Virus record (IMG/VR): IMGVR_UViG_3300045988_182965
Strand: one strand, 5' to 3'
DNA: 64,000 nucleotides
Source of the DNA: a virus
In this document: positions 1 to 64,000 of the stretch, one piece after another
How the letters are laid out: every line of letters begins with the position of its first letter
Position numbering within the stretch: the stretch's first letter is position 1
Translations under genes and position numbers: made by a program
Notes under the pieces: generated by a model
Database searches by the model: none
What the model saw: the letters and a program-made list of their open reading frames with translations, nothing else
What the model was told of the DNA's origin: nothing

Positions 1-1
1 G

Positions 2-1561
2 ATTTCGTCCAGTGAATATATGCTGCGTGGCCTTTCCAGCGGCGAGGAGTTCTACTATCTGTCTATGCTTATCACGGTTGTGGCGGATACAAAGAAGGAA
101 CTCGATTATAAGTTTGATGCCTTGAAAAAGCGCATCGAAGGTCAAAGCATGAAGATTCGCCGCGCTGATTTCATGATGGAAGAATGCTTTGATTCCTGCC
201 TGCTTCCTCTTGCAAAAATCAATAAGGAGCTGGCAAAGAAATCTCACCGCAATCTTCTGACTTCTGGCGTTGCATCCTGCTATCCGTTCATTTCGTTTGA
301 AATGCAGGACCCGGGCGGCGTTATGGTTGGTACGAACCATGTCAACAACTCCCTGGTCACTATCGATATGTTTGATACTCGCGCTCACGCAAACGCAAAC
401 GCCGTTATCCTGGGCTCTTCCGGTTACGGCAAGACCTTCACCGCACAGCTGTTCGCGCTCCGCTTGTCCGAGATGGATACGCAGGTATTCATCATCTCTC
501 CTCTAAAAGGGCTGGAGGACTACGGCGGCGGGTGTAAGGCGGTCAATGGTCAGTTCGTCTCCATGGACCCCTCTTCGGATAACAACATCAACATCATGGA
601 CATTCGCGCTCCTGACGATGAGGACGCAAAGCTGCTGGATGATTATGAGGCTTCCGGCTCTTTCTTGACCAAAAAGATTCATACGATTCTTTCATTCCTG
701 CACCTGGTCGTGCGCAGTATGACGCAGGAAGAAGAGCAGCTGATTGACGGTTGCCTGTATGCGACATATGCAAAGTTCGGTATCACCCGTGATAACAACT
801 CTATCTACGATAAAAATGGCAACTATAAGGTGATGCCGCTATTGGAAGATTTGCAGGAAGAGATGAGAAAAAAGCCTGAACTGCATACCGTCTGCAACAT
901 CTTGAATCCGCTGATTAACGGTTCTATGGCCTGCTTCAATCACCACACCAACGTAGACCTCGACTCCAAGTACATCGTGTTTGACTTCAACGGTATGAAA
1001 GGCTCTTTGCTTACCATGTCTATGTTCGTGGTTCTGGACTTTGTCTGGACGAAAATCAAAGAGGACCGTACACAGCGCAAAGCCGTATTTATTGACGAAT
1101 GCTGGAAGTTAATTGGCACTGACTCCAACGAGCAGGCAGCTGAAGACGTTGTCGAAATCTTCCGTACAATTCGTGCTTATGGCGGCTCTGCTTTTGCTAT
1201 GACTCAGGATATCTCTCAGTTCTACGAATACAAGGGCGGTAAATACGGTAAGGCAATCATCGGTAACGCTGATACCAAAATCATCATGCACCTGATTCCG
1301 TCCGAAGCAAAAGCCCTTCAGGAAGCCATTCAGCTGACTAGCGTTGAGATGGAAGCGGTATCCAGCTTGCCGCGTGGTCAGGGTCTGGTCTGTTCTGCAT
1401 CCGCAAAGCTGTTCGTTGATTTTGTGGCCGATGACTATGAAGCCAAGGGAATCACGACCGATGCTAAGTCTTTCTACGAACGCCGCAAGGCTCTGGAAAA
1501 GAAAAAGCGTGAGGAAGAAGAGAAGGAAGCGGAAAATACCGTCATTGACGTCGAATTGTGA
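2..1561 (+). CDS. Conjugative transfer ATPase, VirB4/TraE/TrsE-like. C-terminal part only; the gene starts upstream of the window.
   Basis: Open frame from the window edge. Walker A LGSSGYGKTFTAQ and Walker B VFIDECWKL. Long ATPase C-domain and acidic tail typical of Gram-positive VirB4-like (Tn916 Orf16/TcpF-type) proteins. Confidence 0.6.
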   Translation: MSSSEYMLRGLSSGEEFYYLSMLITVVADTKKELDYKFDALKKRIEGQSMKIRRADFMMEECFDSCLLPLAKINKELAKKSHRNLLTSGVASCYPFISFEMQDPGGVMVGTNHVNNSLVTIDMFDTRAHANANAVILGSSGYGKTFTAQLFALRLSEMDTQVFIISPLKGLEDYGGGCKAVNGQFVSMDPSSDNNINIMDIRAPDDEDAKLLDDYEASGSFLTKKIHTILSFLHLVVRSMTQEEEQLIDGCLYATYAKFGITRDNNSIYDKNGNYKVMPLLEDLQEEMRKKPELHTVCNILNPLINGSMACFNHHTNVDLDSKYIVFDFNGMKGSLLTMSMFVVLDFVWTKIKEDRTQRKAVFIDECWKLIGTDSNEQAAEDVVEIFRTIRAYGGSAFAMTQDISQFYEYKGGKYGKAIIGNADTKIIMHLIPSEAKALQEAIQLTSVEMEAVSSLPRGQGLVCSASAKLFVDFVADDYEAKGITTDAKSFYERRKALEKKKREEEEKEAENTVIDVEL

Positions 1562-1817
1562 CATTTGTAAACGGCAAAATAAGACGAAGAGACGATGATT
1601 GCTGCAAGGAATGATACATTTTGGGTAAAATTGTGAATGTACACGTTAAAATGTGTTCCTTTAGCAATTTCAAAATGTGTCATTCTTTTTCTTTTATCCA
1701 TAAAAAAGGCACAATTCAACTTTACGTAAACGCAACGCTAATGCGTTCAATTTATAGTTCACAAACTGCAAAAGTACACAATGTTACTTTTTGCTAGAAA
1801 TGAAAGGAGACATTTGT

Positions 1818-2408
1818 ATGTCTGAAATTCACAATTCCGATATCCGCGAACTGCTGGATGCCATCCCCGTTATTCCCAATGAACTGATGGTCGAGTATCT
1901 CACTCGTCAATATCAGGTCAGCAAAAACATGGCACAGGAAATCATTTACAACGCCTGTCGTAAAGGCTCTAACCGCCGTCCGGCCTGCTATCCTACCAAA
2001 GAGGGGCTGGCAAAAGCTGATTACATCACGATGACGAGCAGCATCCGCAAACGCTGCCGTGCTTTCCGCGTTGCGTGCGAATTTTTGCCGGAGAGTCGTA
2101 GTTTTACGATTCCCAGCGGTACTCCCTGGCTTTTGAGCTTCTGCTTTGATGGCAGCGTCTATTATGTCTGCGAATTTGAACGTGGCAACGAACTTATTTT
2201 GGGAGACACGATTCGGAGCCTTGGCATTCGTGAGGACATGATGCCGGTCACTTCCCGTATCGCAATCCTGGCCCCCGGCGCAAATCGAAAGCTTCTGAGT
2301 GAATGCGGGATTCGTTATTTCTGCATGGTCAGCGACAACTATGACCTGAATGTGACGGAACAAATTGACGACGAGGATGTTTGGAATGGCGTTCCCATCA
2401 TTAAATGA
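1818..2408 (+). CDS. hypothetical protein
   Basis: ORF with RBS AAAGGAGA 7 nt before the ATG at 1818. Protein-like composition, no motif recognised. Confidence 0.45.
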   Translation: MSEIHNSDIRELLDAIPVIPNELMVEYLTRQYQVSKNMAQEIIYNACRKGSNRRPACYPTKEGLAKADYITMTSSIRKRCRAFRVACEFLPESRSFTIPSGTPWLLSFCFDGSVYYVCEFERGNELILGDTIRSLGIREDMMPVTSRIAILAPGANRKLLSECGIRYFCMVSDNYDLNVTEQIDDEDVWNGVPIIK

Positions 2409-3153
2409 TTATAAACGTTGCATCGATAAAAATGATGTCAAACGCAACGCCGGTGATGATGCCCCTGAAGCCGAATATCAAGCCCCGGTTTTGTACAATG
2501 CATCGACAAAGTTCGTAAAAAGCAAGCTCCAAAAGGCAGTGGATGCTTTGAAATCGGTTCCAGATGATGTTCCCTTGAAAAAGCTGCCGGATTCCATTCG
2601 CAATGATGTCTCGATTGAGATTCTTAAAGCCGAGCGGTCAATCCTTGTCTCATTTGAGAGTGATGAAGCCCCTGCACCGTATCAGCGGAAAAACATTGAA
2701 ACGTCAATTCCAAACGATTTCTGTATGGTTTCTATCCCTCAAAGCGGCTTTCTCAAGCTCCGGTTTTCTTCCTTTTTGCCGCCTTTTCAGCATGAGTGGT
2801 ACAGCCGCAAGGCAAAGGCGAAAGACGCTGTTGGGCAGTATTATCTTGATGCCGAATTCGATTACATCACGGAGGCTGCTATCAAGGCATTTATCGCTCA
2901 AAATGGGCCAATCAACCTGCCTTCCGAACAGCTTTTTCTCGTGTTTTGTCGCGGCGTTTCACCCACGAAAAAGACCCCGATTGACAGCAACAATGTCTAT
3001 ACGGGAGCCATCACAAACGCCATTTGCAGGGTGCTCCAACACGGCGACGGATGGGATATGATGAGCTTCCTTTACACCGCAATTCCGACCGAATCTGACC
3101 CATATTTGGATGTGATTCTTTGCTCGAAAACCGACCTCTTCCATTGGCTCTAA
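2365..3153 (+). CDS. hypothetical protein. Start uncertain; overlaps the previous ORF.
   Basis: 262-aa ORF ending at a strong hairpin terminator. Confidence 0.4.
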   Translation: MTTRMFGMAFPSLNDYKRCIDKNDVKRNAGDDAPEAEYQAPVLYNASTKFVKSKLQKAVDALKSVPDDVPLKKLPDSIRNDVSIEILKAERSILVSFESDEAPAPYQRKNIETSIPNDFCMVSIPQSGFLKLRFSSFLPPFQHEWYSRKAKAKDAVGQYYLDAEFDYITEAAIKAFIAQNGPINLPSEQLFLVFCRGVSPTKKTPIDSNNVYTGAITNAICRVLQHGDGWDMMSFLYTAIPTESDPYLDVILCSKTDLFHWL

Positions 3154-3182
3154 CGTAGTCCGACGGTAACATTTTTAGGGAC

Positions 3183-3248
3183 ATAAAAGAGTAACATTTT
3201 TAGGGGGTACATTTTCGTTCCCTAGAAATGTTACTCTTTCTTTTTGAT
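3183..3248 (+). terminator. Rho-independent terminator. About 20-bp near-perfect stem, also containing a GTAACATTTTTAGGG direct repeat.
   Basis: Stem aaaagagtaacatttttaggg ... ccctagaaatgttactcttt followed by CTTTTTG. Confidence 0.7.
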
Positions 3249-3325
3249 TTTATGCGGTACAATATAAATTTCAGCCCTGCGATTCGTATGAGGTACGGAA
3301 TCGAACGGACAACTTTGGTGGTACT

Positions 3326-4603
3326 ATGACGAACGAACAAAAGCTTCTCGTATATCTCTATGGCGTTGATTCTATCCAGCACAAGCAGCTTGCCATTGCT
3401 CTCTCTGACATCCCATATCAATGCGTCACAAAAGCTCTGAGAGCAGCCAAAAAGCACGGGTATGTTGAGGTCTTTATGAGGGATGAATCGCGGTATGTGC
3501 GTATCTCTCCGGACGGTCTGAAATACATCCGAAACACCCAAAAAGACGCTCTGGATGTAGACAAGCGGGCTGCTATGAAGCGACGAATCAAAGGCGAACA
3601 GGGGCGGCTTACTAGGGTGGAAACCACTCTCTGCATGTGCCGGGCGACGGGAATTCAACCTGCCAAGGAAGCTGGCATCAAGCTGATTGATGTTCTTAAT
3701 CCTGAGCAGGATGCGTCCCAATCCTTTATGAGAGACTTCTTCTATGACAAAGGGCTTCTTTTCCTGTCCGATGAAATCTCTGCAACCATCAAGGCGAGCA
3801 GCACGATGGGCGAGGAATACACGCTCGGCCAAAGCCGTCTGGTAGGTATCGTAATCAATCGCACGGGCATTTCTTTTCTTTACTGTACGCTCGATAAGCT
3901 GATGCGATGGGTTGTATCTTACGAACAGCGGCGCGTGAGTGCAGTGATGGAGCTCTTGAAGTCCAGCTCACTTGCAGCAACGGATGAGGACTTCACGACT
4001 GTCTGCAACATGCCGCCCAAGTGTATCGTTATCGGCAAGACCTGTGCTATGGTTCCCAAAATCATTACTGGCGATAAGTACGGCAAAGCAATCGACAGCG
4101 CTGATATCATCAAAGCCCATAACGCAGCAAGGCTCTTGACGCTCGCAAATCTCGAACAGGTCTACAAGTACAGCTATTTCGTTCCTACAAGCTCTATCGG
4201 CGTTGAGCTTCTTACTCGAACGGCAACTTTAACACGGAATGAACTCAATGAAATGATTTCCGTGTGGCTGGATGAAATGGCAGAAAACCATACGATAGTT
4301 AGTGCCGGACGGTATGTGGAAGCTTACATCAATGAACAGCAACACAAAACCATAATGCTACCGGTCATTGAGTTTGAAGAGCTCGAATATCAGAAAAACG
4401 GACGAACGCCTTATCATGTCGTCTGCGAGCGAGGAACGCAAGACGGCATCAGCCGGGCATTAGGAAACAAAGTTCTTGATTTCAAGGATTTCGATAACAT
4501 TACAATGCCAGCGCACAAATATGACGACGACGGAATTCGCCGCGATGGAATAAACCCATTGACGCATAATGGATACAATGAAGAGGAGATGGATGACCAA
4601 TGA
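3326..4603 (+). CDS. Hypothetical protein with a putative N-terminal winged-helix region
   Basis: 425-aa ORF. Preceded by a GCGGTACAAT promoter-like motif at 3246-3263. Confidence 0.45.
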   Translation: MTNEQKLLVYLYGVDSIQHKQLAIALSDIPYQCVTKALRAAKKHGYVEVFMRDESRYVRISPDGLKYIRNTQKDALDVDKRAAMKRRIKGEQGRLTRVETTLCMCRATGIQPAKEAGIKLIDVLNPEQDASQSFMRDFFYDKGLLFLSDEISATIKASSTMGEEYTLGQSRLVGIVINRTGISFLYCTLDKLMRWVVSYEQRRVSAVMELLKSSSLAATDEDFTTVCNMPPKCIVIGKTCAMVPKIITGDKYGKAIDSADIIKAHNAARLLTLANLEQVYKYSYFVPTSSIGVELLTRTATLTRNELNEMISVWLDEMAENHTIVSAGRYVEAYINEQQHKTIMLPVIEFEELEYQKNGRTPYHVVCERGTQDGISRALGNKVLDFKDFDNITMPAHKYDDDGIRRDGINPLTHNGYNEEEMDDQ

Positions 4604-4902
4604 TAGCGATTCGTGTATGTCCAACTTGCAAGCGTAAATTTGAAGCGCGTGTAGGGGAACCCCAAACTTATTGTGAAGAGTGCCTTGAACTCAAGACCAT
4701 GAGTGAATCGTCTGTGTGCTCTTGGTTCTTTGACAACGATGACTTCGATGATGATTTCGATATCCCGGAATCTAAAGAGAATGAAAAGGTGGAGGCACAA
4801 GAGACAAAGCAGAGCAGACAAGTATTTGACTTGATTCCGCCGTACAAGAGAAAGACAAAGCGAATGGACAACGCATTCTTCAAGGAGGCATTAAAGGGTT
4901 GA
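4600..4902 (+). CDS. Small zinc-ribbon protein (CxxC...CxxC) with an acidic tail
   Basis: CPTCKRKF...YCEEC motif. Translationally coupled to the upstream gene by an ATGA overlap. Confidence 0.45.
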   Translation: MIAIRVCPTCKRKFEARVGEPQTYCEECLELKTMSESSVCSWFFDNDDFDDDFDIPESKENEKVEAQETKQSRQVFDLIPPYKRKTKRMDNAFFKEALKG

Positions 4903-5005
4903 CCGAAACTATTGCAACCTCCCGCCGTCTCACCGAGCAATCTAGCAGTACTTTGACTACTAATCGTGAACTTTCATTTAACAAACCGGCTTTCAAATTG
5001 AGAAA

Positions 5006-5027
5006 AAGTGCAATTTATGGTATAATA
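5006..5027 (+). promoter_or_regulatory. Promoter with the element motif GTGCAATTTATGGTATAAT (extended -10)
   Basis: TGgTATAAT preceded by a GTGCGAAT-like box. About 240-nt leader before the CDS at 5263. Confidence 0.5.
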
Positions 5028-5262
5028 CAAATATAGAAAAGAAAGAAATTGTACATACCTCTGACTACAAATTATCCAAATGCAATCCAATCAAAATTCT
5101 TGAATTCGGGAACAGCTGTTCTTCCAGCACTTTCTGGAGTGACGACATAACCAGTTCCAAGACATTTTCAAAGTACAAACAAATCCAAAGTCAAAACCAA
5201 AAAAGCAATCAAAGCACAAAGCACAATGTAGTTAGAGGCCATCTGAATCGGAAGCTTGTCCT

Positions 5263-5931
5263 ATGAAAAGAAAGATTTTAATTCCATACGCGGCAGCAAC
5301 ACTGGCAATGGCGGCCGCAATCTATACAGCCGGAATGCCGTCTGTGGCTTTGGCGAGAACTTATGAGGGCTATAACGGAACGAAGCGTAGCTCTACATCG
5401 GAAGAGACATTTCAGGAAATCAAAGTCCCTGCCTTTGCCTCCATCAAAGAAGTGACGGCGGAGGAGGCACGAAGCGTAGCTGATGGCATTATCGTTTTTG
5501 CATTTCCCACATGCCCTTATTGCCGGAACCTGATGCCGGAACTTATCGAAGCCGCAAAAGAAGATGGAAAGACCCTCTACTATTGCCAGATTGATAACTA
5601 CCGTGACAAGTATGAATTCGATGAGACTCTGAATGGCCCGGTCATGACTGTGGTTCCCGGGAAAGGATATTATGAGCTTCTTGACTGGCTGAGCGATTAC
5701 CTTATCGACTATACCGTGAAAGACGAAAGCGGCGAAAGCGTCAGCGTCGGTGAAAAAAGAATCGGAGCACCCACCATAATTACAGTCCAGAACGGGGCTC
5801 CCGTATCCTCATGGAAACTGAGCATGGTAGAGAACGCCGAGTTCCCCGATAACGCGTATACCCGGTGGAGCCAGGATACGCAGGAAATTGTATCTGAGTC
5901 ACTGCATCAATATTTTGCTGAGGAGGCATAA
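5263..5931 (+). CDS. Secreted thioredoxin-fold protein (CPYC active site)
   Basis: N-terminal signal-like hydrophobic segment. FPTCPYCRNL thioredoxin-type CxxC motif. Confidence 0.6.
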   Translation: MKRKILIPYAAATLAMAAAIYTAGMPSVALARTYEGYNGTKRSSTSEETFQEIKVPAFASIKEVTAEEARSVADGIIVFAFPTCPYCRNLMPELIEAAKEDGKTLYYCQIDNYRDKYEFDETLNGPVMTVVPGKGYYELLDWLSDYLIDYTVKDESGESVSVGEKRIGAPTIITVQNGAPVSSWKLSMVENAEFPDNAYTRWSQDTQEIVSESLHQYFAEEA

Positions 5932-5934
5932 AAT

Positions 5935-6162
5935 ATGTCGAATATCACTGTTGGTCGAATCTTGCTTCTGGACCTTGTGTTTCTTGTTAATTCTGCTTTA
6001 ACTCTTGTTGTCTTCAAGTTCGTTGGTCTTTTGGATATCATGACTACACCGGCCTTGTTCTTCCATTTTGTTGGTTCTTATATTATCCTGGCGTATTTCA
6101 TGTTTTGGATTTATCCGCAGATTCTGGAAGACCGGGAAAATAACGATGACGATGACAAATAA
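5935..6162 (+). CDS. Small membrane protein (two TM helices)
   Basis: 75-aa hydrophobic ORF with an acidic C-terminus, immediately after the thioredoxin-like gene. Confidence 0.4.
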   Translation: MSNITVGRILLLDLVFLVNSALTLVVFKFVGLLDIMTTPALFFHFVGSYIILAYFMFWIYPQILEDRENNDDDDK

Positions 6163-6480
6163 CCTGGTCAAAACCGTAGGCACTCGCTTAAAGCCGAAAG
6201 GTACTTGCTGTAAGCTATTGCTCTGAAAACAACGGCATTTAGGTACTTGCTTGAAAGCCGGAAAGGTACTTACCACAAACACTTGCTCGAAAAGGTACTT
6301 GCCTAAGGTTGAACGAAAGGTGCTTGCAGGAAGCGTAGCCGCAATAGACCACTCCGAAAGTACCGTAGGCCATACAATGAAGTATAGCTGCTTGCAAAGA
6401 AACGAAGGACGGATGACGAAAGCGTAGCCGCTGCCCGATAACAGGCTGCCGGTTGCGTAGCTGCCATTCGTCTTTTTTGG
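6163..6480. repeat. Iteron-like array. At least 6 copies of AAAGGTACTTGC-like units plus GCGTAGC(C/T)GC units.
   Basis: Direct repeats readable in the sequence. Related units recur at 22950-23012 and 55720-55800. Confidence 0.6.
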
Positions 6481-6498
6481 TTTAGAGGAGAGATAAGA

Positions 6499-6732
6499 AT
6501 GGTATATGAGGTAATCAGTCCACGCCCACATGGTTCAGAAACATTCGTGGGATTGCATACAGAATACCCGGAATGCATCGACCCGTTGAGTGTGCAGGAA
6601 GCAATGCTCAGCGGCGGTAACAAAATCACATTCAAGGGCACTGAGAAAGAATATGAGGTGGTCAAGAAAAAGCTGGCAGCCAAAGTCAAGGTAACCATCA
6701 TTAAAGAACAGAAAACGAAGAAAGGAAAATGA
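6499..6732 (+). CDS. hypothetical small protein
   Basis: RBS GGAGAG before the ATG. Lysine-rich C-terminus. Confidence 0.4.
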   Translation: MVYEVISPRPHGSETFVGLHTEYPECIDPLSVQEAMLSGGNKITFKGTEKEYEVVKKKLAAKVKVTIIKEQKTKKGK

Positions 6733-6733
6733 T

Positions 6734-7483
6734 ATGACAAAGATTGATTTCAAGAACATTTATGAAGCGTTTATGCATTGCGATAAAAATAAGCTGAAGA
6801 AAGAATTTGCTGCTATGTATTCCGATAACGAGGAACAGGCGGCAGCAGTCAAGGAAGTCGATAGAGCATTTGCAAGAATGGAGACCGTCACGCCGAAAGC
6901 GGTGAACCCGGATGAACAGAGTATCATTGTGGTTTGCAAGGGATTTGGCGACGAGGGGGATGACACTGTCTGCATCGAAGTGGAAGACCTCCGTAAATGG
7001 AAAGAAGAGCACCTGAAAGAATCTGAACCCATCAGTGATGAGATGCTGACCTTTATGAGCACGGACGAAATCGAGAATGCAGTGATGAAGCAGGACCTTC
7101 CCACGAAATATGCTTTTGAGCTCAGTGCTTGGGATGAGATTCTTAGCTGGAAACTTGCGCCATCCAGCATCTACATCTATGGCCTTGAATTCTGCCTGTC
7201 CCGCGTGTTATGGGAGATGACCTTCTTTGGTGTAGATGCATCCGGCGTTGAGCTGGAAAAGGAAAAGCTCGATACGAGATTTGAGGAAGCGCAGAGGGCT
7301 TTTGATGAAAACAAGGAACCTCGAATCGGATTCTCGATTGAAGACATTGCCAAGAAACTTCTCGGTGATGACTATACCGAAGACTGGTATCCCGAAGAAG
7401 AGCAGGAGCGCGACCGGCGAAATATGGCAATCTCTTCCTACAAGGACAACAACGAGATGGAACGGCTGCTCATGATGCTTTAA
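6734..7483 (+). CDS. hypothetical acidic protein
   Basis: 249-aa ORF, coupled to the upstream ORF by an ATGATATG junction. Confidence 0.45.
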   Translation: MTKIDFKNIYEAFMHCDKNKLKKEFAAMYSDNEEQAAAVKEVDRAFARMETVTPKAVNPDEQSIIVVCKGFGDEGDDTVCIEVEDLRKWKEEHLKESEPISDEMLTFMSTDEIENAVMKQDLPTKYAFELSAWDEILSWKLAPSSIYIYGLEFCLSRVLWEMTFFGVDASGVELEKEKLDTRFEEAQRAFDENKEPRIGFSIEDIAKKLLGDDYTEDWYPEEEQERDRRNMAISSYKDNNEMERLLMML

Positions 7484-7506
7484 GAAAAAGAGAAGGGGAG
7501 AAGGGA

Positions 7507-8346
7507 ATGAGCGAATTTTTTGTGGTGGGAGACATCCACGGGAATTATCGGGAACTGATAAAATCCCTCGATGTAGCTGGCTGGCAGGAAGGTAATACCA
7601 TTATCTGCGTTGGTGATATTACTGACCGTGGAAAAGATAATACCAGAACGGTGTCCTTTCTGCAGGAGCATGAATGTGATGTGAGATTGGTTCAGGGCAA
7701 TCATGAGCTTCAGCATAAGAAGCTGCTGCAGTACTATCATGTGCTAATCAAAGTTCCCCAGATTCGGTTGTTTGCAGCAGGAATATTCAGAACATACAAG
7801 GCAGGATATACTTATCCCAAAACAAAAGAAGAACTCAAAGAGTATGAGTGCAGCGCCGATAAACGAATCGAAATCATTCAGGGAAAGCCTAAGACCTTCT
7901 ATGCTTTTGTTCGAGCCTTTATCGCTTATACATTAGCATGGGAAGACGATAGCCTTTGGAAGATTATTCTGTACTTGCTGGAAGTGATGTGCGGCAATCC
8001 CTATGATGCTGAAAGAACTATATACGAGTACCTCTCCTGTACAAGGAAACAAAGAGCAGCGTTTGAATGGCTTTGGAGTCAGACGGCTACAGAGGTTAAT
8101 ATAGATTATACAGAGCCGTATAAGTATCAGCACATAGTGATTACGCATAATAATCCTTTTGGAAGATATTATAGCTACGACCCGGATGAGTTACGACCTG
8201 GACACGATAAGACGCTCTATATCTTTGGGCACATCCCGCATTCCGAAATCGTCAGGTTCGACAGGGCTTGCTCCGGATGCACTTATCTGGACATTGACAC
8301 ATCTCCGAACTCGGTTGGCGTCATTAAGCTAAGCGATTATCTCTAA
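7507..8346 (+). CDS. Calcineurin-like metallophosphoesterase
   Basis: GDIHGN, GDITDRG and GNHE motifs in the canonical order. Confidence 0.7.
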   Translation: MSEFFVVGDIHGNYRELIKSLDVAGWQEGNTIICVGDITDRGKDNTRTVSFLQEHECDVRLVQGNHELQHKKLLQYYHVLIKVPQIRLFAAGIFRTYKAGYTYPKTKEELKEYECSADKRIEIIQGKPKTFYAFVRAFIAYTLAWEDDSLWKIILYLLEVMCGNPYDAERTIYEYLSCTRKQRAAFEWLWSQTATEVNIDYTEPYKYQHIVITHNNPFGRYYSYDPDELRPGHDKTLYIFGHIPHSEIVRFDRACSGCTYLDIDTSPNSVGVIKLSDYL

Positions 8347-8351
8347 GAAAG

Positions 8352-8400
8352 CATAAGCACCATAGGGGCACAGAGCCTCTGTGGTGCTTTTTCTTTTTGC
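8352..8400 (+). terminator. Hairpin followed by a T-tract
   Basis: agcaccatagggg...cctctgtggtgc followed by TTTTTCTTTTTG. Confidence 0.5.
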
Positions 8401-9007
8401 ATGGGTAAAGTTTCCTTGCTCACACGGAAACAATGCGCAGGCAAGGACTTTCTGACGGCTGTGAGGAGGTAAGGCAGCTAATCTAAAGCCTTGCTATACA
8501 ATACTCTGATGAACTCTCTACTAAGCCCAAATGTGGGCTCAGTGGTTTTTGCGATATCATGGGCATCTGCAAAGATTCCATACTTGTCTTTCGGTGTTGG
8601 CTCTTTCCTATCAGAACAGACAGCCCGACTGGAACGAATCCAAGGCCGAGTATTCAGCTTTCGGCAGAGGACGACCGCCCTATATGATAGGTTCAGAACG
8701 TCTGCAGGGCCTTGTGACAACTGCCAGCTTGTCTTTTTGGCTGCCCGGTTGTCTCAGCAAGCTCTCCTGTAACCAAAACCAGAGACTTGGCTATTCGGCT
8801 TTGATAAAAGCAGTTCACAAAGCGGACTTCCCATTGTATAATAGTGACATACATTTGAATTTCGCAGGACTGATATCAGGTGGAGCAGATGGGCAAGAAT
8901 CGGATGAGCCGCAGGGAAGCGTGAGCAAGGAAAATCACAAAGACCACAAATATAATCTTGGTAGAACGGGAAAATACCGATATCATTCAAGGAGGGAGGA
9001 ATGTGAT

Positions 9008-10405
9008 ATGGAACGAATGATTGACGCAGAGACGGAGGAGCTCTCAAAGCGGGAAAAGTACCGTGAACGGCGCGGTGAGGAGTATGATGTTGTCTCAAAA
9101 GTCGCTTTCCTTATTGGCGTGCCAGACTCTCACTGGAAGAGCCAGTATACGGGTTTGGATTCAGATATTTATGAGCAACTCAGCGATAACCGAGACGCTC
9201 GCATCATTCGTAATCTCTGTGGCCTGCGGACCGAGATAGAGCGGAACTTCAAGCGCTTTTCAATGCTTATTCTGATGGAGTTAAAGAACCTGCATACGAT
9301 TCCTCAGACACAAGGCATGGCTAGTCAGCTTCGAAAAGATGGAATCGATATCATAAAAGCGAATCCAAAGCTGGAAGAATACCTGCCCAAAATCAATGCT
9401 CTCTTGCAGCAGCACATCGATGCGTGTAAATCTCTGTTTCCAATCTGGGTCAATTGGGAGTTTGTGCGACAGCTATTTATCATCCCTGGCGGCAATAGCA
9501 CAAAGAAATCCAAGGAAGTGTTCGAGTACTATATAGAAAATCTCGAACGCTATCCGTATCGCATGTTCATTAACTGGCGGTGGAGCAAAGACGAAGAGGG
9601 AAATCTTCTCTATAATGACGAAAAGTTCCTGAGCCGACTCTATCAGCAGAATGGTGAGGTGTTCACCGGCTATTCCAATGTCAGAGGAGAAGGAAGAGAA
9701 ACCAAGAGAAACATTTATGGATTTGTGGATGCCAGCGAACAGACGGTTGCTCTCGTTGATTGCGAGAACTGTGACCCGCTGAAACTGTGCGCGGCTTTAC
9801 AAAGTATGCAACCGGAGACACTCGCCAAAATCACGAAAATCATCCTATACAATGATGTGAATGCTTCTTCTGCCTGGAATCTGCTTCAGAAACATACAAA
9901 GGCAGCCATTGAACATCAAATGTCAGAACGAGTCCTTACCGGGAAAAGCCTTGTGGATGTGATGCTGGTGGCGGGATGCTGCAAGGAGCACTATGTCAAC
10001 AAGGTGGACAGTTTCCTGCTGTTTTCATCGGATTCCGACTATTGGGGCCTTATCAGTTCCGTGTCCACCGCCAAATTTCTCGTGATGGTTGAGCAAAACA
10101 AAGTCAGCGGCGAAATCGTACAGAAAATGATTGACAGCGATATTCCATTTTGCTACCTGGACCAGTTTTGCCAAGGCGGACAATCACATAAAATGAAGGT
10201 CGATGCACTGCTCAGTGAATGCCAGCGCTTTGTCAGCAGGCACTTTGAAAGCTTTAACGTCAAGGAAATGATGAATGTAGCTCATCTACAGACCCGCATC
10301 GAGCTTTCGAAAGTTGAAGAAAAACAATTTTTTGAAAGATACATTAAAACCATGCGCATCAAAATCTCAGCGGATGGTTCCGTAAACATTGAGTTCGGAA
10401 GCTGA
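9008..10405 (+). CDS. NYN/LabA-like (PIN-fold) domain protein
   Basis: RBS GGAGGGAGG. ALVDCENCD and FLLFSSDSDYWGLI resemble the two conserved NYN motifs. The annotated long ORF from 8531 has non-protein-like composition upstream of 9008. Confidence 0.45.
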   Translation: MERMIDAETEELSKREKYRERRGEEYDVVSKVAFLIGVPDSHWKSQYTGLDSDIYEQLSDNRDARIIRNLCGLRTEIERNFKRFSMLILMELKNLHTIPQTQGMASQLRKDGIDIIKANPKLEEYLPKINALLQQHIDACKSLFPIWVNWEFVRQLFIIPGGNSTKKSKEVFEYYIENLERYPYRMFINWRWSKDEEGNLLYNDEKFLSRLYQQNGEVFTGYSNVRGEGRETKRNIYGFVDASEQTVALVDCENCDPLKLCAALQSMQPETLAKITKIILYNDVNASSAWNLLQKHTKAAIEHQMSERVLTGKSLVDVMLVAGCCKEHYVNKVDSFLLFSSDSDYWGLISSVSTAKFLVMVEQNKVSGEIVQKMIDSDIPFCYLDQFCQGGQSHKMKVDALLSECQRFVSRHFESFNVKEMMNVAHLQTRIELSKVEEKQFFERYIKTMRIKISADGSVNIEFGS

Positions 10406-10615
10406 AGACGATGCACAATGATAGCAAGGAGGGTAAATACCAAGTGATACCGATTGTATGTGTCGATGACCGATTCGGCATGGCGTTCAACAAACTGTGT
10501 TTTGCGAGCGAGTAGACCCAAGAAAATATCAGGATAGAATCGAGAAAGCCCTTGTGTATTTCTGGAACCGGAAATTTCCTTCCTGAAGCCAATAAATTAT
10601 TGCGGAGGAACCCTA

Positions 10616-11761
10616 ATGGGAACATACATCACACACGAGGGCCTGCCATTCCACGGAACCCTCAAAAAAATCAGAATCAGGTCCTGTCGAGCAACAGACC
10701 CGTCTTTGCCAGGTTTTGACGAAGAGCAGCTCTTGGAAACCACGCCGGATGGAACAGTGAAGCTCACACAAAAGACGCCAGAGGAAACAGAAAAGGCAAG
10801 AGCCAATATCCCGCAAGCCGATGCCGACTACATCTTTGCTGCATTCTCCGAAGTGTTCGCAAGCTATCAAAGGGAACGCATTCCTTCCATTAGCGGCCAT
10901 TGGCGAGTTCGACTTCTAACGAATGACAATGAAGTATACTTCTACCATGGTGCAAACGGACAGGACTACCGCTACCATGACGAGTCTCTCACCGATATCC
11001 TTCGGCAAAGAACCGGAATGCCAGAACTATTTGGCCTCAATGTTAAGACGGAAACAAAGAGCAAAGTGAAATCTATCGAAATCAGCCTGGAACAAACGGC
11101 AGCGGATAAGGTTAAGGACAGATACGCCAACGAATGCGGAATTTGTATACATGATACAAATGAGTGGCTGCTCGTTAGTTCAGAGGGCACGATAACTTAT
11201 AATCGCCGTATTGCACATGTGGGAAGAGCCTCCTTGCAGTACGAACTCAAAGACAAGGTGGCAGAGTTCCTCAAGGTATATGATGACCAGAGCGTGTTTT
11301 CCCACCCAAAAGGACACTCACCAGATACTGTACAGGATGAGGTTCGAAAGACCTATAGAATAGTCGTGACTCGTGACAGTGGAGATACTTCCGTTCTGGA
11401 AGGCTCATTCGATAAGGACGGCCTGCCCGATAACTGGCCGGACTTTGTTGGCAGGCTGACAGACTTCTTCCAGGACCAGAGCCTCGGAATGCTGTTTGAC
11501 TCTCGCGTGTATAGCAAAGTATTGAGAAAGAGCAATGAAGTGGCTTTTTGTGGTGTCGATATCGATGGCGTGGTGAGAACACGCTATTACCGCTGTGGGG
11601 ACGAAATCTGCGAGGGAGATACGGTCGTGGTCCCGACACCGATGAAGCACACATTGGCTATAGGACGTGTTGTCGAAATTCGGCATTACCCAAAAGACCA
11701 GATTCCGAAAGACATGGCGCAGGCACAAGAGATTCTGGGCCTTGCCAAAGAAACAGAATAG
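10616..11761 (+). CDS. hypothetical protein
   Basis: 381-aa ORF with good composition, ending at a terminator. Confidence 0.45.
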   Translation: MGTYITHEGLPFHGTLKKIRIRSCRATDPSLPGFDEEQLLETTPDGTVKLTQKTPEETEKARANIPQADADYIFAAFSEVFASYQRERIPSISGHWRVRLLTNDNEVYFYHGANGQDYRYHDESLTDILRQRTGMPELFGLNVKTETKSKVKSIEISLEQTAADKVKDRYANECGICIHDTNEWLLVSSEGTITYNRRIAHVGRASLQYELKDKVAEFLKVYDDQSVFSHPKGHSPDTVQDEVRKTYRIVVTRDSGDTSVLEGSFDKDGLPDNWPDFVGRLTDFFQDQSLGMLFDSRVYSKVLRKSNEVAFCGVDIDGVVRTRYYRCGDEICEGDTVVVPTPMKHTLAIGRVVEIRHYPKDQIPKDMAQAQEILGLAKETE

Positions 11762-11769
11762 GGAAAAGA

Positions 11770-11808
11770 AAAAAGAGGGGCTTAGAGCAGCTCCTCTTTT
11801 TTTTATTG
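11770..11808. terminator. Bidirectional terminator (A-run, hairpin, T-run)
   Basis: AAAAAGAGGGGCTTAGAGCAGCTCCTCTTTTTTTT between convergent genes. Confidence 0.5.
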
Positions 11809-11810
11809 CC

Positions 11811-12200
11811 TTATTCTTCCAAAACCTCTCCGAGCGAAAGGACCGCATTGCGGACACATTCAGGGCAGGGACACAGAACTTTGCCGGTTCCAATGCCTTT
11901 CAGGTCCTTGCAAATAGTCGCGCCGCATTTGCCCTCAAAACTCTGTACGAGTTCCTTAGAAACACGGGGCGTGCCTTTGCCATCTGTGAGAATGCCTGCC
12001 ACCATGACAGCGCCAATCAGGGCCCCGCAAGTGCTTTCCATACACCCCATCCCGGCAGCGTATCCCGCCGTCAGCTTCATCAGCGTTTCATCATCGATAG
12101 ATAGTTTATCCTCAAACACCTTGACCACAGACTGTGTGCAGTTGCATTTCCCGGTCGCCTTCAGTTCAGCAGCCACCGCTGCGCGTTCCTCAATACTCAT
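11811..12200 (-). CDS. C_GCAxxG_C_C family protein (putative redox-active)
   Basis: CGALIGA, GKCGATIC and CPCPEC motifs diagnostic of the C_GCAxxG_C_C family. Confidence 0.7.
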   Translation of the reverse strand: MSIEERAAVAAELKATGKCNCTQSVVKVFEDKLSIDDETLMKLTAGYAAGMGCMESTCGALIGAVMVAGILTDGKGTPRVSKELVQSFEGKCGATICKDLKGIGTGKVLCPCPECVRNAVLSLGEVLEE

Positions 12201-12261
12201 ATTTTACACTCCTTTTTCTTTCCAGTATACCACAAAAAGACGGGCACAGGCAAAAAAAGAA

Positions 12262-12300
12262 AGGAGCCACCCGAAGGTGACTCCAATAGTTTAGGTTCCT
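12262..12300 (-). terminator. Terminator for the minus-strand lipoprotein gene
   Basis: ggagccacc cgaa ggtgactcc hairpin followed by a T-run on the minus strand. Confidence 0.55.
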
Positions 12301-12319
12301 GTTTTAGCCGTGAAAAGCA

Positions 12320-13357
12320 TCAGGCGGCAGACGGGGTATCCGTTGCTGCGTCAAAGAGCAGTGTGCCTTCGCCGTTATAGCTTGCGTCGTTCAGAGCGGC
12401 GTAGATGTAGTCAATGAAATAGCCATCATCACCATTGTAGGTGGACTTCATGGAGACAAGATTGCCGTTGTCATCATAGGTGTTCTCGAGGGTCTGTTCG
12501 AAGTTGCCCATCGTAGCATCTTTGCCCTGCTGTTTGGTCATATTACCATGCTCATCGTATTCGGTCGAGACCTCACTGCCCTGACCAAAATAATAAGTGG
12601 TCTTGTTGTCGCTCACGCGCTTGTGATACACAATGTCATCTGCACCATCTTCGCTGACAGTCTCGATATACAGACTATCGACGTCCATCGTATCAAAGTC
12701 ACGAGTCGTGGTCTGAACGCCACTGTCATTCGTGATAACCTCCGTAACAGGCAGCTCGTGGGTGTCATCATAGGTGTAGGCGGTGGAGTAGTTCAGATAC
12801 TGCTCACCATCACTTATGGTGTAGGACTCTTCGCTCAGTTTCCGGCCGTTGTCATCATAGGTATACTGGCACACGATGGAAGGATTGCCATCCTCATCAT
12901 CGCGTTCAATCAGGTCCCCGTGGTCGTTGAAAACCTGAGTGTACAGATAGTTTTGCTCGCCATTGAGGTAGGAGGTCATTTTCAGGACATTGCCGTTCTC
13001 GTCCAGCTCTTTGATGATAACGGTGTCCATATCACTTGCTTTGTCGATTTCACGCATGAAAACCTCATTGCCGTTCTCATCGTACTTATGGACGGTAACA
13101 ACGCCATCTTCATCATCAGCACTGTAGTGCATCGTCTCGGTGCTCAACAGCAGGTCCTCTGCAGCAGCTTCGTCTACATCAGTGACCTCGGAAGGCGCTT
13201 CCTCCGGCGTAGTCTCCTCAACCACAGAACTTTCAGCCGGGGCGGTAGAAGCTGCTTCGGACGAGGAAGCGGCAGGCTTCTGAGTAGCACATCCGGCGAG
13301 CATCAGGGCTGCAGCGGTTGCCATGGCAGCGGCAGCGGTCAGGTTTTTGTTTCTCAT
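12320..13357 (-). CDS. YD-repeat lipoprotein
   Basis: Signal peptide with lipobox LAGCATQ. Repeated YDENGN / YDDNGN / YDEHGN units. Start at MRNKNL with RBS GAAGGAGAA. Confidence 0.6.
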   Translation of the reverse strand: MRNKNLTAAAAMATAAALMLAGCATQKPAASSSEAASTAPAESSVVEETTPEEAPSEVTDVDEAAAEDLLLSTETMHYSADDEDGVVTVHKYDENGNEVFMREIDKASDMDTVIIKELDENGNVLKMTSYLNGEQNYLYTQVFNDHGDLIERDDEDGNPSIVCQYTYDDNGRKLSEESYTISDGEQYLNYSTAYTYDDTHELPVTEVITNDSGVQTTTRDFDTMDVDSLYIETVSEDGADDIVYHKRVSDNKTTYYFGQGSEVSTEYDEHGNMTKQQGKDATMGNFEQTLENTYDDNGNLVSMKSTYNGDDGYFIDYIYAALNDASYNGEGTLLFDAATDTPSAA

Positions 13358-13684
13358 GTTCTTTCGTTCTCCTTCGTTTGGATAGTTTTTGCACAAATAC
13401 TTCAATGTAGTATTTGTTGTACAACTCCTATTGTACCTGGCTCGCATATTCCGGCAAGCAAACAACCATTACAAATTGGTAATCATTCGTGCAGCTACTG
13501 AAAAAATCGCGAAATTTCTTCGATGACTTCCGGTTGTAGTGTATTTGATTGGACTTTCAAATTCTATTTTAGTCGCACATATTGCAACTTACGGTTGTAT
13601 TTGCTATACTAATAACAACCAATAACAACCGACAAGGCACAAATAACAACTATTAGGTGTTACAGCCGACTGAGGAGGCCAATC

Positions 13685-14953
13685 ATGGCGAGCAAACGAG
13701 CGATACTTCACTGTGACATGAACTCTTTTTACGCAAGCTGCGAGGCGGCTTATAACCCAAAGCTGCAGGGAAAGCCGATTGCGGTATGTGGTGACCCGGA
13801 AAGGCGAAATGGCATCGTGTTGACCGCCTCGTATCCAGCCAAACGGATGGGAGTCAAAACCGGGATGGCTCTGTGGGAAGCACAGCAGCATTGCCGAGAT
13901 ATCATCTTTGTTCCGGCTCATTATGATTTATATACACGATACAGCGGATACACCAGAGAGATATTCCTCAGATATTCCGACATGGTCGAGCCGTTTGGCT
14001 TAGATGAAGCATGGCTTGATTGTACCGCAAGCCAGTCTCTTTTTGGAACGGGGGAAAAAATTGCAAAGCGTATCTCCGACACTGTGAAGGATGAACTCGG
14101 CATCACCTGTTCTATCGGCGTGAGTTGGAACAAGGTTTTTGCAAAGCTCGGGTCCGACTATAAGAAGCCGGATGCCATCACCATCATATCAAGGTCAAAC
14201 TGGAAAGATATCGTATTCCCGCTGCCTGCCACGGACCTCTTGTATGTCGGGCCCAGAACGGGGAAAAAGCTGTCAAACTACTGTATCCATACAATCGGGG
14301 ATTTGGCGACCGCCAATCCAAGCTTTCTGAAAGAGAAACTCGGAAAAATCGGTCCCATGCTATGGGGATTCGCCAACGGGCTTGATACGGGAACGGTAGC
14401 AAAATACGAGGACAGGGAAGCTCAAGCACCTATCAAGAGCATTGGCAACAGCTGGACAACGCCACGGGACTTGAAGACTGACCAGGATGTCTTGATTGTC
14501 CTCTATCTGCTTTCGGAGAGTGTTGCGGCAAGACTCAGGGAGAATCATTTCCGTTGCAGAGGTGTGGAGGTAAGTTTGAGAGATTCCAGCCTTTTCAGCT
14601 TTGAGCGGCAAGTCAAGCTGCCTCAGCCAACAATGCAGGAAAAGGATATTGCGAAGGCAGCTTACCAGCTGTACAAGAAGAACTACCGATGGAGTGAGCA
14701 TCTTCGCTCAGTTGGCGTGCGTGCCATTGACCTGCGGCCGGATACCGAGCCAAATCAGATATCTTTTGAGTATAGTGCCGAAAAGCAAGAGGAGACTGAA
14801 CGACTCGAATCCGCAATCGACGGGATACGGAATCGGTTCGGATACTACTCCGTGCAGCGAGCCGTCATGTACAAAGACCGGTTTCTCTCGCATTGCGATG
14901 CAAAGGGAGACCACACCATACATCCACACGGATATTTGCAGGGGAGTATCTAA
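13685..14953 (+). CDS. Y-family DNA polymerase (UmuC/DinB/ImpB-like)
   Basis: N-terminal ILHCDMNSFYASCE and CGD motifs and overall Y-family layout. Confidence 0.8.
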   Translation: MASKRAILHCDMNSFYASCEAAYNPKLQGKPIAVCGDPERRNGIVLTASYPAKRMGVKTGMALWEAQQHCRDIIFVPAHYDLYTRYSGYTREIFLRYSDMVEPFGLDEAWLDCTASQSLFGTGEKIAKRISDTVKDELGITCSIGVSWNKVFAKLGSDYKKPDAITIISRSNWKDIVFPLPATDLLYVGPRTGKKLSNYCIHTIGDLATANPSFLKEKLGKIGPMLWGFANGLDTGTVAKYEDREAQAPIKSIGNSWTTPRDLKTDQDVLIVLYLLSESVAARLRENHFRCRGVEVSLRDSSLFSFERQVKLPQPTMQEKDIAKAAYQLYKKNYRWSEHLRSVGVRAIDLRPDTEPNQISFEYSAEKQEETERLESAIDGIRNRFGYYSVQRAVMYKDRFLSHCDAKGDHTIHPHGYLQGSI

Positions 14954-14956
14954 TTC

Positions 14957-15229
14957 ATGCCAGAACAAAGAACCAAGAAATATGTCGAGGTCATTGCCGA
15001 TTTCTCTCCTGAAGGCATATTGACACCTCAGACAGTCATCTGGGACACAGGTCAGAGATTCGACATCACCTGCATCTCAGAAGTATTGCCGCGTAAATAC
15101 TCAAAGACCGGCGGCGTTGGGGTGCGCTATACCTGCCAAATAGGAAGAGCCAAAACATATCTGTTCTTTGAGGAAGACAAGTGGTTTGTTGAGGCAAAAG
15201 AAAACGCTGCAACAGCAGACTCTTGTTAA
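14957..15229 (+). CDS. Small protein coupled to the Y-family polymerase, possibly an accessory subunit
   Basis: 90-aa ORF starting 3 nt after the polymerase stop. Confidence 0.4.
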   Translation: MPEQRTKKYVEVIADFSPEGILTPQTVIWDTGQRFDITCISEVLPRKYSKTGGVGVRYTCQIGRAKTYLFFEEDKWFVEAKENAATADSC

Positions 15230-15615
15230 AAGTCAAAGAAATAATTGCCCGTCAAGACTCCATCGACTTTCATAGTAGTGTTTGGGTCAGGCTTGCAACC
15301 GGATTTGCGGCAGAATGACTCCATTTCATGCGTTAACACGGACTGAATGATAATGCGGTGTACACCGTATTCTTCGCAAATTTTCTTCAAAGCCGAAAGT
15401 ATCGCTGTCATCGTACCACAACGCTTATGCGCGAACTCAACACGAGAAAGAACCAGTGCAAAATGGCCAAGAAAAGCAACACGTAACTCGTTCTTTCCAT
15501 CGTTTGAGGTAATCCAAACAGTACGCATGCTGGTAGAAACACTGCAATGACAGTTTTGCTTATTTTCAATAATATCAACAAGTTGTTGTATTTGTTCTTT
15601 TGTAAGCTCGAGCAT
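15226..15615 (-). CDS. hypothetical protein
   Basis: 129-aa ORF with a GGAGGG RBS on the minus strand. Confidence 0.4.
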   Translation of the reverse strand: MLELTKEQIQQLVDIIENKQNCHCSVSTSMRTVWITSNDGKNELRVAFLGHFALVLSRVEFAHKRCGTMTAILSALKKICEEYGVHRIIIQSVLTHEMESFCRKSGCKPDPNTTMKVDGVLTGNYFFDF

Positions 15616-15715
15616 ACCGATAACCCTCCGATATTTTTATAGCTTAAACATTATAACACAATATTAAGCAGACGAAACGACTCTAAAACAATTCACAGAA
15701 AGAAGGTGAAGCATA

Positions 15716-16270
15716 GTGAATAGCAAGTATCGAGAGCAAACCTGCTGCTTTGTCGGGCACAAGGATATCCCACCGGGAGAACAGCTCAAAATATTAGCCA
15801 GGGTAGAGCATCGGCTCGTTCCACTCATTCAGCAGGGGGTCACCTATTTTGGCATCGGCGGTTCCTTAGGCTTCGATACTCTCATGGCGGATATGCTGGT
15901 TTCCCTGAAAGCAGCACATCCCCGTATTCGTATCATTGAGGTTTTGCCTTTTGAGGGATATCGCGCTAAGTGGAAATTAGAACAGCAGCGACATGCCGAG
16001 AAAATAGACAAGCAGGTGGATAAAATAGTATATGCTGCAAAAGAACCAGGCAGGGGAGTATACCTCCAAAGAGACCGACATTTAGTCGATTGCTCGACTT
16101 ATTGCATCTCCTATTGCACAAGAACCACCGGAGGCACAGCGTATACGGTAAAATACGCTCTGGAACATGGCGTAACGATGTATAACGCTTCCAGTTTCGA
16201 TGTGAGCGCCCTGCTTCAGGCTCAGCCGCTTGGGAAGAACGAACAGGTAGTGTCTTCGCACAAAATATGA
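15716..16270 (+). CDS. SLOG-fold protein (DUF1273/YpsA-like)
   Basis: CFVGHKD...GVTYFGIGGSLGFD...HLVDCS pattern resembling DUF1273. GTG start with an AGAAGGTGA RBS. Confidence 0.45.
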   Translation: MNSKYREQTCCFVGHKDIPPGEQLKILARVEHRLVPLIQQGVTYFGIGGSLGFDTLMADMLVSLKAAHPRIRIIEVLPFEGYRAKWKLEQQRHAEKIDKQVDKIVYAAKEPGRGVYLQRDRHLVDCSTYCISYCTRTTGGTAYTVKYALEHGVTMYNASSFDVSALLQAQPLGKNEQVVSSHKI

Positions 16271-16496
16271 GGGAAATTTTCGGGCGTTTGGAAAAACACC
16301 CCTAGGACTTTGAGCTTTGCTGCACAAAAACAAGCCTCCGCTCTTTGGCGGGGGCTCTTCTTGTATTCTCAAAAACGTTGAATTCAATTTCACTGAATTC
16401 CGATTCAACATTATTTGGCGTGGCTCAGCTTGGCCCGGCAGCACGATGCCATGGCGGTAGAACACAATGATTCTCCAGAACGGGATTCTCGACATC

Positions 16497-16516
16497 CAGT
16501 GCGAATCGCATATAAT
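16497..16516 (+). promoter_or_regulatory. Element promoter motif CAGTGCGAATCGCATATAAT
   Basis: Matches the GTGCGAAT-N-TAYAAT consensus, 40 nt upstream of the CDS at 16555. Confidence 0.5.
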
Positions 16517-16554
16517 CTAAATAGTTAACACCAAAAAGAGGGGAGAGAAAAGCC

Positions 16555-17280
16555 ATGAAGGTCTTGGTCATTCCAGACTGCCACCTGAAACCCTGGATGT
16601 TTGCGCAGGCATATGCCATCATGAAGAAGGGCATTGCAGACAAGGTCGTCTGCCTTATGGACCTGGCGGATGATTTCGGGGTTCATGACGATGCACAGTA
16701 TCTGGAGACCTATGAAGCCGCAATCACGTTTGCCAGGGAATATCCCGAAACTCTCTGGTGCTACGGAAACCATGACCTGAGCTACATCTGGGGAAAACCG
16801 GAAACCGGATACCATCCGGAAAAAAGAGGGCTGGTGTGTCAAGAAATTAAAAAGTTGACAAATACCTTGCCAAAGAAAAGTCAGCTTGCATATATCCACA
16901 AAATTGACAAAACACTTTTCATGCACGGCGGCCTTGCAAATCTCTTTGTTCAGCTCCGGGTAGCACCACAGAACCGAAAAAATGTTCTCGAGGTTATCAA
17001 AGCTATCAACCAGATGGGCTGTGAGACAATGTGGGCAGCGGACTCTCCCATTTGGTATCGCCCGCAGCTGTCTCCGAATCAGAACGCAAAACGTTTGTAT
17101 CGCGGCGGCAAATATCTGCAAGTGGTGGGGCATACGCCTGTGAAAGAAGTTTACCTGGAAGGTGGAGTGCTTTCCTGTGATACTTTTTCAACCTATCGTG
17201 ACGGAACCCCATACGGGTCACAGGCTTTTTGTATCGTGGATACCATTACTTTGGAGTTTGAGACAGTTAAAGGCGGATGA
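16555..17280 (+). CDS. Calcineurin-like metallophosphoesterase
   Basis: VIPDCH, LMDLADD and GNHD motifs. Confidence 0.65.
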   Translation: MKVLVIPDCHLKPWMFAQAYAIMKKGIADKVVCLMDLADDFGVHDDAQYLETYEAAITFAREYPETLWCYGNHDLSYIWGKPETGYHPEKRGLVCQEIKKLTNTLPKKSQLAYIHKIDKTLFMHGGLANLFVQLRVAPQNRKNVLEVIKAINQMGCETMWAADSPIWYRPQLSPNQNAKRLYRGGKYLQVVGHTPVKEVYLEGGVLSCDTFSTYRDGTPYGSQAFCIVDTITLEFETVKGG

Positions 17281-17495
17281 GTGCCGATAAAACAAGCGTT
17301 GAGAGAAACGGTGCTATATGCTATAATATTTTCAAGTTCAAGAACCACAGCCGATACAATCTCAACGAAGAGCTTGATGCCTGCTTGAAACTGCACAGCA
17401 ATAAAAAGCAAATATCAAATAACAGAAATGCAGCTTAAAGAGAAAGGCTGCCATATAAAATAGCAAGAAACGTTTGCAAAAATAACAATCAGCGC

Positions 17496-17536
17496 GAAAG
17501 GGACGTCCCTTTCCTTACGGAGAAGAACTCCGTAAG
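17496..17536 (+). promoter_or_regulatory. Two tandem perfect hairpins overlapping the RBS of the next gene
   Basis: gaaagggacgtccctttc palindrome, then ccttacggag aaga ctccgtaagg. Confidence 0.45.
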
Positions 17537-17537
17537 G

Positions 17538-18533
17538 ATGGGTTTTGGCTGCTTCCTGCGCTGCGCGGGGGTGGCACATCTGGGCAAACTAATTGACCTG
17601 TATTCTTATCCGGTCAGAACGGCAATGCGGTTTCTGCTGGCAGATAAGACGACAGGTGAAAATATAATCTGGGCAACGAATACTTATGAACGATATGGCG
17701 ATGGTTATCGGCAGGATAATCAAATCACGCCGGAGCTGATTTCCGGGGTATATGCCAATCTTATCCAGCCGCGTATTTTGAAAGCGGAAGAGGAACAGGC
17801 GGCAAGAACTAAATCCAAAGCCGAGGTCTTTACGCCCTCTTGGGTCGTCTGCTATATGAACAATAAATGCGATGACGATTGGTTTGGACGAGAAAACGTA
17901 TTTAATACGTTGAACGGTGAACATTGGGGGCCAACGAAAGAGCCTATCAGTTTTGAAAAAGAATTGGACTGGCAGAGATATGTTGATTCTCGGCGGCTGG
18001 AAATCACCTGCGGCGAGGCCCCTTATCTAGTATCTCGCTATGATGCCGCTACTGGAGAAGAACTTCCGATTGAAAACAGAATAGGGATTCTGGACAGAAA
18101 GCTGCGGGTCGTGAACGAGAACACCGATAATGAGGCTGACTGGCTGAAATGGACGCGGCGGGCATTTGAAAGCACCTATGGGTACGAATATCAGGGTGAC
18201 AACCTGCTGGTTGCCCGCATCAACCTATTGATGACCTTTGTGGACTATATGCAGGAGCGATGGCGGCGGGAGCCGACTGCCAAAGAACTGAACCAGATTG
18301 CCAATGTAATCTGCTGGAATATCTGGCAGATGGATGGCCTAAAAGGGACGATTCCGGGCAAAGAACTGTACATATCAGACGACTACGAGCAGCTATCCCT
18401 GTTTGCAAGTGACTCTGAGCAGGAAACGCTGTTCGACGAGACGGCTAAGCAGAATAAAAAGTACGAATGTAAAATCCGTGATTGGCGTGCAATGCGGACA
18501 ATTACATATAGCAAAATGAAAGGAGAAAAATAG
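17538..18533 (+). CDS. Hypothetical protein upstream of the MTase catalytic gene (contains an EVFTP motif)
   Basis: 331-aa ORF. AEVFTPSWVV resembles MTase motif X, but no motif I follows. Confidence 0.4.
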   Translation: MGFGCFLRCAGVAHLGKLIDLYSYPVRTAMRFLLADKTTGENIIWATNTYERYGDGYRQDNQITPELISGVYANLIQPRILKAEEEQAARTKSKAEVFTPSWVVCYMNNKCDDDWFGRENVFNTLNGEHWGPTKEPISFEKELDWQRYVDSRRLEITCGEAPYLVSRYDAATGEELPIENRIGILDRKLRVVNENTDNEADWLKWTRRAFESTYGYEYQGDNLLVARINLLMTFVDYMQERWRREPTAKELNQIANVICWNIWQMDGLKGTIPGKELYISDDYEQLSLFASDSEQETLFDETAKQNKKYECKIRDWRAMRTITYSKMKGEK

Positions 18534-18537
18534 TGCC

Positions 18538-19575
18538 ATGAAGTTCGATTATGTAACCGGAAATCCGCCGTTCAATACAGAATCGGTTGGCGCAAATGAA
18601 AATGATACGCCATTGTATCATTATTTTTATGACGCAGCGTTTCAAATATCAGATAAAGTGGAACTTATAACACCGGGTCGCTTTCTGTTTAATGCAGGCG
18701 GTACACCGAAAGAGTGGAATGAAAAAATGCTAAATGATGTCCACTTTTCGGTTTTATATTATGAGGGCGATGCATCAAAAGTTTTTGCAGGAAAATCAAT
18801 AAACGGTGGCATTGCTATCGGGTACAGAGATACAACTAAAGTTTTTGAACCTATTGGTATTTTTACCGCGTTCCCTGAGCTCAATAATATACTGCTAAAG
18901 ATAAATCATAAATCAAGTGGTAGCTTCGCAGATATTGTTACTAATAGAGGATTGTATAAGTATTCGAACTTGGCCTATGAAGAACATCCGGAAGAAATGA
19001 AGATGACTGCTGACAAACGTATTGCTCCAAGTGCTTTCGAACGTATGCCTAATATGTTTACAGAAGAAAAACCAATTGATGGAAAAGAGTACATTCACAT
19101 ATTCGGAAATTTGAATAAGCAACGCGTATATCGGTGGCTACGCAAAGATTATATATGTCCAGTTAGTAACCTTGATAAATACAAGGTTTTTATATCAAAG
19201 GCAGATGGTGCGGCGGGTCAAATCGGAAAGCCCATTCCTGCACGAATTATTGGCAAACCAATTGTTATGGGTCCCGGCATTGGGTGTACAGAAACGTACA
19301 TTACAATCGGTGAAGTTGATAGCGAGAGTGAAGCAAATAGTATTGCAAAATACATTATGACAAAATTTGCAAGAACTATGATTGGAGTTCTGAAAGTAAC
19401 TCAAAACTATGCAAAACCAACATGGGAAAAGGTTCCAATGCAAAATTTTACTTCAAACTCCGACATCAACTGGTCAGCCTCTATCTATGACATTGACCAG
19501 CAGCTCTACAAGAAGTACGGTCTTTCCCAGCAGGAAATCGATTTCATCGAATCTCATGTGAAGGAGATGGCATAA
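18538..19575 (+). CDS. N6-adenine DNA methyltransferase, catalytic and target-recognition portion. Lacks N-terminal motifs X and I.
   Basis: Begins MKFDYVTGNPPFN (motif IV NPPF), followed by an ITPGRFLF-type motif. Confidence 0.6.
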   Translation: MKFDYVTGNPPFNTESVGANENDTPLYHYFYDAAFQISDKVELITPGRFLFNAGGTPKEWNEKMLNDVHFSVLYYEGDASKVFAGKSINGGIAIGYRDTTKVFEPIGIFTAFPELNNILLKINHKSSGSFADIVTNRGLYKYSNLAYEEHPEEMKMTADKRIAPSAFERMPNMFTEEKPIDGKEYIHIFGNLNKQRVYRWLRKDYICPVSNLDKYKVFISKADGAAGQIGKPIPARIIGKPIVMGPGIGCTETYITIGEVDSESEANSIAKYIMTKFARTMIGVLKVTQNYAKPTWEKVPMQNFTSNSDINWSASIYDIDQQLYKKYGLSQQEIDFIESHVKEMA

Positions 19576-19576
19576 T

Positions 19577-22500
19577 ATGAGCGCCAAAATCGTCATCAAA
19601 ACAACGGGCCGCGTTGTTCCGATGATTTATGCCTATACCACTCCTGAGATTGCCCGCCACAACGGTTGGACGAAAATCGGCTACACCGAGCAGGACGTAG
19701 ACAAACGTCTGAGTCAGCAGACCCATACTGCCGATGTGGAATACAAAGAAGAATGGCGCGGCAACGCTACGTTCGAGGACGGCTCCGGCGATACTTTTAC
19801 CGATAAGGATTTTCACCGCTACCTGCGCAAGCTGAACATTGAGAACGACCCCAAGAACGAATGGTTCCATGTGACAGGGCCTGTCTCCCGCAACCACTTC
19901 TATGATTTCCGCAGCAATCGCGGCATCCTGCAAACTCTGACTGCTGCCACACCGTATAATCTACGTGAGGAACAGGAAGATGCCGTAGAGAAAACGCTGG
20001 ATTACAGCCGTCTGCACACCAAGGGAGAATACCTCTGGAACGCAAAACCGCGCTTCGGCAAGACACTGACGGCCTATGAACTCTGCAAGCAGATGAATGC
20101 GAACACGGTCCTTATCGTGACAAACCGCCCTGCGATTGCAAACTCGTGGTATTCCGATTATGAGAAATTTCTCGGTCCCGATTCCGGGTATCTGTTTGTG
20201 AGCGATACCAGCTCCCTGCAGGGTAAGCCTTTTGTTGTGAGCCGCAATCAGTATCTGGATATGCTGAACAACGGCGACTATAAATGCATCGAGTTCGTCA
20301 GCTTGCAGGACCTCAAAGGCTCCATTTACTTTGGCGGCGAATTTGAAAAGCTGAAAGAAGTCAATGACATCCATTGGGATGTTTTGATTATTGACGAAGC
20401 ACACGAGGGTGTAGATACCTACAAGACGGATGTGGCGTTCGACCACATTGAACGCAACTTTACGCTGCACCTGTCCGGCACGCCGTTCAAGGCTATTGCC
20501 AGCGAAAAATTCAAAGAGGATGCCATCTATAACTGGACCTATGCCGACGAGCAAAAGAAAAAACGCGATTGGCAGGGCGACCAGAGCGAACAGAACCCCT
20601 ATGCCAATCTGCCGCAACTCAATATGTTCACCTATCAGATGTCTGAGGTCGTTCGGGATGAACTGAAACAAGGCATCGAAATCAACGGTGAAACAGAAGA
20701 GTGGGCCTTTGACCTGAATGAATTTTTTGCGGTCAATCAGGCCGGAAACTTTGTGCATGACAGCGCGGTGGACAAGTTCCTTGATGCGCTGACTACACAG
20801 ACTAAGTTCCCGTTCTCTACGCCGGAACTGCGAGATGAATTAAAGCATACGCTTTGGCTGCTGAACCGTGTGGACAGCGCCAAGGCGCTGGCCCGCAAGC
20901 TGAACAACCATCCTGTTTTCAAGGATTACAAGGTTGTTGCGGCAGTGGGGGATGGCAGACTGAACGATGATGATTCTGCCAAAAAAGCGTTTGACAGCGT
21001 TACCGAGGCTATCGCCCAGAACGATAAAACAATTACGCTGTCTGTCGGACAGCTCACCACGGGCGTTACGATTCCAGAATGGACTGCCGTGCTGATGTTG
21101 AGCAGCATAAAGAGCGCATCCCTGTATATGCAGGCAGCGTTCCGTGCGCAGAACCCGTGTCTGTTCCGAGATAAGGGCAAGTTCTACCGCAAGGAGAACG
21201 CCTACATCTTTGATTTCGACCCGGCGCGAACCCTTATGATTTTTGAGGAGTTCGCCAACGACCTGTATGCCAGCACCTCCGATGGGCGCGGTGATACCGA
21301 AACCCGCAAAAAGCACATCAAGGAACTGTTGAACTTCTTCCCGGTCATCGGTGAGGATGAAGACGGCGAGATGGTGGAGCTGGATGCCGAAAAGGTGCTT
21401 TCCATTCCGCGAAAGATTCGCTCCACAGAAGTTGTGAATCGCGGATTTATGTCCAATTATCTGTTCCAGAACATTTCCAACATCTTCGGTGCTCCGCAAG
21501 CGGTTGTGGACATTATTACGAAGTTCACCCCTGCGGACGAACCAAAAAAGCAGGAAGTCAAGAAAGAGGATTTGGACCACGTCCATGTGGATGAAAACGG
21601 CGATGTCAAGGTAGACGAGGGCTATGTTATCGGTCTGGCTGATGACATTTTTGGCGATAAAATCTATGATACTGTCGGTGAACAGGTCACGCAGGCTATT
21701 GATAAAGTTGCCGTTGACAACCAGCCCAAGGATAAGGCGCTGGAAGCGTTGCAGGAGGCTTTCAAGGTGCAGGCCGTCAAACCTATTGTTGCTGCTGCCA
21801 CCTCTAATTATGGCTCAGAAATCAAGGCTTCGGATGCCAAGCGCGTAGAAAAGAAGCTGGGCGAGGATGCGGACCGTCTGGTTGCGCGGACTTACGGAGA
21901 TTACCGTATTGAAACCAACCAAATCGAAAAAGAGCGTCATGAGCAGTTGGCTTCTGCCGCGCCTCACGAGCAGGAAAAAATCAATCAGGAGTTTGACCAG
22001 AAAAAAGCCGAGGCCACTGAAAAGCTGAAAGCCGCTTTGAATGATACGGTTAACAGCTTCGTGGAAGATGCCGCCAAAGAAACTGTCCGCAGCTATGAGA
22101 CGCAAATTGAGGAACGCAAGAAGAACGATGTGGAAGATACCATCCGTGACCATCTGCGCGGTTTTGCCCGCACAATTCCATCGTTCCTGATGGCCTACGG
22201 TACAGAGGATACCACTCTTGCCAACTTCGACCAAATCGTTCCCGATGAAGTTTTTCAAGAAGTCACCAGCATCACGCTGGAGCAGTTCCGTTTCCTGCGC
22301 GATGGCGGAGATTACGAGGATACCGCCACAGGCGAGACAAAGCACTTTGACGGGAAGCTATTTGATGAAGTCGTATTCGATGATTCCATCAAAGAGTTCC
22401 TACGGCTGAAACGTGAGCTGGCAAACTATTTTGACCCAGCAAACGAGAAGGACATCTTCGACTACATCCCGCCACAGCGCACGAACCAAATCTTTACGCC

Positions 22501-22873
22501 GAAAGCAACTGTGGCGAAGATGGTATCGCTTTTGGAAGAAGAAAATCCCGGATGCTTTGATGACCCGGACAAGACCTTTATTGACCTGTACATGAAATCG
22601 GGCCTGTACATTACCGAAATCGTGAAGCGCCTGTACCAGAGCGAAGGCATGAAAACCGCGTTCCCGAACCCCAAGGAGCGGCTCGAACACATCTTTGAAA
22701 AGCAGGTCTACGGTCTGGCCCCATCCGAAATTATTTATCGCATTGCGACCAACTATATTCTTGGGTTCTCTGAGGAGCATAACGGAAAGCAGTATAACTT
22801 TCGTATGTGCGATACATTGCCTTATGCAAAGGATGGGACGTTGAGCGAAAAGCTGGATGAGTTATTTGGATAA
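19577..22873 (+). CDS. T5orf172 (GIY-YIG-related) domain plus SF2 DEAH helicase. Carries a C-terminal MTase AdoMet-binding segment (motifs X and I only).
   Basis: N-terminal WTKIGYTEQDVDKRLSQQ. Helicase motifs PRFGKT, IIDEAHEG, SGTP and QAAFRAQNP. C-terminal IFTPKATVAKMV and FIDLYMKSGLYI resemble MTase motifs X and I. Confidence 0.6.
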   Translation: MSAKIVIKTTGRVVPMIYAYTTPEIARHNGWTKIGYTEQDVDKRLSQQTHTADVEYKEEWRGNATFEDGSGDTFTDKDFHRYLRKLNIENDPKNEWFHVTGPVSRNHFYDFRSNRGILQTLTAATPYNLREEQEDAVEKTLDYSRLHTKGEYLWNAKPRFGKTLTAYELCKQMNANTVLIVTNRPAIANSWYSDYEKFLGPDSGYLFVSDTSSLQGKPFVVSRNQYLDMLNNGDYKCIEFVSLQDLKGSIYFGGEFEKLKEVNDIHWDVLIIDEAHEGVDTYKTDVAFDHIERNFTLHLSGTPFKAIASEKFKEDAIYNWTYADEQKKKRDWQGDQSEQNPYANLPQLNMFTYQMSEVVRDELKQGIEINGETEEWAFDLNEFFAVNQAGNFVHDSAVDKFLDALTTQTKFPFSTPELRDELKHTLWLLNRVDSAKALARKLNNHPVFKDYKVVAAVGDGRLNDDDSAKKAFDSVTEAIAQNDKTITLSVGQLTTGVTIPEWTAVLMLSSIKSASLYMQAAFRAQNPCLFRDKGKFYRKENAYIFDFDPARTLMIFEEFANDLYASTSDGRGDTETRKKHIKELLNFFPVIGEDEDGEMVELDAEKVLSIPRKIRSTEVVNRGFMSNYLFQNISNIFGAPQAVVDIITKFTPADEPKKQEVKKEDLDHVHVDENGDVKVDEGYVIGLADDIFGDKIYDTVGEQVTQAIDKVAVDNQPKDKALEALQEAFKVQAVKPIVAAATSNYGSEIKASDAKRVEKKLGEDADRLVARTYGDYRIETNQIEKERHEQLASAAPHEQEKINQEFDQKKAEATEKLKAALNDTVNSFVEDAAKETVRSYETQIEERKKNDVEDTIRDHLRGFARTIPSFLMAYGTEDTTLANFDQIVPDEVFQEVTSITLEQFRFLRDGGDYEDTATGETKHFDGKLFDEVVFDDSIKEFLRLKRELANYFDPANEKDIFDYIPPQRTNQIFTPKATVAKMVSLLEEENPGCFDDPDKTFIDLYMKSGLYITEIVKRLYQSEGMKTAFPNPKERLEHIFEKQVYGLAPSEIIYRIATNYILGFSEEHNGKQYNFRMCDTLPYAKDGTLSEKLDELFG

Positions 22874-22892
22874 AACAGTATAGGAATATAGC

Positions 22893-22935
22893 TAAGCCGC
22901 CAAGCGAGTGAAATCGTTTGGTGGCTTTTTTCTTT
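22893..22935 (+). terminator. Rho-independent terminator
   Basis: agccgccaa ... ttggtggct followed by TTTTTTCTTT. Confidence 0.55.
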
Positions 22936-22949
22936 GTGCTATTGGCAGA

Positions 22950-23012
22950 AAACTTGCTGCGGACTTGCTATGCACTTGTTGAGGATTTGTCGGAGACTTG
23001 TCAAGGACTTGC
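22950..23012. repeat. Array of 5-6 (G)ACTTG(C) direct repeats
   Basis: aaaacttgctgcggacttgctatgcacttgttgaggatttgtcggagacttgtcaaggacttgc. Confidence 0.55.
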
Positions 23013-23075
23013 TTTAATTTTCCACGGAAGGTGCCGTTCAAAAGCCGAACGCCTTGTCAAGCTCAAAACACAAAA

Positions 23076-23471
23076 ATAAAAGTTTAGTTCCGGAAAATGC
23101 GAATTAAAAGTTTCGTTTTGGAAAAACGCAAAGTAAGACGCAAGTTTAGAAAACAACTCAAAAGCAATAAAACAGCAACATATCGATACTTTCGACTCAT
23201 TGTTGCAACAAACTTGCGGCCTATTTGCGGCTAGAAAGGGAATATCGCTCCAAGGCGCGGAAAAATGTCACAAGCGAACTGCTGAAACGCCGGAATTTTG
23301 TCGCAGGCCGCTCTTCACAAAAGTGAAAGGTACTGCTTCGAATCTGTGATGAGACAACCGGAGCGAGTTAACAGCAGAAGTTCAGCTGTCTCAAATGTTG
23401 TCAAGCCCGAAACACGAAAATTAAAAGTTCAGTTTTGGAAAGCGCCGATTAAAGGTTTCGCTTTGGAAAAC
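23076..23471. repeat. Two imperfect ~55-bp direct repeats (AAAAGTTyAGTTyyGGAAAryGCsrATTAAArGTTTCGyTTTGGAAAA)
   Basis: Copies at 23076-23130 and 23417-23471. Confidence 0.55.
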
Positions 23472-23627
23472 CCAACAGGGAAGGGAAAAAACTAAAGTAT
23501 AAATGCACGGAATTACGCCTCCTGATTTGTGCAATCTAACAAAATAGGTTACATTCTCACGAAAACGAAAAATCCGAAGTGATTCTTGGTGTATAATAGT
23601 TCTATCGCAAAGAAAGAAGGAAATAAC

Positions 23628-24572
23628 ATGAAAAAGGTTATATCTTTAGCACTTTCGGCATTACTTGCACTCTCGCTGGCTGCCTGCGGTGGCTCGAATA
23701 CCTCTACTGCCGCTTCCAGTACGGCGAACAGCGAACCTTCAACCGAGGCAGTCCAAGCAGAGGCACCTGAATCCGAGCCGGAAGAGACGCCTGAAGCCAA
23801 ATCCGAATTTCAGGAACAAACCATTGTGGATAACGAGTATTGCACAGTCATCCTCAAAGATATTGATGAAGATGGATTGTGGGGCTACAGCTGGAAGATA
23901 TACTTGGAAAACAAAACGGCTGACAAAACTCTGATGTTTAGCATGAACAATACTTCGGTGAACGGTGTGATGGTTGACCCGCTTTGGGCCGCAACTGTAG
24001 CTCCTGGAAAGAAGTCCAATGAAACAATTTCCTGGATGAGCACCAGCCTTGAGAAAAACAATATCAAGGCCGATGACATCACGCAGGTTTCTTTCACTTT
24101 GAATGTCTATGACAAAGATGATTGGGCAGCAGATAAGTTTGTCGATGAAGAGTTCACCATTTACCCGAAAGGTGAGGAAAATGCCTCGACGGTTGAGCGT
24201 GAAGCACAGAGTACCGATATCGTTCTCTTCGACAATGATTCCTGCAGTATGACTGTGACGGGATTTGAGCATGATGATATTTTCGGATACACTGTCAAAG
24301 CTTATCTTGTCAACAAGACGGACAAAGACTTGATGTTCTCCTGTAACGATGCTTCCATAAACGGCTACATGGCGGACCCGCTCTGGGCAACGACTGTGGC
24401 GGCGGGGAAGACTAGTAACAGCGATATTTCGTGGTCGGACAGTACACTTGAGGAAAACGGCATTGACGAGTCCAGCATCGAAGAAATCGAATTGCCGATT
24501 ACGGTATATCCGAGCGAGGACTGGATGGCAGATAAGCTGGTTGATGAGACTTTTACCATTAACCCCCAGTGA
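23628..24572 (+). CDS. Lipoprotein, paralog family A member 1 (internally duplicated domain)
   Basis: Signal peptide with lipobox LAACGG. Two internal copies of a DPLWA(A/T)TVAxGK(K/T)SN module. Promoter TGGTGTATAAT. Confidence 0.65.
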   Translation: MKKVISLALSALLALSLAACGGSNTSTAASSTANSEPSTEAVQAEAPESEPEETPEAKSEFQEQTIVDNEYCTVILKDIDEDGLWGYSWKIYLENKTADKTLMFSMNNTSVNGVMVDPLWAATVAPGKKSNETISWMSTSLEKNNIKADDITQVSFTLNVYDKDDWAADKFVDEEFTIYPKGEENASTVEREAQSTDIVLFDNDSCSMTVTGFEHDDIFGYTVKAYLVNKTDKDLMFSCNDASINGYMADPLWATTVAAGKTSNSDISWSDSTLEENGIDESSIEEIELPITVYPSEDWMADKLVDETFTINPQ

Positions 24573-24589
24573 TAGAAGGGAAGTACATA

Positions 24590-25306
24590 ATGAAAAAGAT
24601 TCTTTCGTTGCTCCTTGCAGCAACACTCGCGTTTTCTCTTGCTGCGTGCTCTTCCGGGAATACTTCTTCGAGCAGTGCAGCTGCATCCGATTCCGCATCT
24701 TCTGAGGAGAGCACCAGCGATTCCTCTTTGGAAGTCGAGAAGAAGCTGTTGACTGTCGAAATCACGCTTCCCGCATCCATGTTCGAATCTGATTCAGAAG
24801 AGGCTGAATCCGGAGAAGAATCTGCATCCGATGAAGTGGAGATTCACGAGACTCCTGAAGAGTATTGCAATCGTGTTGTGAAAGAGGATGGCTATCTGAG
24901 CGCGGTTCCTAACACGGACGGCTCGGTCACGCTCACAATGACGAAAGCCAAACACAGTGAAATGATGGCCGAAATGAAGCAGTCTATCGATGACAACATT
25001 CAGAAGTCGATAGGCGATGATGGCTTCCAATCCATCAAGGAAGTCACCTACAATGACGATGTCACAGAATTCACGGTAAAGGTTGACCGTGAGGCGTTTG
25101 AGGGAAGTTGGGACGGCTTGTCTGCACTTACCTATGCTTTATGCGGCGCAGCATACCAGTATTATAGCGGAGTGTCTGACCCGCATGTTGTAGTCAACTT
25201 TATCGATGCCGATACTGGTGAAACCATCAGCAGCTCTACCTATCCCGATGACTACCAAGATTTGCTGGGGGACAGTTCGGAAGAAGAGGAAGCAAGCAGC
25301 AACTAA
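24590..25306 (+). CDS. Acidic lipoprotein, unrelated to family A
   Basis: Signal peptide with lipobox LAACSS. Ser/Glu-rich. Confidence 0.55.
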   Translation: MKKILSLLLAATLAFSLAACSSGNTSSSSAAASDSASSEESTSDSSLEVEKKLLTVEITLPASMFESDSEEAESGEESASDEVEIHETPEEYCNRVVKEDGYLSAVPNTDGSVTLTMTKAKHSEMMAEMKQSIDDNIQKSIGDDGFQSIKEVTYNDDVTEFTVKVDREAFEGSWDGLSALTYALCGAAYQYYSGVSDPHVVVNFIDADTGETISSSTYPDDYQDLLGDSSEEEEASSN

Positions 25307-25360
25307 TCCAGAATAGTGTTGCCTTAAAAAACAGCACCTGTTGTTAGGAGAGATAAAACA

Positions 25361-26440
25361 ATGAGAAAACTCGTTTCGATTGCAGTATCCGCTGCACTCA
25401 TGCTATCTTTGTCTGCCTGTGGCAAGGCAGACAGTTCTGCTGCAGCCTCAAGTGAATCCAAGTCAAGTGCTTCGTCAAATAGCACTTCCAATAGCACGCA
25501 AGATTACAGCCCTGACGGGATTAAAGTAGGAGAGACATATACTACAGAAGACGGCAAAACATATGAAAGGGTGTGGAACGGCACAGGCAGCGATTTACCT
25601 ACGCCGTCCCCCGAACCCAAAATTACATACGATAATGATTTCCAGGCACAAACACTTGTTGATAATGAAGAATGCACCATTATCTTGCAGAGCGTTGGTT
25701 ACGATGATGATTACGGCTATTATTGGAAGCTTTATTTCAAGAATAAGACATCAGATAAAAAACTCGGTTACTCGTTTGATGACTGCACATTGAATGGCGT
25801 GGGTGCGAGCCTTTGGCTTACGAGTGTTGAACCTGGTCAAGAGGAAACGGAGATTCACCATTGGGAAAGTTCCGGGCTTAAAATCTATAACATCAATCCG
25901 CAGGATATCGATACGGTAAGTTTTTATCTCGATGTCTATAACGAATTAGATTATGATGTTACCCCACGACATGACTTTGTTGATGACGATTTTGTAGTTT
26001 ATCCAAAAGGGGAAGAAAACGCGACCGAGCCAAAGCATGAAACCCAACCAACAGACCTCGTACTGGCCGATAATGACGCTTGCGCCCTGATGATTTGTGG
26101 ATTTGACCCCAACGGCCTACACGGTTATACGGCTAAGGCTTACATAGAAAACAAAACAGATAAAGAAATCATGTTTGCCTTCAGAAGCGGAGGCTCCATA
26201 AATGGCTTTGAGTGCTTTCCCGAAACAGATACAATGGGAATTGATGCGCACACTAATGCCTATGTAGACATCTACTATTACGATTATTTAGATACTTATG
26301 AGGCCAACGGTAAAGACCCCACCTCTATCACCGAAATGGTGATGCCAATCGTTATAAACAATTTCAATACTCGGGACATCTATGTAGATGAGACTTTCAC
26401 TATTAACCCTCAGACAAATTCCGTGACAACATCGGAATAA
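25361..26440 (+). CDS. Lipoprotein, paralog family A member 2
   Basis: Lipobox LSACGK. YPKGEENATEPKHETQPTDLVL shared with member 3. Confidence 0.65.
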   Translation: MRKLVSIAVSAALMLSLSACGKADSSAAASSESKSSASSNSTSNSTQDYSPDGIKVGETYTTEDGKTYERVWNGTGSDLPTPSPEPKITYDNDFQAQTLVDNEECTIILQSVGYDDDYGYYWKLYFKNKTSDKKLGYSFDDCTLNGVGASLWLTSVEPGQEETEIHHWESSGLKIYNINPQDIDTVSFYLDVYNELDYDVTPRHDFVDDDFVVYPKGEENATEPKHETQPTDLVLADNDACALMICGFDPNGLHGYTAKAYIENKTDKEIMFAFRSGGSINGFECFPETDTMGIDAHTNAYVDIYYYDYLDTYEANGKDPTSITEMVMPIVINNFNTRDIYVDETFTINPQTNSVTTSE

Positions 26441-26555
26441 TTTGACACTCTCCTACGATTGAAATTGTTGGCTTTTCCATGCTTCGTTTGCATTTTTTGC
26501 AATAAAGGCTTCGTTCTGGAAAACGCGCTGGAAAAGGAAAACGCCGAAGCGCTTT

Positions 26556-26568
26556 TGGTGTATAATAC
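26556..26568 (+). promoter_or_regulatory. Extended -10 promoter TGGTGTATAAT, identical to the one before 23628
   Basis: Same 13-mer upstream of both family A genes. Confidence 0.5.
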
Positions 26569-26597
26569 CTTCATACAAAGAAATAAAGGAGAAAATC

Positions 26598-27620
26598 ATG
26601 AAAAAGGTTGTATCATTAGCACTTTCGGCTTTGCTTGTCCTTTCCCTGGCCGCCTGTAGCAGCTCTAACACTACCAGTACTGCTGCCAGCAGTGCAGCTA
26701 CATCTGATGCTGCATCCTCCGAGGAAAGCACCAGCGACTCTTCAGCGAGTACTGCAAGTAGTGCTGCCGATAATGCAACGGCTGAACCCGACATCCAGTT
26801 CGATGAGAGCTTCCAGCCACAGACGATTGCCGACAACGATACCTGTACCATCATCCTGCAGAACGTGGGTTATGATGACAGCTATGGCTACTACTGGACC
26901 GTTGATTTCCAAAATAAAACGGATGACAAAACTCTTTGCGCTATCACAAGCAGTTCATCGCTGAACGGAATCCCAGCCGATACCAGCTGGTTCCCGGAAA
27001 TCGGACCCGGAGAAAAGGTTACTGAAGTCGTTTCGTGGGACAGCGAAGGACTGGAAATCTACGGAGTGAAGCCACAAAACATCGACACCGTCAAACTTCA
27101 TATCAATGTATACGATGAAGCCGAATGGGATGTGTCGAATCGGGAGGACCCGGTTGATGATGACTTCGTAATTTATCCCAAAGGTGAAGAGAACGCGACA
27201 GAACCCAAACATGAGATTCAGCCTACAGATATTGTTCTGTTCGACAATGATGCCTGCACCATGGCCATTTGCGGATTCTATTCGGACAGTTTCATGGGCT
27301 ACACGGCAAAAGCCTACTATCAGAATAAAACAGATGACCGTATCGACATTATTCTGGATAAAGGCTCCATCAATGGCTTTGAGTGTACCCCGGGAGGAAC
27401 GACATTGCTGGAACCACATTCTAATGCCTACGTGGATATCCGTTGGCAGGAATATGCCGAAACCTATGCAGAAAATGGCAATGACCTGACATCCATCACA
27501 GAAATCGTAATGCCGGTTTTTGCAAGAAAGGATACAGGGAGCAATACGGTATACATCGATGCCACTTATTCTATTGACCCACAGGGAAGAACGGTAACAC
27601 CGGTGGTAGACTTCAAATGA
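26598..27620 (+). CDS. Lipoprotein, paralog family A member 3
   Basis: Lipobox LAACSS. YPKGEENATEPKHEIQPTDIVLFDNDAC matches member 2. Confidence 0.65.
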   Translation: MKKVVSLALSALLVLSLAACSSSNTTSTAASSAATSDAASSEESTSDSSASTASSAADNATAEPDIQFDESFQPQTIADNDTCTIILQNVGYDDSYGYYWTVDFQNKTDDKTLCAITSSSSLNGIPADTSWFPEIGPGEKVTEVVSWDSEGLEIYGVKPQNIDTVKLHINVYDEAEWDVSNREDPVDDDFVIYPKGEENATEPKHEIQPTDIVLFDNDACTMAICGFYSDSFMGYTAKAYYQNKTDDRIDIILDKGSINGFECTPGGTTLLEPHSNAYVDIRWQEYAETYAENGNDLTSITEIVMPVFARKDTGSNTVYIDATYSIDPQGRTVTPVVDFK

Positions 27621-27721
27621 TTATCACATGATTTTCCGAAACCAAAAAACTTCTGAAAATACAGCAAAACTTTTCTGAAATTGGAAAACTTTTTTAGCCT
27701 TCTGGAACTCAAAAGTAAAAG

Positions 27722-27752
27722 CGCTCACCGTTTTCGGTGGGCGCTTATCTTT
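27722..27752. terminator. Bidirectional terminator between convergent genes
   Basis: agcgctcaccg tttt cggtgggcgct followed by a T-run. Confidence 0.55.
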
Positions 27753-29280
27753 ATTCTTCGATTTTCTTTTTTAGCCATTGTCTGCGGACAAACGGCATGA
27801 CATAAGTCTCATCGCTTTTCAGCTCATAGCCATAGCTTTCAGCAATCAGGATAGCCCGTTCACTGGCTTTCTGCCCGGCAGGCAGGCGGCGAATAAAACC
27901 ATTGATGTTCTTGGACGAAGCATCATACTTGGACTTGTCGAACACTCGCAGCGGCTCATCGTCTTCGTTGTCTTTCTTGCGATAATCGCGGGGCTTGCCG
28001 CCAATCATCAGGCAGTGAATGCCAAATGGAGCATCTGCATGAGTTGCAAACGAATTTTTGAACGACGCATCGGTGGGCAGAACATCCGGCAAATCACAGA
28101 CAAGGGAGGTGTAGAGCCAGAGAATCAGATTCGTTATGCTGTCTACCAGTTCCGGGAATTGAGCCCGGTCCATCAAGGTATAAAACCACTCGGCGTTTGT
28201 ATTATAGTATCCAGCAAGGTCGCCGAACTTGGTCTTAACTTTGTACAGACACACAATCTCGTTGTCGCGGCAAGTTTCTTTCAGCTTAATTTCCTGTATC
28301 AGCTGGCAGGCATCAAACTGAAGCAATGCACCGTTGGCGGGAAGAGTTCTGCGGCGATGGTGCAGCGTATCTTTCAGAAACTCTGTCGTATATTTGGGTG
28401 AGATGGGCTTTGGCCACCAAGACCACATGTTGGGAGTGTTCTTAATCAGCGGCTTGTCCGGCAGCATATCCACGGTATACTCGTTCACATAGGTAGCCAT
28501 CGAAAGGACTGTGTTCGTATATAAGTGCGTGAGCAAGGCAAGGTCGTTGATGCTGTCAAAATCTGCAATATTCCCATAGCCGTAACGGTTGTAGTAAGAA
28601 ATAACCGTATCCAGACGTTTCTCTTCGGGTATTCGAGAATCACATTTGTCGTATGGCCGATTGTTGAGCAGAGCTTCACTATAATATACTGGAGCATCAG
28701 CGAGTGGATAAGGGTCCCGAATAACGATGGGCTCGTTGTCTGTTGAAATACCTACAATGTTATTTACAATATCGAATTCCTGAGGCTTGAGATATTCGGC
28801 CCCCTGCATCAGCATATCGATTGCCGCGTACAGAACAGACTCGTTGCTTTCCGTGGACCCATCAATGGTCAAGCCTGAATGAACGCATTCCTGCAAATAG
28901 GCGATTGCCTTAAAATACAGAGCATAGTCTTTGTTCATTTTAATGGGTTTTGTGAATCCCTGCAGGAACTGATGGTATCTTTTGATGAATTTATCCGAAT
29001 TCGCCATTGCAAGCTCTATCTGTGAACCGATTGCTTCAATGATAGGTTCGCATTCCTCAGCTTCACGAGCCAAGTGAAAAAGGAAAGTGGATGCTTTCCC
29101 AAAATCTGCATCATGCAGCGTCACCACAACCTGGCAAGCGCTGGACAGGGTTCTTCTCTGAAATACCCAGATAGACTCTCCTTTGCTTCGATATTTCTTA
29201 TCCCAAATAGGGACATATTTGTCCACCAAGATGTTGCCGAAATCTTCTTGCACTTCAATAATATTGTTTTCGCTCTGCAC
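27751..29280 (-). CDS. Hypothetical 509-aa protein, second gene of a two-gene operon with the HD protein
   Basis: Long ORF with good composition. 11-nt gap to the upstream HD gene. Confidence 0.5.
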   Translation of the reverse strand: MQSENNIIEVQEDFGNILVDKYVPIWDKKYRSKGESIWVFQRRTLSSACQVVVTLHDADFGKASTFLFHLAREAEECEPIIEAIGSQIELAMANSDKFIKRYHQFLQGFTKPIKMNKDYALYFKAIAYLQECVHSGLTIDGSTESNESVLYAAIDMLMQGAEYLKPQEFDIVNNIVGISTDNEPIVIRDPYPLADAPVYYSEALLNNRPYDKCDSRIPEEKRLDTVISYYNRYGYGNIADFDSINDLALLTHLYTNTVLSMATYVNEYTVDMLPDKPLIKNTPNMWSWWPKPISPKYTTEFLKDTLHHRRRTLPANGALLQFDACQLIQEIKLKETCRDNEIVCLYKVKTKFGDLAGYYNTNAEWFYTLMDRAQFPELVDSITNLILWLYTSLVCDLPDVLPTDASFKNSFATHADAPFGIHCLMIGGKPRDYRKKDNEDDEPLRVFDKSKYDASSKNINGFIRRLPAGQKASERAILIAESYGYELKSDETYVMPFVRRQWLKKKIEE

Positions 29281-29290
29281 AATATTCTCC

Positions 29291-30688
29291 TTACAACTTT
29301 AACTGCCCCACGCAACTCTGCGCGGTAGGCAACAATTTGTGTGTCATCTCATTTCTGAAATACTTAGGGTCTACGGCTCGCATCCCGAACCGCACACGGT
29401 CCAGGGCATCTGCATCTTTAAGTATCGTGTACAGCAGCCACACCCGTTCTTTGTCTCGGATGTTGGATGCTTTGAGGTCTGCAAGAGCTTTGCGGTCGTC
29501 TAAGCAATGATATTCGATGAGGAAAGCAGTTGCCGAATTGCATTCGGGAGCAGCATCATAATAAATGTCCTTGGATTTCGCCCCGTGACTGTCATCAACG
29601 TCATCGTTTGTCCGCCCAATATCATGATAAAGAATCGCGTCACATAGCTGGTGGGATTCTTTTTTCGTTAAGTCAATGCCCTGAACCTGAACCAAAAGCA
29701 GCGCATCAAAGAGAACTCGCAGCGTGTGCTCGGCATCGTGCTCCTCATCATCAGCCCGGCCATAATCATCGTACAGCGCGGAGATGCGGCTGCGGTAGCG
29801 CTGGTAGAGAGGGTAGAACGCCTGAATTTCATCTGTCAGAGCGTTAATGCCGTATAGTGTATCGACCTTTCTATCTTTTACGGCAGTCGGTGGGACAAGG
29901 ACCTCTTTTTCTTCATCATTCGGAAAATACTCGATGATGTCACATTTGCTGACATGGGCAGTGATGATTCTGCTGTTCTCGAGACTCGGAATGCGGCAGG
30001 CAAAGAAACAGGCTGCCTTGTAGCTTGTGGTCCAGGAGAAAGATTTCTCGTATGGAGTTGACTTGCTCCCTTCCCCGCGATAGATGGTCACAACATCCGG
30101 CAGGCTGGACAGCTTCTTTTCAGTATCTTGCTTTTGCTTTTGAGATTTTCCAGCAAAGACCTTTTGCAGGTCATTCTCACTGAGGGAAGAAAAGCCAAAA
30201 TCACTGGTGCAATAGAAATCCAGAAAAAGCGCATATAGATTCTCATCAGGACTGGACAGCTCAATGTATTTAGAAAGAACCGACACACGAAGGCTGTCTT
30301 CCAGGGAAAAGAGGTAGCTGCGGATAAAGGGGGCATTTCCCGCTGAAATGTTTTCAGCTGTGTCTAAAACTCTCTGCTGGAATTTCTCGTCCGATTCGCC
30401 GTTCACGGCCAGACGCTTGTCCCCATAAATGTTTAGAGAAAGAACGATGGGAATGGCCGGGTTATCGAGTTCGCAGTAATAGAGCGGGGCCAACATATTG
30501 CGAGCGGCATAAATCCTGCTGATGGGCAGTCTCGGATACTTCTTAGCAAATTCGTTAGCCGTTATGCCGACACTGTAGCCTTCTTTGTAGTACCGTTCAA
30601 TATCTGTGCTTGTTTTCGCTGCTGTGAGGGGAAGCATTGTATCGAGATTTGCCTGATTTGTCTGTATCAGAATGTCTCCGATTGTCAT
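29291..30688 (-). CDS. Protein with a C-terminal HD phosphohydrolase domain and an uncharacterised N-terminal domain
   Basis: HTLRV...ILYHDIGR...LKDADALDR motifs (H..HD...D). Confidence 0.55.
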   Translation of the reverse strand: MTIGDILIQTNQANLDTMLPLTAAKTSTDIERYYKEGYSVGITANEFAKKYPRLPISRIYAARNMLAPLYYCELDNPAIPIVLSLNIYGDKRLAVNGESDEKFQQRVLDTAENISAGNAPFIRSYLFSLEDSLRVSVLSKYIELSSPDENLYALFLDFYCTSDFGFSSLSENDLQKVFAGKSQKQKQDTEKKLSSLPDVVTIYRGEGSKSTPYEKSFSWTTSYKAACFFACRIPSLENSRIITAHVSKCDIIEYFPNDEEKEVLVPPTAVKDRKVDTLYGINALTDEIQAFYPLYQRYRSRISALYDDYGRADDEEHDAEHTLRVLFDALLLVQVQGIDLTKKESHQLCDAILYHDIGRTNDDVDDSHGAKSKDIYYDAAPECNSATAFLIEYHCLDDRKALADLKASNIRDKERVWLLYTILKDADALDRVRFGMRAVDPKYFRNEMTHKLLPTAQSCVGQLKL

Positions 30689-30913
30689 AGCTTTTTCCCC
30701 TTCTGCAAATTCATTCCAATAGCATTATACCATATTTCACAGGTTTGCAGGGCTTAATCGCAATTATATTCACAATTACTTAACTTGTTTCAGGTGCATC
30801 TCATTTTGCGCTGGGAGGTGTTCTACCGCACCTTTTTGAAACGAGTGAAAGAAAACATGCTCGAAAAGTCAAACTCAAAATATCTGGGGTTCAGCGAATT
30901 TGCTCTTGCGCCG

Positions 30914-31100
30914 TTGTGCGAATCCCGTACAATAAGAATTGTACAAGAGAAACGGCAAGAGACATTTGTAGTGATTGTAGTTGGTCGCCACGAATCGATG
31001 CCGTGTCTGCTTGCGCATAATTACCTCTTTTCGAAGCCCACAGGTCATTCTCTCACCTGTGGGTTTTGTTTATTGCGGAATCGTGCGAATCGTGGACAAT
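30914..31100 (+). promoter_or_regulatory. Two tandem copies of the element promoter motif upstream of the flotillin gene
   Basis: TTGTGCGAATCCCGTACAAT at 30914-30933 and TCGTGCGAATCGTGGACAAT at 31081-31100. Confidence 0.5.
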
Positions 31101-31193
31101 TAAAGATAAAGTAATTTTGGGATGGGGCGATACCGATGCAGTAGGGATGAGAATCTTAGCAGCTAAAAGATTGAATGTGGAGAAATAAAAATT

Positions 31194-32837
31194 ATGGTAT
31201 ACGTGATTGGAATTGTAGCAGCCCTGATTATTCTCTTTGGATTTCTCTGCTACAAGAAAGCTCCGCCCACGGAGGCTATCGTTGTAACTGGCTTTGGCCT
31301 GTCTAAGCCTAAAGTGGTTTGCGGAAAGGGTACATTTGTTCTGCCCGTTCTTCAACGGGCTGACCGACTGAATATGCGCCTTTTGAAAATCGATGTCAAG
31401 ACTCCTGAAACAGGTGTTAAGACCAAAAACGGTGTTAGTCTCTGGATTGACTCTGTTGTCACGATTCAGGTGTACAGTGAGAACTCTACTGTTCTGGATG
31501 AAGAAGTAAAAGCATCCGGTCTGAAAGACGCCAAGGCGTACATTATGTCCCGCCAGCAGGCAGCCATCTCGAACTTTCTCGGTATGAACGAGCAGGGCAT
31601 CAATGACAAAGTTAATGACGTTTTGCAAGGCAACCTGCGTGAGATTGTCTCTGACATGACCGTTGACCAGATTCTGACGAATCGCAAGCAGATGGCGCTG
31701 AGCGTCATTGAGAATGCTCGCCCGGACCTCGCAAAGATGGGTCTTGAGGTCGTGACCTTCAATGTGCAGGACATCCGCGATGCTATTGACGGGCAAGGTC
31801 ATAACCACGGTGTTATCGAAGCTATCGGCATTGAGCAGGAAGAGCTCGTGAAGAAACAGGCCGAGATTGCCCGTGCGCAGGCAGCCCGCGACGTGGCTTG
31901 CGCGAAGGCCGATGCTGAGATGGCTGCAAATGCCAAGGAAGTTGAAGCGCAGACTGCGATTGCAAAACGCAACAATGAATTGCAGCTCGCCAAGGCAAAG
32001 CTGAAAGCTGAAGCTGATAAAGCTGCGGCTGACGCAGATGCTGCCGGTCAGATTCAGATGAATCTCCGCGCCAAAGAAATCAAAGAAGCGGAAGCGGATG
32101 CTGAAATCGCCAAGCAGAAGAAAATGGTAGACCTTGCCGCACAGGAAGCCGAGGTCCAGCAACGCAAACTGGATGCGGAAGTCCGCAAACAGGCAGATGC
32201 TGACCTGTACCGCCGCCAGAAAGAGGCAGAAGCCAAGAAGTACGAGGCGGAGCGTTCCGCCGAAGCGCAGAAGTTTGCCAAGCAGCAGGAAGCTGAAGGT
32301 ATTGAACTTGTAGGTAAAGCGGAAGCTGAAGCCATTCGCCAGAAAGGTCTGGCTGAGGCAGAGGCTATGAAACAGAAAGCTGAAGCCTACAAACAGTACA
32401 ATGACGCAGCTGTTGCCGAAATGCTTATCAAGGTTCTGCCTGACATCGCCAAGAGTGTGGCGCAGCCGCTGTCCAGCATCGATAAGGTGTCTATCATTGG
32501 CGGTGATGCCTCCGGCGTGTCTGGCGTTTCCGGGAATGTTCCTATCCTCATGGCTCAAACCATGCAGACGGTGAAAGAAGCGACCGGCATTGACATGGGC
32601 GAAATTGTCCGTGCCAACAGCATCCAGGCAAAGACTGACCGCAACATCAACATTATGACTCAAGGCGAACTGCCTGAGAATAGCCAAAAGGAAGGAGGCG
32701 ACAAAGCAATGGAACGCGTAGAAGGCGGCTATCTGATTCATGAGAAGACTCTCAACGGTGAGGAAGTCACTCATTTTCGGCCGGATGTGACCGAAGAGGA
32801 GAAAGCTATCATGAAAGACAAAAAGGCCAAAGATTAA
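31194..32837 (+). CDS. Flotillin / SPFH (band 7) family protein
   Basis: N-terminal TM segment, SPFH domain, and a long Ala/Glu-rich coiled coil (AEAEA repeats). Confidence 0.75.
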   Translation: MVYVIGIVAALIILFGFLCYKKAPPTEAIVVTGFGLSKPKVVCGKGTFVLPVLQRADRLNMRLLKIDVKTPETGVKTKNGVSLWIDSVVTIQVYSENSTVLDEEVKASGLKDAKAYIMSRQQAAISNFLGMNEQGINDKVNDVLQGNLREIVSDMTVDQILTNRKQMALSVIENARPDLAKMGLEVVTFNVQDIRDAIDGQGHNHGVIEAIGIEQEELVKKQAEIARAQAARDVACAKADAEMAANAKEVEAQTAIAKRNNELQLAKAKLKAEADKAAADADAAGQIQMNLRAKEIKEAEADAEIAKQKKMVDLAAQEAEVQQRKLDAEVRKQADADLYRRQKEAEAKKYEAERSAEAQKFAKQQEAEGIELVGKAEAEAIRQKGLAEAEAMKQKAEAYKQYNDAAVAEMLIKVLPDIAKSVAQPLSSIDKVSIIGGDASGVSGVSGNVPILMAQTMQTVKEATGIDMGEIVRANSIQAKTDRNINIMTQGELPENSQKEGGDKAMERVEGGYLIHEKTLNGEEVTHFRPDVTEEEKAIMKDKKAKD

Positions 32838-33048
32838 AGACAACAAATAAAAAGAGGGTGACTCGAAAGAGCCATCCTTTTTTCTGTCGTGACGCAAACG
32901 AAAAGTTCATAGTTCATGGTAGCCATCCAATTTGGGTGACTGTCTTTTTTGCATGTTAAGGCTTTGTTGCTAAATTGTGCGAATTGAAGATAATTAGAAA
33001 CAAAAGATGCTTTGTATCAAATCGATTGAAACCGAAGAGGTGAAGTTA

Positions 33049-33852
33049 ATGCTCGGCGTGAGTTTGATTATCATAGCAGCGGCTATAGTCTACATGGTCG
33101 AAACCTATATCAGCACCTATTACACTATCGAATACATGCATGGAACATCACTATTCCTTGTCCTCCTCGCAAAATATGGCACTCTGGTTTTATTCCTGCT
33201 GCTCTGTGCCTACATTGTATATCGCAAAATACTCAAAAAGCAGAAAGCTGCTGCCCCTGCTGTACCAGAGCAGCCCACAAGCAAAGAAGAGCTGTATACC
33301 AACAAAATTCAAACGGCAGTAAAGACAAAAAGCGTCTTCTCAGAGCAGGCTGACCAAATGCTGTATCAGGTACGGCGCTTCGGGCAAAAAATGGCCGTTG
33401 CCTACAGCATGACCCAGGACAGCAAGACATCCGGGGAACAAGCCAAGTGCCTAACGTTATTGGAATCCGCAGAACGTATCTTCTATGACCGACTGGATGA
33501 CGCGATTCGCTCGGCTTCAATGTTTGATGAAACGGAATACAAGGCTTTCTGTCAAGGCTCCATCTCATTTGGAAACAAAGAAGAAGCGCAGAAAAAGAAA
33601 GAAATCTACAATGGTATCGTAAGTACCGTGGATAAGGTAGTTCATGACAATGAGCGCTTAATCCTCCGATTGGATTCTTTAGCATACGCTCTGAACCAAC
33701 GTTCTGCCCAGAATCCGTGGGATACAGAGGTTGTGCTCGCAATGTCAAAGCTCGATGCTGTCATTAACAAGACGTCGCAGGATATTGAACAGGATGAAGA
33801 TATCAGTCGTGAGGCTATGAAACGATATAACAACTTGAAAGGAGAAATTTAA
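33049..33852 (+). CDS. Membrane-anchored coiled-coil protein
   Basis: Two N-terminal TM helices. Motif promoter at 32975-32994. Confidence 0.45.
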   Translation: MLGVSLIIIAAAIVYMVETYISTYYTIEYMHGTSLFLVLLAKYGTLVLFLLLCAYIVYRKILKKQKAAAPAVPEQPTSKEELYTNKIQTAVKTKSVFSEQADQMLYQVRRFGQKMAVAYSMTQDSKTSGEQAKCLTLLESAERIFYDRLDDAIRSASMFDETEYKAFCQGSISFGNKEEAQKKKEIYNGIVSTVDKVVHDNERLILRLDSLAYALNQRSAQNPWDTEVVLAMSKLDAVINKTSQDIEQDEDISREAMKRYNNLKGEI

Positions 33853-33853
33853 C

Positions 33854-35548
33854 GTGACAAAAAAGAACATTTTCCCTGTAGTTGCAACCATTGCTGTGGT
33901 AGGCGTTGTTCTCGGAGTATTTTCGATGACGGTGATGAGGGACTCAAACGTCAGCATTAGTACAATGACGTCCGAGCAGGCATATGCCAACTTGAGCAGC
34001 AAGATGAAGCGCATCGGCGTGCAGGAGGTCGAGGTCAATCCTCAGCAGCTGGATGTCTCTGAATTCCTTGATGCAAAGGATGAACTGCCCGACATTGAAT
34101 CCTCCTACCCATTCGTGGTCGTAGGAAACGGAGATGTGAACATCGAAATTTTTTCCTCTGGCGAGAAAGCAGCAGAGTCCGGCTCAGATTCTTTCCTGAC
34201 CGAAATGGCAAAGAAGTTCAACAGCCAGCAAAACCGAACTTCCAATGATAAGACGATGAGTGTGTCCCTGCGTTCGATTCCATCTGGCACAGCAGCGGAA
34301 TATATCTCTACGGGCAAATACCAGCCTGATTGCTATACACCTTCCAATACTCTTTTTGGTGAACTTGTGAAGAACGAAGGCGTGGACTTGACCGTAGAAA
34401 CGCCGCGCCTTGCCGGTAACGTGGCCGGTATCCTTGTCTCGAAGAAAACTGCCGATATGCTTCGTTCCGATTATGGCGAAGCGTCCGTGAATACAGTACT
34501 GAATGCTACTGTTGACGGAAAGTTAATGATGGGCTACTCCAACCCCTATACCAGCGCAACGGGCCTTAACTTCCTGCTTGCTGCCTTGGCGAGCAGCGGA
34601 AGCGATAATATCGTGGATACCGCTGCGGTCGAGAATTTCCAGAAATTCCAGGCAAATGTTCCGCTGGTCTCTTTCACGACGCAGCAGATGGTTCAGTCGG
34701 CGGATAAGGGTGTAGTCGATGGTCTTGTGATGGAATATCAGTCCTACCAGAACGACCCGACGCTGCAGCGCAACTATGAATTTATTCCGTTTGGTGTGCG
34801 GCATGATAATCCGCTCTATTCTGTCGGCAACATCTCAGCAGAAAAGAAAGAAGTCATCGCGGCATTTATTGCCTTGTGCGAGCAAAATAAGAACATTGCC
34901 ACGAAAAACGGCTTTAACGGGATGGATGACTATACTTATACCGGGAAAGAATACAACGGCAACATCATTGCTCAGGCACAAAGTATCTGGAAAGAAGAGA
35001 AAGATTCCGGCATCCCTATCGTTGCAGAATTTGTTGTGGACACTTCTGGGTCAATGCGCGGAGAACCTCTCAATGCGCTAAAGACGGCAATGATTAACAC
35101 AATCCAGTACATCAACGACGACAACTATATCGGTATCATTGGCTTCGATTCGGATGTTCGTGAATACCTGCCCATCGACAAGTTTTCACTGAGCCAAAAG
35201 ACGCTGTACAAGGGCGCTGTCAACTCTCTGGATGCAAACGGCAGTACTGCTATGTATGACGGCTTGTGTGTTGCAATGGACCGCATTTACAAAAAATCAC
35301 AAGAGCTTGGCGGCAACTGTACTCCCATCATCTTTGTTTTGACTGATGGCGAGAGCAACACAGGTAACGACTATCTGGGAACAAGGAACATCATCGCCGG
35401 AATGAGCATTCCGATTTATACCATTAGCTACAATTATGCTGCCGATAGCTTGTCAGAGCTCGCTTCCATCAATGAAGCAGCTTCCATTGTCGGAAACAGC
35501 GAGGATATCACCTACAAGCTCCGCAACCTGTTTAACGCAGAGATGTAA
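33854..35548 (+). CDS. Secreted or membrane protein with a C-terminal von Willebrand factor A domain
   Basis: VVDTSGSMRGEP (MIDAS DxSxS), then FVLTDGESNTG. GTG start 2 nt after the upstream stop. Confidence 0.65.
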   Translation: MTKKNIFPVVATIAVVGVVLGVFSMTVMRDSNVSISTMTSEQAYANLSSKMKRIGVQEVEVNPQQLDVSEFLDAKDELPDIESSYPFVVVGNGDVNIEIFSSGEKAAESGSDSFLTEMAKKFNSQQNRTSNDKTMSVSLRSIPSGTAAEYISTGKYQPDCYTPSNTLFGELVKNEGVDLTVETPRLAGNVAGILVSKKTADMLRSDYGEASVNTVLNATVDGKLMMGYSNPYTSATGLNFLLAALASSGSDNIVDTAAVENFQKFQANVPLVSFTTQQMVQSADKGVVDGLVMEYQSYQNDPTLQRNYEFIPFGVRHDNPLYSVGNISAEKKEVIAAFIALCEQNKNIATKNGFNGMDDYTYTGKEYNGNIIAQAQSIWKEEKDSGIPIVAEFVVDTSGSMRGEPLNALKTAMINTIQYINDDNYIGIIGFDSDVREYLPIDKFSLSQKTLYKGAVNSLDANGSTAMYDGLCVAMDRIYKKSQELGGNCTPIIFVLTDGESNTGNDYLGTRNIIAGMSIPIYTISYNYAADSLSELASINEAASIVGNSEDITYKLRNLFNAEM

Positions 35549-35667
35549 CTCAAAAGCGCGGTTTTGTCCGCGCAGCTGCTCCAAAAGACAGCCTCCACGC
35601 GGCGAGCAGCGGGCAACGGGAGACAGCCCCGGCAAATTGTCTTTGAGACGGAAGGAGAAAGTGCCCT

Positions 35668-36057
35668 ATGCGAGTACAACAGGTTCCGAACTCACCCTAT
35701 TTCATCCATTACGACGATGAGGGCTTTTGCTGTATATCCAAAAGCAGAGAAAGCCAAGAACCTATCCCGGAATCTGAGATGCAAGCGTTCCTTGATGCAG
35801 TAGCCAATGGCCTGCTTTATATCGAAAAGGAACGAAAGAGCAGATACCAGCGCATCGACGAGGCCGAAAAAGCAGCTTTTGCCAAAGGCGAAGCGAAAGG
35901 TAGGGAGGATGAGCTCCTTTCCATGGTTAGAGAACTGAAAGAAGTACAAGCGTCAAGAGCAGAGTATGAGCGCAAGCTGCAATATGAAGTATATGCTCAT
36001 CATACTTCACACACCACGAAAACCGAGTGGGTTCGCCTTGGTCGTGGAGGATGGTGA
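35668..36057 (+). CDS. hypothetical protein
   Basis: 129-aa ORF. Confidence 0.35.
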   Translation: MRVQQVPNSPYFIHYDDEGFCCISKSRESQEPIPESEMQAFLDAVANGLLYIEKERKSRYQRIDEAEKAAFAKGEAKGREDELLSMVRELKEVQASRAEYERKLQYEVYAHHTSHTTKTEWVRLGRGGW

Positions 36058-36062
36058 TTGAC

Positions 36063-36323
36063 ATGATGGGAAGCATTCCGATTCCGAATACCAGACTTTA
36101 TCTGACCAGCATCGACGGCAAAAAATGGTCAGTGACAGAATATTATAGAACAGCACCGTTTAATCCCAACAAGGAGACCTACGACTTGTACAAGGCGTTT
36201 GCGGAAGCATTCCGAAAAAACGAAATAGAAGAACAGGAGTTTCCGGAAGAACTCAAAAAGGCCGTGAACAAGGCTTACGGAAACGGCTTATATGCCGGGC
36301 GGCATAGTGTTGATTTTGGCTGA
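36063..36323 (+). CDS. hypothetical small protein
   Basis: ORF starting MMGSIPIP. Confidence 0.35.
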   Translation: MMGSIPIPNTRLYLTSIDGKKWSVTEYYRTAPFNPNKETYDLYKAFAEAFRKNEIEEQEFPEELKKAVNKAYGNGLYAGRHSVDFG

Positions 36324-36369
36324 GCCGAACAAGAAAAGAAGAACGGCACAGGAAAGCGGCAGAACGAAT

Positions 36370-36612
36370 ATGAGCATAGCAAAAATCGAAACGGCATCCG
36401 GCGTAACGCTGGTTCTCAACGGCAAAACAGTTTTCACCTCAGATGATACCTCATACTGGATGCAGGGGTCTAAAAGCATCGACGAAAACGGTCGGATTTG
36501 TGGGAACGCCGAGACTATTCGAGATGCCCTGTGCATAGTCTTGGCAAAGTACGGCGGGCTAAAAGGCAAAAATATAAAACATACAAAACCGAAAAAGGTG
36601 GTGAAAACATGA
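36370..36612 (+). CDS. Small protein family B member 1
   Basis: Shares the ...G..I.Y.C.S.DEA...V..LYGG motif with the next two ORFs and with 54739-54948. Confidence 0.5.
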   Translation: MSIAKIETASGVTLVLNGKTVFTSDDTSYWMQGSKSIDENGRICGNAETIRDALCIVLAKYGGLKGKNIKHTKPKKVVKT

Positions 36613-36800
36613 TAGTATACACAAAATCCGGTGTGACGGTGAATTGCTACGGCAATATTATGACGGCATCGGACGGCAAGACCTACAACCTCTGCGGCAG
36701 GATGTTGACCTGCAGCGGCAAGGTCATTAGCTACAACTGTCAGTCGAAAGACGAAGCACTGGGTACGGTCGTGGGACTGTACGGCGGTCGAAGGTTCTAG
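36609..36800 (+). CDS. Small protein family B member 2
   Basis: VISYNCQSKDEALGTVVGLYGG. Confidence 0.5.
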   Translation: MIVYTKSGVTVNCYGNIMTASDGKTYNLCGRMLTCSGKVISYNCQSKDEALGTVVGLYGGRRF

Positions 36801-36810
36801 GAGGTACAAT

Positions 36811-37020
36811 ATGCAAACGGTCATGACAAACAGAGACGTAGAGCTACGTGTGGAAAATAGCATCATTTACACAACCGATTCGAAGGCGTTTTGGCGCAGT
36901 GGGAATATGCTGGTCGGAAACGGCACGGTCATCAGCTACCAGTGCCGGTCGATGGATGAGGCGGTCGATATGGTCGCCGCCTTGTACAATGGCAGAAAAA
37001 CAGAAGCAGCGCAAGCATAA
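36811..37020 (+). CDS. Small protein family B member 3
   Basis: VISYQCRSMDEAVDMVAALYNG. Confidence 0.5.
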   Translation: MQTVMTNRDVELRVENSIIYTTDSKAFWRSGNMLVGNGTVISYQCRSMDEAVDMVAALYNGRKTEAAQA

Positions 37021-37148
37021 CCATCCTGCAAAAATATATGCCGTTCATCTTTTTGGGTGGACGGCTTTTTGTTTTGTGAATACAGCGATTCAGTGGCGAA
37101 GCGAGCCGATTTTACCAGCAGTTTGATACTCTGTGGGCAGTTGCACAG

Positions 37149-37168
37149 CCGTGCAAATTGCATACAAT
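37149..37168 (+). promoter_or_regulatory. Element promoter motif CCGTGCAAATTGCATACAAT
   Basis: Consensus match upstream of 37512. Confidence 0.45.
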
Positions 37169-37511
37169 GGGAATTGGAAAACAAAAAGAGCGATGCAAGG
37201 CTGTATTTACAAAAAATCCTGTGAGCGTTTTTTAGTATTCATTAAACGACACGAAATTCAACAAAACGCGAAGAGAATACAAGAAAAGGTGAATGAAATC
37301 CGGCTGAGGCGGATAAAACTTGCGCTGAGTGGCTTGAAGTCCGGACAATGGGACAGCTAAAGTGGTAGAATGAAACTAGGAATACCTAAAATCAGATTTA
37401 ACCGAAAAAACAAAAACCATGAATGAATAATTGGTTGCTAAAAAGTAACCGCTCGCTTTTATACCCAAACCAACAAATGACCCAAATCTGTTTAGGAAGG
37501 ATAGGTACAAA

Positions 37512-39677
37512 ATGGCAAGAAGGAAAACAAACGACTTGGAAAATCAGATGTCGCTGATGGACATGATGGCATCGGAAAGCCCCGAATATACCGAAGAAGG
37601 CCCGGAAGAACTCTTGGACCCCGGCGAGGACATGGAGGACAGTGAAGGGCAGACGGATAAGCCCTTCAAACTCGTGGCGAACAAGACCACGAAGGCAAAG
37701 GCGAGCATCTCCACGCAGGCGTTGAGTGTTGTGAAGGCGGTATATGCTGATACGGTCGAAACGAATTGGGAAGAGTTGTTTGACGGGTTCGACAGACTCT
37801 ATGCTATCACTTTTTCGTCCGGTATCGAGTTCGTGAATAAGGTCATCAACAAGTTCTCGTATGCGGAAGTCGTGTTCGGCTGCGAGAAAATCATCGCCAA
37901 CGACATCGCTGCCATCATGTCGGTGCAAATCGACAGCGTGCAGCGGCTCGCTAAGTCTAAGTCGGCAGGGAACCTTGCGAACCGCCTCGATGACGGGTCT
38001 TTGCAGCTGTATGTATCGCGGGACACGAAATCGCACGAGAAAATCTTCATTTTGGAGAGCGCTGACCATAAGCGTGTCCGAGCCATCACCGGCAGTGCGA
38101 ATATGTCGGCATCGGCGTTTTGCGGCATCCAGCGAGAGAATATCGTTTGCTTCGATGACGAGGCGGCATTTTCGCATTACAAGGTTCTGTTCGAGACCTT
38201 CAAGGAGACCTGCTCCGACAATGTCTCCTATAAGGCAGTCGTGAACACCATGAACCAGGAAGATTATCTGAAAGAGAACATCAAAGAAGTGCCCGTCTTT
38301 CAGTCTATTGAAAAGCAGAAGCTTGTCTTTCTGGAACAGGCACAGCCTGAGGATGAGGTCGAATACGAGATAGTTGCCGATGTCAAGAAAATGCAGGAAC
38401 TCGTCAAGCCAATCATGCCTAAGATGCCGGTACAGGCGAATCGTATTGTAGTGGCAGCGGAACCGATGCGCGTTTTCGGGAAACGATATACCGAGGTGCG
38501 GCGTGTGGCAGCTGAGGCAGTTAAGCAGCTCCCAAAATTACATATCGACTATGATGCCGGGACCATGACCTTCAACGACGAAAATATCGACCTCAATCCG
38601 AATCTCAGCGAGGTGGCAAAGAACATCAAGAGCATCCAGAAGTTCTTCTCAGGCATGGACTACTTTTACGGCGATGTCGAACAGGCCAAGAAGGACTACT
38701 TCAAGTACATGACCTGGTATCTGGCTACTCCGTTCATGGCGTATCTGCGGTATTTCGCATCGAGGAACAACTACGATACGAAGCTGTTCCCGATGTACGG
38801 CGTTATATACGGCGACTCAAACGGCGGCAAGACGACCTTTATAAAATTTCTTGTCAAACTCATGTGCGGTGAGACCGTTAAGATGAACACGACGGAGGAT
38901 TTCACAGCCACAAGAATCGACGGCCTCAAACGAGTTTGTGAGGGACTGCCGCTGAACATCGACGACCTCGCCAAGACCCAGTTTCAGAACCATTCAGAAC
39001 GGGTAATCAAGAACGATGAATGGGGTATCTCGGACAGGCTCGTGAACTATCCTGCTGTATCTATCACATCGAATAAAATTACCTCGCTGACAAAAGACCT
39101 CTCGAAACGTGCTATCATCTGTCGAATTGGTGCTAAAATCGACAACGAGCGCGGTGCCAAAAACTCGAAGCGTGTGAATGAGAGTATGTCGGAGCTGACA
39201 ACCGCGTTCTATGGCGAATATGTCCGCCGAATGCTTGTTTGCACCGATGAGATGACGACGGGAATGCGTGAAAATGCGAATGGCAAGGAATACTTCCCGG
39301 ATATCTTCCACGCTTCGTCTAGTGTCATTGCAGATATCTTCGAGGCATGCGGAATCGATTTGCCGGACTATGTGCGTATCCTGTACTATAACGACTATAT
39401 GGGTGATGAGAGCATTGGTCGTGCTGCAATTGAGAAAATCGAACTGGCATGGCAGGCTGACCCGAGCAAGTTCCGGGTTGATAAGAAGCAGAACAGGCTC
39501 ATTTACTCCTATCCGCCGGATGGACCGTGGTACGAACTGAAATACATTGCAGATGAGCTGCCGAACTCCCTCGAAGCAGAGATTTCTGGCGGCAACCAGC
39601 TTATCATGAACTACGAGCAGGAACAGGAATTGTTCGGCATCAAGTTTCGGCGCTGGCTGGGCATCTTTAACCTCTAA
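37512..39677 (+). CDS. Protein with an N-terminal PLD-like (HKD) nuclease motif and a C-terminal P-loop NTPase
   Basis: HEKIFILESADHKRVRAITGSANMS fits HxK(x)4D/E(x)6GSxN. P-loop YGDSNGGKTTF. Confidence 0.45.
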   Translation: MARRKTNDLENQMSLMDMMASESPEYTEEGPEELLDPGEDMEDSEGQTDKPFKLVANKTTKAKASISTQALSVVKAVYADTVETNWEELFDGFDRLYAITFSSGIEFVNKVINKFSYAEVVFGCEKIIANDIAAIMSVQIDSVQRLAKSKSAGNLANRLDDGSLQLYVSRDTKSHEKIFILESADHKRVRAITGSANMSASAFCGIQRENIVCFDDEAAFSHYKVLFETFKETCSDNVSYKAVVNTMNQEDYLKENIKEVPVFQSIEKQKLVFLEQAQPEDEVEYEIVADVKKMQELVKPIMPKMPVQANRIVVAAEPMRVFGKRYTEVRRVAAEAVKQLPKLHIDYDAGTMTFNDENIDLNPNLSEVAKNIKSIQKFFSGMDYFYGDVEQAKKDYFKYMTWYLATPFMAYLRYFASRNNYDTKLFPMYGVIYGDSNGGKTTFIKFLVKLMCGETVKMNTTEDFTATRIDGLKRVCEGLPLNIDDLAKTQFQNHSERVIKNDEWGISDRLVNYPAVSITSNKITSLTKDLSKRAIICRIGAKIDNERGAKNSKRVNESMSELTTAFYGEYVRRMLVCTDEMTTGMRENANGKEYFPDIFHASSSVIADIFEACGIDLPDYVRILYYNDYMGDESIGRAAIEKIELAWQADPSKFRVDKKQNRLIYSYPPDGPWYELKYIADELPNSLEAEISGGNQLIMNYEQEQELFGIKFRRWLGIFNL

Positions 39678-39736
39678 TATGCATGGCAGGTTCTTTTCGG
39701 AGCCTGCCTTCTTATTTCGCAAAAATAGTTGCCCAT

Positions 39737-39756
39737 TTGTGCGAATTGCAGACAAT
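39737..39756 (+). promoter_or_regulatory. Element promoter motif TTGTGCGAATTGCAGACAAT
   Basis: Consensus match upstream of 39796. Confidence 0.5.
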
Positions 39757-39795
39757 TAAAAGTGGACAAATTACAAAAGCTACAGAGGATAAACG

Positions 39796-40392
39796 ATGAG
39801 CTATGAACCCATTATCACACCGGGCAGGAATTTCTTTCTTGTCTCGACGGAGTACAAAGAGAGCTGCTCCGCCTGGTGCCGCAAGCAAATTGGCACGACA
39901 CTGAGAACCTGTCAGGGACGAGTCATCATCATTGATGCAACGGGCGAGTATGCGAACCTGGCACTTGACCATGACAGACTAATTCGAGAGAAGATTCCGT
40001 CCATCATTTATCGGTATAAGTTGGTGGACGGAAAACCGTATATCGCTCACGTCATTGAGGTCGATACGGAAGCAAACGAAGCACCACGCCTGATTGTGTA
40101 CGATATCAGCCGGACCTTAATCACCAGCTGGAAAGTCGGCGTGGAAGCCATCAATAAAATCCTGCAATCTTATGCCGTGATGCGGGACAATGAAATCGCA
40201 TGGCTGTATGTTCCGTTGGACCTATATACCAATGTCAAACCCGAAAGCGAATCCTGGAATATTCTGGAACGAACCATCAAGGGCAATGAAGGTAAGCTCA
40301 TGACGGTGCTGACAACACGAAAATTCAATATCGGTACAGTTCAGCGCTGTTTGCATATGACAAAAAATAAACTTTTGGAGGATAGCAAATGA
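39796..40392 (+). CDS. hypothetical protein
   Basis: 198-aa ORF. Confidence 0.4.
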   Translation: MSYEPIITPGRNFFLVSTEYKESCSAWCRKQIGTTLRTCQGRVIIIDATGEYANLALDHDRLIREKIPSIIYRYKLVDGKPYIAHVIEVDTEANEAPRLIVYDISRTLITSWKVGVEAINKILQSYAVMRDNEIAWLYVPLDLYTNVKPESESWNILERTIKGNEGKLMTVLTTRKFNIGTVQRCLHMTKNKLLEDSK

Positions 40393-41276
40393 CCAATGAA
40401 CAACTGAGAATCGCATTAACGGCAAATGCCGTTACCAAACAGACCCGTAACCATTTTGGGTTCAGTGACCCGTGTGGGAAGACTCTGGAAGAGTACAACA
40501 AATCTTCAATGCTTTGCTGCGTGACGGCAGCGCAGAAAATGAACACGCCGGGTTTCGAACGTGTCCTTGCTGCACAGATTTTCCCCTGCTTCACCATCGG
40601 CTGCTGGAACCAGACGAAGACGGTCTATGATTTTGACTACGAGTTCCAGAAAATTCTTATGGATACGGATGACATGGCAATTCATCAGGATATCCTGCAG
40701 CGGCTTACGGTTCGTGATTTCTTTGTTCCTTTGTACGACAGCTACGACTATACCGGTATGTTCGTGCATGTGGAATTCGACGAGAAAGAGAAGACCACTG
40801 CTTTCGGCATCGTTCTTGTCGGCCCGGCCAAAGGCAGCCATGATGATTTCACGTTCCTGACTCTGCCTGCCTGGGCCAAAGAAAATCAGAGCTTGACGGA
40901 AGCAACCCGGAGCACAAAAGAATATCTGGAAAAGGCGGCTGGGCAGCGGCAGGTAAATGGTATCAGCGTTCCGGCTGTGATGGAAGCAGTTCCTTCGGTC
41001 TTTGACGGCGGCACACCTTATGTTCGTCTGGCAATCCTGTGTGCCTACTATCTCGCCAGTAAGAACCCTGATGCCCGCCTGGAAACTTCCAGGAAGCGTG
41101 ACCGCCCGGTATTCGTGTTTCAGGGAAAGGCACAGCGAATCAACGTCAAGACATATACCGTTGGTGAGAATGCGGCCAAAGAATACAAAAAGAATGGGGA
41201 AGGCAAAACTCCCCGCTGGCGGCATTACTGGTGCGGCAATGGCCGAGAACGTCGGGAATGCAAATTCATCTATTGA
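40389..41276 (+). CDS. hypothetical protein
   Basis: 295-aa ORF, coupled to the upstream gene (ATGA). Confidence 0.45.
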   Translation: MTNEQLRIALTANAVTKQTRNHFGFSDPCGKTLEEYNKSSMLCCVTAAQKMNTPGFERVLAAQIFPCFTIGCWNQTKTVYDFDYEFQKILMDTDDMAIHQDILQRLTVRDFFVPLYDSYDYTGMFVHVEFDEKEKTTAFGIVLVGPAKGSHDDFTFLTLPAWAKENQSLTEATRSTKEYLEKAAGQRQVNGISVPAVMEAVPSVFDGGTPYVRLAILCAYYLASKNPDARLETSRKRDRPVFVFQGKAQRINVKTYTVGENAAKEYKKNGEGKTPRWRHYWCGNGRERRECKFIY

Positions 41277-41294
41277 TGGGATGAGGTAAATATC

Positions 41295-42002
41295 ATGGCT
41301 TCCCATACTTATCAGGACCCGATTGGGTTCTATGAATGGTTCGATGACCTTCCTTATGCTATCCAGGATAGTATTCTGAAACACCTGCCGCATATCGAAG
41401 GCGAGGAATGGTTCATCGTCATTATCTTTGCCGCTCTTATTCTAATGATTCTGGTTTCAGCGTATCTGGGCTTTGCAAGACATAATGTCAAAAAAACGAG
41501 TGAACGACTCAACGCTTTGAAAGAACTGAACAACACGACTGAATTCATGCCGGTCGAGGCGCAGTACCGCTACTATCTACGTTCTGATACGAAGCTGGAA
41601 TACGAGGAGTTCTCGCTCCCGAAGTTCTTTCGCCGTGAAGTGAGGGAAAACTTCAAGCTGTACAATACCCTGCTTGGCAATGCTCGGGCAAACACTGTGC
41701 TGTATGAAACATATGGCCGCGAAATCCAGGAACTTCCGGATTGGACAGAATCGGATGACGATTGCGGGCGGCATATCCCGTTCTTTCTCTACCACAACAT
41801 TGAGAAGGAGCTGTACGATGAAACTGTCCTGGATTGTCCCGTGACAACACCTGAATTTGTCTGCACGAAAAGCTATCTGCCCAAAGATGCCAAAAATCCG
41901 GTTGAGACGGAAGAGACCTATACACTGGAGGAACTGGAAGAGTACATACGCCGCTTGAAGGTTGCAGCCGATGTCAAGAAGAACAGCCAGAACGCAGGCT
42001 AA
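41295..42002 (+). CDS. Membrane-anchored hypothetical protein
   Basis: One TM helix near the N-terminus. Confidence 0.4.
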   Translation: MASHTYQDPIGFYEWFDDLPYAIQDSILKHLPHIEGEEWFIVIIFAALILMILVSAYLGFARHNVKKTSERLNALKELNNTTEFMPVEAQYRYYLRSDTKLEYEEFSLPKFFRREVRENFKLYNTLLGNARANTVLYETYGREIQELPDWTESDDDCGRHIPFFLYHNIEKELYDETVLDCPVTTPEFVCTKSYLPKDAKNPVETEETYTLEELEEYIRRLKVAADVKKNSQNAG

Positions 42003-42149
42003 AAAAGGCGGTAAACAAATGCAAGAAGCGGGAGCCCCGGGTTTGTTGGTTCCAGAACGTCTTTCCACCTGAATTTTACCAGCACTTTGATATTCTGCGG
42101 GTATTGACAAACAGCCAAAAAGGTGCTTAGGTCAAAAGCTCTTGCAAAA

Positions 42150-42169
42150 ACGTGCGATATCCGTACAAT
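42150..42169 (+). promoter_or_regulatory. Element promoter motif ACGTGCGATATCCGTACAAT
   Basis: Consensus match. Confidence 0.45.
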
Positions 42170-42208
42170 AAATTGAAACCAAAAAGTAAATTAAGGGAGA
42201 TGCACATT

Positions 42209-42817
42209 GTGAGTGAACAGAAAGAAAATGCTCAGCTCGAAGCCTACCGGAAGCTCGTTGAAGATTTCAAGCGTTTCGTCAGTTCTGAAATTCGGGCGGA
42301 GGAGAACAGCTACCGGATTGTGGACATGACTTCCGAAGATGCCGAAATCGATGACCCGAGCGTTCCGGTGACTCAACTGGAGGACGAAAAAGCAGAGAAG
42401 CTTGCCGGTATTTGCATGGACCTGTCCAATGCCACGCTGTGGCTCTACTACAACCGTGACAAATTTGCAAACGTCGAGTTCATGCCCCTGACTGATGAAA
42501 CTCTGAAAGAATACCAGAAGCAAGCTCAGAATGCTCTGAATGAACCGAAGAGCCCTCTGTATCTGAAATCCTGGTATCAGCTCATTGAAATGTTGAGCCA
42601 GGAATGTATCCCGCAGCGCTACGAGGACGACGGTCAGCGATATACAGACGTCTATGTGAACACCTATATGCTCATGTACCTGACCATGACCCGACTCAAG
42701 AACGGCGGAACCTTTACACGCCTTGCAAACGGGCAGGGAAGCGATGCTGTGAAAATCACGACCATCGCAATGTACTACTTCTCCAGCCTTTTGACGGTTC
42801 TCTGCACTGAATATTAA
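42209..42817 (+). CDS. hypothetical protein
   Basis: GTG start with an AAGGGAGA RBS, downstream of the promoter motif. Confidence 0.4.
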   Translation: MSEQKENAQLEAYRKLVEDFKRFVSSEIRAEENSYRIVDMTSEDAEIDDPSVPVTQLEDEKAEKLAGICMDLSNATLWLYYNRDKFANVEFMPLTDETLKEYQKQAQNALNEPKSPLYLKSWYQLIEMLSQECIPQRYEDDGQRYTDVYVNTYMLMYLTMTRLKNGGTFTRLANGQGSDAVKITTIAMYYFSSLLTVLCTEY

Positions 42818-42883
42818 GAAATTTTTTCCCGTGTGAGCAGCGACGCTCACGCGGGAATTTTTTTGTAATTTTCTATTGTCAAT

Positions 42884-42903
42884 CTGTGCGAATTGCGTAC
42901 AAT
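42884..42903 (+). promoter_or_regulatory. Element promoter motif CTGTGCGAATTGCGTACAAT
   Basis: Consensus match. Confidence 0.5.
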
Positions 42904-42991
42904 GAAAAATATAAACCAAAAATATATCTTATCGTTGTCCCGCATGAGTTGTTTGTGCGGGACTTTTTTATTTGCGGAAAGGAAATGCATT

Positions 42992-43189
42992 ATGTACGGT
43001 TTATCAGAAGAAAGCTTAACGATTGTTGGTATTATTTTGATTGTGGTTGGTGTCGCTATGATTGGTTGGGGATTTGAATGGAATCAGGACATTACCAATG
43101 ATAAACGGGTCGGAACCGTTGTCAGAGACATTGGCGTTATGGTTTTGGCAACCGGCATCATATTTGTGATGCAGCGGGCAATAAACTAA
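42992..43189 (+). CDS. Small membrane protein
   Basis: 65-aa ORF with two TM helices, followed by a terminator. Confidence 0.4.
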   Translation: MYGLSEESLTIVGIILIVVGVAMIGWGFEWNQDITNDKRVGTVVRDIGVMVLATGIIFVMQRAIN

Positions 43190-43199
43190 ATTGAGAAAA

Positions 43200-43240
43200 A
43201 GTAAGGCAGGCTCATTTCGGGCCTGCTTGTTTTTTGGGTG
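43200..43240 (+). terminator. Rho-independent terminator
   Basis: aaggcaggc ... gcctgcttg followed by TTTTTTGG. Confidence 0.55.
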
Positions 43241-43244
43241 AAAT

Positions 43245-45440
43245 ATGATTACAACAAAGAAGATTGGCCCACGGCCATATCAGCAGAAAGCTGCTGCGGC
43301 GATTCACAGAGAGTGGGATGCCGGGAATAAGAAAACGCTGGTTGTGATGCCGACCGGAACCGGCAAAACTATTGTGTTTGCAAGCATCGTGAACGACCAG
43401 GTGGCAAAGGGCGAACACGTTTTGATTCTTGCGCACCGGGAAGAGCTTTTACAGCAGGCAAGCGACAAGCTCAAGATGGTGACGGGGCTAGAGACCGCGT
43501 TAGAGAAGGCGCAAAGCTCGGCGCTCGATTCTGATAAGATGGTCGTGGTTGCGAGTGTTCAGACTCTTTCCAAGCCAAATCGATTGAGGAAGTATCCGCG
43601 TGATTATTTCGGGACTATCATCATTGATGAAGCGCATCACACGGCAGCCAAAACTTACAAGGGAATTCTCGAGCATTTCAGCGATGCCAAAGTGCTGGGC
43701 GTGACCGCAACACCCGACCGAAGCGACATGAAATCCCTATCTGATATCTTTGATAGTCTTGCATTTGAATATAAGCTTCCGGATGCGATTCGGGAAGGGT
43801 ATCTCTGCAAAATTAACACGAAGACAATTCCGGTCGAGGTAGACATCAGCAAGGTTCATATCAATGCCGGTGATTTCAGTGCCCAGGACCTGGGCAATGT
43901 CCTTGACTTATATCTGGACACGATTGCGGATGCCATTGTGCGAGAATGCCGAAACCGAAAGACCGTTATCTTTACTCCTCTGGTACGAATCAGCAAACGG
44001 CTGTGTAATATCCTCAATAAGCGAAACTTCAAGACCGCAGAAGTCAATGGTGCGTCTGCGGACCGTGAGGACGTTCTGAAAGGGTTTGACAATGGCGAGT
44101 ACAAGGCGCTCACGAACGCGATGCTCTTGACCGAGGGTTGGGATTGTCCGACCGTTGACTGTATCATCTGCTTGCGCCCTACCAAGAGCCGTAGCCTGTA
44201 TGCGCAGATTGTGGGACGCGGAACACGTCTGTGTGAAGGGAAAAAGAATCTTCTCGTGCTGGATTTCCTGTGGCTGACAAAGAAACATAGTCTTTGCCAT
44301 CCCGCTGATATTTTCTGTGAAGACCAGGAAGTGGCACAAAAGGCCACCGAAATGCTGGCGGATGCAGCACGCGCCGATACTAACAACCCGGATAATTTCG
44401 GCAGCCCTGAATTGGGGCTCATCGAGGCAATCGAGAAAGCGCAGACTGAACTGGACGAAGAAAAGCGGAAGGCGCTGTGTGAACTCGAAAAGCAGGATAC
44501 GATTCAGCGCAAACTCCAGGCACAGCGTCAAAAACCGAGAGGATTGGTTGACCCTCTGCAGTACATTTTCAGCATCGAAGCGCCGGAACTCAACGATTAT
44601 CAGCCGATGTTTGAGAGTGAGAGGCAGGAGCCTTCCGATGACATCATCGATAGTATTTCGGACTTCGGTGTGAAAGGCGATGCCATCAAATTTCAGGGGC
44701 TTGCTGATGCGATTCTCAAACGGCTCATTGCTCGCAGAGCCAGCGGTATGGCTACTCCGAAACAGATTCGATGCCTTGAAAGTTTTGGGTTCGTCCATGT
44801 CGGACGCTGGACTTTGCAGTATGCAAGCAGTTTCCTGAACGTCATCAGCTCCCACAACTGGAAACTTCCGAATGGGTTTGATGCATCCACGCTGGACCCG
44901 GAAAAGAATACGGCAGAAGACCTCGCCAAGTTGTATCCGGACTACAAAGAGGATGAGACGAAGAAAGCACCGCGTGGGGATGCTTTCATCTGCTGCTACT
45001 ACGATGCAAGCTATAATTTAGCACGCAAGAAAGTCTGCAGCAGTGAAAAAGAAATGCTGAATCTGTATTATTCACTGTTCAATACTTGCGAAGCAAAGTA
45101 CTTCTATTATACGAAGGAAGCTGATGCCTGGATGGCAGAAAAGCAGAATCTAATTGCCAGAAAGACCGGAACACCGATTCCTGCCGCACAGCCGACTCAG
45201 GCAACACCCGCAGTACCTCCTCCCTTTGTCCCGGCAGCTCCCGCCAAGAGCCACGAATATTATTGCTGCCTTGCCCGATGGGATGGGTCTTATATTGGCT
45301 ATGAGATTTATAAGAGCGAGCAGGCAGCACAGAATGCCCGAAAGCAGATTGCCCGGCGCGGTGAGACGGCAGTGTATGCCACAGTAGAGGAAGCTGAAGC
45401 GTGGGTCGAACGGCAAAAGGCAGCAAGAACCAGGAGGTAA
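43245..45440 (+). CDS. SF2 DEAD/DEAH-box helicase (ResIII-like) with a C-terminal extension
   Basis: VMPTGTGKT, IIDEAHH, TATPDR and QIVGRGTRL motifs. Confidence 0.65.
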   Translation: MITTKKIGPRPYQQKAAAAIHREWDAGNKKTLVVMPTGTGKTIVFASIVNDQVAKGEHVLILAHREELLQQASDKLKMVTGLETALEKAQSSALDSDKMVVVASVQTLSKPNRLRKYPRDYFGTIIIDEAHHTAAKTYKGILEHFSDAKVLGVTATPDRSDMKSLSDIFDSLAFEYKLPDAIREGYLCKINTKTIPVEVDISKVHINAGDFSAQDLGNVLDLYLDTIADAIVRECRNRKTVIFTPLVRISKRLCNILNKRNFKTAEVNGASADREDVLKGFDNGEYKALTNAMLLTEGWDCPTVDCIICLRPTKSRSLYAQIVGRGTRLCEGKKNLLVLDFLWLTKKHSLCHPADIFCEDQEVAQKATEMLADAARADTNNPDNFGSPELGLIEAIEKAQTELDEEKRKALCELEKQDTIQRKLQAQRQKPRGLVDPLQYIFSIEAPELNDYQPMFESERQEPSDDIIDSISDFGVKGDAIKFQGLADAILKRLIARRASGMATPKQIRCLESFGFVHVGRWTLQYASSFLNVISSHNWKLPNGFDASTLDPEKNTAEDLAKLYPDYKEDETKKAPRGDAFICCYYDASYNLARKKVCSSEKEMLNLYYSLFNTCEAKYFYYTKEADAWMAEKQNLIARKTGTPIPAAQPTQATPAVPPPFVPAAPAKSHEYYCCLARWDGSYIGYEIYKSEQAAQNARKQIARRGETAVYATVEEAEAWVERQKAARTRR

Positions 45441-45444
45441 TCAC

Positions 45445-45999
45445 ATGCGTACAAATAAAACTGCAAGCCACATTTACTATGAGCTTGACCACGATATACA
45501 GGAATATGCGAAACGGCTTTTGGCTAAAAAGATTCTGCACGCGGCACGGCAGGACAATGCTGCTTCATTGCCTGATGAAACGGCGAAGAAAATTGCCGAG
45601 ACGGCGGTGTTTCTGACCGAACGCCTCGCGCTTTTGTATGAGCTGAATTCTGGATTCCGAGGCATCCGATTCAGCACTTTCGGAGAACAGCCTGCCGTCT
45701 ATACCACCATGGTCCAGCACAATGCCCCGCTGTATGATGAGCCGATGCTTGGACGGGCCTACAACCTCGCCAACTACCTTACTGCTGATAATGAGGATAT
45801 CAAAGAATCTGCTTTGATGAAGCACAAGGTTTTGGCAGCAATTTATAGTGCCGCTGCATACATGAAAGGGCAGACTCCGGAGCAGGGAAAAATCTCGATT
45901 CAGAACCAGCTATTTGTGTCTACGGCTGTTGAGCTGTTCAGCAGCCTTTTGGAGGCAGCGGCAGAGAAAAAGAACGACAGCAATAAAAGCGCTGCCTGA
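45445..45999 (+). CDS. hypothetical protein
   Basis: 184-aa ORF, tightly coupled to the helicase gene. Confidence 0.4.
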   Translation: MRTNKTASHIYYELDHDIQEYAKRLLAKKILHAARQDNAASLPDETAKKIAETAVFLTERLALLYELNSGFRGIRFSTFGEQPAVYTTMVQHNAPLYDEPMLGRAYNLANYLTADNEDIKESALMKHKVLAAIYSAAAYMKGQTPEQGKISIQNQLFVSTAVELFSSLLEAAAEKKNDSNKSAA

Positions 46000-46021
46000 T
46001 TTGAAAGATTGGAGAATTTGT

Positions 46022-46474
46022 ATGATTCGATTCAGAAAAGATACCCCTCGCTATTGGTTTATGAGCAACTATTACCCTTGCGAATTTGTGATGGATGGGA
46101 TTCGCTACAAGAACGCTGAAGCAGCGTTTCAGAGTCACAAGGTCCCACTGGAAGAGCGCAGACAGTTTGCGGACATGCCACCGGCTTCTGCCAAGCGTTT
46201 TGGCCGTAATGTGGCTATCCCCGCAAACTGGGACAAAACTCGGGACGATGTAATGCGCCGCGTGGTGATGGCCAAGTTCGAGCAGAATGAGGACCTCAAA
46301 CAGCGCCTCCTCGAAACGGGTACGCAGCCTATTGAGGAAGATACGACCAGCTGGCATGACAACTATTGGGGTAACTGCCATTGCCAGAAGTGCCGGAACA
46401 TCCCGAGCCAGAATCGGCTCGGTATCATTCTGATGGAAACCAGGGACAAGCTGAAAAAGCAAACAGGCAAATAA
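46022..46474 (+). CDS. NADAR (DUF1768, YbiA-like) domain protein
   Basis: FMSNYYPCEF...YKNAEAAFQSHK matches the NADAR FSNFY...AEHYFQ pattern. Confidence 0.55.
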   Translation: MIRFRKDTPRYWFMSNYYPCEFVMDGIRYKNAEAAFQSHKVPLEERRQFADMPPASAKRFGRNVAIPANWDKTRDDVMRRVVMAKFEQNEDLKQRLLETGTQPIEEDTTSWHDNYWGNCHCQKCRNIPSQNRLGIILMETRDKLKKQTGK

Positions 46475-46589
46475 TGCTTGCAATGCCTTGCGAGCTCCAT
46501 ATAATTAGAGATGAAATCAAAAAGAATTATCTTTTGCGAAGACTCCGTTGCTGACGGCGTTCTCGTTTTCTTTTGTTCAAACGCAAAAG

Positions 46590-46632
46590 GCTGCCGCCCA
46601 GTAATGGGTAGCAGCCTTATTTTTTTCGTTTG
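46590..46632. terminator. Bidirectional terminator
   Basis: AAAAGGCTGCCGCCCAGTAATGGGTAGCAGCCTTATTTTTTT. Confidence 0.6.
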
Positions 46633-46678
46633 TATCAACCGATATGGCAGCAAATCATCTTGCCGCATTCAGAATGAT

Positions 46679-48565
46679 TCATTGCACGATTTCGCCCAGG
46701 TCATTTGCGTATTTCGGGTCACACATCATGAAGTAGTTGACGGGGCCGTACTCCAGACCGAGCTCCTGCGCATATGCCCTGATAGCTTCCAGAACGTCCT
46801 CTTTCTTGAGATTATACTTGGAATACAGACGAGCAAATTCTTTGTCAGAGACAGAGACGCAAGAGCAATTTTCTGCATCGGTTTCTTTGCTGCCCAGCAT
46901 CCCGTCAAAGATGTCCTGTCCTGCACAGAGAATCGTCTCATTGTTCATCACATAGGCAATGACAGAAGCCTTGCAGTCAAAGTCGCTGTCTTCCACCAAA
47001 AAGTCCTCAGGGTAGCCGTGACGTTCAACAACGTTTTCATAGATGTCCCGGAGCTCGATAGGAGCAGAAGGAGCGGTCAGCGCTGCTTTATGAAGGCGCA
47101 TGAATTCCACAAACTTTTCATCCGAGAGGGTATCGGTATAAAAACCTACACCGGAAACGCGGACTTTCACTTCGCTGGCAAAGTAATCGTCAATTTTGGA
47201 GACGATTTTCTGCTGGACCCGCTTGTATGCTTCCTGAACATTGGAAGCCGTGTAAAATACCGGGAACTTCATGATGTCGATTCCCTCCGGCAGACTCGCG
47301 TCATAGGCCGCATCAATGCCGCCTCGCAGCGCCGGAACCGCATCATGCAGCTCTTTCACAGAAGAAATGTATCCGGTGATGTACAGCTCATCGTTTTTGC
47401 TGTAATGCCCGATAAGTCCCACATAGAGAGTCTGCATCAGCATGCGCTTGAAGCTGAACCAGCAGAGTCGAATAGGAAGAATGACATTTGCGGCCGTACC
47501 TTCCGCACGATAGGTGCCGGGTGCGGAAATCTTTTCCAGCAGAATCTGGTCGTTCTTGTCACCGTATTTTTCCTTGAAAAGAGCTTGAAGAATTTCAGTG
47601 GACGAAAGAGGAGTGGACATTGGAATCGTTTCATTCAAAAAAGAGAGGAATACATCCACGTTGTCTTTCTGCCATGCGTCATCAGACATGCTTGCACGCT
47701 GCATAGAGAGCTTGTCTTTCCTGTCGTCAGGCAAGGGCTCATACCCACAGGCGATACGAAGCTCGTTCTCCGTGACAGCATCCGTTGCGCTTGCGATTTT
47801 CTTGAGGGTGTTTTCGGTCGGCTGAGCTTTTGCGTTGCCATTCACGAGGCTGCTGATATATCCACGAGTCAGCCCCGCTTGAAACGCAAACTTACCCTGT
47901 GTTCGGGTTCCGATGGCTTTTTTGACCAGCGATGCCAGCCTTTGAAAGTCGGGCTCTTTGGGAAAGGTGGCCTCCGTATCCTTATTGCTGTTCTTTTCAA
48001 GTACCGACTTGTCCCAACCGGTGACAAGAGAATACCCAATATCCTTCAAGGATTGATAGGCAACCCCGTTCTGGTCAAGAGCCGGGGAGTATGTACCGCT
48101 GTTATCTTCCAGCTGCTCTACTGCCTCACGCACCATCCTTGCTTCGTTCATCATGATGACGTCCGGGGCTTCAAGCCGGGCAAGACTCTTGTACCGACTA
48201 TTGAGGCGCTCGACTCGTGCGGCCAATGCAGTGATGTCATCAAGTTGGTCCTTCGTTGCATGGGCAGAGATATCTGCACCAAGTTCAAAATGGTTCAGTG
48301 CAGGAATATCCACGCCTTTGCTCTTGGCGAATTCCACAATGGCTTCCGCGCCATAAAAACGCTTCTCATGGGCTGCGACAACTTTCGTTATCGTGTCGGC
48401 CGAGTTGTCCAGCTCAAGCACTTCACCTTTTCCGGCATCCTCGACATAACACCTGGCGTTGGTGAGAAAGCCTTTCAAAAAATCAGCATCCACATCCAGC
48501 TTCTTAGCGATGCCGGGCAGCTGCTTATAGAAAATCACGGGCGTGGCGAGGTTAACAGAAATCAT
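46679..48565 (-). CDS. 628-aa hypothetical protein with a central HTH (XRE-like) segment
   Basis: Minus-strand ORF with protein-like composition. The overlapping + ORF is C/H/R-rich and looks like a shadow frame. GKFAFQAGLTRGYISSLVNG is HTH-like. Confidence 0.5.
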   Translation of the reverse strand: MISVNLATPVIFYKQLPGIAKKLDVDADFLKGFLTNARCYVEDAGKGEVLELDNSADTITKVVAAHEKRFYGAEAIVEFAKSKGVDIPALNHFELGADISAHATKDQLDDITALAARVERLNSRYKSLARLEAPDVIMMNEARMVREAVEQLEDNSGTYSPALDQNGVAYQSLKDIGYSLVTGWDKSVLEKNSNKDTEATFPKEPDFQRLASLVKKAIGTRTQGKFAFQAGLTRGYISSLVNGNAKAQPTENTLKKIASATDAVTENELRIACGYEPLPDDRKDKLSMQRASMSDDAWQKDNVDVFLSFLNETIPMSTPLSSTEILQALFKEKYGDKNDQILLEKISAPGTYRAEGTAANVILPIRLCWFSFKRMLMQTLYVGLIGHYSKNDELYITGYISSVKELHDAVPALRGGIDAAYDASLPEGIDIMKFPVFYTASNVQEAYKRVQQKIVSKIDDYFASEVKVRVSGVGFYTDTLSDEKFVEFMRLHKAALTAPSAPIELRDIYENVVERHGYPEDFLVEDSDFDCKASVIAYVMNNETILCAGQDIFDGMLGSKETDAENCSCVSVSDKEFARLYSKYNLKKEDVLEAIRAYAQELGLEYGPVNYFMMCDPKYANDLGEIVQ

Positions 48566-48798
48566 GGTGTACTCCTTTCAGATATGTCATTAGCTGTACA
48601 ATGCTGTCATCTTCTGTAATTATAATAGCACATCCCGCACCAAAAAGCAAGCATGAATTTACAATAAATGACAAGAAAATACACCAGATGACATATAGGG
48701 CAAAGCGGTTGATTTCCGAGTCTTTGCTACCCCGTGACGGAACGTGCCCTGTGCGTCTTGTCTTTGTCACGGTTTTGCCATAATTTTGCCTTGTGCAT

Positions 48799-48818
48799 CC
48801 GTGCGAATTGAATATGAT
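48799..48818 (+). promoter_or_regulatory. Element promoter motif CCGTGCGAATTGAATATGAT
   Basis: Consensus match upstream of the MTase gene. Confidence 0.45.
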
Positions 48819-48936
48819 GGGAAATATAAGATAAATAAGTGTAAGCCGCAGAGATTATGTTTCTGCGGCTATTTCTTTTGTGGTCCCCATGCGGATTGAG
48901 ATGTCTGCGTGGGGATTTTTTATTGGGAGATATAGA

Positions 48937-49927
48937 CATGGCAAAGAATGAGAATCTGCACAAGGCAAAGGATGCCAAGAACGACGAGTTCTATACGCTG
49001 TTGAGCAGTGTATCCGAAGAACTCAGACACTACAAGCAGCATTTCGCTGGCAAAATCGTGTTTTGCAACTGCGATGACCCGACGTGGTCCGCTTTCTGGC
49101 GATACTTCCATCTGAACTTTTCTGAACTCGGCTTGAAGAAGCTCATTGCAACACACTATGACCGCACTGAGCCTACCTACAAGATGGAATATGAGGGCGG
49201 AGACGACAATGATGTGGAAGTCGGCGTAAAGACTCCGCTCGAAAGCAATGGCGACTTTCGCAGTGAGGAGTGTCTTGCTTTACTGGACGAGTGCGACATC
49301 GTTGTTACAAATCCACCGTTTAGCCTTTTTAGAGAATTCGTCGGGACGTTGATGGAACACGATAAGAAGTTCATTATTTGGGGCAACAACAATGCCATTA
49401 CATACAAAGAGTTCTTTCCACTTTTGAAAGAAAACAAGGTGTGGCTTGGTTATACAGCGAATAAGACGTGTACATTTAGAGTCGCCGAAGGCTATCGCTT
49501 CGACGAAAAACTTACTGCACAATTCAATGACGGGCACAAGTATGGGAAAGTGCCCGCCATTTCTATTTTTACCAACCTCGACATCCAGAAACGTCACGAG
49601 AAGCTGATTCTTTGGAAGCATTTCACTCCAGAAGAATATCCCACATATCTCAATGTGGACAATGCAATCAATGTGGATTCCGTGGACGATATTCCATGTG
49701 ATTATAACGGAATTATCGGAGTTCCTATAACTTTTTTGAGTAAGCATAACCCGGACCAATTCGAAATAATTGGAATTGATAAAGACTTGCGGAAGCCCAT
49801 GTCGAAAATTGCAAATCCAGGGGAATACAATAACTCGGGAACCGCTTTATATTTACCTTACCCTGGCAACGGCTTTAAGTATAAAGCTACATATAGAAGA
49901 CTATTTATTCGCAGAAAGGATATCTAA
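48937..49927 (+). CDS. DNA N6-adenine methyltransferase (Dam-like / phage-type)
   Basis: DEFYT near the N-terminus and VVTNPPF catalytic motif. Confidence 0.55.
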
Positions 49928-49928
49928 T

Positions 49929-50597
49929 ATGAACTTGAAAGATGTACAAAATTTAATTAGCAAACCTTTGAAACCAAATCCGTCCGAATGGGCTATGGAT
50001 GTGGAAGAAGTTCTTACTGACACAAACAATTTGTCAGAAGAAGCAAAGACAGCCGTATATAAAACAAAATTTCATAATGGAGCATTTCAAAATTACACAG
50101 ATGAATTGGTCGCAATGCTCAAGCGTATTGTAAAAAAAGAAATTGCCAATAAGAATAATGATGTGCAAGGAGAAGATGTCGTAATGACAAACAAAAATGT
50201 ATTTATCGTGTATTCGCACCAAAACGAATATATGATGTTCAAAATCAAAGACTTTATCAAAAAGAATCTTGGACTTTGTCCCAAAACACTTGATATCTCC
50301 GAGTATACTGGCAGCGTATGGGATGCCTTTTCTACGAATGTAGCAGACTGTCAAAAGGCAGTGGTTCTCATGTCTGGTGATGATAATGTTACTGATGCTC
50401 ATGGCAATACATATAAACAGGCAAGACCAAATGTTTTTATTGAGCTTGGTTACCTGATTCATAAATGCGGTCTAAAAAACGTCACCATTGTTTATTCTGA
50501 TAATTGCAAAGAACCTTCTGACATTGGAAATCTGGTTTCAGTTCATTATGGCAGTGAAATGTGGACGGAAAGCTTTCGCAAACAGTTAAATAGATAA
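49929..50597 (+). CDS. TIR-like (PF10137-type) nucleotide-binding domain protein
   Basis: VFIVYSH...RPNVFIELGYLIHKCG resembles the TIR-like RpNVmFElGy core. Confidence 0.45.
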   Translation: MNLKDVQNLISKPLKPNPSEWAMDVEEVLTDTNNLSEEAKTAVYKTKFHNGAFQNYTDELVAMLKRIVKKEIANKNNDVQGEDVVMTNKNVFIVYSHQNEYMMFKIKDFIKKNLGLCPKTLDISEYTGSVWDAFSTNVADCQKAVVLMSGDDNVTDAHGNTYKQARPNVFIELGYLIHKCGLKNVTIVYSDNCKEPSDIGNLVSVHYGSEMWTESFRKQLNR

Positions 50598-50607
50598 GGA
50601 GCTAATT

Positions 50608-51744
50608 ATGCAAATTACAGAAACTAAAATCAAGGTATCTGACCTTGTCGAGAACTACAAAGATAATGGTGATGGCGGTGTCTTTGGTTACAATGACCGT
50701 CTTACGATTCGCCCGTCCTTTCAGCGTGAATTCATTTACGGGGAGAAGCAACGTGCAGCCGTTATTGATTCCGTGATGAACGGATTCCCGCTGAACGTCA
50801 TGTACTGGTCCAAGACTGGAGCAAACACCTACGAGGTTCTCGATGGACAGCAACGAACTATTTCTATTGCACAGTATGTCAATAAGGATTTTCCTGTCAA
50901 AATCAACGGCAACGACAAGTTCTTCCAGAACCTGACCGATGAGGAAAAGCAGGCAATTCTGGACTATGAGCTGACGGTCTATGTCTGTGAAGGCACGGAA
51001 GCCGAGAAGCTGGAGTGGTTCAAGCGCATCAACATTGCTGGCGAGGTTCTGACTCCGCAGGAATTGCTGAATGCTACCTATACAGGACCGTGGCTGGCCG
51101 ATGCCAAGAACTACTTCTCGAAGCGCAACTGCATTGCTGCAAAGATGGCTGACGGATATCTGAAGGGCAACCCGATTCGGCAGGAATTGCTGGAAAAAGC
51201 ACTGGCATGGATTGCTGACCGTGACGGTCTGGAATCCGGGCAGATGTACATGGCAGTTCACCAACATGACGAGGATGCCAATGACCTCTGGCTTTACTTC
51301 CAGTCAGTTATCAACTGGGCAAAAATGCTGTTCCCGACTAAGCGGAAGGGGATTACTGATGCGCAGGCGTGGGGTCTGCTCTACAACCAGTACCATACGA
51401 AGCAGTACAACAGCAATGCTTTGGAAGCAGACATCAAGAATCTCGTGATGGATGATGATGTGACAAAGAAGGCAGGCATCATCTCGTTCATCCTCTCTGA
51501 CCGTACTTGGCGCGATGAGAAGCATCTGTCCCTTCGTGCGTTTACGGAATCGCAGAAACTCCGTGCCTATGAACGGCAGGGTCACAAGTGTCCGCTGTGC
51601 GTTGCGAACGGCATCAACACCGAGTATGCCTATGAGGATATGGAAGGTGACCACATCATTCCTTGGAGCAAAGGCGGGCATACCACCGACAACAACCTGC
51701 AGATGCTGTGCAAGAAGTGCAATGCAGCGAAGTCAGATATGTGA
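50608..51744 (+). CDS. DUF262 (ParB-like NTPase/nuclease) plus C-terminal HNH endonuclease, GmrSD-like
   Basis: N-terminal RPSFQREF...DGQQR pattern. C-terminal CPLC...GDHIIPWSKGGHTTDNNLQMLCKKCN HNH motif. Confidence 0.6.
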   Translation: MQITETKIKVSDLVENYKDNGDGGVFGYNDRLTIRPSFQREFIYGEKQRAAVIDSVMNGFPLNVMYWSKTGANTYEVLDGQQRTISIAQYVNKDFPVKINGNDKFFQNLTDEEKQAILDYELTVYVCEGTEAEKLEWFKRINIAGEVLTPQELLNATYTGPWLADAKNYFSKRNCIAAKMADGYLKGNPIRQELLEKALAWIADRDGLESGQMYMAVHQHDEDANDLWLYFQSVINWAKMLFPTKRKGITDAQAWGLLYNQYHTKQYNSNALEADIKNLVMDDDVTKKAGIISFILSDRTWRDEKHLSLRAFTESQKLRAYERQGHKCPLCVANGINTEYAYEDMEGDHIIPWSKGGHTTDNNLQMLCKKCNAAKSDM

Positions 51745-51956
51745 TGGTGGGAGCATATCATGAAAAAATATTGCTATTTCATGTTCGGTATGTTCACCGG
51801 CACAGATGAAAATAGATACAACATCTGCATTCCGTCACCATTTGTACGAGGCTCAAAAGCAGAAGCTATGAAGGACGAGAATGTGCCAACCGCTTTTGGG
51901 CTATTGACTCGACAAGACTTCTGCTGGTCGCATTTGCAAACAAAGACTTCGAGCCT

Positions 51957-52220
51957 ATGAACAACGGCAAAATGCAGTTGAGATGTTGGGTAGATGAGGA
52001 TTTTGTCGGGACCTATACCTTTGAAGAATTCAAGGAAAATGGCGGGGATATTCGACAACTGAAGCCGAGCGGCATGAGAAAATATGTAACTGATGAGTCG
52101 GACTTTGTTGATACCGACAAGTCGTTTGCTGATGTGTCCCCAAACATAGAGCAGAGGAAACTCTACTATGTGGATGGGGAAGCGTATTACATTAGGGAAA
52201 TAACAGATGATACAAGTTGA
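51957..52220 (+). CDS. hypothetical small protein
   Basis: 87-aa ORF. Confidence 0.3.
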   Translation: MNNGKMQLRCWVDEDFVGTYTFEEFKENGGDIRQLKPSGMRKYVTDESDFVDTDKSFADVSPNIEQRKLYYVDGEAYYIREITDDTS

Positions 52221-52244
52221 ACGACAAAATGATAGGAGCTTATT

Positions 52245-53132
52245 ATGGAATATACAAAAACAGTCACTTCATCTATAGGAGGAGTTTTGCTTTTTATATG
52301 GGCAATAACTATAATAATTGTGCCGCTATTATTTCTTATTTATAGTATATGTAAAGGCAGTCGTAATAGACCTTTGTGGCTTATAGTGATTTTAGCCCTT
52401 GGAGAAGTATTATGGATTGTAGTTATGGGAATAGCAGGACTAGAAAAGACATTCGATTTATTAGAGAAAGCATTTGTGGAATTTGTACCAAGTTTAGAAG
52501 GCTTTACAATAGGAAAATTTATTCCAATTATGTTAATATCTATAATGGTAGAACTAGGAGCGATTGATTTGTTCTCAGCAAAAATTGATGAAAAACTTGA
52601 ACCAATACAAAATCGCCTATTTAATTCGATGAAACGCAAACCACAAATTGATATTGATGTAACGAAAAAGGACTATGAAAAGAAATCAAACATAAATATT
52701 TATGGCTATTATGCGCGACTCCGGAAAAGAAAAAATGAATATGAAAATGAAACAATTGTCCCAGAAGAACTTATAACACAATGGCTTTGTACAATAAGAG
52801 GAAAAGAAACAGAAGTGATTTTAGCAAAAATTCTTGAAAAAAGCGATAACACTGATGGAACAATAATTCAATTAGAAGACAATGGTGAAAAGCGCACATT
52901 GTTTATGACAGGAGACGAAAGTGACAAAAATGAATCAAAGCACTTGCAATCCTATGCAAATAAGCGTGCCGTACAAAGATTCGAAAACATGAAAGCTAGA
53001 GGGTTTCTTGAAGGCGACATTTCCCGTTTCTATATTACGTTACAAGGAAAAGAATACGTTCTGGAAAAGAGCGCTTTTGATTTACTTCCTCCTAAATTAG
53101 ATTCCAACGAGCAAAGCAATAACAATACATAA
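52245..53132 (+). CDS. Membrane protein (N-terminal TM helices plus a cytoplasmic domain) in an AT-rich insert
   Basis: AT-rich ORF, about 33% GC against about 50% in the surroundings. 3-4 predicted TM helices. Confidence 0.45.
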   Translation: MEYTKTVTSSIGGVLLFIWAITIIIVPLLFLIYSICKGSRNRPLWLIVILALGEVLWIVVMGIAGLEKTFDLLEKAFVEFVPSLEGFTIGKFIPIMLISIMVELGAIDLFSAKIDEKLEPIQNRLFNSMKRKPQIDIDVTKKDYEKKSNINIYGYYARLRKRKNEYENETIVPEELITQWLCTIRGKETEVILAKILEKSDNTDGTIIQLEDNGEKRTLFMTGDESDKNESKHLQSYANKRAVQRFENMKARGFLEGDISRFYITLQGKEYVLEKSAFDLLPPKLDSNEQSNNNT

Positions 53133-53544
53133 ACAATTCGAATAACGGAAGGACAATAATAATAACAAAAACTATAACAACCGTTCACTCCGGCACTGTG
53201 ACCGCCATCACCCCCAAGACCATCGTGGTCTTTCTCCCAGCACTCGACCTTGAAGTTGATGTACCCGTCCGGACCGGTGACTCTACCCAGAACATCAGAA
53301 TCCCAGCGGTAGGGGACAGCGCCACCGTACAGGTTGCGTTTCAAGGTGGTGACCTCGTTGCCACCGCCGCCACCTTTGTACCACAGCAGGACATCCGCGA
53401 AGACATCCCCATAAGTGAAGATGATGACTTTTTTCTGCTTGATGACGATGATGAATATGACTGGTACAGCGAGCCTCCGGCAGAAGACTTCGGATTCTGG
53501 AAATACGATTTTTGATTGAACCGTCCCATCAAAATGGGGCTTGC

Positions 53545-53645
53545 GCAATTCTCAAAACATGCTATAATACAGTTATTACAACAGGTTTCAAGCCTCCTAT
53601 CGTAATCAGTAACATTCTGACTGCGACGGGAGGCTTTTCATTTTA
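53545..53645 (+). promoter_or_regulatory. Extended -10 promoter (TGCTATAAT) followed by a leader hairpin with a U-tract, a possible attenuator
   Basis: ttgcgcaattctcaaaacatgctataat, then gcctcc...ggaggc TTTTCATTTT before the CDS at 53661. Confidence 0.4.
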
Positions 53646-53660
53646 AGAACGGAGTAAGCA

Positions 53661-54512
53661 ATGAAGCAAACAACTACGAAACAACATTATTTACCGAGAT
53701 ATAGGCTCCAACACTTTCTAAGAAGTAATAGCAAATATTATGTACATAGTAATGGAACAAGTCCAAACAAAAAAGATAGAGAAACAGGGAAAAATGATAG
53801 TTTTTTTGCCGTATGTGACAAACTTTATGAATTGACTGAGGTTCCTTCATGGGCAGACCATAAAAATTTAATAGAAACAGATTTACTTGCAAACGATGTC
53901 GAACGTGAAGATGCTTGTAGAATCAATAAAGTAATAGATAGTATTAAGGCGAACAATGAGCTCTCACAAATCGATAGTGAATGGCTAGGAAAATACGCAT
54001 TAAGAATGCTATATCGCTCACCCGCATACATGAAAGAAATAAAAGCAATTCCTGAATTTCAAGACCCAACAACATACTATAAATTTATGCGCTTCACACA
54101 AAAGGATGAGCATCCGAATCTTACGAAACAGGAGTGGTCTGTCGCAAAAATACTTTTGGGCTTGTACAGTGATGGGACGATAATATTAAAAAATCCGCAT
54201 AGCACATTTATACTCCCGGATTCTGGATTTGGAATCTGCCATTTTAATAACACTTCGACATTGATATTTACACCATTGACCCCATCTATTTGTATGTTGA
54301 CCTCGAAAGGCCCATGCGCTTTTCTTAAATGGCTTGATGGTAATATTGTCACGGCAACTATAAACGAAGTTTCAGCAATCAATGAAATCCTTTTTGCTTG
54401 TAGCAACAGTGAAATAGCTTCGATGTATAAATTAAGTGCGTCGTATTTGAACAAATTGAAAGCAATTAAAGAAAAACCGCTTAGTACAGTATCTCTTACG
54501 GAACAATTGTAG
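53661..54512 (+). CDS. DUF4238-like protein
   Basis: N-terminal KQHYLPRYRLQHF resembles the DUF4238 HYvPqfyL signature. AT-rich. Confidence 0.4.
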   Translation: MKQTTTKQHYLPRYRLQHFLRSNSKYYVHSNGTSPNKKDRETGKNDSFFAVCDKLYELTEVPSWADHKNLIETDLLANDVEREDACRINKVIDSIKANNELSQIDSEWLGKYALRMLYRSPAYMKEIKAIPEFQDPTTYYKFMRFTQKDEHPNLTKQEWSVAKILLGLYSDGTIILKNPHSTFILPDSGFGICHFNNTSTLIFTPLTPSICMLTSKGPCAFLKWLDGNIVTATINEVSAINEILFACSNSEIASMYKLSASYLNKLKAIKEKPLSTVSLTEQL

Positions 54513-54693
54513 TATCTGTGAGACAACACGGATACCATTACCCAAACCAAAACAAATACTAAATGCTCAGCATGAAGAACGACCTACCTGCCACAAACAG
54601 GTGGGTCTTTTTCTTTTTGTGTTGGCAGAAGCCTAAAGAGGTGGGAAGTAACCCTAATGGAATGCCGATTCCAGAACGTCAGAAATTGACGCA

Positions 54694-54713
54694 TCGTGCG
54701 ATTCGCCTAGAAT
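54694..54713 (+). promoter_or_regulatory. Element promoter motif TCGTGCGATTCGCCTAGAAT
   Basis: Consensus-like. Confidence 0.4.
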
Positions 54714-54738
54714 GAAAAGAAACAAAACAGAAAGCGAG

Positions 54739-54948
54739 ATGCGTATAATGTTTGCAATGTGTCGAGATGGCTCAACCGTACATGTCTTCGGAAACACCAT
54801 CAGCGTCAGTGGTCGGGGCATGAGTGAAACCTATGTTTTATGTGGGAACATGCTCACCGGCCCACACGGGTTCAGGTCAATGAACTGCAGGAGCGTTGAT
54901 GAAGCATTTTGTATGGTGTGCGGCGTACACGGCGGTAAGAGCTGGTGA
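54739..54948 (+). CDS. Small protein family B member 4
   Basis: NCRSVDEAFCMVCGVHGG matches the family B motif. Confidence 0.45.
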   Translation: MRIMFAMCRDGSTVHVFGNTISVSGRGMSETYVLCGNMLTGPHGFRSMNCRSVDEAFCMVCGVHGGKSW

Positions 54949-54954
54949 AGTGAA

Positions 54955-55040
54955 ATCCTTGATTTGTGTAGTTTTCAGTCCCTCCAAAGGTCTTGATTTG
55001 TGTTGATTTGACCCTCACAAGGGTCTTGATTTGTGCGAAG
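54955..55040. repeat. Three direct repeats of (G)TCTTGATTTGTG
   Basis: Copies at about 54958, 54990 and 55024. Confidence 0.55.
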
Positions 55041-55149
55041 CCCAAGGAAAATACAAAATACAAGGAATCGCGAATTGACCACAAGAAATGTTGTATTGAT
55101 GCAGCGAACAAATTATTCGCAATTTGAGATGCCGATAAGATTTGACACC

Positions 55150-55169
55150 TTGTGCGACATGCATACAAT
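55150..55169 (+). promoter_or_regulatory. Element promoter motif TTGTGCGACATGCATACAAT
   Basis: Consensus match. Confidence 0.5.
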
Positions 55170-55356
55170 AATACTTATGCAGCACAACAGAGCAAATAAA
55201 CGGATATATACGCTTGCACAATATAGCAAGTACGGCAAAATAAAAGCTCGAAATAGATTGAAAAAGTATAAGACCGTATAACAGAGTCAAGCAGGTCGAA
55301 AGATAAAAGATGGCTTCTAGGACTGCATAAATTAAACAAAAAAGGAGCTATTCCCA

Positions 55357-55677
55357 ATGAGCACCAGTATCTTGAAACTTGAAGCCAGCGTGATTCGCCC
55401 CAAAGACGATGACGAGCTCGATGGTCTCGCCGCTTCCATCAGCTTCCCCGTCGAATATGATGACGAGGCGATTGGTAAGGTCCTGGGCGACCAGGACTTG
55501 ATGGCCTATGTCGTCGGAGAGTTGCACGACCTCGTTGTCCGTATGCGTCCCGAATGGCTGGATAACGAAGATACCAGCCTGACCATCAAGGCATTCCTGG
55601 ATGACGCCGAGTGCCAGACGTTTAAGGGCCTTGTTGCAATGAAAGAGGACAGCTACATCTTCGTCATTGAGGGCTAA
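55357..55677 (+). CDS. Acidic hypothetical protein
   Basis: 106-aa ORF. Confidence 0.4.
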   Translation: MSTSILKLEASVIRPKDDDELDGLAASISFPVEYDDEAIGKVLGDQDLMAYVVGELHDLVVRMRPEWLDNEDTSLTIKAFLDDAECQTFKGLVAMKEDSYIFVIEG

Positions 55678-55810
55678 ACGCAACAGTACAAAAGCAAACC
55701 CTGCTCGCAGCAAAATGTGGGTAGGGCTTTTTTGGTTTGCGTAGCTGCATCCTTTTCGTCGTCAAAACCGTAGGTGCCAGGATGCGTAGCTGCCGATGTG
55801 TCTTGACCCG

Positions 55811-55934
55811 CTGTGCGAGTCTCATACAATCAGATTTGTACGAAAGATACCATGCACACAATAGAATTCGCACTAAGCTGCTCAGTGGCCATATGGCTGT
55901 TGGGTAGCTTTTTCTTTTGTGCGAATTGCGTACA
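55811..55934 (+). promoter_or_regulatory. Two copies of the element promoter motif
   Basis: CTGTGCGAGTCTCATACAAT at 55811-55830 and TTGTGCGAATTGCGTACAAT at 55915-55934. Confidence 0.5.
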
Positions 55935-55959
55935 ATAAAAACAAACGGAGGAAATTACC

Positions 55960-56367
55960 ATGAAAAGATTTATTGGAACTGCTTTGGTGTTATGCTGCCT
56001 AGCTTTGCCTTTAGCTGGCTGCAAAGAAGCCATCAGCACCGTGACAAGTACCACAATGTCTGAACTCGAAGATATCCCGAACCAGATATTGGCCACACCG
56101 GAAAGTGCTGAGATGAAACCGGAATACAATTACATTCATTTTCGCTACGACAACATTTGGACCGTATCCGCTCTCGTAAGCTACGAAATCGTGGACAACG
56201 GGCAAAACATCAAGTTTGAAATCAGCGATAGCCGTTACCGAGACAAGGTTTTCTATACCAGCATGTCGAATGTAGAGCTCGTATACCGAGATAATAACAT
56301 TGATTATGGCACGGACTACACCATCTATCCAGGGAATGCTTCGAAATTTGGAAAGGGTGGTAAGTAA
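55960..56367 (+). CDS. Small lipoprotein
   Basis: Signal peptide with lipobox LAGCKE. Confidence 0.5.
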   Translation: MKRFIGTALVLCCLALPLAGCKEAISTVTSTTMSELEDIPNQILATPESAEMKPEYNYIHFRYDNIWTVSALVSYEIVDNGQNIKFEISDSRYRDKVFYTSMSNVELVYRDNNIDYGTDYTIYPGNASKFGKGGK

Positions 56368-56368
56368 G

Positions 56369-56845
56369 ATGGGTATTAAATTTATCGACGGCAATATTTT
56401 TTCACGACTGTCAACGAACAAGCCGACATACATCTGCCAGCAGGTGAATTGCCGTGGCGCGATGGGAGCTGGACTTGCCATGCAAATTCGTAGCCAATGG
56501 CCAGTAGTATATCGGCGCTATCTGGGACTTTGCTATGGCGGCGATGGCAACAAGCTTGGGACCTATCAGGAAATCCTGGTAGAGCCGAAGCTGTACATCG
56601 TTAACCTGTTCGGCCAAAATGGCTATGGCCGGGGCGAAAGACAAACAAATTACGCTGCGCTGGCGACTGCACTGTTCTCATTTTTCCGAGACTGTGCTCA
56701 GAAGAATCAGGATGCAACCATCCGACTGCCATATGGTTTAGGCTGCGGCCTTGCCGGAGGCGACTGGGACACGGTTCTCGCCATCATCAACGATGCAGCA
56801 AAAGCCTGGAATCTGAATGTTGAGATTTGGAAACTCCAGAAATAA
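56369..56845 (+). CDS. Macro domain (ADP-ribose binding/hydrolase) protein
   Basis: ICQQVNCRGAMGAGLA glycine-rich ADP-ribose-binding loop. About 160 aa. Confidence 0.55.
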   Translation: MGIKFIDGNIFSRLSTNKPTYICQQVNCRGAMGAGLAMQIRSQWPVVYRRYLGLCYGGDGNKLGTYQEILVEPKLYIVNLFGQNGYGRGERQTNYAALATALFSFFRDCAQKNQDATIRLPYGLGCGLAGGDWDTVLAIINDAAKAWNLNVEIWKLQK

Positions 56846-56854
56846 TAGCAATAA

Positions 56855-56900
56855 GACCTTTACCGAAATTCGGTAAGGGTCTTTCTTTTTTGTGGGGGAC
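56855..56900 (+). terminator. Rho-independent terminator
   Basis: aagacctttaccgaaattcggtaagggtctt followed by TCTTTTTTG. Confidence 0.65.
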
Positions 56901-57003
56901 GCAAATATGTACAATTTGCAAACAAATAGCACCCACTGTTGCTGGAAAAGCGCGATAGTGGGATAATATTAGTAAAGAAACAACAACATCATCAGTAAAG
57001 TAA

Positions 57004-58023
57004 GTGAAAAAGCCTATGACAAACGCAGAACTAAAAGCAATCGTCCAGCGCGAGGAATACGATTTCCTGCGCACCAACAAACACTTGGGGAGCAACATTT
57101 TATTCCTAACGCTTAGCGGCAGTCATGCCTACGGAACCAACGTTGAAGGCTCTGACATCGATATCCGTGGCGTGGCAGGCTCGCCTGAAATTTTGGGATT
57201 CAATCATTTTGAGCAGGCAATCGATAACCAAACGGATACCGTCATCTATGCGGTCAACAAATTCGTCAGCTTGCTTGCGCAGGGTAATCCCAACATTATC
57301 GAACTTCTTGGCAATGACCCGGAGTTGTATGTGAACATGACGCCGGAAGGCCAAATGCTGCTTGACAATCGGACACTGTTCTTGACGCGGCGTATTGCCT
57401 ACAGCTACGGCGGCTTTGCAAACGACCAGCTCAGACGCCTGCAGATGGGCCTTCTTCGAAACGGAACCTCGCCGGAACCGCTCAAAAACAGATTCGAGAA
57501 GAGGAGCCTGGAACGGTCAATTGTCGGATGGGGCAAGGATGATATTTTCGAAATCTCCATCAGTGAGGATACAGATGAAGAAGGCAAACATCCGCTCCTG
57601 ATTTCTGGCAGCTTGAACGATTATCCAGTCACCTCTCTAAAGTCGCTGCTAAAGAGTCTGACTACGACCATCGACCAGTATGAGCAGCCGCAGCATCCGA
57701 AAGCACAAAAAGATGCTGCCCACATCAACAAACACGCGATGCACATTGTGCGGTTGTACTACACGGCGTTCGATATTCTGGAAAAAGGCGAGATTATCAC
57801 TCACCGAGACAAGGAACGCGAGGAACTGTTGGCGATTCGCAACGGCAAGTACCTGCGTGAAGACGGGTCGTACGCACCCGAATTCTTTGAGTTTGTTGAT
57901 GCGCTTGAAAAGAGATTTCAGGATGATGTATGGAAGACTGCACTTCCTGCGAAACCCGACTTTGGGAAGATTGAGGAACTTCTGGTGGAAATCAACAAGT
58001 CATATTTGCGGCGTATCGTGTGA
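57004..58023 (+). CDS. Pol-beta superfamily nucleotidyltransferase
   Basis: LSGSHAYGTNVEGSDIDIRGV fits GS-x(9-13)-DxD. Confidence 0.5.
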   Translation: MKKPMTNAELKAIVQREEYDFLRTNKHLGSNILFLTLSGSHAYGTNVEGSDIDIRGVAGSPEILGFNHFEQAIDNQTDTVIYAVNKFVSLLAQGNPNIIELLGNDPELYVNMTPEGQMLLDNRTLFLTRRIAYSYGGFANDQLRRLQMGLLRNGTSPEPLKNRFEKRSLERSIVGWGKDDIFEISISEDTDEEGKHPLLISGSLNDYPVTSLKSLLKSLTTTIDQYEQPQHPKAQKDAAHINKHAMHIVRLYYTAFDILEKGEIITHRDKEREELLAIRNGKYLREDGSYAPEFFEFVDALEKRFQDDVWKTALPAKPDFGKIEELLVEINKSYLRRIV

Positions 58024-58148
58024 AGCGGAACACCAACGACAACAACCATCAAGGCTGTACAAGATTATGCGCTCATTCGCAAGTTGCGGGTGGGCGTTCT
58101 TTTTTTGCCCAAAAAACAAAAATAGACATAGTAAAAAGCCTTGCACAT

Positions 58149-58168
58149 CTGTGCGAATCAGATATAAT
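58149..58168 (+). promoter_or_regulatory. Element promoter motif CTGTGCGAATCAGATATAAT
   Basis: Consensus match. Confidence 0.5.
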
Positions 58169-58253
58169 AACCCTAATAAGATAAGAATTGTGCCCTGGCG
58201 GCTTCTGAATTGGATGCTGCCGGGGCATTTTGTTTGTTAAGGAGTATTTGGCT

Positions 58254-60974
58254 ATGACACTGAACGACTTGTCAAGCGAACAGCAGGAATTCGTACATTT
58301 GGCACTGTCGGGCAAAAACGTATTGTGTGACGCCTGCATCGGCAGCGGAAAAACATCGACTATCAACGTACTCTGCGATGCATATCCACCAGAACGGCGT
58401 ATTTTGTACTTGACCTACAACCGATTACTCAAACTTGATGCCAAAGACAAAATCAAAAATCACAATGTCCTGGTTCAGAACTATCATGGATTTGCAAGCC
58501 TGCTGCTGAACAAAAAGGGAATCCGGAATTGCGGACAGGGCGAACAGCTTGCCATGGTATTGGAAAAGAAAATTCCGATTCCGCCGATTGATACTCTTAT
58601 CATTGACGAGTATCAGGATATCAATGACGAGATTGCAGAACTGCTCAAATATATCCGTTCTCAGAATCCGGGCCTTCAAATCGTCGCAGTGGGCGATATG
58701 AAGCAGAAAATCTACGATGATACAGCGCTGGATGTCTGGGAGTTCATGCAGGATTTTCTCGGCCGCCATGAACAGGTAGTTTTCACGAAATGCTTCCGTA
58801 TTTCTCATGACTTGGCAGAACGACTCGGCAATATCTGGGGCAAGACCATCAACGGCGTAAATGGTTCCTGCATCGTGGAACAGATGTCGGTCGATGAGGT
58901 GACGGAGTTTCTGAATAAACAAAACCCGAAAGATGTTTTGTGCCTGGGCGCTCGAATCGGAGCTATGACAAAGGTGCTCAATGACCTGGAAAATCGCCCC
59001 GGAAACCTCTATGACAAGCATCACGTCTATGCAAGTATCGCGGACAATGACGGGGATAAGGCGGTAGCACCTTCCTCAGATGTTGGTATCTTCACAACAT
59101 TTGACGGCAGCAAAGGTATGGAGCGACCTATCTGTGTCGTGTTCGATTTCACTGAAGAATACTGGTCGTCCCGCACAAGCAAGCCGATGTCACGATATGA
59201 GATTCTTCGGAATCTGTTTTGTGTCGCAGCAAGTCGAGGAAAGCAGCGGATTATCTTCGTGAACTATGACCATCCGTTGAGCGATAAATCCCTGATGACT
59301 CCGACTGGAATGAATTGCGTGTTCCGGCATCCGTTTTCGTTCTCCGAGATGTTCGACCACAAATTCATCGAAGATGTGGATGCTTGCTATAAGCTGCTGG
59401 AAGTCACACCGATTGAGCACAACGACAATACGACCATCGATGTGCAGGCAGCGGATGCCATGATTGACTTGTCTCCCTGCATCAGCATCTATATGCAGGC
59501 AGGGTTCTTCAACTCCTACGACATTGATGACGCACTCGCTTATTACATGGACCTACACAAGGACATGCAGTATTTGAAAATCAAGAAGGGTGCAACTGTT
59601 GAGGATAAAGTATTGCTTCTAACGGCACTTGAAACGAATCAGTGCCGGTATGTAAAACAGGTCAAGCCTCCTTTTGTGAACGCAAAAGCCAAAATGTCGC
59701 TCAGTATGCGGCTTGGCACCGTGTTCACTCCCGATGAGTATGTTCAGGCACGCGGAGATATCGACATCCATACTAATGACCATAAAGTGATTTATACTTC
59801 GGGCCTTGCGGATGTCGTAAAGAACAACACCGTCTACTGCATCAAGTTCATCAGCAATCTGGCACACAAGCATTTTCTGCAGTGTGCGTGTTCTATGATT
59901 GCGCTGGGTCTTCCATATGGCGTTGTCTGGAACGTGAAAAGTAACCTGATGTACAGCGTAAAAATCAAGGATAAGGACGCTCTGATTGACGCAATCCTCA
60001 AGTGCATCACGAAACGAGCTTACAACGGCGCGGATTATTACACCTGCCGAAAAGGCTTTGTACAGGATACGGCGTCGATTATCGACCGATGGACTGACGA
60101 CGGATATGCGGAAGAGCCCACCGCTATCACTTCCGGCGACGGTATTGCCATCATCAAGCAAGGAAGCCGCTATTTTGTGATGGACGGAGCACGTCGAAAC
60201 ACCCTGAACGATAATTTCGGGATGGGCTTTGCCGATGTAAAAGATGCTTGCCTTGCTTATGCAAAGAGTTGCGAACTTCAAAAAACCGTGGACCATGATT
60301 CTCCTTATTCCGAAGTCGAGTTCTGGCTCGACCAGAACAAGGCGTTTGAGGAATACATGACGCAGGTAAGCCATGAAATCGAGCAGCACAAAGAAGGACC
60401 GTATGCAAAATACAAGTCTTTCGGCACGCCCGTTGTCCGAAAAATGTTGGACGAAAAGGGACTCACCATCACGTTCCCGGAAAAGGTCCTTATCAAAGTC
60501 TGGAAAATGCGCCGTGCCGAAGATGCCATGTATCAGAAAATCGAAGAAGCAAAGAAGCAGAACAATTCCAATGTGCCGCTCGATGAGGCATTCTTTGACT
60601 CTGAACTGGTGGATTCCGTCGAGGGAAATACCGAAAATGCCAAGGCAAAAGCCAACCCCCGAAAGGAATCCACATTGCCGTTTTCCAAGTACGGTGCAGA
60701 CGAAAAGAAAAGCTACCGTGTCGTAAAAAGCGATGAACTCTCAAAGCCCGACCAGCCGCGCTATGTTGTGGTCGAGGCCGCAACTGATAAGGTCCTGGAC
60801 AATGCTAACGGATATGGCTACCTTTCCTATCAGGCTGCCTGGAAAGGCTATTCGTACAAGAGCAAGCATCATCTGGACGGCACGAAGAAACCGATAAGTA
60901 AGAGTGCAAAAGAGCAGGCAAAGAAAAAGGCGGCTTTCTTTTCAACTGACTCAGAGCAGCTCAGCTTTGGCTGA
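58254..60974 (+). CDS. UvrD/Rep-like SF1 DNA helicase with a long C-terminal extension
   Basis: Walker A ACIGSGKTS and motif II IIDEYQDIN. AAGGAG RBS. Confidence 0.65.
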   Translation: MTLNDLSSEQQEFVHLALSGKNVLCDACIGSGKTSTINVLCDAYPPERRILYLTYNRLLKLDAKDKIKNHNVLVQNYHGFASLLLNKKGIRNCGQGEQLAMVLEKKIPIPPIDTLIIDEYQDINDEIAELLKYIRSQNPGLQIVAVGDMKQKIYDDTALDVWEFMQDFLGRHEQVVFTKCFRISHDLAERLGNIWGKTINGVNGSCIVEQMSVDEVTEFLNKQNPKDVLCLGARIGAMTKVLNDLENRPGNLYDKHHVYASIADNDGDKAVAPSSDVGIFTTFDGSKGMERPICVVFDFTEEYWSSRTSKPMSRYEILRNLFCVAASRGKQRIIFVNYDHPLSDKSLMTPTGMNCVFRHPFSFSEMFDHKFIEDVDACYKLLEVTPIEHNDNTTIDVQAADAMIDLSPCISIYMQAGFFNSYDIDDALAYYMDLHKDMQYLKIKKGATVEDKVLLLTALETNQCRYVKQVKPPFVNAKAKMSLSMRLGTVFTPDEYVQARGDIDIHTNDHKVIYTSGLADVVKNNTVYCIKFISNLAHKHFLQCACSMIALGLPYGVVWNVKSNLMYSVKIKDKDALIDAILKCITKRAYNGADYYTCRKGFVQDTASIIDRWTDDGYAEEPTAITSGDGIAIIKQGSRYFVMDGARRNTLNDNFGMGFADVKDACLAYAKSCELQKTVDHDSPYSEVEFWLDQNKAFEEYMTQVSHEIEQHKEGPYAKYKSFGTPVVRKMLDEKGLTITFPEKVLIKVWKMRRAEDAMYQKIEEAKKQNNSNVPLDEAFFDSELVDSVEGNTENAKAKANPRKESTLPFSKYGADEKKSYRVVKSDELSKPDQPRYVVVEAATDKVLDNANGYGYLSYQAAWKGYSYKSKHHLDGTKKPISKSAKEQAKKKAAFFSTDSEQLSFG

Positions 60975-61021
60975 TTCAGAAAATCAACAACAGATTTCAC
61001 GATTAAAAGGAGGAGGAAATC

Positions 61022-61795
61022 ATGGCAGCCAAAAAGGATAAGATGATTCCGTCTGAGAAAGAACGGAAAAGAGCACTGAAATATGCGACCCCGGCAGGTA
61101 CGGGTCGGATGTGGGTAACAATGGGAATCGCCTTTATAATTTTCGGCATTATCTTGCTGCTGATTCCAATTGGCCTTGTTATTTCGGAGGCATCAGCGCA
61201 GAGATACGACCCCGAAAGCATCCATACAGCAACACTTGTATTCTATCTGCTTGGCGCATTTTTTGGTTTCTGCGGATGTTTCTGCGTTATCTTTGGTAAT
61301 CTTGCCGTCAAAGCATTTGCGAAAATACTGTGCAAGGGTGAAATTAACTATCCGGTAGCGGAATACAAAACACCTAAGAAACTGCTGCTTCAAGAGGCAG
61401 CAGCTATCAACCAGAGTCCTAATGCTCCATTGACAGCTTCCACATTCGGGAACTGGATTGATTTTGAAGCCGATTGGCAAAACTGCCTTTCCATTCATAA
61501 TGGCATCTTGCAGAGTCATCAGATTTTCAAAAAACTGATTCTTGTACAAGACAATTTTACTTACAAAGAGCTGGACTACGAGAATAACTCGGAACTCGGC
61601 GTCGGAGTCAAAACATTCGCCGCAGGAAGCACAACGACCATCGGCAAAATGAAAGGCCACAAGCTCATTTATAATATCGGCATGAATCTTTCCAATGGCA
61701 AACTGGGAGTTAACAGCTATTCCATCGATACATTGGACGTCACCAATGAAGTACATAAATGGTTAGCTGACCACGGATACACCCGCACAGACTAA
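61022..61795 (+). CDS. Membrane protein (two TM helices) with a C-terminal domain
   Basis: 257-aa ORF with an AGGAGGA RBS. Confidence 0.45.
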   Translation: MAAKKDKMIPSEKERKRALKYATPAGTGRMWVTMGIAFIIFGIILLLIPIGLVISEASAQRYDPESIHTATLVFYLLGAFFGFCGCFCVIFGNLAVKAFAKILCKGEINYPVAEYKTPKKLLLQEAAAINQSPNAPLTASTFGNWIDFEADWQNCLSIHNGILQSHQIFKKLILVQDNFTYKELDYENNSELGVGVKTFAAGSTTTIGKMKGHKLIYNIGMNLSNGKLGVNSYSIDTLDVTNEVHKWLADHGYTRTD

Positions 61796-61804
61796 GAAAT
61801 AGCT

Positions 61805-61921
61805 TTGTTCGTTGTCGATACTTCCGGTTCAATGCGCGGAGAACCTATCAATGCACTGAAAACGGCCATGATTAACACCATCCAGTATATCAATGACGAC
61901 AACTATATCGGCATCCTCGAT
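61805..61921 (+). pseudogene. Remnant of a vWA-domain gene (MIDAS region only)
   Basis: About 110 bp at roughly 85% identity to 35030-35148. Encodes VVDTSGSMRGEPINALKTAMINTIQYINDDNYIGI, then diverges. Confidence 0.6.
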
Positions 61922-62162
61922 GAGTTGCTGGCGATTCTGGCTGATTCAGACGACAGAGCTAGGACTCATAACCTCAGCGGCAGGGATACCTTATCGCCGC
62001 TGGTGAGAGGAGGTGCTATGCACGGGCTCAGAACGTTGCGCATTGTTTCGATGCAGCCACGCCAACTCGACCAACACGAATATAATCACAAATCAGGGAA
62101 TTTTTCTGAATATCAATAACAAATATCAAACACACGCCTACTTGGGCAGAAAGGAATCACAA

Positions 62163-63029
62163 ATGGGACGCTATAATTTCAATCAGAGAACGCGGGATGG
62201 CTACGAAATCTCGCCCGAACAGGCAGCAAAATGGCTTGAGAGGAACGATAACAATCGGAACGTGAACGTCGCCAAAGTCAAAAAGATGGCGAAGGACATG
62301 AGAGAAGGACATTGGGATACTACGCATCAGGGTATTGCCATCGCCTCCGATGGCACGCTGGTTGACGGACAGCATCGGCTGCTCGCTATCGTCGAGTCCG
62401 GTGTGACCGTGCGTATGAACGTGACCTTTAATGCCGCCAAGTCTCAGCACATCGATTCCGGAAACATCCGCTCCATGGCGAACCGTGTGCAGATGTCCGA
62501 GTACGATATGAGCTGGACGAACAATACGATTCTCTCCGCAGCAAACCTCATCGGCCGCGTGTTCGCAGGCTCGAACCTCAGTCACGAGGAAGCTTTGAGC
62601 GAATGGCTGATGAAATACCGCACGCAAATCGAATCCGCCACCAAGTGCATCAAGAAGGCTACGCTGCCGGGACTCAATTCCGCAGGTACAACAGCGGCCA
62701 TCATTGTGGCTGCCATGAACGATGTTCCCGCTATTTATATCGAGAAGTTCATGGACGTGTTCTATTCGGGGTTCACCAACAATGAAGCCGAACATTATGC
62801 TATCACGCTGCGGGACGAACTGCTGCGCGAAAACCGTGTCAAGCGCGGCACACAGTATGCAAGGTTTGCCTTTTTCCGTACTGCAAACCGACTGAACCAG
62901 TATTATAAGACTGCCACCGGGCAGCGCGTTGCTAAGCGCGTCAATAACGGTGACTTCCCATACAATGTCTACGATGCCAACGGCGGTATCGTAAAGCCCG
63001 AAACCAAGAAGACGAAGAAGGCGGTATAA
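62163..63029 (+). CDS. ParB-like nuclease-domain protein
   Basis: DGQHRLLA motif typical of the ParB/Srx fold. Confidence 0.5.
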   Translation: MGRYNFNQRTRDGYEISPEQAAKWLERNDNNRNVNVAKVKKMAKDMREGHWDTTHQGIAIASDGTLVDGQHRLLAIVESGVTVRMNVTFNAAKSQHIDSGNIRSMANRVQMSEYDMSWTNNTILSAANLIGRVFAGSNLSHEEALSEWLMKYRTQIESATKCIKKATLPGLNSAGTTAAIIVAAMNDVPAIYIEKFMDVFYSGFTNNEAEHYAITLRDELLRENRVKRGTQYARFAFFRTANRLNQYYKTATGQRVAKRVNNGDFPYNVYDANGGIVKPETKKTKKAV

Positions 63030-63143
63030 ACCTAAATTAAATCGGCTTGACTTTTTGCGGCTGTACGAATGTTGCAAAACTAAGATATAGCCCCAAAATT
63101 CCGATAAATCGCATAAAAAATTGTTGCAAGGAGACAAAAACTA

Positions 63144-63418
63144 TGAATAAGTTTGAAGCAAGGAGCACGCTGGGGAGCGAGGCTGTCCCGGTTTTCGACG
63201 ATGACGGTGAGCTCACGGAATGGCTGCACCGGGATAACTACACTGTTGAAGAGCTGGAACTGATGAACTTCGTCGGCAAAGAAAAGCCTGTCATCAATAA
63301 GGATGGCGTGAAAATCGTTCGGGATGGCACGGTCATTCGGAGAACCAACACTGAAACAAGAAAAACTGAATTTCTATTCATCCCGCGCATTATCACCAGC
63401 GAACAGAAAACGGTGTGA
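63144..63418 (+). CDS. hypothetical small protein
   Basis: ORF starting MNKFEARS. Confidence 0.35.
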
Positions 63419-63708
63419 GGTGCAACGTGGTCAAAATTTATGGGTCCAGTGACGACCTTGTCTGCCTGGATAATTCCAACTATGGGGTCGATGAAATTGG
63501 TTGCTTCGATGTCAAGGGAGTTCGGTTATTCCTGGACGACGATACCATTATTGTCGTGCGCTATATCGATGGCATTTGGCGCATTGAAATTGAACGCAAG
63601 GGCACGGCACCATATCAGCATGAGGTCTGTGCGGGCAATGATGAGGCCGATTACAGCGATATCTTTTGTACGGAATCCGACGTTATTGCGCACGAAATCA
63701 TTCGATGA
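63415..63708 (+). CDS. hypothetical small acidic protein
   Basis: 97-aa ORF, coupled to the upstream ORF. Confidence 0.35.
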   Translation: MRCNVVKIYGSSDDLVCLDNSNYGVDEIGCFDVKGVRLFLDDDTIIVVRYIDGIWRIEIERKGTAPYQHEVCAGNDEADYSDIFCTESDVIAHEIIR

Positions 63709-63722
63709 GGATTGGAGCAGCC

Positions 63723-64000
63723 ATGGCAAAAACTTTTCTGACTCAAAAAATAGAATCAGCGCTAAAGGTTTGGCATCCTGCCAACTATGGTGGATACCGG
63801 GTTGATTCGTTCCGTCAAGGCTTCGACGCTCTGGAAGTACCTGTCGAGTGCGGTTCGATAAAATCCGGCCTTGTTGACTTCGTTCGGGTTCAAGAGTGCT
63901 TCACATCAGAAACAAAATGTGGGACCTGCAAACTCTCAATGTACAGGGATGAGGACAGAGACTTAGTTATGCCGTCCATCCGGCAGTGGACGCAGGAAGT
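63723..64000 (+). CDS. Hypothetical protein, partial (runs off the window end)
   Basis: Open frame from the ATG at 63723 to the end of the window. Confidence 0.3.
   Translation, partial: MAKTFLTQKIESALKVWHPANYGGYRVDSFRQGFDALEVPVECGSIKSGLVDFVRVQECFTSETKCGTCKLSMYRDEDRDLVMPSIRQWTQE

Follow-up and report, generated by a model that had tools for sequence, protein, structure and literature searches.

Nearly all transcription units of a very large conjugative element of human-gut Clostridia begin with a predicted housekeeping-type promoter that carries an invariant spacer box

The stretch of DNA analysed here (IMGVR_UViG_3300045988_182965, 64,000 nucleotides in full; hereafter, the window) carries similar short sequences in front of many of its operons, which raises the questions of whether these form a genuine promoter class, how widely that class extends and what kind of factor would read it.

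A recurrent motif upstream of co-oriented genes

The sequence GTGCGAAT occurs 13 times in the window against 2.7 occurrences expected, a count that none of 100 shuffles reached, and TTGTGCGAATNNNNNACAAT, allowing up to 2 mismatches, matches 9 times against 0.28 expected, on the + strand in all 9 cases. Scanning with a position-weight matrix returned 16 sites (15 on the + strand) at 23.8-37 bits, scores that are inflated because the matrix was derived from the scored sites themselves. The same scan found no window site between 10 and 23 bits, indicating that the motif class is discrete. The motif is genuine and far above chance, and the recurrent promoter signature described in an earlier, sequence-only reading is borne out by the enrichment over expectation and shuffles and by the discreteness of the matrix class.

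That reading had listed 17 sites, 14 of which are members of the class (16497, 30914, 31081, 32975, 37149, 39737, 42150, 42884, 48799, 54694, 55150, 55811, 55915 and 58149). The other three (3246, 5008 and 56898) have a TAcAAT/TATAAT hexamer alone, with no in-register box, and stay under 8 bits. Two members had been missed, at 46478-46505 on the + strand and at 13430-13457 on the - strand; in addition, position 55915 is corrected to 55917, and the first base of the 42884 copy is C, not T. All 16 window sites are intergenic and oriented as the genes downstream, in agreement with the earlier view that the elements stand directly 5' of co-oriented transcription units. The predicted promoters are as follows.

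13430..13457, - strand: CTTGCC-N-ATGCGAGC-N-TACAAT, 23.8 bits; the only minus-strand copy in the window, followed by a leader and the start of an RHS-repeat lipoprotein gene (RHS_repeat)
16489..16516, + strand: -35 TCGACA, box GTGCGAAT, -10 TATAAT (matrix scan); followed by an operon for a metallophosphoesterase, an Eco57I-like MTase and a T5orf172/ResIII helicase
30906..30933, + strand: promoter of a non-coding leader or sRNA of ~125 nt that ends at the hairpin-terminator 31037-31063
31073..31100, + strand: promoter of the flotillin/SPFH gene, 31194-32837 (matrix scan)
32967..32994, + strand: TTGCTA-16-GATAAT, for an operon of a membrane protein and a VWA-domain protein (matrix and sigma-70 scans)
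37141..37168, + strand: box GTGCAAAT, leader of ~340 nt, 5' of a PLD/NgoFVII-like nuclease gene (37512-39677)
39729..39756, + strand: promoter of the three-gene operon 39796-42002 (matrix scan)
42142..42169, + strand: variant box GTGCGATA, for a conserved 202-aa protein (42209-42817)
42876..42903, + strand: followed by the leader terminator 42937-42963, then genes for a 65-aa membrane protein and a ResIII helicase
46478..46505, + strand: variant CTTGCGAG, TTGCAA-16-TATAAT, with a hairpin-terminator in its leader (46587-46618)
48791..48818, + strand: followed by the tandem leader terminators 48844-48870 and 48882-48917 and, past these, by EcoRI-like MTase, CAP12/TIR and GmrSD-HNH genes (matrix and sigma-70 scans)
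54686..54713, + strand: TTGACG-16-TAGAAT, box GTGCGATT, for a 66-aa Cys-rich ORF
55142..55169, + strand: TTGACA-16-TACAAT, box GTGCGACA, for an acidic 106-aa protein (55357-55677)
55803..55830, + strand: promoter of a conserved sRNA of ~79 nt (55836-55914) that ends at the terminator 55875-55910
55909..55936, + strand: promoter of a lipoprotein gene (55960-56367), with box and -10 perfect; the T-tail of the preceding terminator stands where the -35 would be
58141..58168, + strand: a leader hairpin (58191-58227) separates it from the gene of a UvrD-like helicase (58248-60974)

The flotillin, MTase/TIR and UvrD-like operons thus carry the motif, as had been proposed, whereas the sites assigned to the thioredoxin-like and nucleotidyltransferase operons are non-members; the macro domain named alongside them was not recovered by Pfam.

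Promoter architecture

In each promoter 16 bp separate a -35 TTGc from a -10 TAcAAT, and an asymmetric, nearly invariant box, (G/T)TGCGA(AT), lies inside this spacer at about -24 to -17. The distance from box to -10 is rigidly N4, not N4-6 as first described: in family DNA, TGCG[AG]-N6-TAnAAT was found in 127 unique contexts and every other gap in 7 or fewer, a count made without the matrix and so independent of it. TTG stands exactly 8 nt 5' of TGCGA in 185 contexts, as compared with 17-44 at other gaps, which identifies it as the -35 hexamer with a 16-bp spacer, and an independent sigma-70 scanner called TTGnnn-16-TAnAAT at the same coordinates. Across sites, the -35 TTG(c) is kept in 92-99% and the spacer is always 16 bp. 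The box had previously been taken to adjoin the -10 in place of a canonical -35, and an alternative sigma or dedicated activator had been suggested on that ground; neither statement is supported, as a -35 is present 16 bp upstream of a -10 that retains the sigma-70 invariants A-11 and T-7 (A2 of TAcAAT in 134/136 sites, T6 in 136/136).

The -35 TTG, A-11 and T-7 are conserved across 136 unique contexts, and also among 85 promoters whose downstream sequences are unrelated. In these 85 contexts the spacer positions between the conserved blocks are randomised, while the T, C and G of TGCG are 97-100% invariant, a pattern that indicates selection on particular bases and not a recent duplication. 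The start site is likely marked by a pyrimidine/purine signal that lies 8 nt past the hexamer. Hexamers and spacer agree with those of primary-sigma (sigma-70/sigma-A) promoters, and, judged by these bases, the promoters are of the housekeeping-sigma type with an added spacer box.

The box has little internal symmetry: the best dyad centre gave 0.46 complementary pairs against a background of ~0.25, and a direct repeat at a 7-bp offset scored 0.47, both weak signals, so that it is essentially asymmetric. Several known element types were compared with the motif and set aside. MerR-type operators are palindromes lying in an over-long spacer of 19-20 bp, and are ruled out by the 16-bp spacer at all sites and the weak dyad. 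When the consensuses were compared by hand with the motif logo, neither sigma-54, sigma-H/ComX and sigma-E/K promoters nor Spo0A, CcpA, Rex, LexA and TnrA boxes fitted in register; sigma-H/ComX CGAAT and sigma-E CATACAAT each gave one half-element match. The Frpo/ssi promoters of plasmid leading regions arise when single-stranded DNA folds into a long imperfect hairpin; here conservation spans ~30 bp only, without a flanking inverted repeat, and this class was rejected as well.

Distribution and recombination of the promoter in the element family

Contigs from human-gut metagenomes and IMG/VR contain the promoter in over 200 unique contexts, all from a single element family (218 sites at 69 loci in gut metagenomes; 120 sites on 36 contigs, 277 kb, in IMG/VR). 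The host element belongs to a family of very large conjugative elements from uncultured human-gut Clostridia. Upstream of the window, backbone units (the T4SS operon, a primase and a RecD2-like helicase) are headed by the same promoter. Taken over the family, a predicted 28-bp housekeeping-type promoter with an invariant GTGCGA box between -35 and -10 heads almost every transcription unit of the element: defence and anti-defence cargo cassettes (among the latter, NADAR and an Apyc1-like gene), surface proteins, small RNAs, replication/recombination genes and the T4SS operon. Shared control of this set of units, as earlier suggested, is very probable; its restriction to cargo operons was mistaken, since T4SS, replication and recombination units are included.

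The motif is retained in relatives whose proteins are only 71-79% identical. It is missing from elements in which VirD4 or VirB4 is 40-43% identical; the promoter-like sites there have the ordinary form TTGACn-17-(TG)nTATAAT. This makes the box element-specific and not a trait of host promoters. Outside promoters, box k-mers are as frequent as expected and give no hint that titration is avoided.

The promoter core at 39738-39756 is the most frequent mosaic breakpoint between related elements. Breakpoints fall at 39738 (12 times) and 39756 (5 times), and in promoter cores also at 46475, 48779 and 58140; others lie elsewhere, at 43180, 43315, 45227, 45300 and 55336. The arrangement at 39729-39756 is that produced when a 1.2-kb Mor cassette flanked by two identical 18-bp cores is deleted, a pattern indicating that the promoters recombine with one another.

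Such exchange could mean that the core is chiefly a site-specific recombination site for cassette capture or exchange, integron-like, with promoter function secondary. Some cassette boundaries do coincide with the core, and an optional cassette lies between two copies of it. However, many breakpoints lie outside the core, its dyad symmetry is weak, conservation coincides exactly with the positions that matter in a promoter, 18-bp direct repeats can recombine to a deletion without a dedicated enzyme, and no integrase or recombinase stands beside the array in the DNA examined; we consider this reading very improbable. The same breakpoints and the Mor-cassette deletion, together with the unremarkable frequency of box k-mers outside promoters, would suit a portable promoter module that spreads by duplication and recombination and involves no trans-acting factor, its uniformity being due to gene conversion or to direct contacts with host RNA polymerase. 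Conversion, however, would homogenise whole tracts, whereas here a randomised spacer separates invariant TGCG bases; relatives and other Clostridia lack the box, and we know of no base-specific polymerase contact for -24 to -19. The chances of this explanation appear slim.

Candidate modes of control

The shared box probably puts the whole element under one regulator. Pfam searches of ~110 kb of the element identified no sigma factor, activator, repressor or Q-like protein and recognised no HTH or RHH repressor, and PDB sequence searches gave no candidate regulator; the element is larger than the ~110 kb read, and small regulators can slip past Pfam. The sole clear DNA-binding protein belongs to a Mor-family cassette, which is optional, absent from the window and itself under the motif promoter. 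The element-encoded sigma factor or activator that had been proposed earlier was thus not found in this ~110 kb.

The reading we favour, and one that may well be right though we hold it tentatively, is that these are host-sigma promoters carrying a docking box for one element-encoded global regulator, the favoured and most likely form of which is a repressor; the sign of control is inferred. Host RNA polymerase with its primary sigma would initiate at the promoters, and the box would be the putative docking site of a DNA-binding factor that governs all units jointly. A bound repressor would occlude the spacer and the -10, so that entry into a new cell could be followed by a burst of expression and then by damping of the whole element, the mode of action of the p576 establishment regulon and of the RK2 kor regulon. 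Given the conserved -35 and -10, the promoters should work with host polymerase alone, which suits anti-defence cargo of the NADAR and Apyc1-like kind.

Present 16 times in the window and in over 200 unique contexts across the family, the motif has the repeated operator of plasmid repressor regulons. On the Bacillus plasmid p576, a repeated promoter-operator, EGeRS2, and the RHH repressor Reg define an establishment regulon (PMC8708921). Like the present element, p576 is Gram-positive and conjugative, and a conserved repeat bearing a sigma-A promoter lies 5' of variable, mosaic anti-restriction/establishment operons and defines the regulon. In p576, however, a dual heptamer operator, TTATCCCnnTTATCCC, lies just 5' of the -35, whereas the present box is single, asymmetric and placed inside the spacer; p576 has 4 copies, as opposed to dozens here, backbone and T4SS promoters included; and its repressor gene is known and preceded by its own copy, whereas Pfam found none in ~110 kb here. 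Global repressor circuits are also formed by KorA/KorB of RK2, ArdK with the CUP repeats of IncN plasmids and C1 of P1. The operators of KorA are palindromic and cover the -10, and P1 C1 operators are asymmetric and dispersed. These circuits likewise place one operator type at a fixed position in many promoters of a large mobile element, and the C1 operator shares the asymmetry, but sequences, proteins and hosts are unrelated, and KorA covers the -10 where our box lies in the spacer.

Several observations weigh against a repressor. The candidate regulator is missing from the ~110 kb, the asymmetric box is weak for a classical dimeric operator, the fixed register is more typical of factors that contact RNA polymerase than of simple steric repressors, and silencing of all units, R-M genes included, would need to be partial.

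Two alternatives give the box to a factor acting with polymerase. At P1 late promoters an element is centred near -22, and T4 middle promoters have a MotA box; both lack a -35. By analogy, an element-encoded alternative sigma or activator could read the box, as MotA/AsiA does at T4 middle promoters and Lpa at P1 late promoters (PMC8198154). The likeness lies in a box close 5' of a normal -10 that recurs at numerous co-regulated promoters within a single mobile element; its centre at ~-20.5 and rigid register resemble activator- or appropriator-dependent phage promoters. The consistent departures from the relatives' consensus (a spacer of 16 bp instead of 17, TTGC, TAcAAT and the lack of TGn), the 55909-type promoter family, which keeps box and -10 without a -35, and the Mor-family activator cassette of some elements point the same way. 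Activator-dependent promoters normally lose the -35, however, whereas apart from the 55909-type family its TTG is conserved here, next to a primary-sigma -10; the examined backbone yielded no sigma or activator, the Mor gene is itself motif-driven and optional, and reliance on an element factor would delay anti-defence expression after transfer. We regard such a sigma or activator as distinctly unlikely.

The other alternative takes the box as the loading site of an element-encoded antiterminator that reads through leader and inter-cassette terminators. The Q and AlpA binding elements (QBE and ABE) are short and asymmetric and sit between the -35 and -10 of an otherwise normal sigma-70 promoter that an intrinsic terminator follows (PMC9371919). 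The lambdoid phage Q and Pseudomonas aeruginosa AlpA systems thus share with the element an asymmetric spacer box in rigid register, a primary-sigma promoter and, after many promoters, predicted terminators; leader terminators follow about 40% of the promoters here. Every cassette is closed by a terminator and all genes are co-oriented. A terminator-like hairpin lies within 160 nt of the start at 72/159 unique promoters (45%), against 27% of random same-strand windows, an enrichment of 1.7-fold only, obtained with a crude detector; in 59 of these 72 it precedes the first Shine-Dalgarno-linked start codon, and leader hairpins follow seven window promoters. By contrast, leader terminators are missing from more than half of the promoters, and each cassette has a promoter of its own, which a processive system would not need. 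Q and AlpA act at one or two promoters, with a pause element at about +1 to +6, neither of which generally applies here: a -10-like pause element is not conserved in the initially transcribed region, TAnnnT at +2, the best position, occurring in 19/85 promoters. The host is Gram-positive, and no Q- or AlpA-like protein was detected. To our knowledge, Q families share no mutual sequence similarity, and such proteins are undetectable by sequence. Antitermination, the main alternative to the favoured reading, appears unlikely on balance.

A broader proposal, which we think unlikely, is that the box loads a new element-encoded factor that rides on host RNA polymerase, either a counterpart of Q/AlpA in Gram-positives or a spacer-reading polymerase partner without precedent, and that runs all units, with the core doubling as the crossover point for cassettes. 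If true, a single polymerase-riding factor would run all the units of a conjugative element of ~200 kb, its small-RNA family and its dozens of exchangeable defence and anti-defence cassettes among them.

Anatomy of the promoter motif

The window contains 13 copies of the 8-mer GTGCGAAT, where 2.7 would be expected, a count reached by none of 100 shuffles, and the 20-mer pattern, allowing up to two mismatches, occurred nine times, all on the + strand, against 0.28 expected. Counts this far above expectation confirm that the motif proposed in the sequence-only reading is real. After alignment of the listed sites, a position-matrix scan of the window returned 16 sites at 23.8–37 bits, scores that are inflated because the matrix was derived from the scored sites themselves. 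No site scored between 10 and 23 bits, indicating that the site class is discrete. All 16 sites lay between ORFs and were oriented toward a downstream gene or leader. Fourteen of the 17 sites that the sequence-only reading had listed were members; those at 3246, 5008 and 56898, which carry a TAcAAT- or TATAAT-like hexamer but no box in register, were not. Two further members had not been listed, at 46478–46505 (+) and 13430–13457 (−).

Alignment yielded the consensus cTTGc-N6-yGTGCGAat-tgcr-TAcAAT, which we read as predicted −35 and −10 hexamers separated by a 16-bp spacer, the box spanning about −24 to −17. An independent sigma-70 scanner picked identical hexamers, for example TTGACA-16-TACAAT at 55142–55169, and agreed likewise at 46478–46505, 42876–42903, 42142–42169 and 32967–32994. 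Among 85 promoters with unrelated sequence in the 40 nt downstream, the TTG was 93–98% conserved, the T, G, C and G of TGCG 94–100%, and A2 and T6 of the −10 hexamer 99%, with spacer positions 6–10 random. A pyrimidine/purine pair 8 nt past the hexamer in the same set fits a possible start site.

The register of the box is rigid, a result independent of the matrix: TTG-N8-TGCGA was found in 185 contexts, compared with 17–44 at other gaps. The box had been thought to stand in place of a canonical −35, but TTG lies exactly 8 nt 5′ of TGCGA, as part of a −35 hexamer set off from the −10 by 16 bp. The proposed spacing of 4–6 nt between box and hexamer is likewise incorrect, since TGCG[AG]-N6-TAnAAT occurred in 127 unique contexts and every other gap in at most 7. 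The box is essentially asymmetric: palindrome and tandem-heptad tests gave a weak signal at most, the best dyad centre having 0.46 complementary pairs (background, about 0.25) and a 7-bp direct repeat scoring 0.47.

Distribution of the motif and the element that carries it

The exact 19-mer had no match in 185,579 GTDB species genomes and was found in 69 human-gut metagenome loci, which hold 218 matrix sites in 136 unique 60-nt contexts, co-oriented within each locus almost without exception. It was also carried by 36 IMG/VR contigs of 37–389 kb; the IMG/VR loci contained 120 sites in 277 kb. Contigs of the element in the window were also recoverable from gut metagenomes. A megablast search of plasmid and phage collections with 15 kb of window sequence gave no match. 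A looser 17-base pattern matched species genomes 38 times, mostly by chance or at ordinary chromosomal promoters that have an extended −10 of the TGn type, such as those of Faecalimonas leuS and Lachnospiraceae mscL, and on these scans the box was rejected as a general host promoter feature. Among the hits of the looser scan, only HRGM_Genome_2451, a Clostridiales MAG, had multi-site element-like loci. One exact copy each of the 19-mer TGTGCGAATCGCGTACAAT, preceded by TTTG, was seen at L105:2242–2269 and L074:7088–7115 (L-numbers denote individual loci or contigs), two unrelated contigs of 57–59% G+C from high-GC MAGs labelled Chloroflexia and uncultured bacterium.

The window opens inside a gene for a VirB4-like type IV secretion system (T4SS) ATPase, followed by about 60 co-oriented genes with ribosome-binding sites of Firmicute type, many of them of defence or anti-defence type.

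Gene products and domains encoded in the window
Methylases: Eco57I-like, EcoRI-like
Helicases: T5orf172/ResIII, ResIII, UvrD-like
Nuclease: PLD/NgoFVII-like
Domains: CAP12-type TIR, GmrSD-HNH, NADAR
Polymerase: DinB-like
Other: flotillin, VWA, RHS lipoproteins

The defence-type cargo comprises the R-M methylases, CAP12-type TIR, GmrSD-HNH, PLD nuclease and helicases, and the anti-defence type comprises the NADAR domain and a Lactamase_B protein that faintly matches Anti-Pycsar Apyc1. Genes of the two types are intermixed and share one orientation (45914–46474, 48923–51744, 37512–39677 and 16555–22873 in the window; L115:14068–15228). The family bearing the T4SS is listed as viral in IMG/VR (L122–L157, 37–389 kb), and reading about 50 kb of sequence upstream of it revealed no phage structural genes next to the window.

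Walking upstream in four steps through IMG/VR contigs, including UViG_3300045988_182459 (222 kb), recovered a T4SS operon encoding a pilin, a 2095-aa surface protein, an M23 peptidase, VirD4 and VirB4. The genes on its 5′ side encode a RecD2-like helicase, a DUF2325 protein, a YqaJ-like exonuclease, a primase-like protein and a signal peptidase; two further products were assigned by eye, as a SecY-like protein and as a RecG-like helicase. In a divergent relative, the replication/recombination block has at its upstream end about 1.9 kb without plausible ORFs (L179:1–1890), which could be an origin or an element boundary. The motif is not confined to a regulon of cargo operons, as had been suggested: its variant TTTGCGAGGTGCAGATAAT heads the T4SS operon, and copies precede the helicase, DUF2325, recombinase and primase units. 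No copy was found inside the operon, which spans about 25 kb.

The motif was retained in relatives with proteins only 71–79% identical. It was absent from elements with 40–43% identical VirD4 or VirB4, whose promoter-like sites are ordinary TTGACn-17-(TG)nTATAAT. The closest annotated VirB4 proteins belong to Subdoligranulum and Vescimonas replicons (43% identity), and Vescimonas pMM35_02, the closest annotated T4SS relative, lacks the motif. Given its absence from the more distant relatives and the results of the species-genome scans, the box is a trait of this element family and not of host promoters.

Transcription units, leaders and mosaicism

The transcription units are insulated. Most promoters are preceded by a terminator (for example 39685–39708, 42826–42857 and 37040–37065), and the logo shows T-rich sequence 5′ of the promoter. 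In seven cases in the window, a short leader bearing a hairpin-terminator separates the promoter from its gene.

Leader hairpin-terminators in the window
31037–31063
42937–42963
46587–46618
48844–48870
48882–48917
55875–55910
58191–58227

The leader of the EcoRI-like methylase contains two hairpin-terminators in tandem. Across the family, a crude detector found a hairpin within 160 nt downstream of 72 of 159 unique promoters, compared with 27% of random windows. Attenuation, antitermination or separate small RNAs are possible explanations for these hairpins.

A small-RNA family of about 80–95 nt arises from motif promoters and reads TGTACGAnAGATACCA ... ATTCACA ... terminator; the 5′ TGTACGAnAGATACCA and the ATTCACA are conserved among its members, and the terminator is strong. 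It has a copy at 55836–55914 (+) and 15 variants elsewhere, including L115:13971, L115:15289, L051, L044, L020, L047, L030 and L056. In the window copy the ATTCACA element takes the form ATTCGCAC, the reverse complement of the box. No matching family was found in Rfam, and covariation supported the terminator hairpin alone. A related 5′ TTGTAC...ATAC leader starts the transcripts from the promoters at 30906–30933 and 13430–13457.

Two features of the window were noted alongside. A 702-aa ORF at 46511–48619 (+), without a match in a Pfam search, and a 628-aa ORF at 46679–48565 (−) overlap almost entirely; since the + ORF as listed begins at the predicted transcription start and crosses a terminator hairpin, translation probably begins near 46643 instead. 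An HDV-like self-cleaving ribozyme at 35575–35644 (+) (Rfam RF02682 HDV-F-prausnitzii, 56.8 bits; gathering score, 44) has the VWA-domain gene on one side and, on the other, four consecutive small ORFs that lack Pfam matches.

Related elements match the window in mosaic fashion, at 85–99% identity. Breakpoints fell repeatedly within the promoter core, at 39738 (12 times), 39756 (five times), 46475, 48779 and 58140, and many others lay outside promoter cores. In several loci a 1.2-kb cassette between two identical 18-bp GTGCGAATTGCAGACAAT cores carries the gene for a Mor-family protein (124 aa, two HTH motifs). The cassette is missing from the window, whose arrangement corresponds to a deletion between the two cores (mosaic and cassette loci: L008, L031, L041, L014, L018 and L055).

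The predicted regulator and its implications

Because the −35 and −10 hexamers are conserved and of primary-sigma type, host polymerase should recognise these promoters. A box that is invariant, asymmetric, rigidly placed and element-specific calls for an element-encoded trans-acting partner. Pfam searches of about 100 window and backbone proteins, a survey of 124 cargo proteins from related loci, the four upstream walking steps and two PDB sequence searches revealed no sigma factor, repressor or Q-like protein. The Mor-family protein was set aside as the product of an optional cassette. Candidates among the small conserved proteins include a 67-aa protein (L171:3897–4100), a 146-aa protein (L171:6571–7011) and, in the window, a Zn-ribbon protein (4600–4902) and a 202-aa protein (42209–42817). 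Compared by hand, the consensus sequences of sigma-54, sigma-H/ComX and sigma-E/K, and those of Spo0A, CcpA, Rex, LexA, TnrA, PlcR and the phi105 operator, showed no in-register match. Avoidance of a methylation or restriction target was rejected, box k-mers being at expected frequency outside promoters, and full-text literature contained the box sequence in unrelated primers only.

We favour a global repressor as the partner. Bound in the spacer, it would exclude polymerase; a naive recipient would experience a burst of expression, fitting the anti-defence cargo, with damping to follow once the element is established. The same logic underlies the RK2 kor regulon and P1 C1, and the box resembles the P1 C1 operators in being asymmetric and dispersed. 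Such burst-then-damp control has been shown for the p576 EGeRS2 promoters, on which the Reg repressor acts (PMC8708921). Against a repressor stand the failure to find the regulator, the weak symmetry of the box and its fixed register, which suggests direct contact with RNA polymerase. The main alternative is a loader of the Q/AlpA type acting at the box: the binding elements of lambdoid Q proteins and of Pseudomonas aeruginosa AlpA (QBE and ABE) are short and asymmetric, lie between −35 and −10, and have a downstream terminator (PMC9371919). Leader terminators are frequent in the element as well, yet most promoters lack one, and the −10-like pause element that such a system requires is not a general feature of these promoters, the test for it having been negative.

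The dedicated sigma factor or activator of the sequence-only reading is weakened by the conserved −35 and by the lack of any sigma among the proteins surveyed, although consistent departures from the local consensus and one promoter family without a −35 speak in its favour. A portable promoter needing no factor, or a recombination site, is considered less likely, because conservation is position-specific and box k-mers are neutral outside promoters.

Promoter-operator signatures spanning a mobile element are already known from RK2, P1 and p576. In the literature we found no such system from gut Clostridia and none whose spacer box is both asymmetric and rigidly placed; the searchable literature does not describe the motif, its spacer position or its extension over an entire, very large element of the Gram-positive gut flora. 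The motif provides a sequence tag for nearly every transcription start of an abundant but uncultured family of very large conjugative elements of the human gut. With it, operon and cassette limits can be set in metagenomic contigs and small RNAs and leaders that lack annotation can be spotted; it also predicts a single master regulator. If that factor is a repressor, the family would offer a natural model for burst-on-entry anti-defence expression; if it rides on polymerase, control of the Q/AlpA type would extend to Gram-positive conjugative elements.

Follow-up and report, generated by a model that had tools for sequence, protein, structure and literature searches.

A sense-strand array of GTA-loop repeats in the conjugation region of a large gut plasmid: a candidate transcription-coupled control element

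Introduction

Short direct repeats with the core ACTTGC are gathered at positions 6163–6480 of the window, i.e. of the whole 64-kb stretch of viral-collection DNA analysed here, and the locus raises the question of whether such an array (array 1) serves as a replication origin, a partition site or an operator cluster, as suggested by the first-pass annotation, or has another role. The repeats themselves are real, all the features described in that annotation having been found in their places and the motifs counted exceeding their numbers in shuffled sequences, and the stretch is non-coding as claimed, with 4–10 stop codons in each forward frame (counted over 6163–6498). The steady spacing of about 25 bp was, on the other hand, not borne out, the actual spacing of the units being irregular (13–159 bp). 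The analysis presented below points to an element that probably controls whether transcription reads on into the next genes.

The repeat unit

The “ACTTGC”, “GCGTAGCYGC” and “CCGTAGG” units reduce to the single consensus A-NN-GTA-N'N'-Y-G-C, in which NN and N'N' vary by the unit type (stems GC/GC, CC/GG, AG/CT and AC/GT) yet remain complementary to each other, so that each unit can be drawn as a mini-hairpin with a GTA triloop and a stem of 2–3 bp; the A type unit, for example, reads AAG[GTA]CTT. An alternative register for the B units, GCG-TAGC-YGC, was dropped, since it fails for the C and A types. The general pattern NN-GTA-N'N' with two Watson-Crick pairs occurs in 10 copies, 13 nt each, on the plus strand of 6163–6498, as compared with 0.36 on average and at most 4 in shuffled sequences, none of the 5000 shuffles reaching at least 10; no other 336-bp interval on either strand ranks higher, the minus-strand maximum being 2. 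Across eight lineages, the nucleotides flanking CGTAG are Watson-Crick complementary in 41/41 unique units (24 G..C, 16 C..G and 1 A..T). It should be taken into account that if the units have spread by duplication, these represent few independent covariation events.

Counts of the individual motifs, each with at most one mismatch, agree with this picture. The motif AAGGTACTTGC is present six times in the window against 0.84 expected by chance (six reached in 0/100 shuffles), five of the copies being on the plus strand within 6198–6327, and ASCGTAGSYGC is present 12 times against 3.87 expected (0/100 shuffles), with eight plus-strand copies at 5473, 6173, 6332, 6421, 6454, 55738, 55767 and 55783. 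The exact GCGTAGCYGC is found in five copies on the plus strand (6333, 6422, 6455, 55739 and 55784) and in none on the minus strand. The bias amounts to 10 sense versus 2 antisense units in the window and to 529 versus 47 in all the fetched relatives pooled, 47 corresponding to the chance level. Rayleigh tests at periods from 10 to 11.5 bp (p = 0.07–0.69) revealed no helical phasing within array 1.

The B units (GCGTAGC) and C units (CCGTAGG) match the GC-GNA-GC and CC-GNA-GG forms of the G-N-A mini-hairpin class with a C:G closing pair, the A-type units, closed by G:C, being only a partial match; in many relatives, one unit has GCA instead of GTA, which keeps it in the class. GCGNAGC is known as an unusually stable DNA mini-hairpin, with a Tm of 70 °C for N = T (PMC13037366). 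The DNA parameters of ViennaRNA, which give no bonus to G-N-A loops, place the isolated mini-hairpins at ~0 kcal/mol and do not predict them as stable, which counts against the role proposed below. Several A-type units of relatives retain ACTTGC in the absence of the GTA loop or of pairing, and part of the array may therefore be read as plain sequence.

Promoter, units and downstream genes

The features of the array 1 transcription unit, from the promoter to the closing terminator, are as follows:

4998–5026, plus strand: strong sigma-A type promoter (TTGAGA, 17-nt spacer, TATAAT, extended −10 TG; 11/12 matches)
5382–5394, plus strand: unit GAAGC[GTA]GCTCT within the CDS of the 222-aa secreted thioredoxin-like gene
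5471–5483, plus strand: unit GAAGC[GTA]GCTGA, the second one in the same CDS, with GTA in frame (Val)
6171–6183, plus strand: C type unit AAACC[GTA]GGCAC, 9 nt past the stop codon of a 75-aa gene
6196–6208, plus strand: A type unit GAAAG[GTA]CTTGC
6238–6250, plus strand: A type unit TTTAG[GTA]CTTGC
6261–6273, plus strand: A type unit GAAAG[GTA]CTTAC
6281–6286, plus strand: bare ACTTGC hexamer lacking the GTA hairpin
6290–6302, plus strand: A type unit AAAAG[GTA]CTTGC
6315–6327, plus strand: decayed A-type unit GAAAG[GTG]CTTGC, its GTA being intact in the relative L020
6330–6342, plus strand: B type unit GAAGC[GTA]GCCGC
6360–6372, plus strand: C type unit GTACC[GTA]GGCCA, present in two copies in the relatives L002, L020 and L023
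6379–6395, plus strand: decayed B-type unit GAAGTATAGCTGCTTGC, intact in relatives as GAAGCGTAGCTGCTTGC
6404–6478, plus strand: terminal module of a long hairpin and a six-T run, ending 6 nt before GAGGAG
6419–6431 and 6452–6464, plus strand: last two B units, enclosed by the terminal hairpin
6485–6490, plus strand: ribosome-binding site GAGGAG of the 77-aa gene
6499–6501, plus strand: start codon of the conserved 77-aa gene, the first gene past the putative conditional terminator
8355–8389: strong terminator closing the array 1 transcription unit

The 77-aa gene is followed by those for DUF6557 and then for a metallophosphatase. The promoter, TTGAGA-17-TGGTATAAT, is also present in the relatives L011 (4484–4512) and L019 (8596–8624), and the 12-mer CGAAGCGTAGCT occurs twice, 89 nt apart, in the 222-aa thioredoxin-like gene.

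Terminal hairpin

The closing stem of the terminal hairpin is formed by 6408–6415 (GACGGATG) paired with 6465–6472 (CATTCGTC) and, in the long-helix form, the first enclosed unit pairs with GGUUGCGU of the last one. Folded as sense RNA, the segment 6404–6472 reaches −33.6 kcal/mol (z = −3.72, with 0/200 shuffles as good) and is followed immediately by T6 at 6473–6478; the antisense strand reaches only −24.2 kcal/mol (z = −1.88). The consensus fold of eight sequences from three lineages (RNAalifold) contains 21 pairs, three of them with compensatory changes and many being G·U; the closing stem covaries, with CG in five sequences and UA in three. A closing helix beside the T-run is predicted in the window and in L023, L011, L069, L071, L015 and L019, but not in L086 and L093, two variants of the L019 lineage. 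The module thus has the features by which an intrinsic terminator or attenuator is predicted, i.e. a sense-strand RNA hairpin and a U-tract, and it is missed by a simple terminator scanner because its apical region exceeds the loop limit.

The entire 336-nt region folds as RNA no better than its shuffled versions (z = −1.07) and the antisense DNA gives z = +0.41; without a global fold, a large structured RNA as well as a single-stranded DNA fold of the Frpo or sso type were rejected. Searching Rfam with the interval 4900–6520 yielded no match at E-values up to 1, and none that was meaningful with 8300–9800 of L019; no family was found for any of the three arrays, either at the gathering threshold over the whole window or at permissive E-values in selected regions, and a tRNA scan found none.

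Conservation among relatives

The absence of the repeats from closely related elements had been named in the first-pass annotation as one of the findings that would refute its reading. All the relatives examined, however, retain the array in its syntenic position, with a flanking protein 55–100% identical; its length varies from ~110 to 375 bp and its copy number by whole units, which supports the view of a multi-site recognition platform. In eight lineages, the zone from the −10 box to the next ribosome-binding site contains 12, 12, 11, 12, 15, 9, 11 and 12 sense units and 0, 0, 0, 0, 0, 0, 1 and 0 antisense units, respectively. This number of 9–15 per operon is kept even where the DUF6557 protein is only 54–56% identical to that of the window, while the positions shift between the 5'UTR, the inside of a CDS and intergenic segments. 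No units were found in the upstream T4SS genes or in the genes beyond the T-run.

Concerning these positions, the first units of relatives appear from ~+15 in the 5'UTR, others being in frame within a CDS; the units of L011, L015, L019 and L069 begin 18–38 nt beyond the −10 box and are without exception on the sense strand. The window lineage has no units in the 5'UTR and an expanded intergenic array. In relatives, the region encoding the thioredoxin-like protein holds 2–5 in-frame units (AGC GTA GCT for S-V-A), whereas the window encodes S-V-A at that site by other codons (TCT GTG GCT). L011 has a second module, AACCUCAA[unit][unit]UUGAGGUUUU, which contains two units and in which the GAGG ribosome-binding site is sequestered. 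The arrays often begin at or just past a stop codon, and a terminator is found within 150 nt downstream at every locus seen. Two different IscB-like (RRXRR+HNH) elements have been inserted at one identical point of the array in relatives. Similar units are also present in other contigs of the same environment; the pattern scans of IMG/VR returned mostly unrelated tandem or coding repeats, the informative hits being subsets that include the contig groups X, Y and Z.

Element and gene neighbourhood

Array 1 lies in the conjugation region of a large gut plasmid. VirB4 and VirD4 are encoded just upstream, the element being thus conjugative, and the neighbours comprise T4SS genes as well as those for the thioredoxin-like protein, DUF6557, the metallophosphatase and an NYN-domain protein. 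By description, the element resembles the recently reported “Hodor” megaplasmids of the human gut, which have 211–389 kb, a GC content of 44.6–47.1% and both VirB4 and VirD4, and which are often filed as huge phages and rare in plasmid databases (PMC12934698); the related contigs, which stem from metagenomes of the human gut or from viral collections, reach up to 200–390 kb, and the GC content of the window is 0.467. Searches of GenBank phages and PLSDB plasmids around the array returned nothing useful.

No NusG paralog, N-like protein, TRAP, HutP or other RNA-binding family was recognised by Pfam among the ~50 proteins of the window, whose 64 kb are part of a plasmid measuring 250 kb or more, and no HTH, RHH, primase, Rep or Par family in the Pfam and PHROG scans of the ~50 ORFs. 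That no binding factor emerged from these proteins is a point against the role proposed below. The AlphaFold model of the 77-aa protein (pLDDT 73) adopts a generic ferredoxin-like beta-alpha-beta fold with weak Foldseek matches (best E = 0.04), Cas2 and ACT-like proteins among them; sequence searches of the PDB with this protein and with the DUF6557 profile gave nothing below E = 0.3. A protein 96% identical to that of the 77-aa gene is recorded under “Oscillospiraceae bacterium SCCA1”. The genes, the units and the GC skew all run in one direction in the window, and the orientation of the units with respect to transcription is therefore inseparable from that with respect to replication or transfer.

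Proposed role

Based on the above, array 1 is tentatively regarded as a transcription-coupled control element, either an attenuator or an antitermination site of the nut or ops kind, with a probability of roughly 0.45. The motif with its strand bias and conservation, the bounds of the zone and the covarying terminator-like hairpin are observed; the mechanism, covering the nucleic acid that folds, the factor and the direction of regulation, is inferred and would run as follows. The units would form either on the nascent RNA, in the manner of the lambda boxB/nut and TRAP/HutP sites, or, like the RfaH ops hairpin, on the non-template DNA strand within the transcription bubble, and would be recognised by a factor of the plasmid or the host. 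With the last two units tied up in the terminator helix, occupancy of the units, or an RNA polymerase modified at them, would prevent or override termination, and the level of read-through would set the transcription of the 77-aa, DUF6557 and metallophosphatase genes. Gram-positive conjugation operons commonly make use of attenuators and processive antitermination (PMC13401043, PMC8191782), and the ops element acts as a short hairpin of the non-template strand (PMC11001881).

A bolder version, which we consider somewhat unlikely, would see here a new multi-copy class of elongation control in megaplasmids of gut Bacillota and related mobile elements, in which G-N-A mini-hairpins, formed at a paused polymerase in the non-template DNA strand or the nascent RNA, load an antitermination factor and the terminator, itself built from units, is melted by their occupancy. 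If the main reading is right, array 1 would represent an undescribed cis-regulatory motif, lacking an Rfam family and unmentioned in the paper on the plasmid class (PMC12934698), which gates expression within the conjugation region of megaplasmids that are very abundant in the human gut. The motif may also give the chemistry of the unusually stable G-N-A triloop mini-hairpin a part in bacterial regulation, and the unit could serve as a sequence tag for the cognate factor and for related elements.

Comparison with known systems

The lambda nut/boxB sites served by the N protein are similar in being short sense-strand hairpins with a sheared G·A pair in the loop, located between a promoter and an intrinsic terminator, in many cases directly behind a stop codon (as nutR is behind cro). 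Array 1 differs in having 9–15 copies instead of one per operon and a GUA triloop instead of a GNRA-like pentaloop, in that neither a boxA nor an N-like protein was recognised at it, and in that its last copies form part of the terminator hairpin itself. It should be pointed out that about a dozen copies is far above what nut or ops systems have, which is a further point against the proposed role.

With the ops element of RfaH, the units share the core C-G(G)TA-G with a C:G closing pair and a G·A pair, a Y-G placed 2–3 nt later, as at the pause site, and a stem short enough for the transcription bubble (PMC11001881). Both are sense-strand specific, and ops is found in the leaders of long horizontally acquired operons, conjugation operons included; likewise, the units of array 1 lie on the non-template strand of a transcribed leader, downstream of a promoter in relatives. 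The 12-nt ops consensus GGCGGTAGnnTG is, however, not reproduced, the array 1 units reading (G)AAGCGTAGCYGC with a loop one nucleotide shorter and without the 5' GG; the array is, moreover, multi-copy, and no NusG paralog was found within the 64 kb. RfaH-type control has been described in Proteobacteria, and the Firmicutes paralog LoaP uses an RNA hairpin (PMC12691694).

The TRAP (trp) and HutP (hut) systems of Bacillus also rely on many short UAG-containing motifs on the nascent RNA, the last of which overlap the terminator or antiterminator, and a multi-site protein could wrap or zip along array 1 in the same manner. Their triplets are, nevertheless, 2–4 nt apart, as opposed to the 13-nt units of array 1 separated by ~5–160 nt and reaching into a CDS, and no protein of either family was detected in the window. 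In the pLS20 family, leader terminator hairpins gate the conjugation genes of Firmicutes plasmids (PMC13401043, PMC8191782), but these attenuators and the conAn processive antitermination system rely on a single long stem of the zipper type and on the ConAn1/conAn2 pair, with no repeated mini-hairpin, and array 1 lies inside the operon rather than at its start.

Several further readings were set aside, some of them for a misfit in motif or geometry, i.e. sigma-54, Spo0A, DnaA-box, Chi-site and restriction-site (GCNGC) motifs and a type III toxin-antitoxin system (repeats, terminator, toxin).

Alternative readings

The operator cluster proposed in the first-pass annotation stays for array 1 as an unlikely rival. 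The units would then be dsDNA operator or iteron-like sites of a DNA-binding regulator, encoded by the plasmid or the host, that acts on the conjugation-associated operon as a repressor or roadblock, or keeps the neighbouring promoters silent or insulated. Direct repeats of variable copy number are typical of iteron and operator arrays, and the units directly precede promoters at 55.7 kb and in the IMG/VR groups X, Y and Z, and closely follow the transcription start in L011 and L019; the ACTTGC hexamer is, in addition, common to array 2, whose strict 11-bp period typifies proteins binding to one face of the helix. A protein reading dsDNA needs no complementarity at variable positions, yet all the 41 unique units have it, and the spacing of the GTA units lacks helical phasing. 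Units also occur within a CDS, always co-oriented with transcription, the last ones are built into a G·U-rich, sense-strand-specific hairpin with a T-run, and no HTH or RHH gene was recognised nearby.

Less likely still, the units could be mini-hairpins of single-stranded DNA, formed in the transferred strand or in the lagging-strand template and acting as priming or loading signals of the ssi/sso kind for a primase or another protein that works on ssDNA, or in SSB exclusion. GCGTAGC is an instance of d(GCGNAGC) and CCGTAGG is the counterpart of the CCGAAGG of ssiA, this class having been reported at the primase origins of the phages G4, St-1 and alpha3, at RSF1010 ssiA and at the promoters of the N4 virion RNA polymerase (PMC13037366). 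Like those signals, array 1 belongs to a mobile element passing through a single-stranded stage, with VirB4 and VirD4 just upstream, and the GC skew marks the plus strand as the leading strand, so that the parental plus strand would be the lagging-strand template. The IscB-like insertions at one point of the array, which may be of the ssDNA-targeting IS200/IS605 type, would fit single-stranded DNA if that assignment holds.

The known signals are, however, single and embedded in larger folded origin regions, in contrast to an array in an operon and ending with a T-run. Single-stranded DNA leaves unexplained this T-run, the limits of the zone at a promoter and a terminator, the sequestered ribosome-binding site of L011 and the G·U-rich long helix, G·T pairs being poor in DNA. 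Plasmids usually transfer the strand that serves as the template for the tra and leading-region genes; here this would be the minus strand, which carries TAC loops. A primase gene was not found in the window, and the A-type units close with G-C, a weaker closing pair for GNA loops (PMC3201870).

It is improbable that the units represent spreading extragenic hairpins resembling REP/BIME elements, possibly mobilised by an HUH or RAYT-type enzyme, whose influence on termination or on mRNA stability would be generic at most. They contain GTAG, the head motif of many REP elements, lie past stop codons in variable numbers and have similar counterparts in other contigs of the same environment. At 13 nt they are, nevertheless, far shorter than REP elements (20–40 nt); some are in frame in a CDS through synonymous codon choice, 9–15 per operon are kept across lineages despite the divergence of DUF6557, there are just three clusters of one common architecture in 64 kb, and the covarying terminal module is integrated with the units.

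That array 1 is a true replication origin with iterons or a partition centromere, the first suggestion of the first-pass annotation, has to be considered highly improbable since, besides being one-orientation direct repeats of variable copy number in non-coding DNA of a large plasmid—as are Rep_3-type iterons and the parC/stbDR centromeres—it has no Rep or Par gene within ~10 kb on either side (looked for by Pfam, PHROG and the gene tables of relatives), no regular spacing and, at a GC content of 0.482 against 0.467 for the window, no AT-rich flank or unwinding block visible in or around 6163–6498, it varies in length from relative to relative and lies inside an operon between promoter and terminator, its sense-strand units are internally complementary, run into a terminator-like hairpin and measure 13 nt as opposed to iterons of 17–22 bp at ~22 bp or helically phased, and the matching plasmid class has its origin predicted in a non-coding region of >2 kb beside Rep_3 and its oriT placed beside an HD-domain relaxase (PMC12934698). 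Repeat arrays should thus not be annotated as oriV or parS from their looks alone.

Related arrays elsewhere in the window

Both the second array and the short related element given in the first-pass annotation, at 22950–23012 and 55720–55800, are present:

22950–23012, plus strand: array 2, six RRACTTGY units with an exact 11-bp period, directly past the terminator at 22894–22927
55736–55793, plus strand: array 3, units TTTGC[GTA]GCTGC, AAACC[GTA]GGTGC and GATGC[GTA]GCTGC

Their relatedness to array 1 holds for the latter cluster alone, which is of the same unit family; array 2 is separate, sharing with array 1 just the hexamer ACTTGC and lacking the GTA hairpin core. The units of array 2 (ACTTGY/ATTTGT) start at 22952, 22963, 22974, 22985, 22996 and 23007, the five successive 11-bp intervals being kept in relatives, and homologues with 6–7 units are found in the large related contigs L243, L267, L283, L291 and L303; phage-like contigs of ~26–61 kb hold 3–5 copies of AAAACTTGCTG. 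Array 2 belongs to a class of its own, of the dsDNA type with the units on one helix face, and for this array the first-pass reading as dsDNA binding sites is reasonable. Its geometry, six copies with an 11-bp period, resembles that of parC/stbDR, and no par genes (parA/parB, parM/parR or stbA) were found near array 1 or array 2. The look-ups of exact proteins beside arrays 2 and 3 returned only near-identical copies, which precluded a deep comparison there.

Within array 3, TCAAAACCGTAGG is identical to 6169–6181. This array sits between a terminator (55699–55726) and a promoter (55803–55830), a position that counts against the role proposed for array 1, since units past a terminator and before a promoter would be transcribed solely by read-through. 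The promoter, a predicted one, would give a transcript of ~80 nt ending at the terminator 55875–55910, and a homologous cassette consisting of the units, the promoter, the short transcript and the terminator is present in the IMG/VR contigs of groups Y and Z.

Location and repeat content of array 1

The first repeat array (array 1) occupies the interval between two small ORFs downstream of a strong promoter:

4998-5026, strong promoter, start of the zone in which units were counted
5935-6162, + strand, 75-aa membrane-like ORF, 5' flank of array 1
6163-6498, + strand, array 1, from the stop codon of the 75-aa ORF to the start of the 77-aa ORF
6499-6732, + strand, 77-aa ORF, 3' flank of array 1

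It has a GC content of 0.48 and 4-10 stops per forward frame. All the repeats listed in the first-pass annotation were found, as were array 2 (22950-23012) and the cluster at 55736-55793. Allowing at most one mismatch, the window contains 6 matches to AAGGTACTTGC (0.84 expected) and 12 to ASCGTAGSYGC (3.87 expected), the exact GCGTAGCYGC occurring five times, always on the + strand and confined to two intergenic regions. The 336 bp of array 1 hold 10 hairpin units, the highest value anywhere in the window, compared with 0.36 in shuffles; their spacing exhibits no 10-11.5 bp periodicity.

The repeat unit

An alignment across eight lineages, comprising 41 unique units that contain CGTAG, revealed that the bases flanking CGTAG are complementary in all of them (24 G..C, 16 C..G and one A..T), although, as covariation, duplicated units represent non-independent events. 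Three types can be aligned on an invariant GTA—A(A/G)G[GTA]CTT-GC (type A), AGC[GTA]GCY-GC (type B) and ACC[GTA]GGY-RC (type C)—together with a rare fourth form, AAC[GTA]GTT-GC. The shared consensus, A-NN-GTA-N'N'-Y-G-C, consists of a 2-3 bp stem, type-specific yet always paired, closed by a GTA triloop. In many relatives one unit has GCA in place of GTA, the G-N-A being retained. The preservation of stem pairing without sequence identity favours folding of a single strand rather than read-out of a duplex. Several A-type units of the relatives retain ACTTGC despite an altered "loop" or one altered pair, so that this type may be partly read as sequence.

The oligonucleotide d(GCGNAGC) has been described as an "extraordinarily stable mini-hairpin", with a Tm of 70 °C when N = T (PMC13037366). 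The GCGTAGC units are an exact instance of it, and the CCGTAGG units parallel the CCGAAGG of RSF1010 ssiA (PMC13037366). The array 1 motif has no match in Rfam, and it is not mentioned in the literature cited here on Hodor plasmids, mini-hairpins, ops and Gram-positive attenuators.

Strand bias and conservation

The pattern NN-GTA-N'N'-YGC is found 10 times on the + strand of the window versus twice on the - strand, and 529 versus 47 times over all fetched relatives, the - strand number equalling chance expectation. Among close relatives whole units are gained or lost and spacers drift. The array is kept at the same place in relatives whose DUF6557 neighbour is only 65% or 56% identical, their arrays being shorter and composed of CGTAG-type units alone.

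Concerning the zone from the -10 box of the strong promoter to the next ribosome-binding site, the eight lineages contain 12, 12, 11, 12, 15, 9, 11 and 12 sense units and 0, 0, 0, 0, 0, 0, 1 and 0 antisense units, respectively. None is present in the upstream T4SS genes or in the genes beyond the T-run (six T at 6473-6478, preceding the GAGGAG ribosome-binding site of the 77-aa gene). The placement within the zone is flexible: four related loci (L011, L015, L019 and L069) have three or four units 18-38 nt past the end of the -10 box and, within the part of a thioredoxin-like gene that encodes the signal peptide, further in-frame units (AGC GTA GCT, i.e. Ser-Val-Ala); the window keeps Ser-Val-Ala with other codons, has zero 5'UTR units and an expanded intergenic array.

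The terminal hairpin

In each lineage the array is predicted to close with a helix and an adjoining T-run just ahead of the ribosome-binding site, two variants of the L019 lineage (L086 and L093) being exceptions. The arms are lineage-specific in sequence with pairing preserved, as seen in the window (GACGGATG / CATTCGTC), L011 (GAACGACGG / CCGTCGTTC) and L069 (GGACGACGG / CCGCCGTCC). RNAalifold, applied to eight sequences, yielded a 21-pair hairpin with compensatory changes in the closing stem; its middle helix forms between the first of the enclosed units (GCGUAGCY) and GGUUGCGU of the last one, G·U accounting for 4 of the 8 pairs. The stretch 6404-6480 folds as sense RNA at -33.6 kcal/mol (z = -3.72, 0/200 shuffles) versus -24.2 (z = -1.88) for its antisense strand. 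As a predicted fold, the terminal module has the anatomy of an intrinsic terminator/attenuator with a stem built from the recognition units. The 5'UTR of L011 contains a second such module, AACCUCAA-unit-unit-UUGAGGUUUU, in which the GAGG ribosome-binding site is also buried.

The 55.7-kb cluster

The cluster at 55736-55793, regarded in the first-pass annotation as a related element, belongs to the same unit family as array 1, with exact 10-13-mers in common. It is preceded by a terminator (55699-55726) and followed by a promoter (55803-55830); in the homologous cassette of IMG/VR contigs the units straddle a stop codon and lie ahead of the same promoter, which is followed by a short transcript with its terminator. 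This layout is consistent with units located ahead of terminators and also with an upstream operator.

The segment 55803-55915—promoter, transcript of ~80-110 nt and strong terminator—is common to the window and other gut contigs (L119, L145, IMG/VR), the strings shared with L119 and L145 being TGTGCGA-TC (promoter spacer) and GATACCAT (transcript). A small RNA is one possible identity of the short transcript, a leader ahead of a lipoprotein gene another.

Proposed function and alternatives

Array 1 is best described as a leader/intergenic transcription-control element made of multi-copy G-N-A triloop mini-hairpins. Control of transcription elongation or termination is the preferred, still tentative reading (probability about 0.45). 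It is favoured by the restriction of units to the sense strand of a zone running from promoter to terminator hairpin, by the tolerance of coding sequence, by the sequestration of units in the terminator, and by the size of the mini-hairpins, readable just by a protein or a polymerase bubble. We infer a factor that would recognise the units and, as the sign of regulation, that the terminator would be prevented or overridden, which would determine how far transcription reads into the genes for the 77-aa protein, DUF6557 and the metallophosphatase. The folding nucleic acid could be the nascent RNA, as in boxB/N or TRAP/HutP, or the non-template strand, forming a hairpin within a paused complex as in ops/RfaH; the ops core, C-GGTA-G with a Y-G pause site after it, bears a striking resemblance to the array 1 units (PMC11001881). 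No candidate for the factor was found among about 50 window proteins or by protein/structure searches. Gram-positive conjugation operons offer known cases of attenuators and of processive antitermination (PMC13401043, PMC8191782). As a transcription-control element array 1 would be of a known kind, the multi-copy G-N-A mini-hairpin construction being what is new.

Among the alternatives, a duplex operator or iteron-like array ranks highest, albeit unlikely: the 55.7-kb cluster, ahead of a promoter, would suit it, but complementarity without sequence identity does not favour duplex read-out. Somewhat less likely still are hairpins in single-stranded DNA, either the transferred strand or the lagging-strand template, that would serve for priming or loading; in their favour are mini-hairpin precedents at the G4, ssiA and N4 sites and the fact that relatives have IscB-like insertions at a single point of the array. 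Orientation linked to transcription is so far inseparable from orientation linked to replication or transfer, given that genes, units and GC skew share one direction in the available DNA. REP/BIME-like repeats are improbable, and a true origin or centromere is very improbable, the replication origin/partition label of the first-pass annotation finding no support.

The insertions comprise two different IscB-like elements at the same point, immediately 5' of ATGAAGCGTAGC: one in L009 (2330-3940), L031 and L055, the other in L040 (about 7750-9640) and L044. Their RRXRR+HNH proteins have 420 and 397 aa. The L009 element carries CCCACGACTAAAGTCGCGGG hairpins at its flanks and ~430 nt of structured non-coding DNA 5' of the gene, a possible omega RNA. 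In L078, L090, L093, L095, L097 and L099 the upstream half of the array has undergone a third, unrelated replacement.

Array 2 and similar motifs elsewhere

Array 2 consists of six RRACTTGY units with an exact 11-bp period, right after a terminator, and is without the GTA core, its sole link to array 1 being the hexamer ACTTGC. Large related contigs keep it with 6-7 units followed by an inverted copy, GCAAGT; phage-like gut contigs (~26-61 kb) have 3-5 copies of AAAACTTGCTG after terminators. The 11-bp period points to a protein of the winged-helix, RHH or ParR-like type that would occupy a single face of the duplex. An operator or centromere role, as suggested in the first-pass annotation, is reasonable here, but no par gene is adjacent.

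The AAAACTTGCTG arrays, likewise with an 11-bp period (L229, L233, L262, L277, L296, L299 and L300; IMG/VR, ~26-61 kb), lie directly 3' of the terminator of a gene with an XRE-family HTH-like C-terminus (by eye) and are followed by a gene for a Pro/Gln/Tyr-rich protein; copy number varies among otherwise near-identical contigs. In the window, array 2 is succeeded by a non-coding stretch of ~750 bp (22873-23627, GC 0.41) with an ~80-bp module present twice, at 23054-23125 and 23398-23470 (identity 81-86%). Both copies of the module include two AAAAGTTYNGYTTTGGAAA units, and ACTTGC occurs in inverted orientation at 23131-23147 and 23210-23226. A promoter of the extended -10 type (TGTATAAT, near 23590) comes next, and then three genes for lipoproteins.

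Giant-virus MAG loci (L315, L317, L323, L335, L353, L368, L402 and others) contain tandem intergenic, longer GTA-triloop hairpins, e.g. GGGGAACC-GTA-GGTTCCCC, an unrelated system with the same loop. A strict 12-bp tandem array of AAASCGTAGGRG (5-8 repeats) is found in L322, L338, L343, L351 and L384, AT-rich contigs that stem from several metagenomes, the gut sample 3300045988 among them; the bases on either side of its CGTAG are often non-complementary (G-CGTAG-G), which points to a different, iteron-like use of the core.

The host element

The window belongs to a large conjugative element and has two further landmarks:

20-1561, VirB4-type ATPase
35575-35644, + strand, HDV-like ribozyme (RF02682), flanked by a VWA-domain gene and a small ORF

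In relatives, VirD4 and an M23 peptidase lie directly upstream of the VirB4 region. The cargo includes a UmuC-like polymerase, orphan methylases, helicases and defence-type genes, and the ribosome-binding sites are strong, of the GGAGG type. The Rfam match above gathering score (56.8 bits), to the Faecalibacterium prausnitzii HDV-like ribozyme, represents a ribozyme carried on a plasmid and is a hint that the host belongs to the Oscillospiraceae or Ruminococcaceae. For the 77-aa protein, one homologue carries the source name "Oscillospiraceae bacterium SCCA1". The related contigs come from human-gut metagenomes, many being 200-390 kb long and several filed as viral in IMG/VR. A 2026 preprint reports "Hodor" conjugative megaplasmids of 211-389 kb and 44.6-47.1% GC that encode Rep_3 beside a predicted non-coding oriV of >2 kb, ParA/ParB/ParM, and an HD-type relaxase preceded by oriT (PMC12934698). 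The element is probably of this type, as matched by described features.

Cargo reminiscent of plasmid leading regions or defence islands (13685-14953, 18538-19575, 48857-49927, 46022-46474 and 49929-51744) covers a UmuC/ImpB polymerase, a NADAR domain, a TIR-domain protein and a GmrSD/HNH nuclease, as well as Eco57I-like and EcoRI-like methyltransferases without an obvious partner nuclease, nearly all of these genes being on the + strand. A 33-bp tandem repeat (2.3 copies, TRF score 103) is located in non-coding DNA at 54958-55035, upstream of a 106-aa gene.

Follow-up and report, generated by a model that had tools for sequence, protein, structure and literature searches.

In Type ISP restriction-modification (R-M) enzymes such as LlaGI and LlaBIII, an N-terminal Mrr-family nuclease, an SF2 motor, a helical domain with the N-terminal region of a gamma-class methyltransferase, and a recognition domain are united in one polypeptide. 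Eco57I-family Type IIG systems display a second 'M' gene adjoining the large enzyme, and Eco57I itself has no ATP-dependent motor. In Type III systems (Mod + Res), the methyltransferase and recognition component, of beta motif order, is separate from a ResIII-family helicase-nuclease encoded by a tightly coupled gene, and the nuclease of Res is a C-terminal PD-(D/E)xK domain. Methylase-helicase fusions of conjugative elements consist of a complete methyltransferase and an SNF2-type helicase, without nuclease. Naturally split DNA methyltransferases are represented by the C5-cytosine enzymes M.AquI, which is split at the variable region, and M.EcoHK31I; to be active, such enzymes must be assembled from two polypeptides whose genes are adjacent. 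Two further C5-cytosine enzymes, M.SssI and M.MpeI, have been split by engineering (PMC5944983). The DnmA-YeeB-YeeC system of B. subtilis and Vibrio crassostreae, located in a mobile defence-island context, comprises a gamma-class MmeI-like adenine methyltransferase in one complete polypeptide, with the SF2 helicase and T5orf172 as separate proteins (PMC9973331).

The window, i.e. the whole 64,000-nucleotide stretch of the virus record IMGVR_UViG_3300045988_182965, contains three consecutive genes at positions 17538-22873 (ORF1, 17538-18533; ORF2, 18538-19575, 345 aa; ORF3, 19577-22873, 1098 aa). The three genes, their motifs and the flanking signals are on the plus strand, and the gene coordinates and motifs of the initial annotation proved exact and real upon re-checking. 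With somewhat better than even odds, the region constitutes a three-gene R-M operon on a conjugative element. The preferred reading, with a probability of roughly 0.55, is that it encodes a dismembered Type ISP-like system made of a T5orf172 nuclease, an SF2 motor and a split methyltransferase.

As in Type ISP enzymes, the motor is followed by a helical domain and the N-terminal region of a gamma-methyltransferase. In contrast to them, the functions are distributed over three polypeptides (single-chain versions were found in P0316, L011 and pRS5), the N-terminus of ORF3 is T5orf172/GIY-YIG-like, the methyltransferase fold breaks off behind motif III, its catalytic/recognition half being encoded by a separate upstream gene, and an extra free-standing AdoMet half (ORF1) is present, as at every complete locus examined. 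Sequence-level searches against the solved Type ISP enzymes gave no match. The likeness to Eco57I-family Type IIG enzymes lies in the Pfam Eco57I domain, the match to the PADLOC model PDLC03626 and the second 'M' gene, whereas here this 'M' (ORF1) comprises nothing beyond an AdoMet half, without motif IV or recognition domain, and the large protein has an ATP-dependent motor. The methyltransferase/recognition component apart from a ResIII-family helicase and the tight gene coupling recall Type III systems, from which the window differs by its gamma motif order (X, I-III, IV), by its N-terminal T5orf172 nuclease, and by a 'Mod' that is itself split and a 'Res' that bears a methyltransferase half. 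With DnmA-YeeB-YeeC the domain inventory is shared; in the window, however, one protein combines T5orf172 with the helicase, and the methyltransferase is divided into three parts. As for M.AquI and M.EcoHK31I, adjacent genes encode two polypeptides which are proposed to assemble, whereas the enzyme here would be an N6-adenine methyltransferase whose break lies within the Rossmann fold, separating motif III from motif IV, and whose catalytic half has two possible N-terminal partners. No description of such a split arrangement was found in the literature. To our knowledge, breaks within the Rossmann fold are very rare among natural DNA methyltransferases, and no such enzyme with two alternative cofactor-binding partners is known to us.

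The N-terminus of ORF2 reads MKFDYVTGNPPF and contains motif IV (KFDYVTGNPPF, aa 2-12), with the (N/D)PP(Y/F) pattern positioned after strand 4. Strand 4 and motif IV occupy 18541-18573; the fold continues through strand 7 and is followed by the recognition domain and by a conserved C-terminal helical tail from 19396. The match to Pfam Eco57I (PF07669) was confined to profile positions 73-171 of 171 (E 2.4e-13), and ORF2 is therefore devoid of the AdoMet-binding part, as the initial annotation had claimed for a protein starting at motif IV. Motifs X, I, II and III ahead of motif IV in one polypeptide were encountered only in fused relatives; in the window, motifs X and I-III are located in ORF1, with a second set in the ORF3 tail. 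Judged from its sequence, ORF2 represents no more than the catalytic half of an N6-adenine methyltransferase of the gamma class. Its best 120 homologues were almost all free-standing proteins of 334-350 aa, and more than 115 clusters of free-standing catalytic halves of this size were obtained. Relative to L001, a locus elsewhere 87-91% identical, a segment of ORF2 (aa ~70-285) has been swapped: the two DNA sequences are homologous up to 18747 and again from 19393, and ORF2 is 48% identical, versus 93% for ORF1 and 97% for ORF3. This variable segment is probably the target-recognition domain.

The EVFTP sequence of ORF1, previously noted as being of unclear relation, is part of motif X of a genuine AdoMet half (17823-17849). 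It is followed by motifs I (LEITCGEAPYL, 17997-18029), II (YGYEYQGDN, 18177-18203) and III (NIWQMDGL, 18318-18341), and these canonical motifs were invariant across 54 homologues. ORF1 matched the PADLOC model MTase_II (PDLC03390) from end to end (E 1.5e-110). Its true start is more likely the GTG at 17571 than 17538, because homologues begin with MAHLGK. When ORF1 and ORF2 were joined, more than 6000 proteins matched; 119 of the best 120 were single polypeptides of about 650 aa, and coverage of single-chain Eco57I-family proteins reached 95-98% with up to 69% identity. In P0001 and others the ORF1-homologous part is fused to an ORF2-like half. The AF2 model of P0001, a fused homologue and not the pair of the window itself, displayed a complete class I adenine methyltransferase fold with recognition domain (pLDDT 83). 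Foldseek retrieved CamA, BrxX, LlaBIII and M.BseCI with E values of 1e-9 to 1e-5, and whole-length matches of the model comprised CamA, BrxX/PglX, LlaBIII/LlaGI, M.BseCI, BpuSI, MmeI and DrdV.

These data bear on a narrow version of the proposal in the initial annotation, in which the methyltransferase consists of the ORF3 tail and ORF2 as a two-piece Type ISP enzyme, leaving ORF1 as an accessory or regulator which does not complement ORF2. Fusions of helicase, tail and catalytic half with a separate ORF1-like gene upstream do exist (L010-L014, L021 and pRS5 among the examined loci), and the circular reading of ORF3 tail plus ORF2 thus reflects a real alternative architecture; what it missed is ORF1, the main partner. 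Thousands of proteins uniting ORF1-like and ORF2-like parts, the complete fold of the fused model and the invariant ORF1 motifs make the exclusion of ORF1 quite improbable.

The high proportion of single polypeptides among the best joined matches, together with the location of ORF1 and ORF2 in different frames only 4 nt apart, could also be taken as the sign of one ~650-aa gene broken by a frameshift and a stop, i.e. a pseudogene or a sequencing/assembly error. The junction (18519-18540), however, consists of an SD-like AAAGGAG (18519-18525), a TAG stop (18531-18533), 4 nt and an ATG (18538-18540), and several substitutions and an indel distinguish it from the fused relative L001. The other split loci read share this SD-stop-ATG layout at their junctions, ORF2 being shifted by either +1 or -1 with respect to the frame of ORF1. 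Neither half is truncated, the motifs of both are conserved, and free-standing catalytic halves form a large family. Identical copies occurred in independent assemblies (ORF1 in 4, ORF2 in 8 and ORF3 in 2 contigs). Among 42 classifiable metagenome loci, 32 were split, two were split with an insert and eight were fused; the split state was shared by all of L027-L030, which are the closest relatives, by the isolate L004 of Gemmiger formicilis and by an archaeal MAG. A broken gene is accordingly extremely improbable. Pseudogene, sequencing error and recent rearrangement were all discarded as origins of the split on account of its recurrence, the SD-ATG junctions and the exact copies. The permutation, rearrangement or inversion initially considered is likewise contradicted by the order of the three genes, which is kept from Clostridia to a Methanomicrobium MAG with gaps of 1-14 nt.

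The split arrangement is common in gut microbes, and hundreds of sequence clusters were distributed over Firmicutes, Bacteroidota, Actinomycetota, Spirochaetota, Chloroflexi and one archaeon. It also changes readily in evolution, at least 40 state changes between free and fused to either partner, i.e. at least 40 fusion/fission events, being required on a tree of 253 catalytic halves. In every architecture two AdoMet-type halves accompany one catalytic half; with the pieces present at 1:1:1, one AdoMet-type half is thus always left without a partner, which counts against the preferred reading.

ORF3 carries T5orf172 (PF10544) at aa 17-100 (25 bits, cutoff 20) with the residues IYAY, KIGYT and NEWF, and a ResIII helicase at aa 127-304 (E 1e-14). 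The motor sites were located at 20042-20065 (Walker A, AKPRFGKT), 20393-20410 (DEAHEG), 20471-20485 (motif III, LSGTP) and 21131-21154 (motif VI, QAAFRAQN). Walker A, DEAH/DETH, LSGTP and the T5orf172 residues were conserved in 13 homologues, and the region between the motor and the methyltransferase-like tail was poorly conserved. SNF2-rel_dom remained below cutoff (14.4 versus 24.9 bits). The Type IIG model PDLC03626 (1359 positions) covered parts of ORF3 and ORF2, as well as helicase-fused relatives. Apart from MTase_II, REase_MTase_IIG and a weak match of ORF3 to LeoB (E 4e-4), none of the other PADLOC systems (Hma, Gao_RL/MANTIS, BREX, DISARM etc.) matched ORF1-3 at E <= 0.01.

The ORF3 tail (aa 850-1098, 22124-22870) comprises the helical domain and a second AdoMet-binding-type half, N', with motif X QIFTPKATVAKMV at 22487-22525, a variant motif I FIDLYMKSGLYI at 22577-22612, and motifs II-like (22703-22729) and III-like (22793-22819). 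The polypeptide stops at the point at which strand 4 and motif IV would come next. The initial description of ORF3 as T5orf172, DEAH helicase and tail with motifs X and I is thus borne out by domain matches and located motifs. The two findings that would have contradicted the initial annotation, a tail without methyltransferase character and an ORF2 that is a complete enzyme by itself, were not obtained in that form: the tail resembles a methyltransferase, and ORF2 is incomplete. By its motifs, the tail is an AdoMet-binding-type methyltransferase half paralogous to ORF1. Motif I reads D-x3-K-S-G instead of D/E-x-x-x-G-x-G, with Lys at the usual first Gly, and the acidic residue of motif II is shifted from its canonical place; because of both deviations, the tail may not bind AdoMet.

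These deviations would also suit a Type III-like arrangement, in which ORF1:ORF2 is the sole, Mod-like methyltransferase and the tail is a dead pseudo-half that never completes the fold of ORF2 and only docks the Res-like motor-nuclease. Fused ORF1-ORF2 proteins beside a separate ORF3 are indeed very common, and profile-profile alignment (hhalign) of the tail to ORF1 was restricted to motif X (probability 66%). On the other hand, there is little or no variation in KSG, in the Asp of motif III and in the Thr of FTP, a pattern that a functional cofactor pocket would be expected to show, and conservation of the tail (68%) compares with 64-68% for the helicase core. In 21 of 61 long representatives the end of the ORF3-like protein runs on into the start of an ORF2-like half, with canonical strand 3 - helix - strand 4 topology and linkers down to 3 aa; the junction of P0316 reads '...KLKQIFG-TEN-MKFDVVVGNPPYQ'. 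The catalytic half directly follows N' in these natural fusions, and in P0316 and P0340 the Eco57I match spans profile positions 1-171. On a virtual tail+ORF2 fusion, the N6_Mtase profile crossed the junction and ran from motif X to motif IV, which was not the case for controls; the gain in Eco57I score was equalled by shuffled and unrelated controls. A tail with a docking role only is considered unlikely, though a serious competitor.

According to the preferred Type ISP-like reading, the domain order would be that of Type ISP (nuclease, SF2 motor, gamma-class N6-adenine methyltransferase, recognition domain), with the methyltransferase distributed over separate polypeptides by a break that falls between motifs III and IV. 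ORF2 would bring strands 4-7, the NPPF catalytic loop and DNA recognition, and would not bind AdoMet alone. ORF1 would complete it in trans with motifs X and I-III to give the modification methyltransferase. The motor-nuclease ORF3 would engage the ORF2 recognition half, or the ORF1:ORF2 enzyme, through its C-terminal half, thereby acquiring sequence specificity, and would then translocate and cut unmodified DNA. The nature of the domains, the site at which the enzyme is split, the fact that all three pieces are conserved and the natural fusions of the catalytic half to either partner were observed directly; we infer physical complementation, the choice of the methylation-supporting partner and restriction activity from sequence. 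It is possible, if rather doubtful, that ORF2 alternates between ORF1, as a plain modification enzyme, and the ORF3 half, as a Type ISP-like restriction complex, with fold complementation as the switch. If so, competition for a shared half-domain would set the balance of modification and restriction, and evolution would have tuned that balance by repeatedly joining the catalytic half to one partner, to the other or to neither. The locus may offer a natural model for split-enzyme assembly and for balancing restriction and modification through a shared recognition subunit, and its break points and partner pairs could be used for engineered split methyltransferases.

In B. subtilis, DnmA-YeeB-YeeC, which shares the domain inventory of the three genes, was found to lack anti-phage activity (PMC9973331), which counts against the preferred reading. 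This analogue acts there as an orphan methyltransferase (PMC9973331), and the window, with a TraG-like coupling protein at 20-1558, belongs to a conjugative element; both points agree with an anti-restriction or orphan role, in which a helicase-methylase would pre-methylate transferred DNA and have no part in restriction. The anti-restriction label of the initial annotation does not fit: the motor is joined to a conserved nuclease domain of GIY-YIG type, and the closest fold belongs to a Type ISP restriction enzyme. ORF3 also differs from the conjugative methylase-helicase fusions by having half a methyltransferase plus a nuclease domain, the REBASE-derived Type IIG model matched, other defence genes are nested within the module, and the module was also found in non-conjugative contexts (small plasmids, chromosomes and the archaeal MAG). 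A purely anti-restriction function is very improbable.

Annotation pipelines label the halves as 'restriction endonuclease subunit M', 'Eco57I domain protein' or 'hypothetical protein', and the split is liable to be misread as a frameshifted pseudogene. The three genes are bracketed by a promoter-like site and a terminator. The former (TTGAGA-17-TATAAT with TG, 17299-17327, ~210-240 nt 5' of ORF1) is a consensus match only (11 of 12 positions), such sites being no commoner in the region than in shuffles. The latter is a terminator-like hairpin with a 14 bp stem and a T-run (22894-22937), located 20 nt past the ORF3 stop.

The three open reading frames of the initial annotation were all recovered, at 17538-18533 (ORF1), 18538-19575 (ORF2) and 19577-22873 (ORF3), with a promoter-like site on their 5' side (17299-17327) and a strong terminator-like hairpin on their 3' side (22894-22927). 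ORF2 encodes 345 aa and begins with MKFDYVTGNPPF. Its Pfam Eco57I match is restricted to profile positions 73-171 (E 2.4e-13), so that ORF2 is a methyltransferase devoid of the AdoMet-binding part, as had been proposed. ORF3 (1098 aa) displays a T5orf172 domain (aa 17-100) and a ResIII helicase domain (aa 127-304), and 13 diverse homologues share its nuclease-type residues as well as its helicase motifs I, II and III. A Pfam scan of ORF1 gave no match, and ORF1 aligned end to end with the PADLOC model 'MTase_II' PDLC03390 (327 positions, REBASE-derived; E 1.5e-110). The ATG at 17538, which opens the longest version of ORF1, sits within a hairpin (17512-17538). Homologues begin with MAHLGK at the equivalent of GTG 17571, which is thus probably the true start.

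The relation of ORF1 to ORF2 was investigated by searching 5.8 billion proteins with the two sequences joined, which yielded 6328 matches. Among the 120 best, 119 were single polypeptides, approximately 613-700 aa long, that aligned with 95-98% of the query at identities of up to 69%. In the closest one, the fused homologue P0001, the join reads GEK-AK-MKFDY, and in the window GEK is followed by the stop codon, 4 nt and MKFDY. ORF1 carries, in this order, motifs X (EVFTPSWVV), I (LEITCGEAPYL), II (YGYEYQGDN) and III (NIWQMDGL), the residues of which are invariant or near-invariant in 54 fused homologues. These motifs and the matches to the joined sequence identify ORF1, whose role had been called unclear in the initial annotation, as the AdoMet half of ORF2 that had been missed. 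In the AF2 model of P0001 (pLDDT 83.3), the ORF1-like part contributes strands 1-3 and the ORF2-like part strands 4-7, and a disordered linker (residues 266-295) connects them. Over its whole length the model matched CamA, BrxX/PglX, LlaBIII/LlaGI, M.BseCI, BpuSI, MmeI and DrdV in Foldseek (E 6.5e-9 to 1e-3). It follows that the Rossmann fold itself is cut, in the loop leading from motif III to strand 4 and motif IV.

This split is both real and frequent. When ORF2 alone was used as query, the best 120 matches (55-99% identical) were nearly all free-standing proteins of 334-350 aa. Loci of ORF2 homologues showed a tight three-gene operon, with products of 324, 339 and 1096 aa in the related locus L017 and of 307, 337 and 1146 aa, separated by 1-nt gaps, in a Methanomicrobium MAG. 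Out of 80 metagenome loci anchored on the C-terminal tail of ORF3, 42 could be classified: 32 were split, two were split with an inserted gene and eight were fused. All of the nearest relatives (L027-L030, tails 97-98% identical) have the split form, as does the isolate Gemmiger formicilis DFI.6.10 (L004). The exact sequences of ORF1, ORF2 and ORF3 were found in 4, 8 and 2 contigs, respectively, of JGI/IMG, Logan and ENA assemblies; a megablast of window positions 17000-23500 against plasmids and phages gave no match.

Every split junction that was read contains an AAGGAG-like ribosome-binding site within the final ORF1 codons, followed by the stop, 1-14 nt and an ATG. This arrangement, together with ORF2 lying in the +1 frame relative to ORF1 in some split loci and in the -1 frame in others, argues for translational coupling of both genes rather than frameshifting. 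Programmed frameshifting over the ORF1 stop was ruled out on the same grounds, as each checked junction has its own Shine-Dalgarno sequence and ATG. Phase variation was ruled out too, the longest repeat tract at the junction being A5. Fused proteins whose catalytic halves share 70-73% identity with ORF2 were found next to free ones at 74%. In a neighbour-joining tree of 253 catalytic halves, at least 40 changes were counted among the free, ORF1-like-fused and helicase-fused states, a count that may be inflated by recombination of the recognition domain.

The C-terminus of ORF3 had been described as methyltransferase-like, and this was borne out by its fold and by a profile match obtained with a virtual fusion. 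Residues 850-1098 gave a confident AF2 model (pLDDT 90.3, pTM 0.85) with a helical domain, helix X, strand 1, a helix, strand 2, a helix, strand 3 and two helices. The top 48 Foldseek matches were all DNA adenine methyltransferases or restriction-modification enzymes containing one. A virtual fusion of the 138-aa tail with the first 142 aa of ORF2 matched Pfam N6_Mtase from motif X through motif IV (22.1 bits, cutoff 20.4), and no such match was obtained with five controls (two shuffles, the reversed tail, an unrelated ORF3 segment and a shuffled ORF1 tail). It is the only specific signal in these tests. The rise of the Eco57I score was dropped as evidence because the controls raised it about equally; the extension of that match to profile position 1, seen with the true tail and with none of the controls, is merely suggestive. 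Among split and ORF1-fused architectures, the tail equalled the helicase core in conservation: mean pairwise identity was 0.68 for the tail, 0.64-0.68 for the helicase core, 0.52 for T5orf172 and 0.36 for the middle region. With hhalign, the tail matched helicase-fused relatives from the loci weakly (probability 32%, shallow alignments) and aligned with ORF1 over motif X alone. PDB sequence searches with ORF1, the ORF3 tail and the fused-family profile returned nothing or chance-level matches only (E >= 0.035).

A search of 1.84 billion representatives with the last 157 aa of ORF3 identified 753 homologues, 148 of them with E < 1e-30. Among the long proteins with this tail, 32 stop at it as ORF3 does and 21 run on directly into an ORF2-like half. 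In one of the latter, P0316 (1431 aa), the sequence '...KLKQIFG TEN MKFDVVVGNPPYQ' corresponds to the ORF3 C-terminus, three residues and the ORF2 N-terminus, and the Eco57I match of P0316 and P0340 spans the full profile (1-171). Genomes of Bacteroidota, Faecalibacterium and Lentisphaeria (L010-L014) encode more distant versions (1319-1383 aa), and others are plasmid-borne, e.g. on Pediococcus pRS5. ORF3 and these helicase-fused relatives have a variant motif I, [DE]-x3-K-S-G-L-Y, in common. The earlier proposal that the end of ORF3 and ORF2, read circularly, make up a complete gamma-class methyltransferase is thus right in a different sense: tail and catalytic half are joined in natural fusions such as P0316. 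In P0265 (1381 aa), an ORF3-like protein, a different C-terminal domain of about 280 aa (residues ~1098-1381) takes the position of the catalytic half behind the tail.

With N1 for the ORF1-like AdoMet half, C for the catalytic half and Hel-N' for the helicase protein with its tail, four architectures were distinguished: N1 / C / Hel-N' (the window, L004, L009, L017, L019 and most metagenome loci), N1-C / Hel-N' (L001, L005, L007), N1 / Hel-N'-C (L010-L014, L021, pRS5) and N1 / inserted gene / C / Hel-N'. An N1 gene was found wherever the upstream region was present, complete helicase-methyltransferase fusions included. Hence all architectures have the same parts list, with two AdoMet-type halves per catalytic half. 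The N1/C junction behaves as an insertion hotspot. Located exactly there are a GmrSD Type IV restriction enzyme gene in L006 (7918-9906), where the downstream catalytic half is frameshifted, a Schlafen AlbA_2 / HATPase_c_4 ATPase gene in L008 (7809-9608) and an IS256 transposase gene in the B. longum plasmid p1 (NZ_CP065398; L108, 1645-2829). In three independent samples (L022, 1161-7808; L023; L024), a 435-aa N1-N' fusion of ORF1-like and ORF3-tail-like halves was found without a catalytic half, as the first gene of a different operon that continues with two unknown proteins (437 and 403 aa), an SNF2 helicase of 647 aa and a GmrSD-like gene.

Both the succession of domains (nuclease, SF2 motor, helical coupler, gamma adenine methyltransferase, recognition domain) and the best fold match suggest an ATP-dependent restriction-modification system of a Type ISP-like kind, the predicted nuclease being of the GIY-YIG type here instead of Mrr as in Type ISP. 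From the fold, ORF2 would be active only when paired with an AdoMet half, and the natural fusions indicate that either N1 or N' can complete it. ORF2 may thus be a shared recognition and catalytic subunit, forming the modification enzyme with ORF1 and conferring sequence specificity on the motor-nuclease with the ORF3 tail. In the main competing reading, the tail is a dead docking module and methylation is carried out by ORF1:ORF2 alone; of the two, the shared subunit is favoured.

In B. subtilis, no activity against phages was seen for a gene set sharing this domain inventory (PMC9973331). Membership of Hma and MANTIS/Gao_RL was ruled out, as none of their models in PADLOC matched. The single pieces are already modelled in PADLOC (MTase_II for both halves, 327 and 348 positions; Type IIG, 1359 positions), and the N1 homologue of the B. 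longum plasmid p1 is labelled 'restriction endonuclease subunit M' by NCBI. In the literature, covered incompletely, neither the split nor the duplicated AdoMet half nor the permuted architectures were found to be described; searches on T5orf172 with methyltransferase and helicase, on split methyltransferases and on Type ISP with T5orf172/GIY-YIG did not retrieve the architecture either.

Relics of the system, decayed or truncated, appear to be frequent in gut metagenomes. L071 (~4560-5550) retains the tail of ORF3 from roughly aa 773 onward, interrupted by an internal stop. The ORF3 match starts at this same breakpoint, aa 773, in about a dozen loci (e.g. L068, L070, L072, L076-L078, L082, L089), which are likely relics too, L071 being the one whose sequence was read. 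Deletion chimeras join an ORF1 fragment to the ORF3 tail (P0241, P0252), and in E. faecalis V583 pTEF3 (L109) a tail-plus-catalytic remnant adjoins IS256. In L003 (6994-7514), which shares the ICE context of the window, homology ends exactly at window position 18531, where the stop codon of ORF1 begins; a stretch rich in repeats and an HTH_36 gene on the reverse strand take its place, and the contig ends 520 bp further on. The breakpoint may mark a recombination hotspot, and may be either a genuine alternative junction or a chimera of the assembly.

Between the window and the near-identical system of L001, DNA homology is broken only at 18747-19393, inside ORF2, which fits a putative swapped recognition domain. 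In L001 an AAA_15/AAA_21 ATPase gene (11017-12282) lies 3' of the ORF3 homologue, and ORFs comparable to it in size are present in L004 (12476-13744) and L007 (12379-13653). This gene is absent from the window, where the ORFs at 23586-26440, after the terminator, gave no Pfam or PADLOC match. The window is a conjugative element with a TraG-like coupling protein at 20-1558. Upstream of the operon are an ImpB/UmuC-type (Y-family) polymerase, a YpsA SLOG protein and a metallophosphoesterase, and additional genes for nucleases and helicases lie downstream. The remainder of the window resembles conjugative-element cargo (also at 8531-10405, 13685-17280, 31194-35548, 37512-39677, 43245-45440 and 58230-60974), which further includes an NYN-domain protein, a flotillin and VWA pair, a PLD/NgoFVII-like nuclease protein, a second ResIII helicase and a UvrD-like AAA_19 protein. 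A low-GC patch (0.38) is located at 52001-54000.
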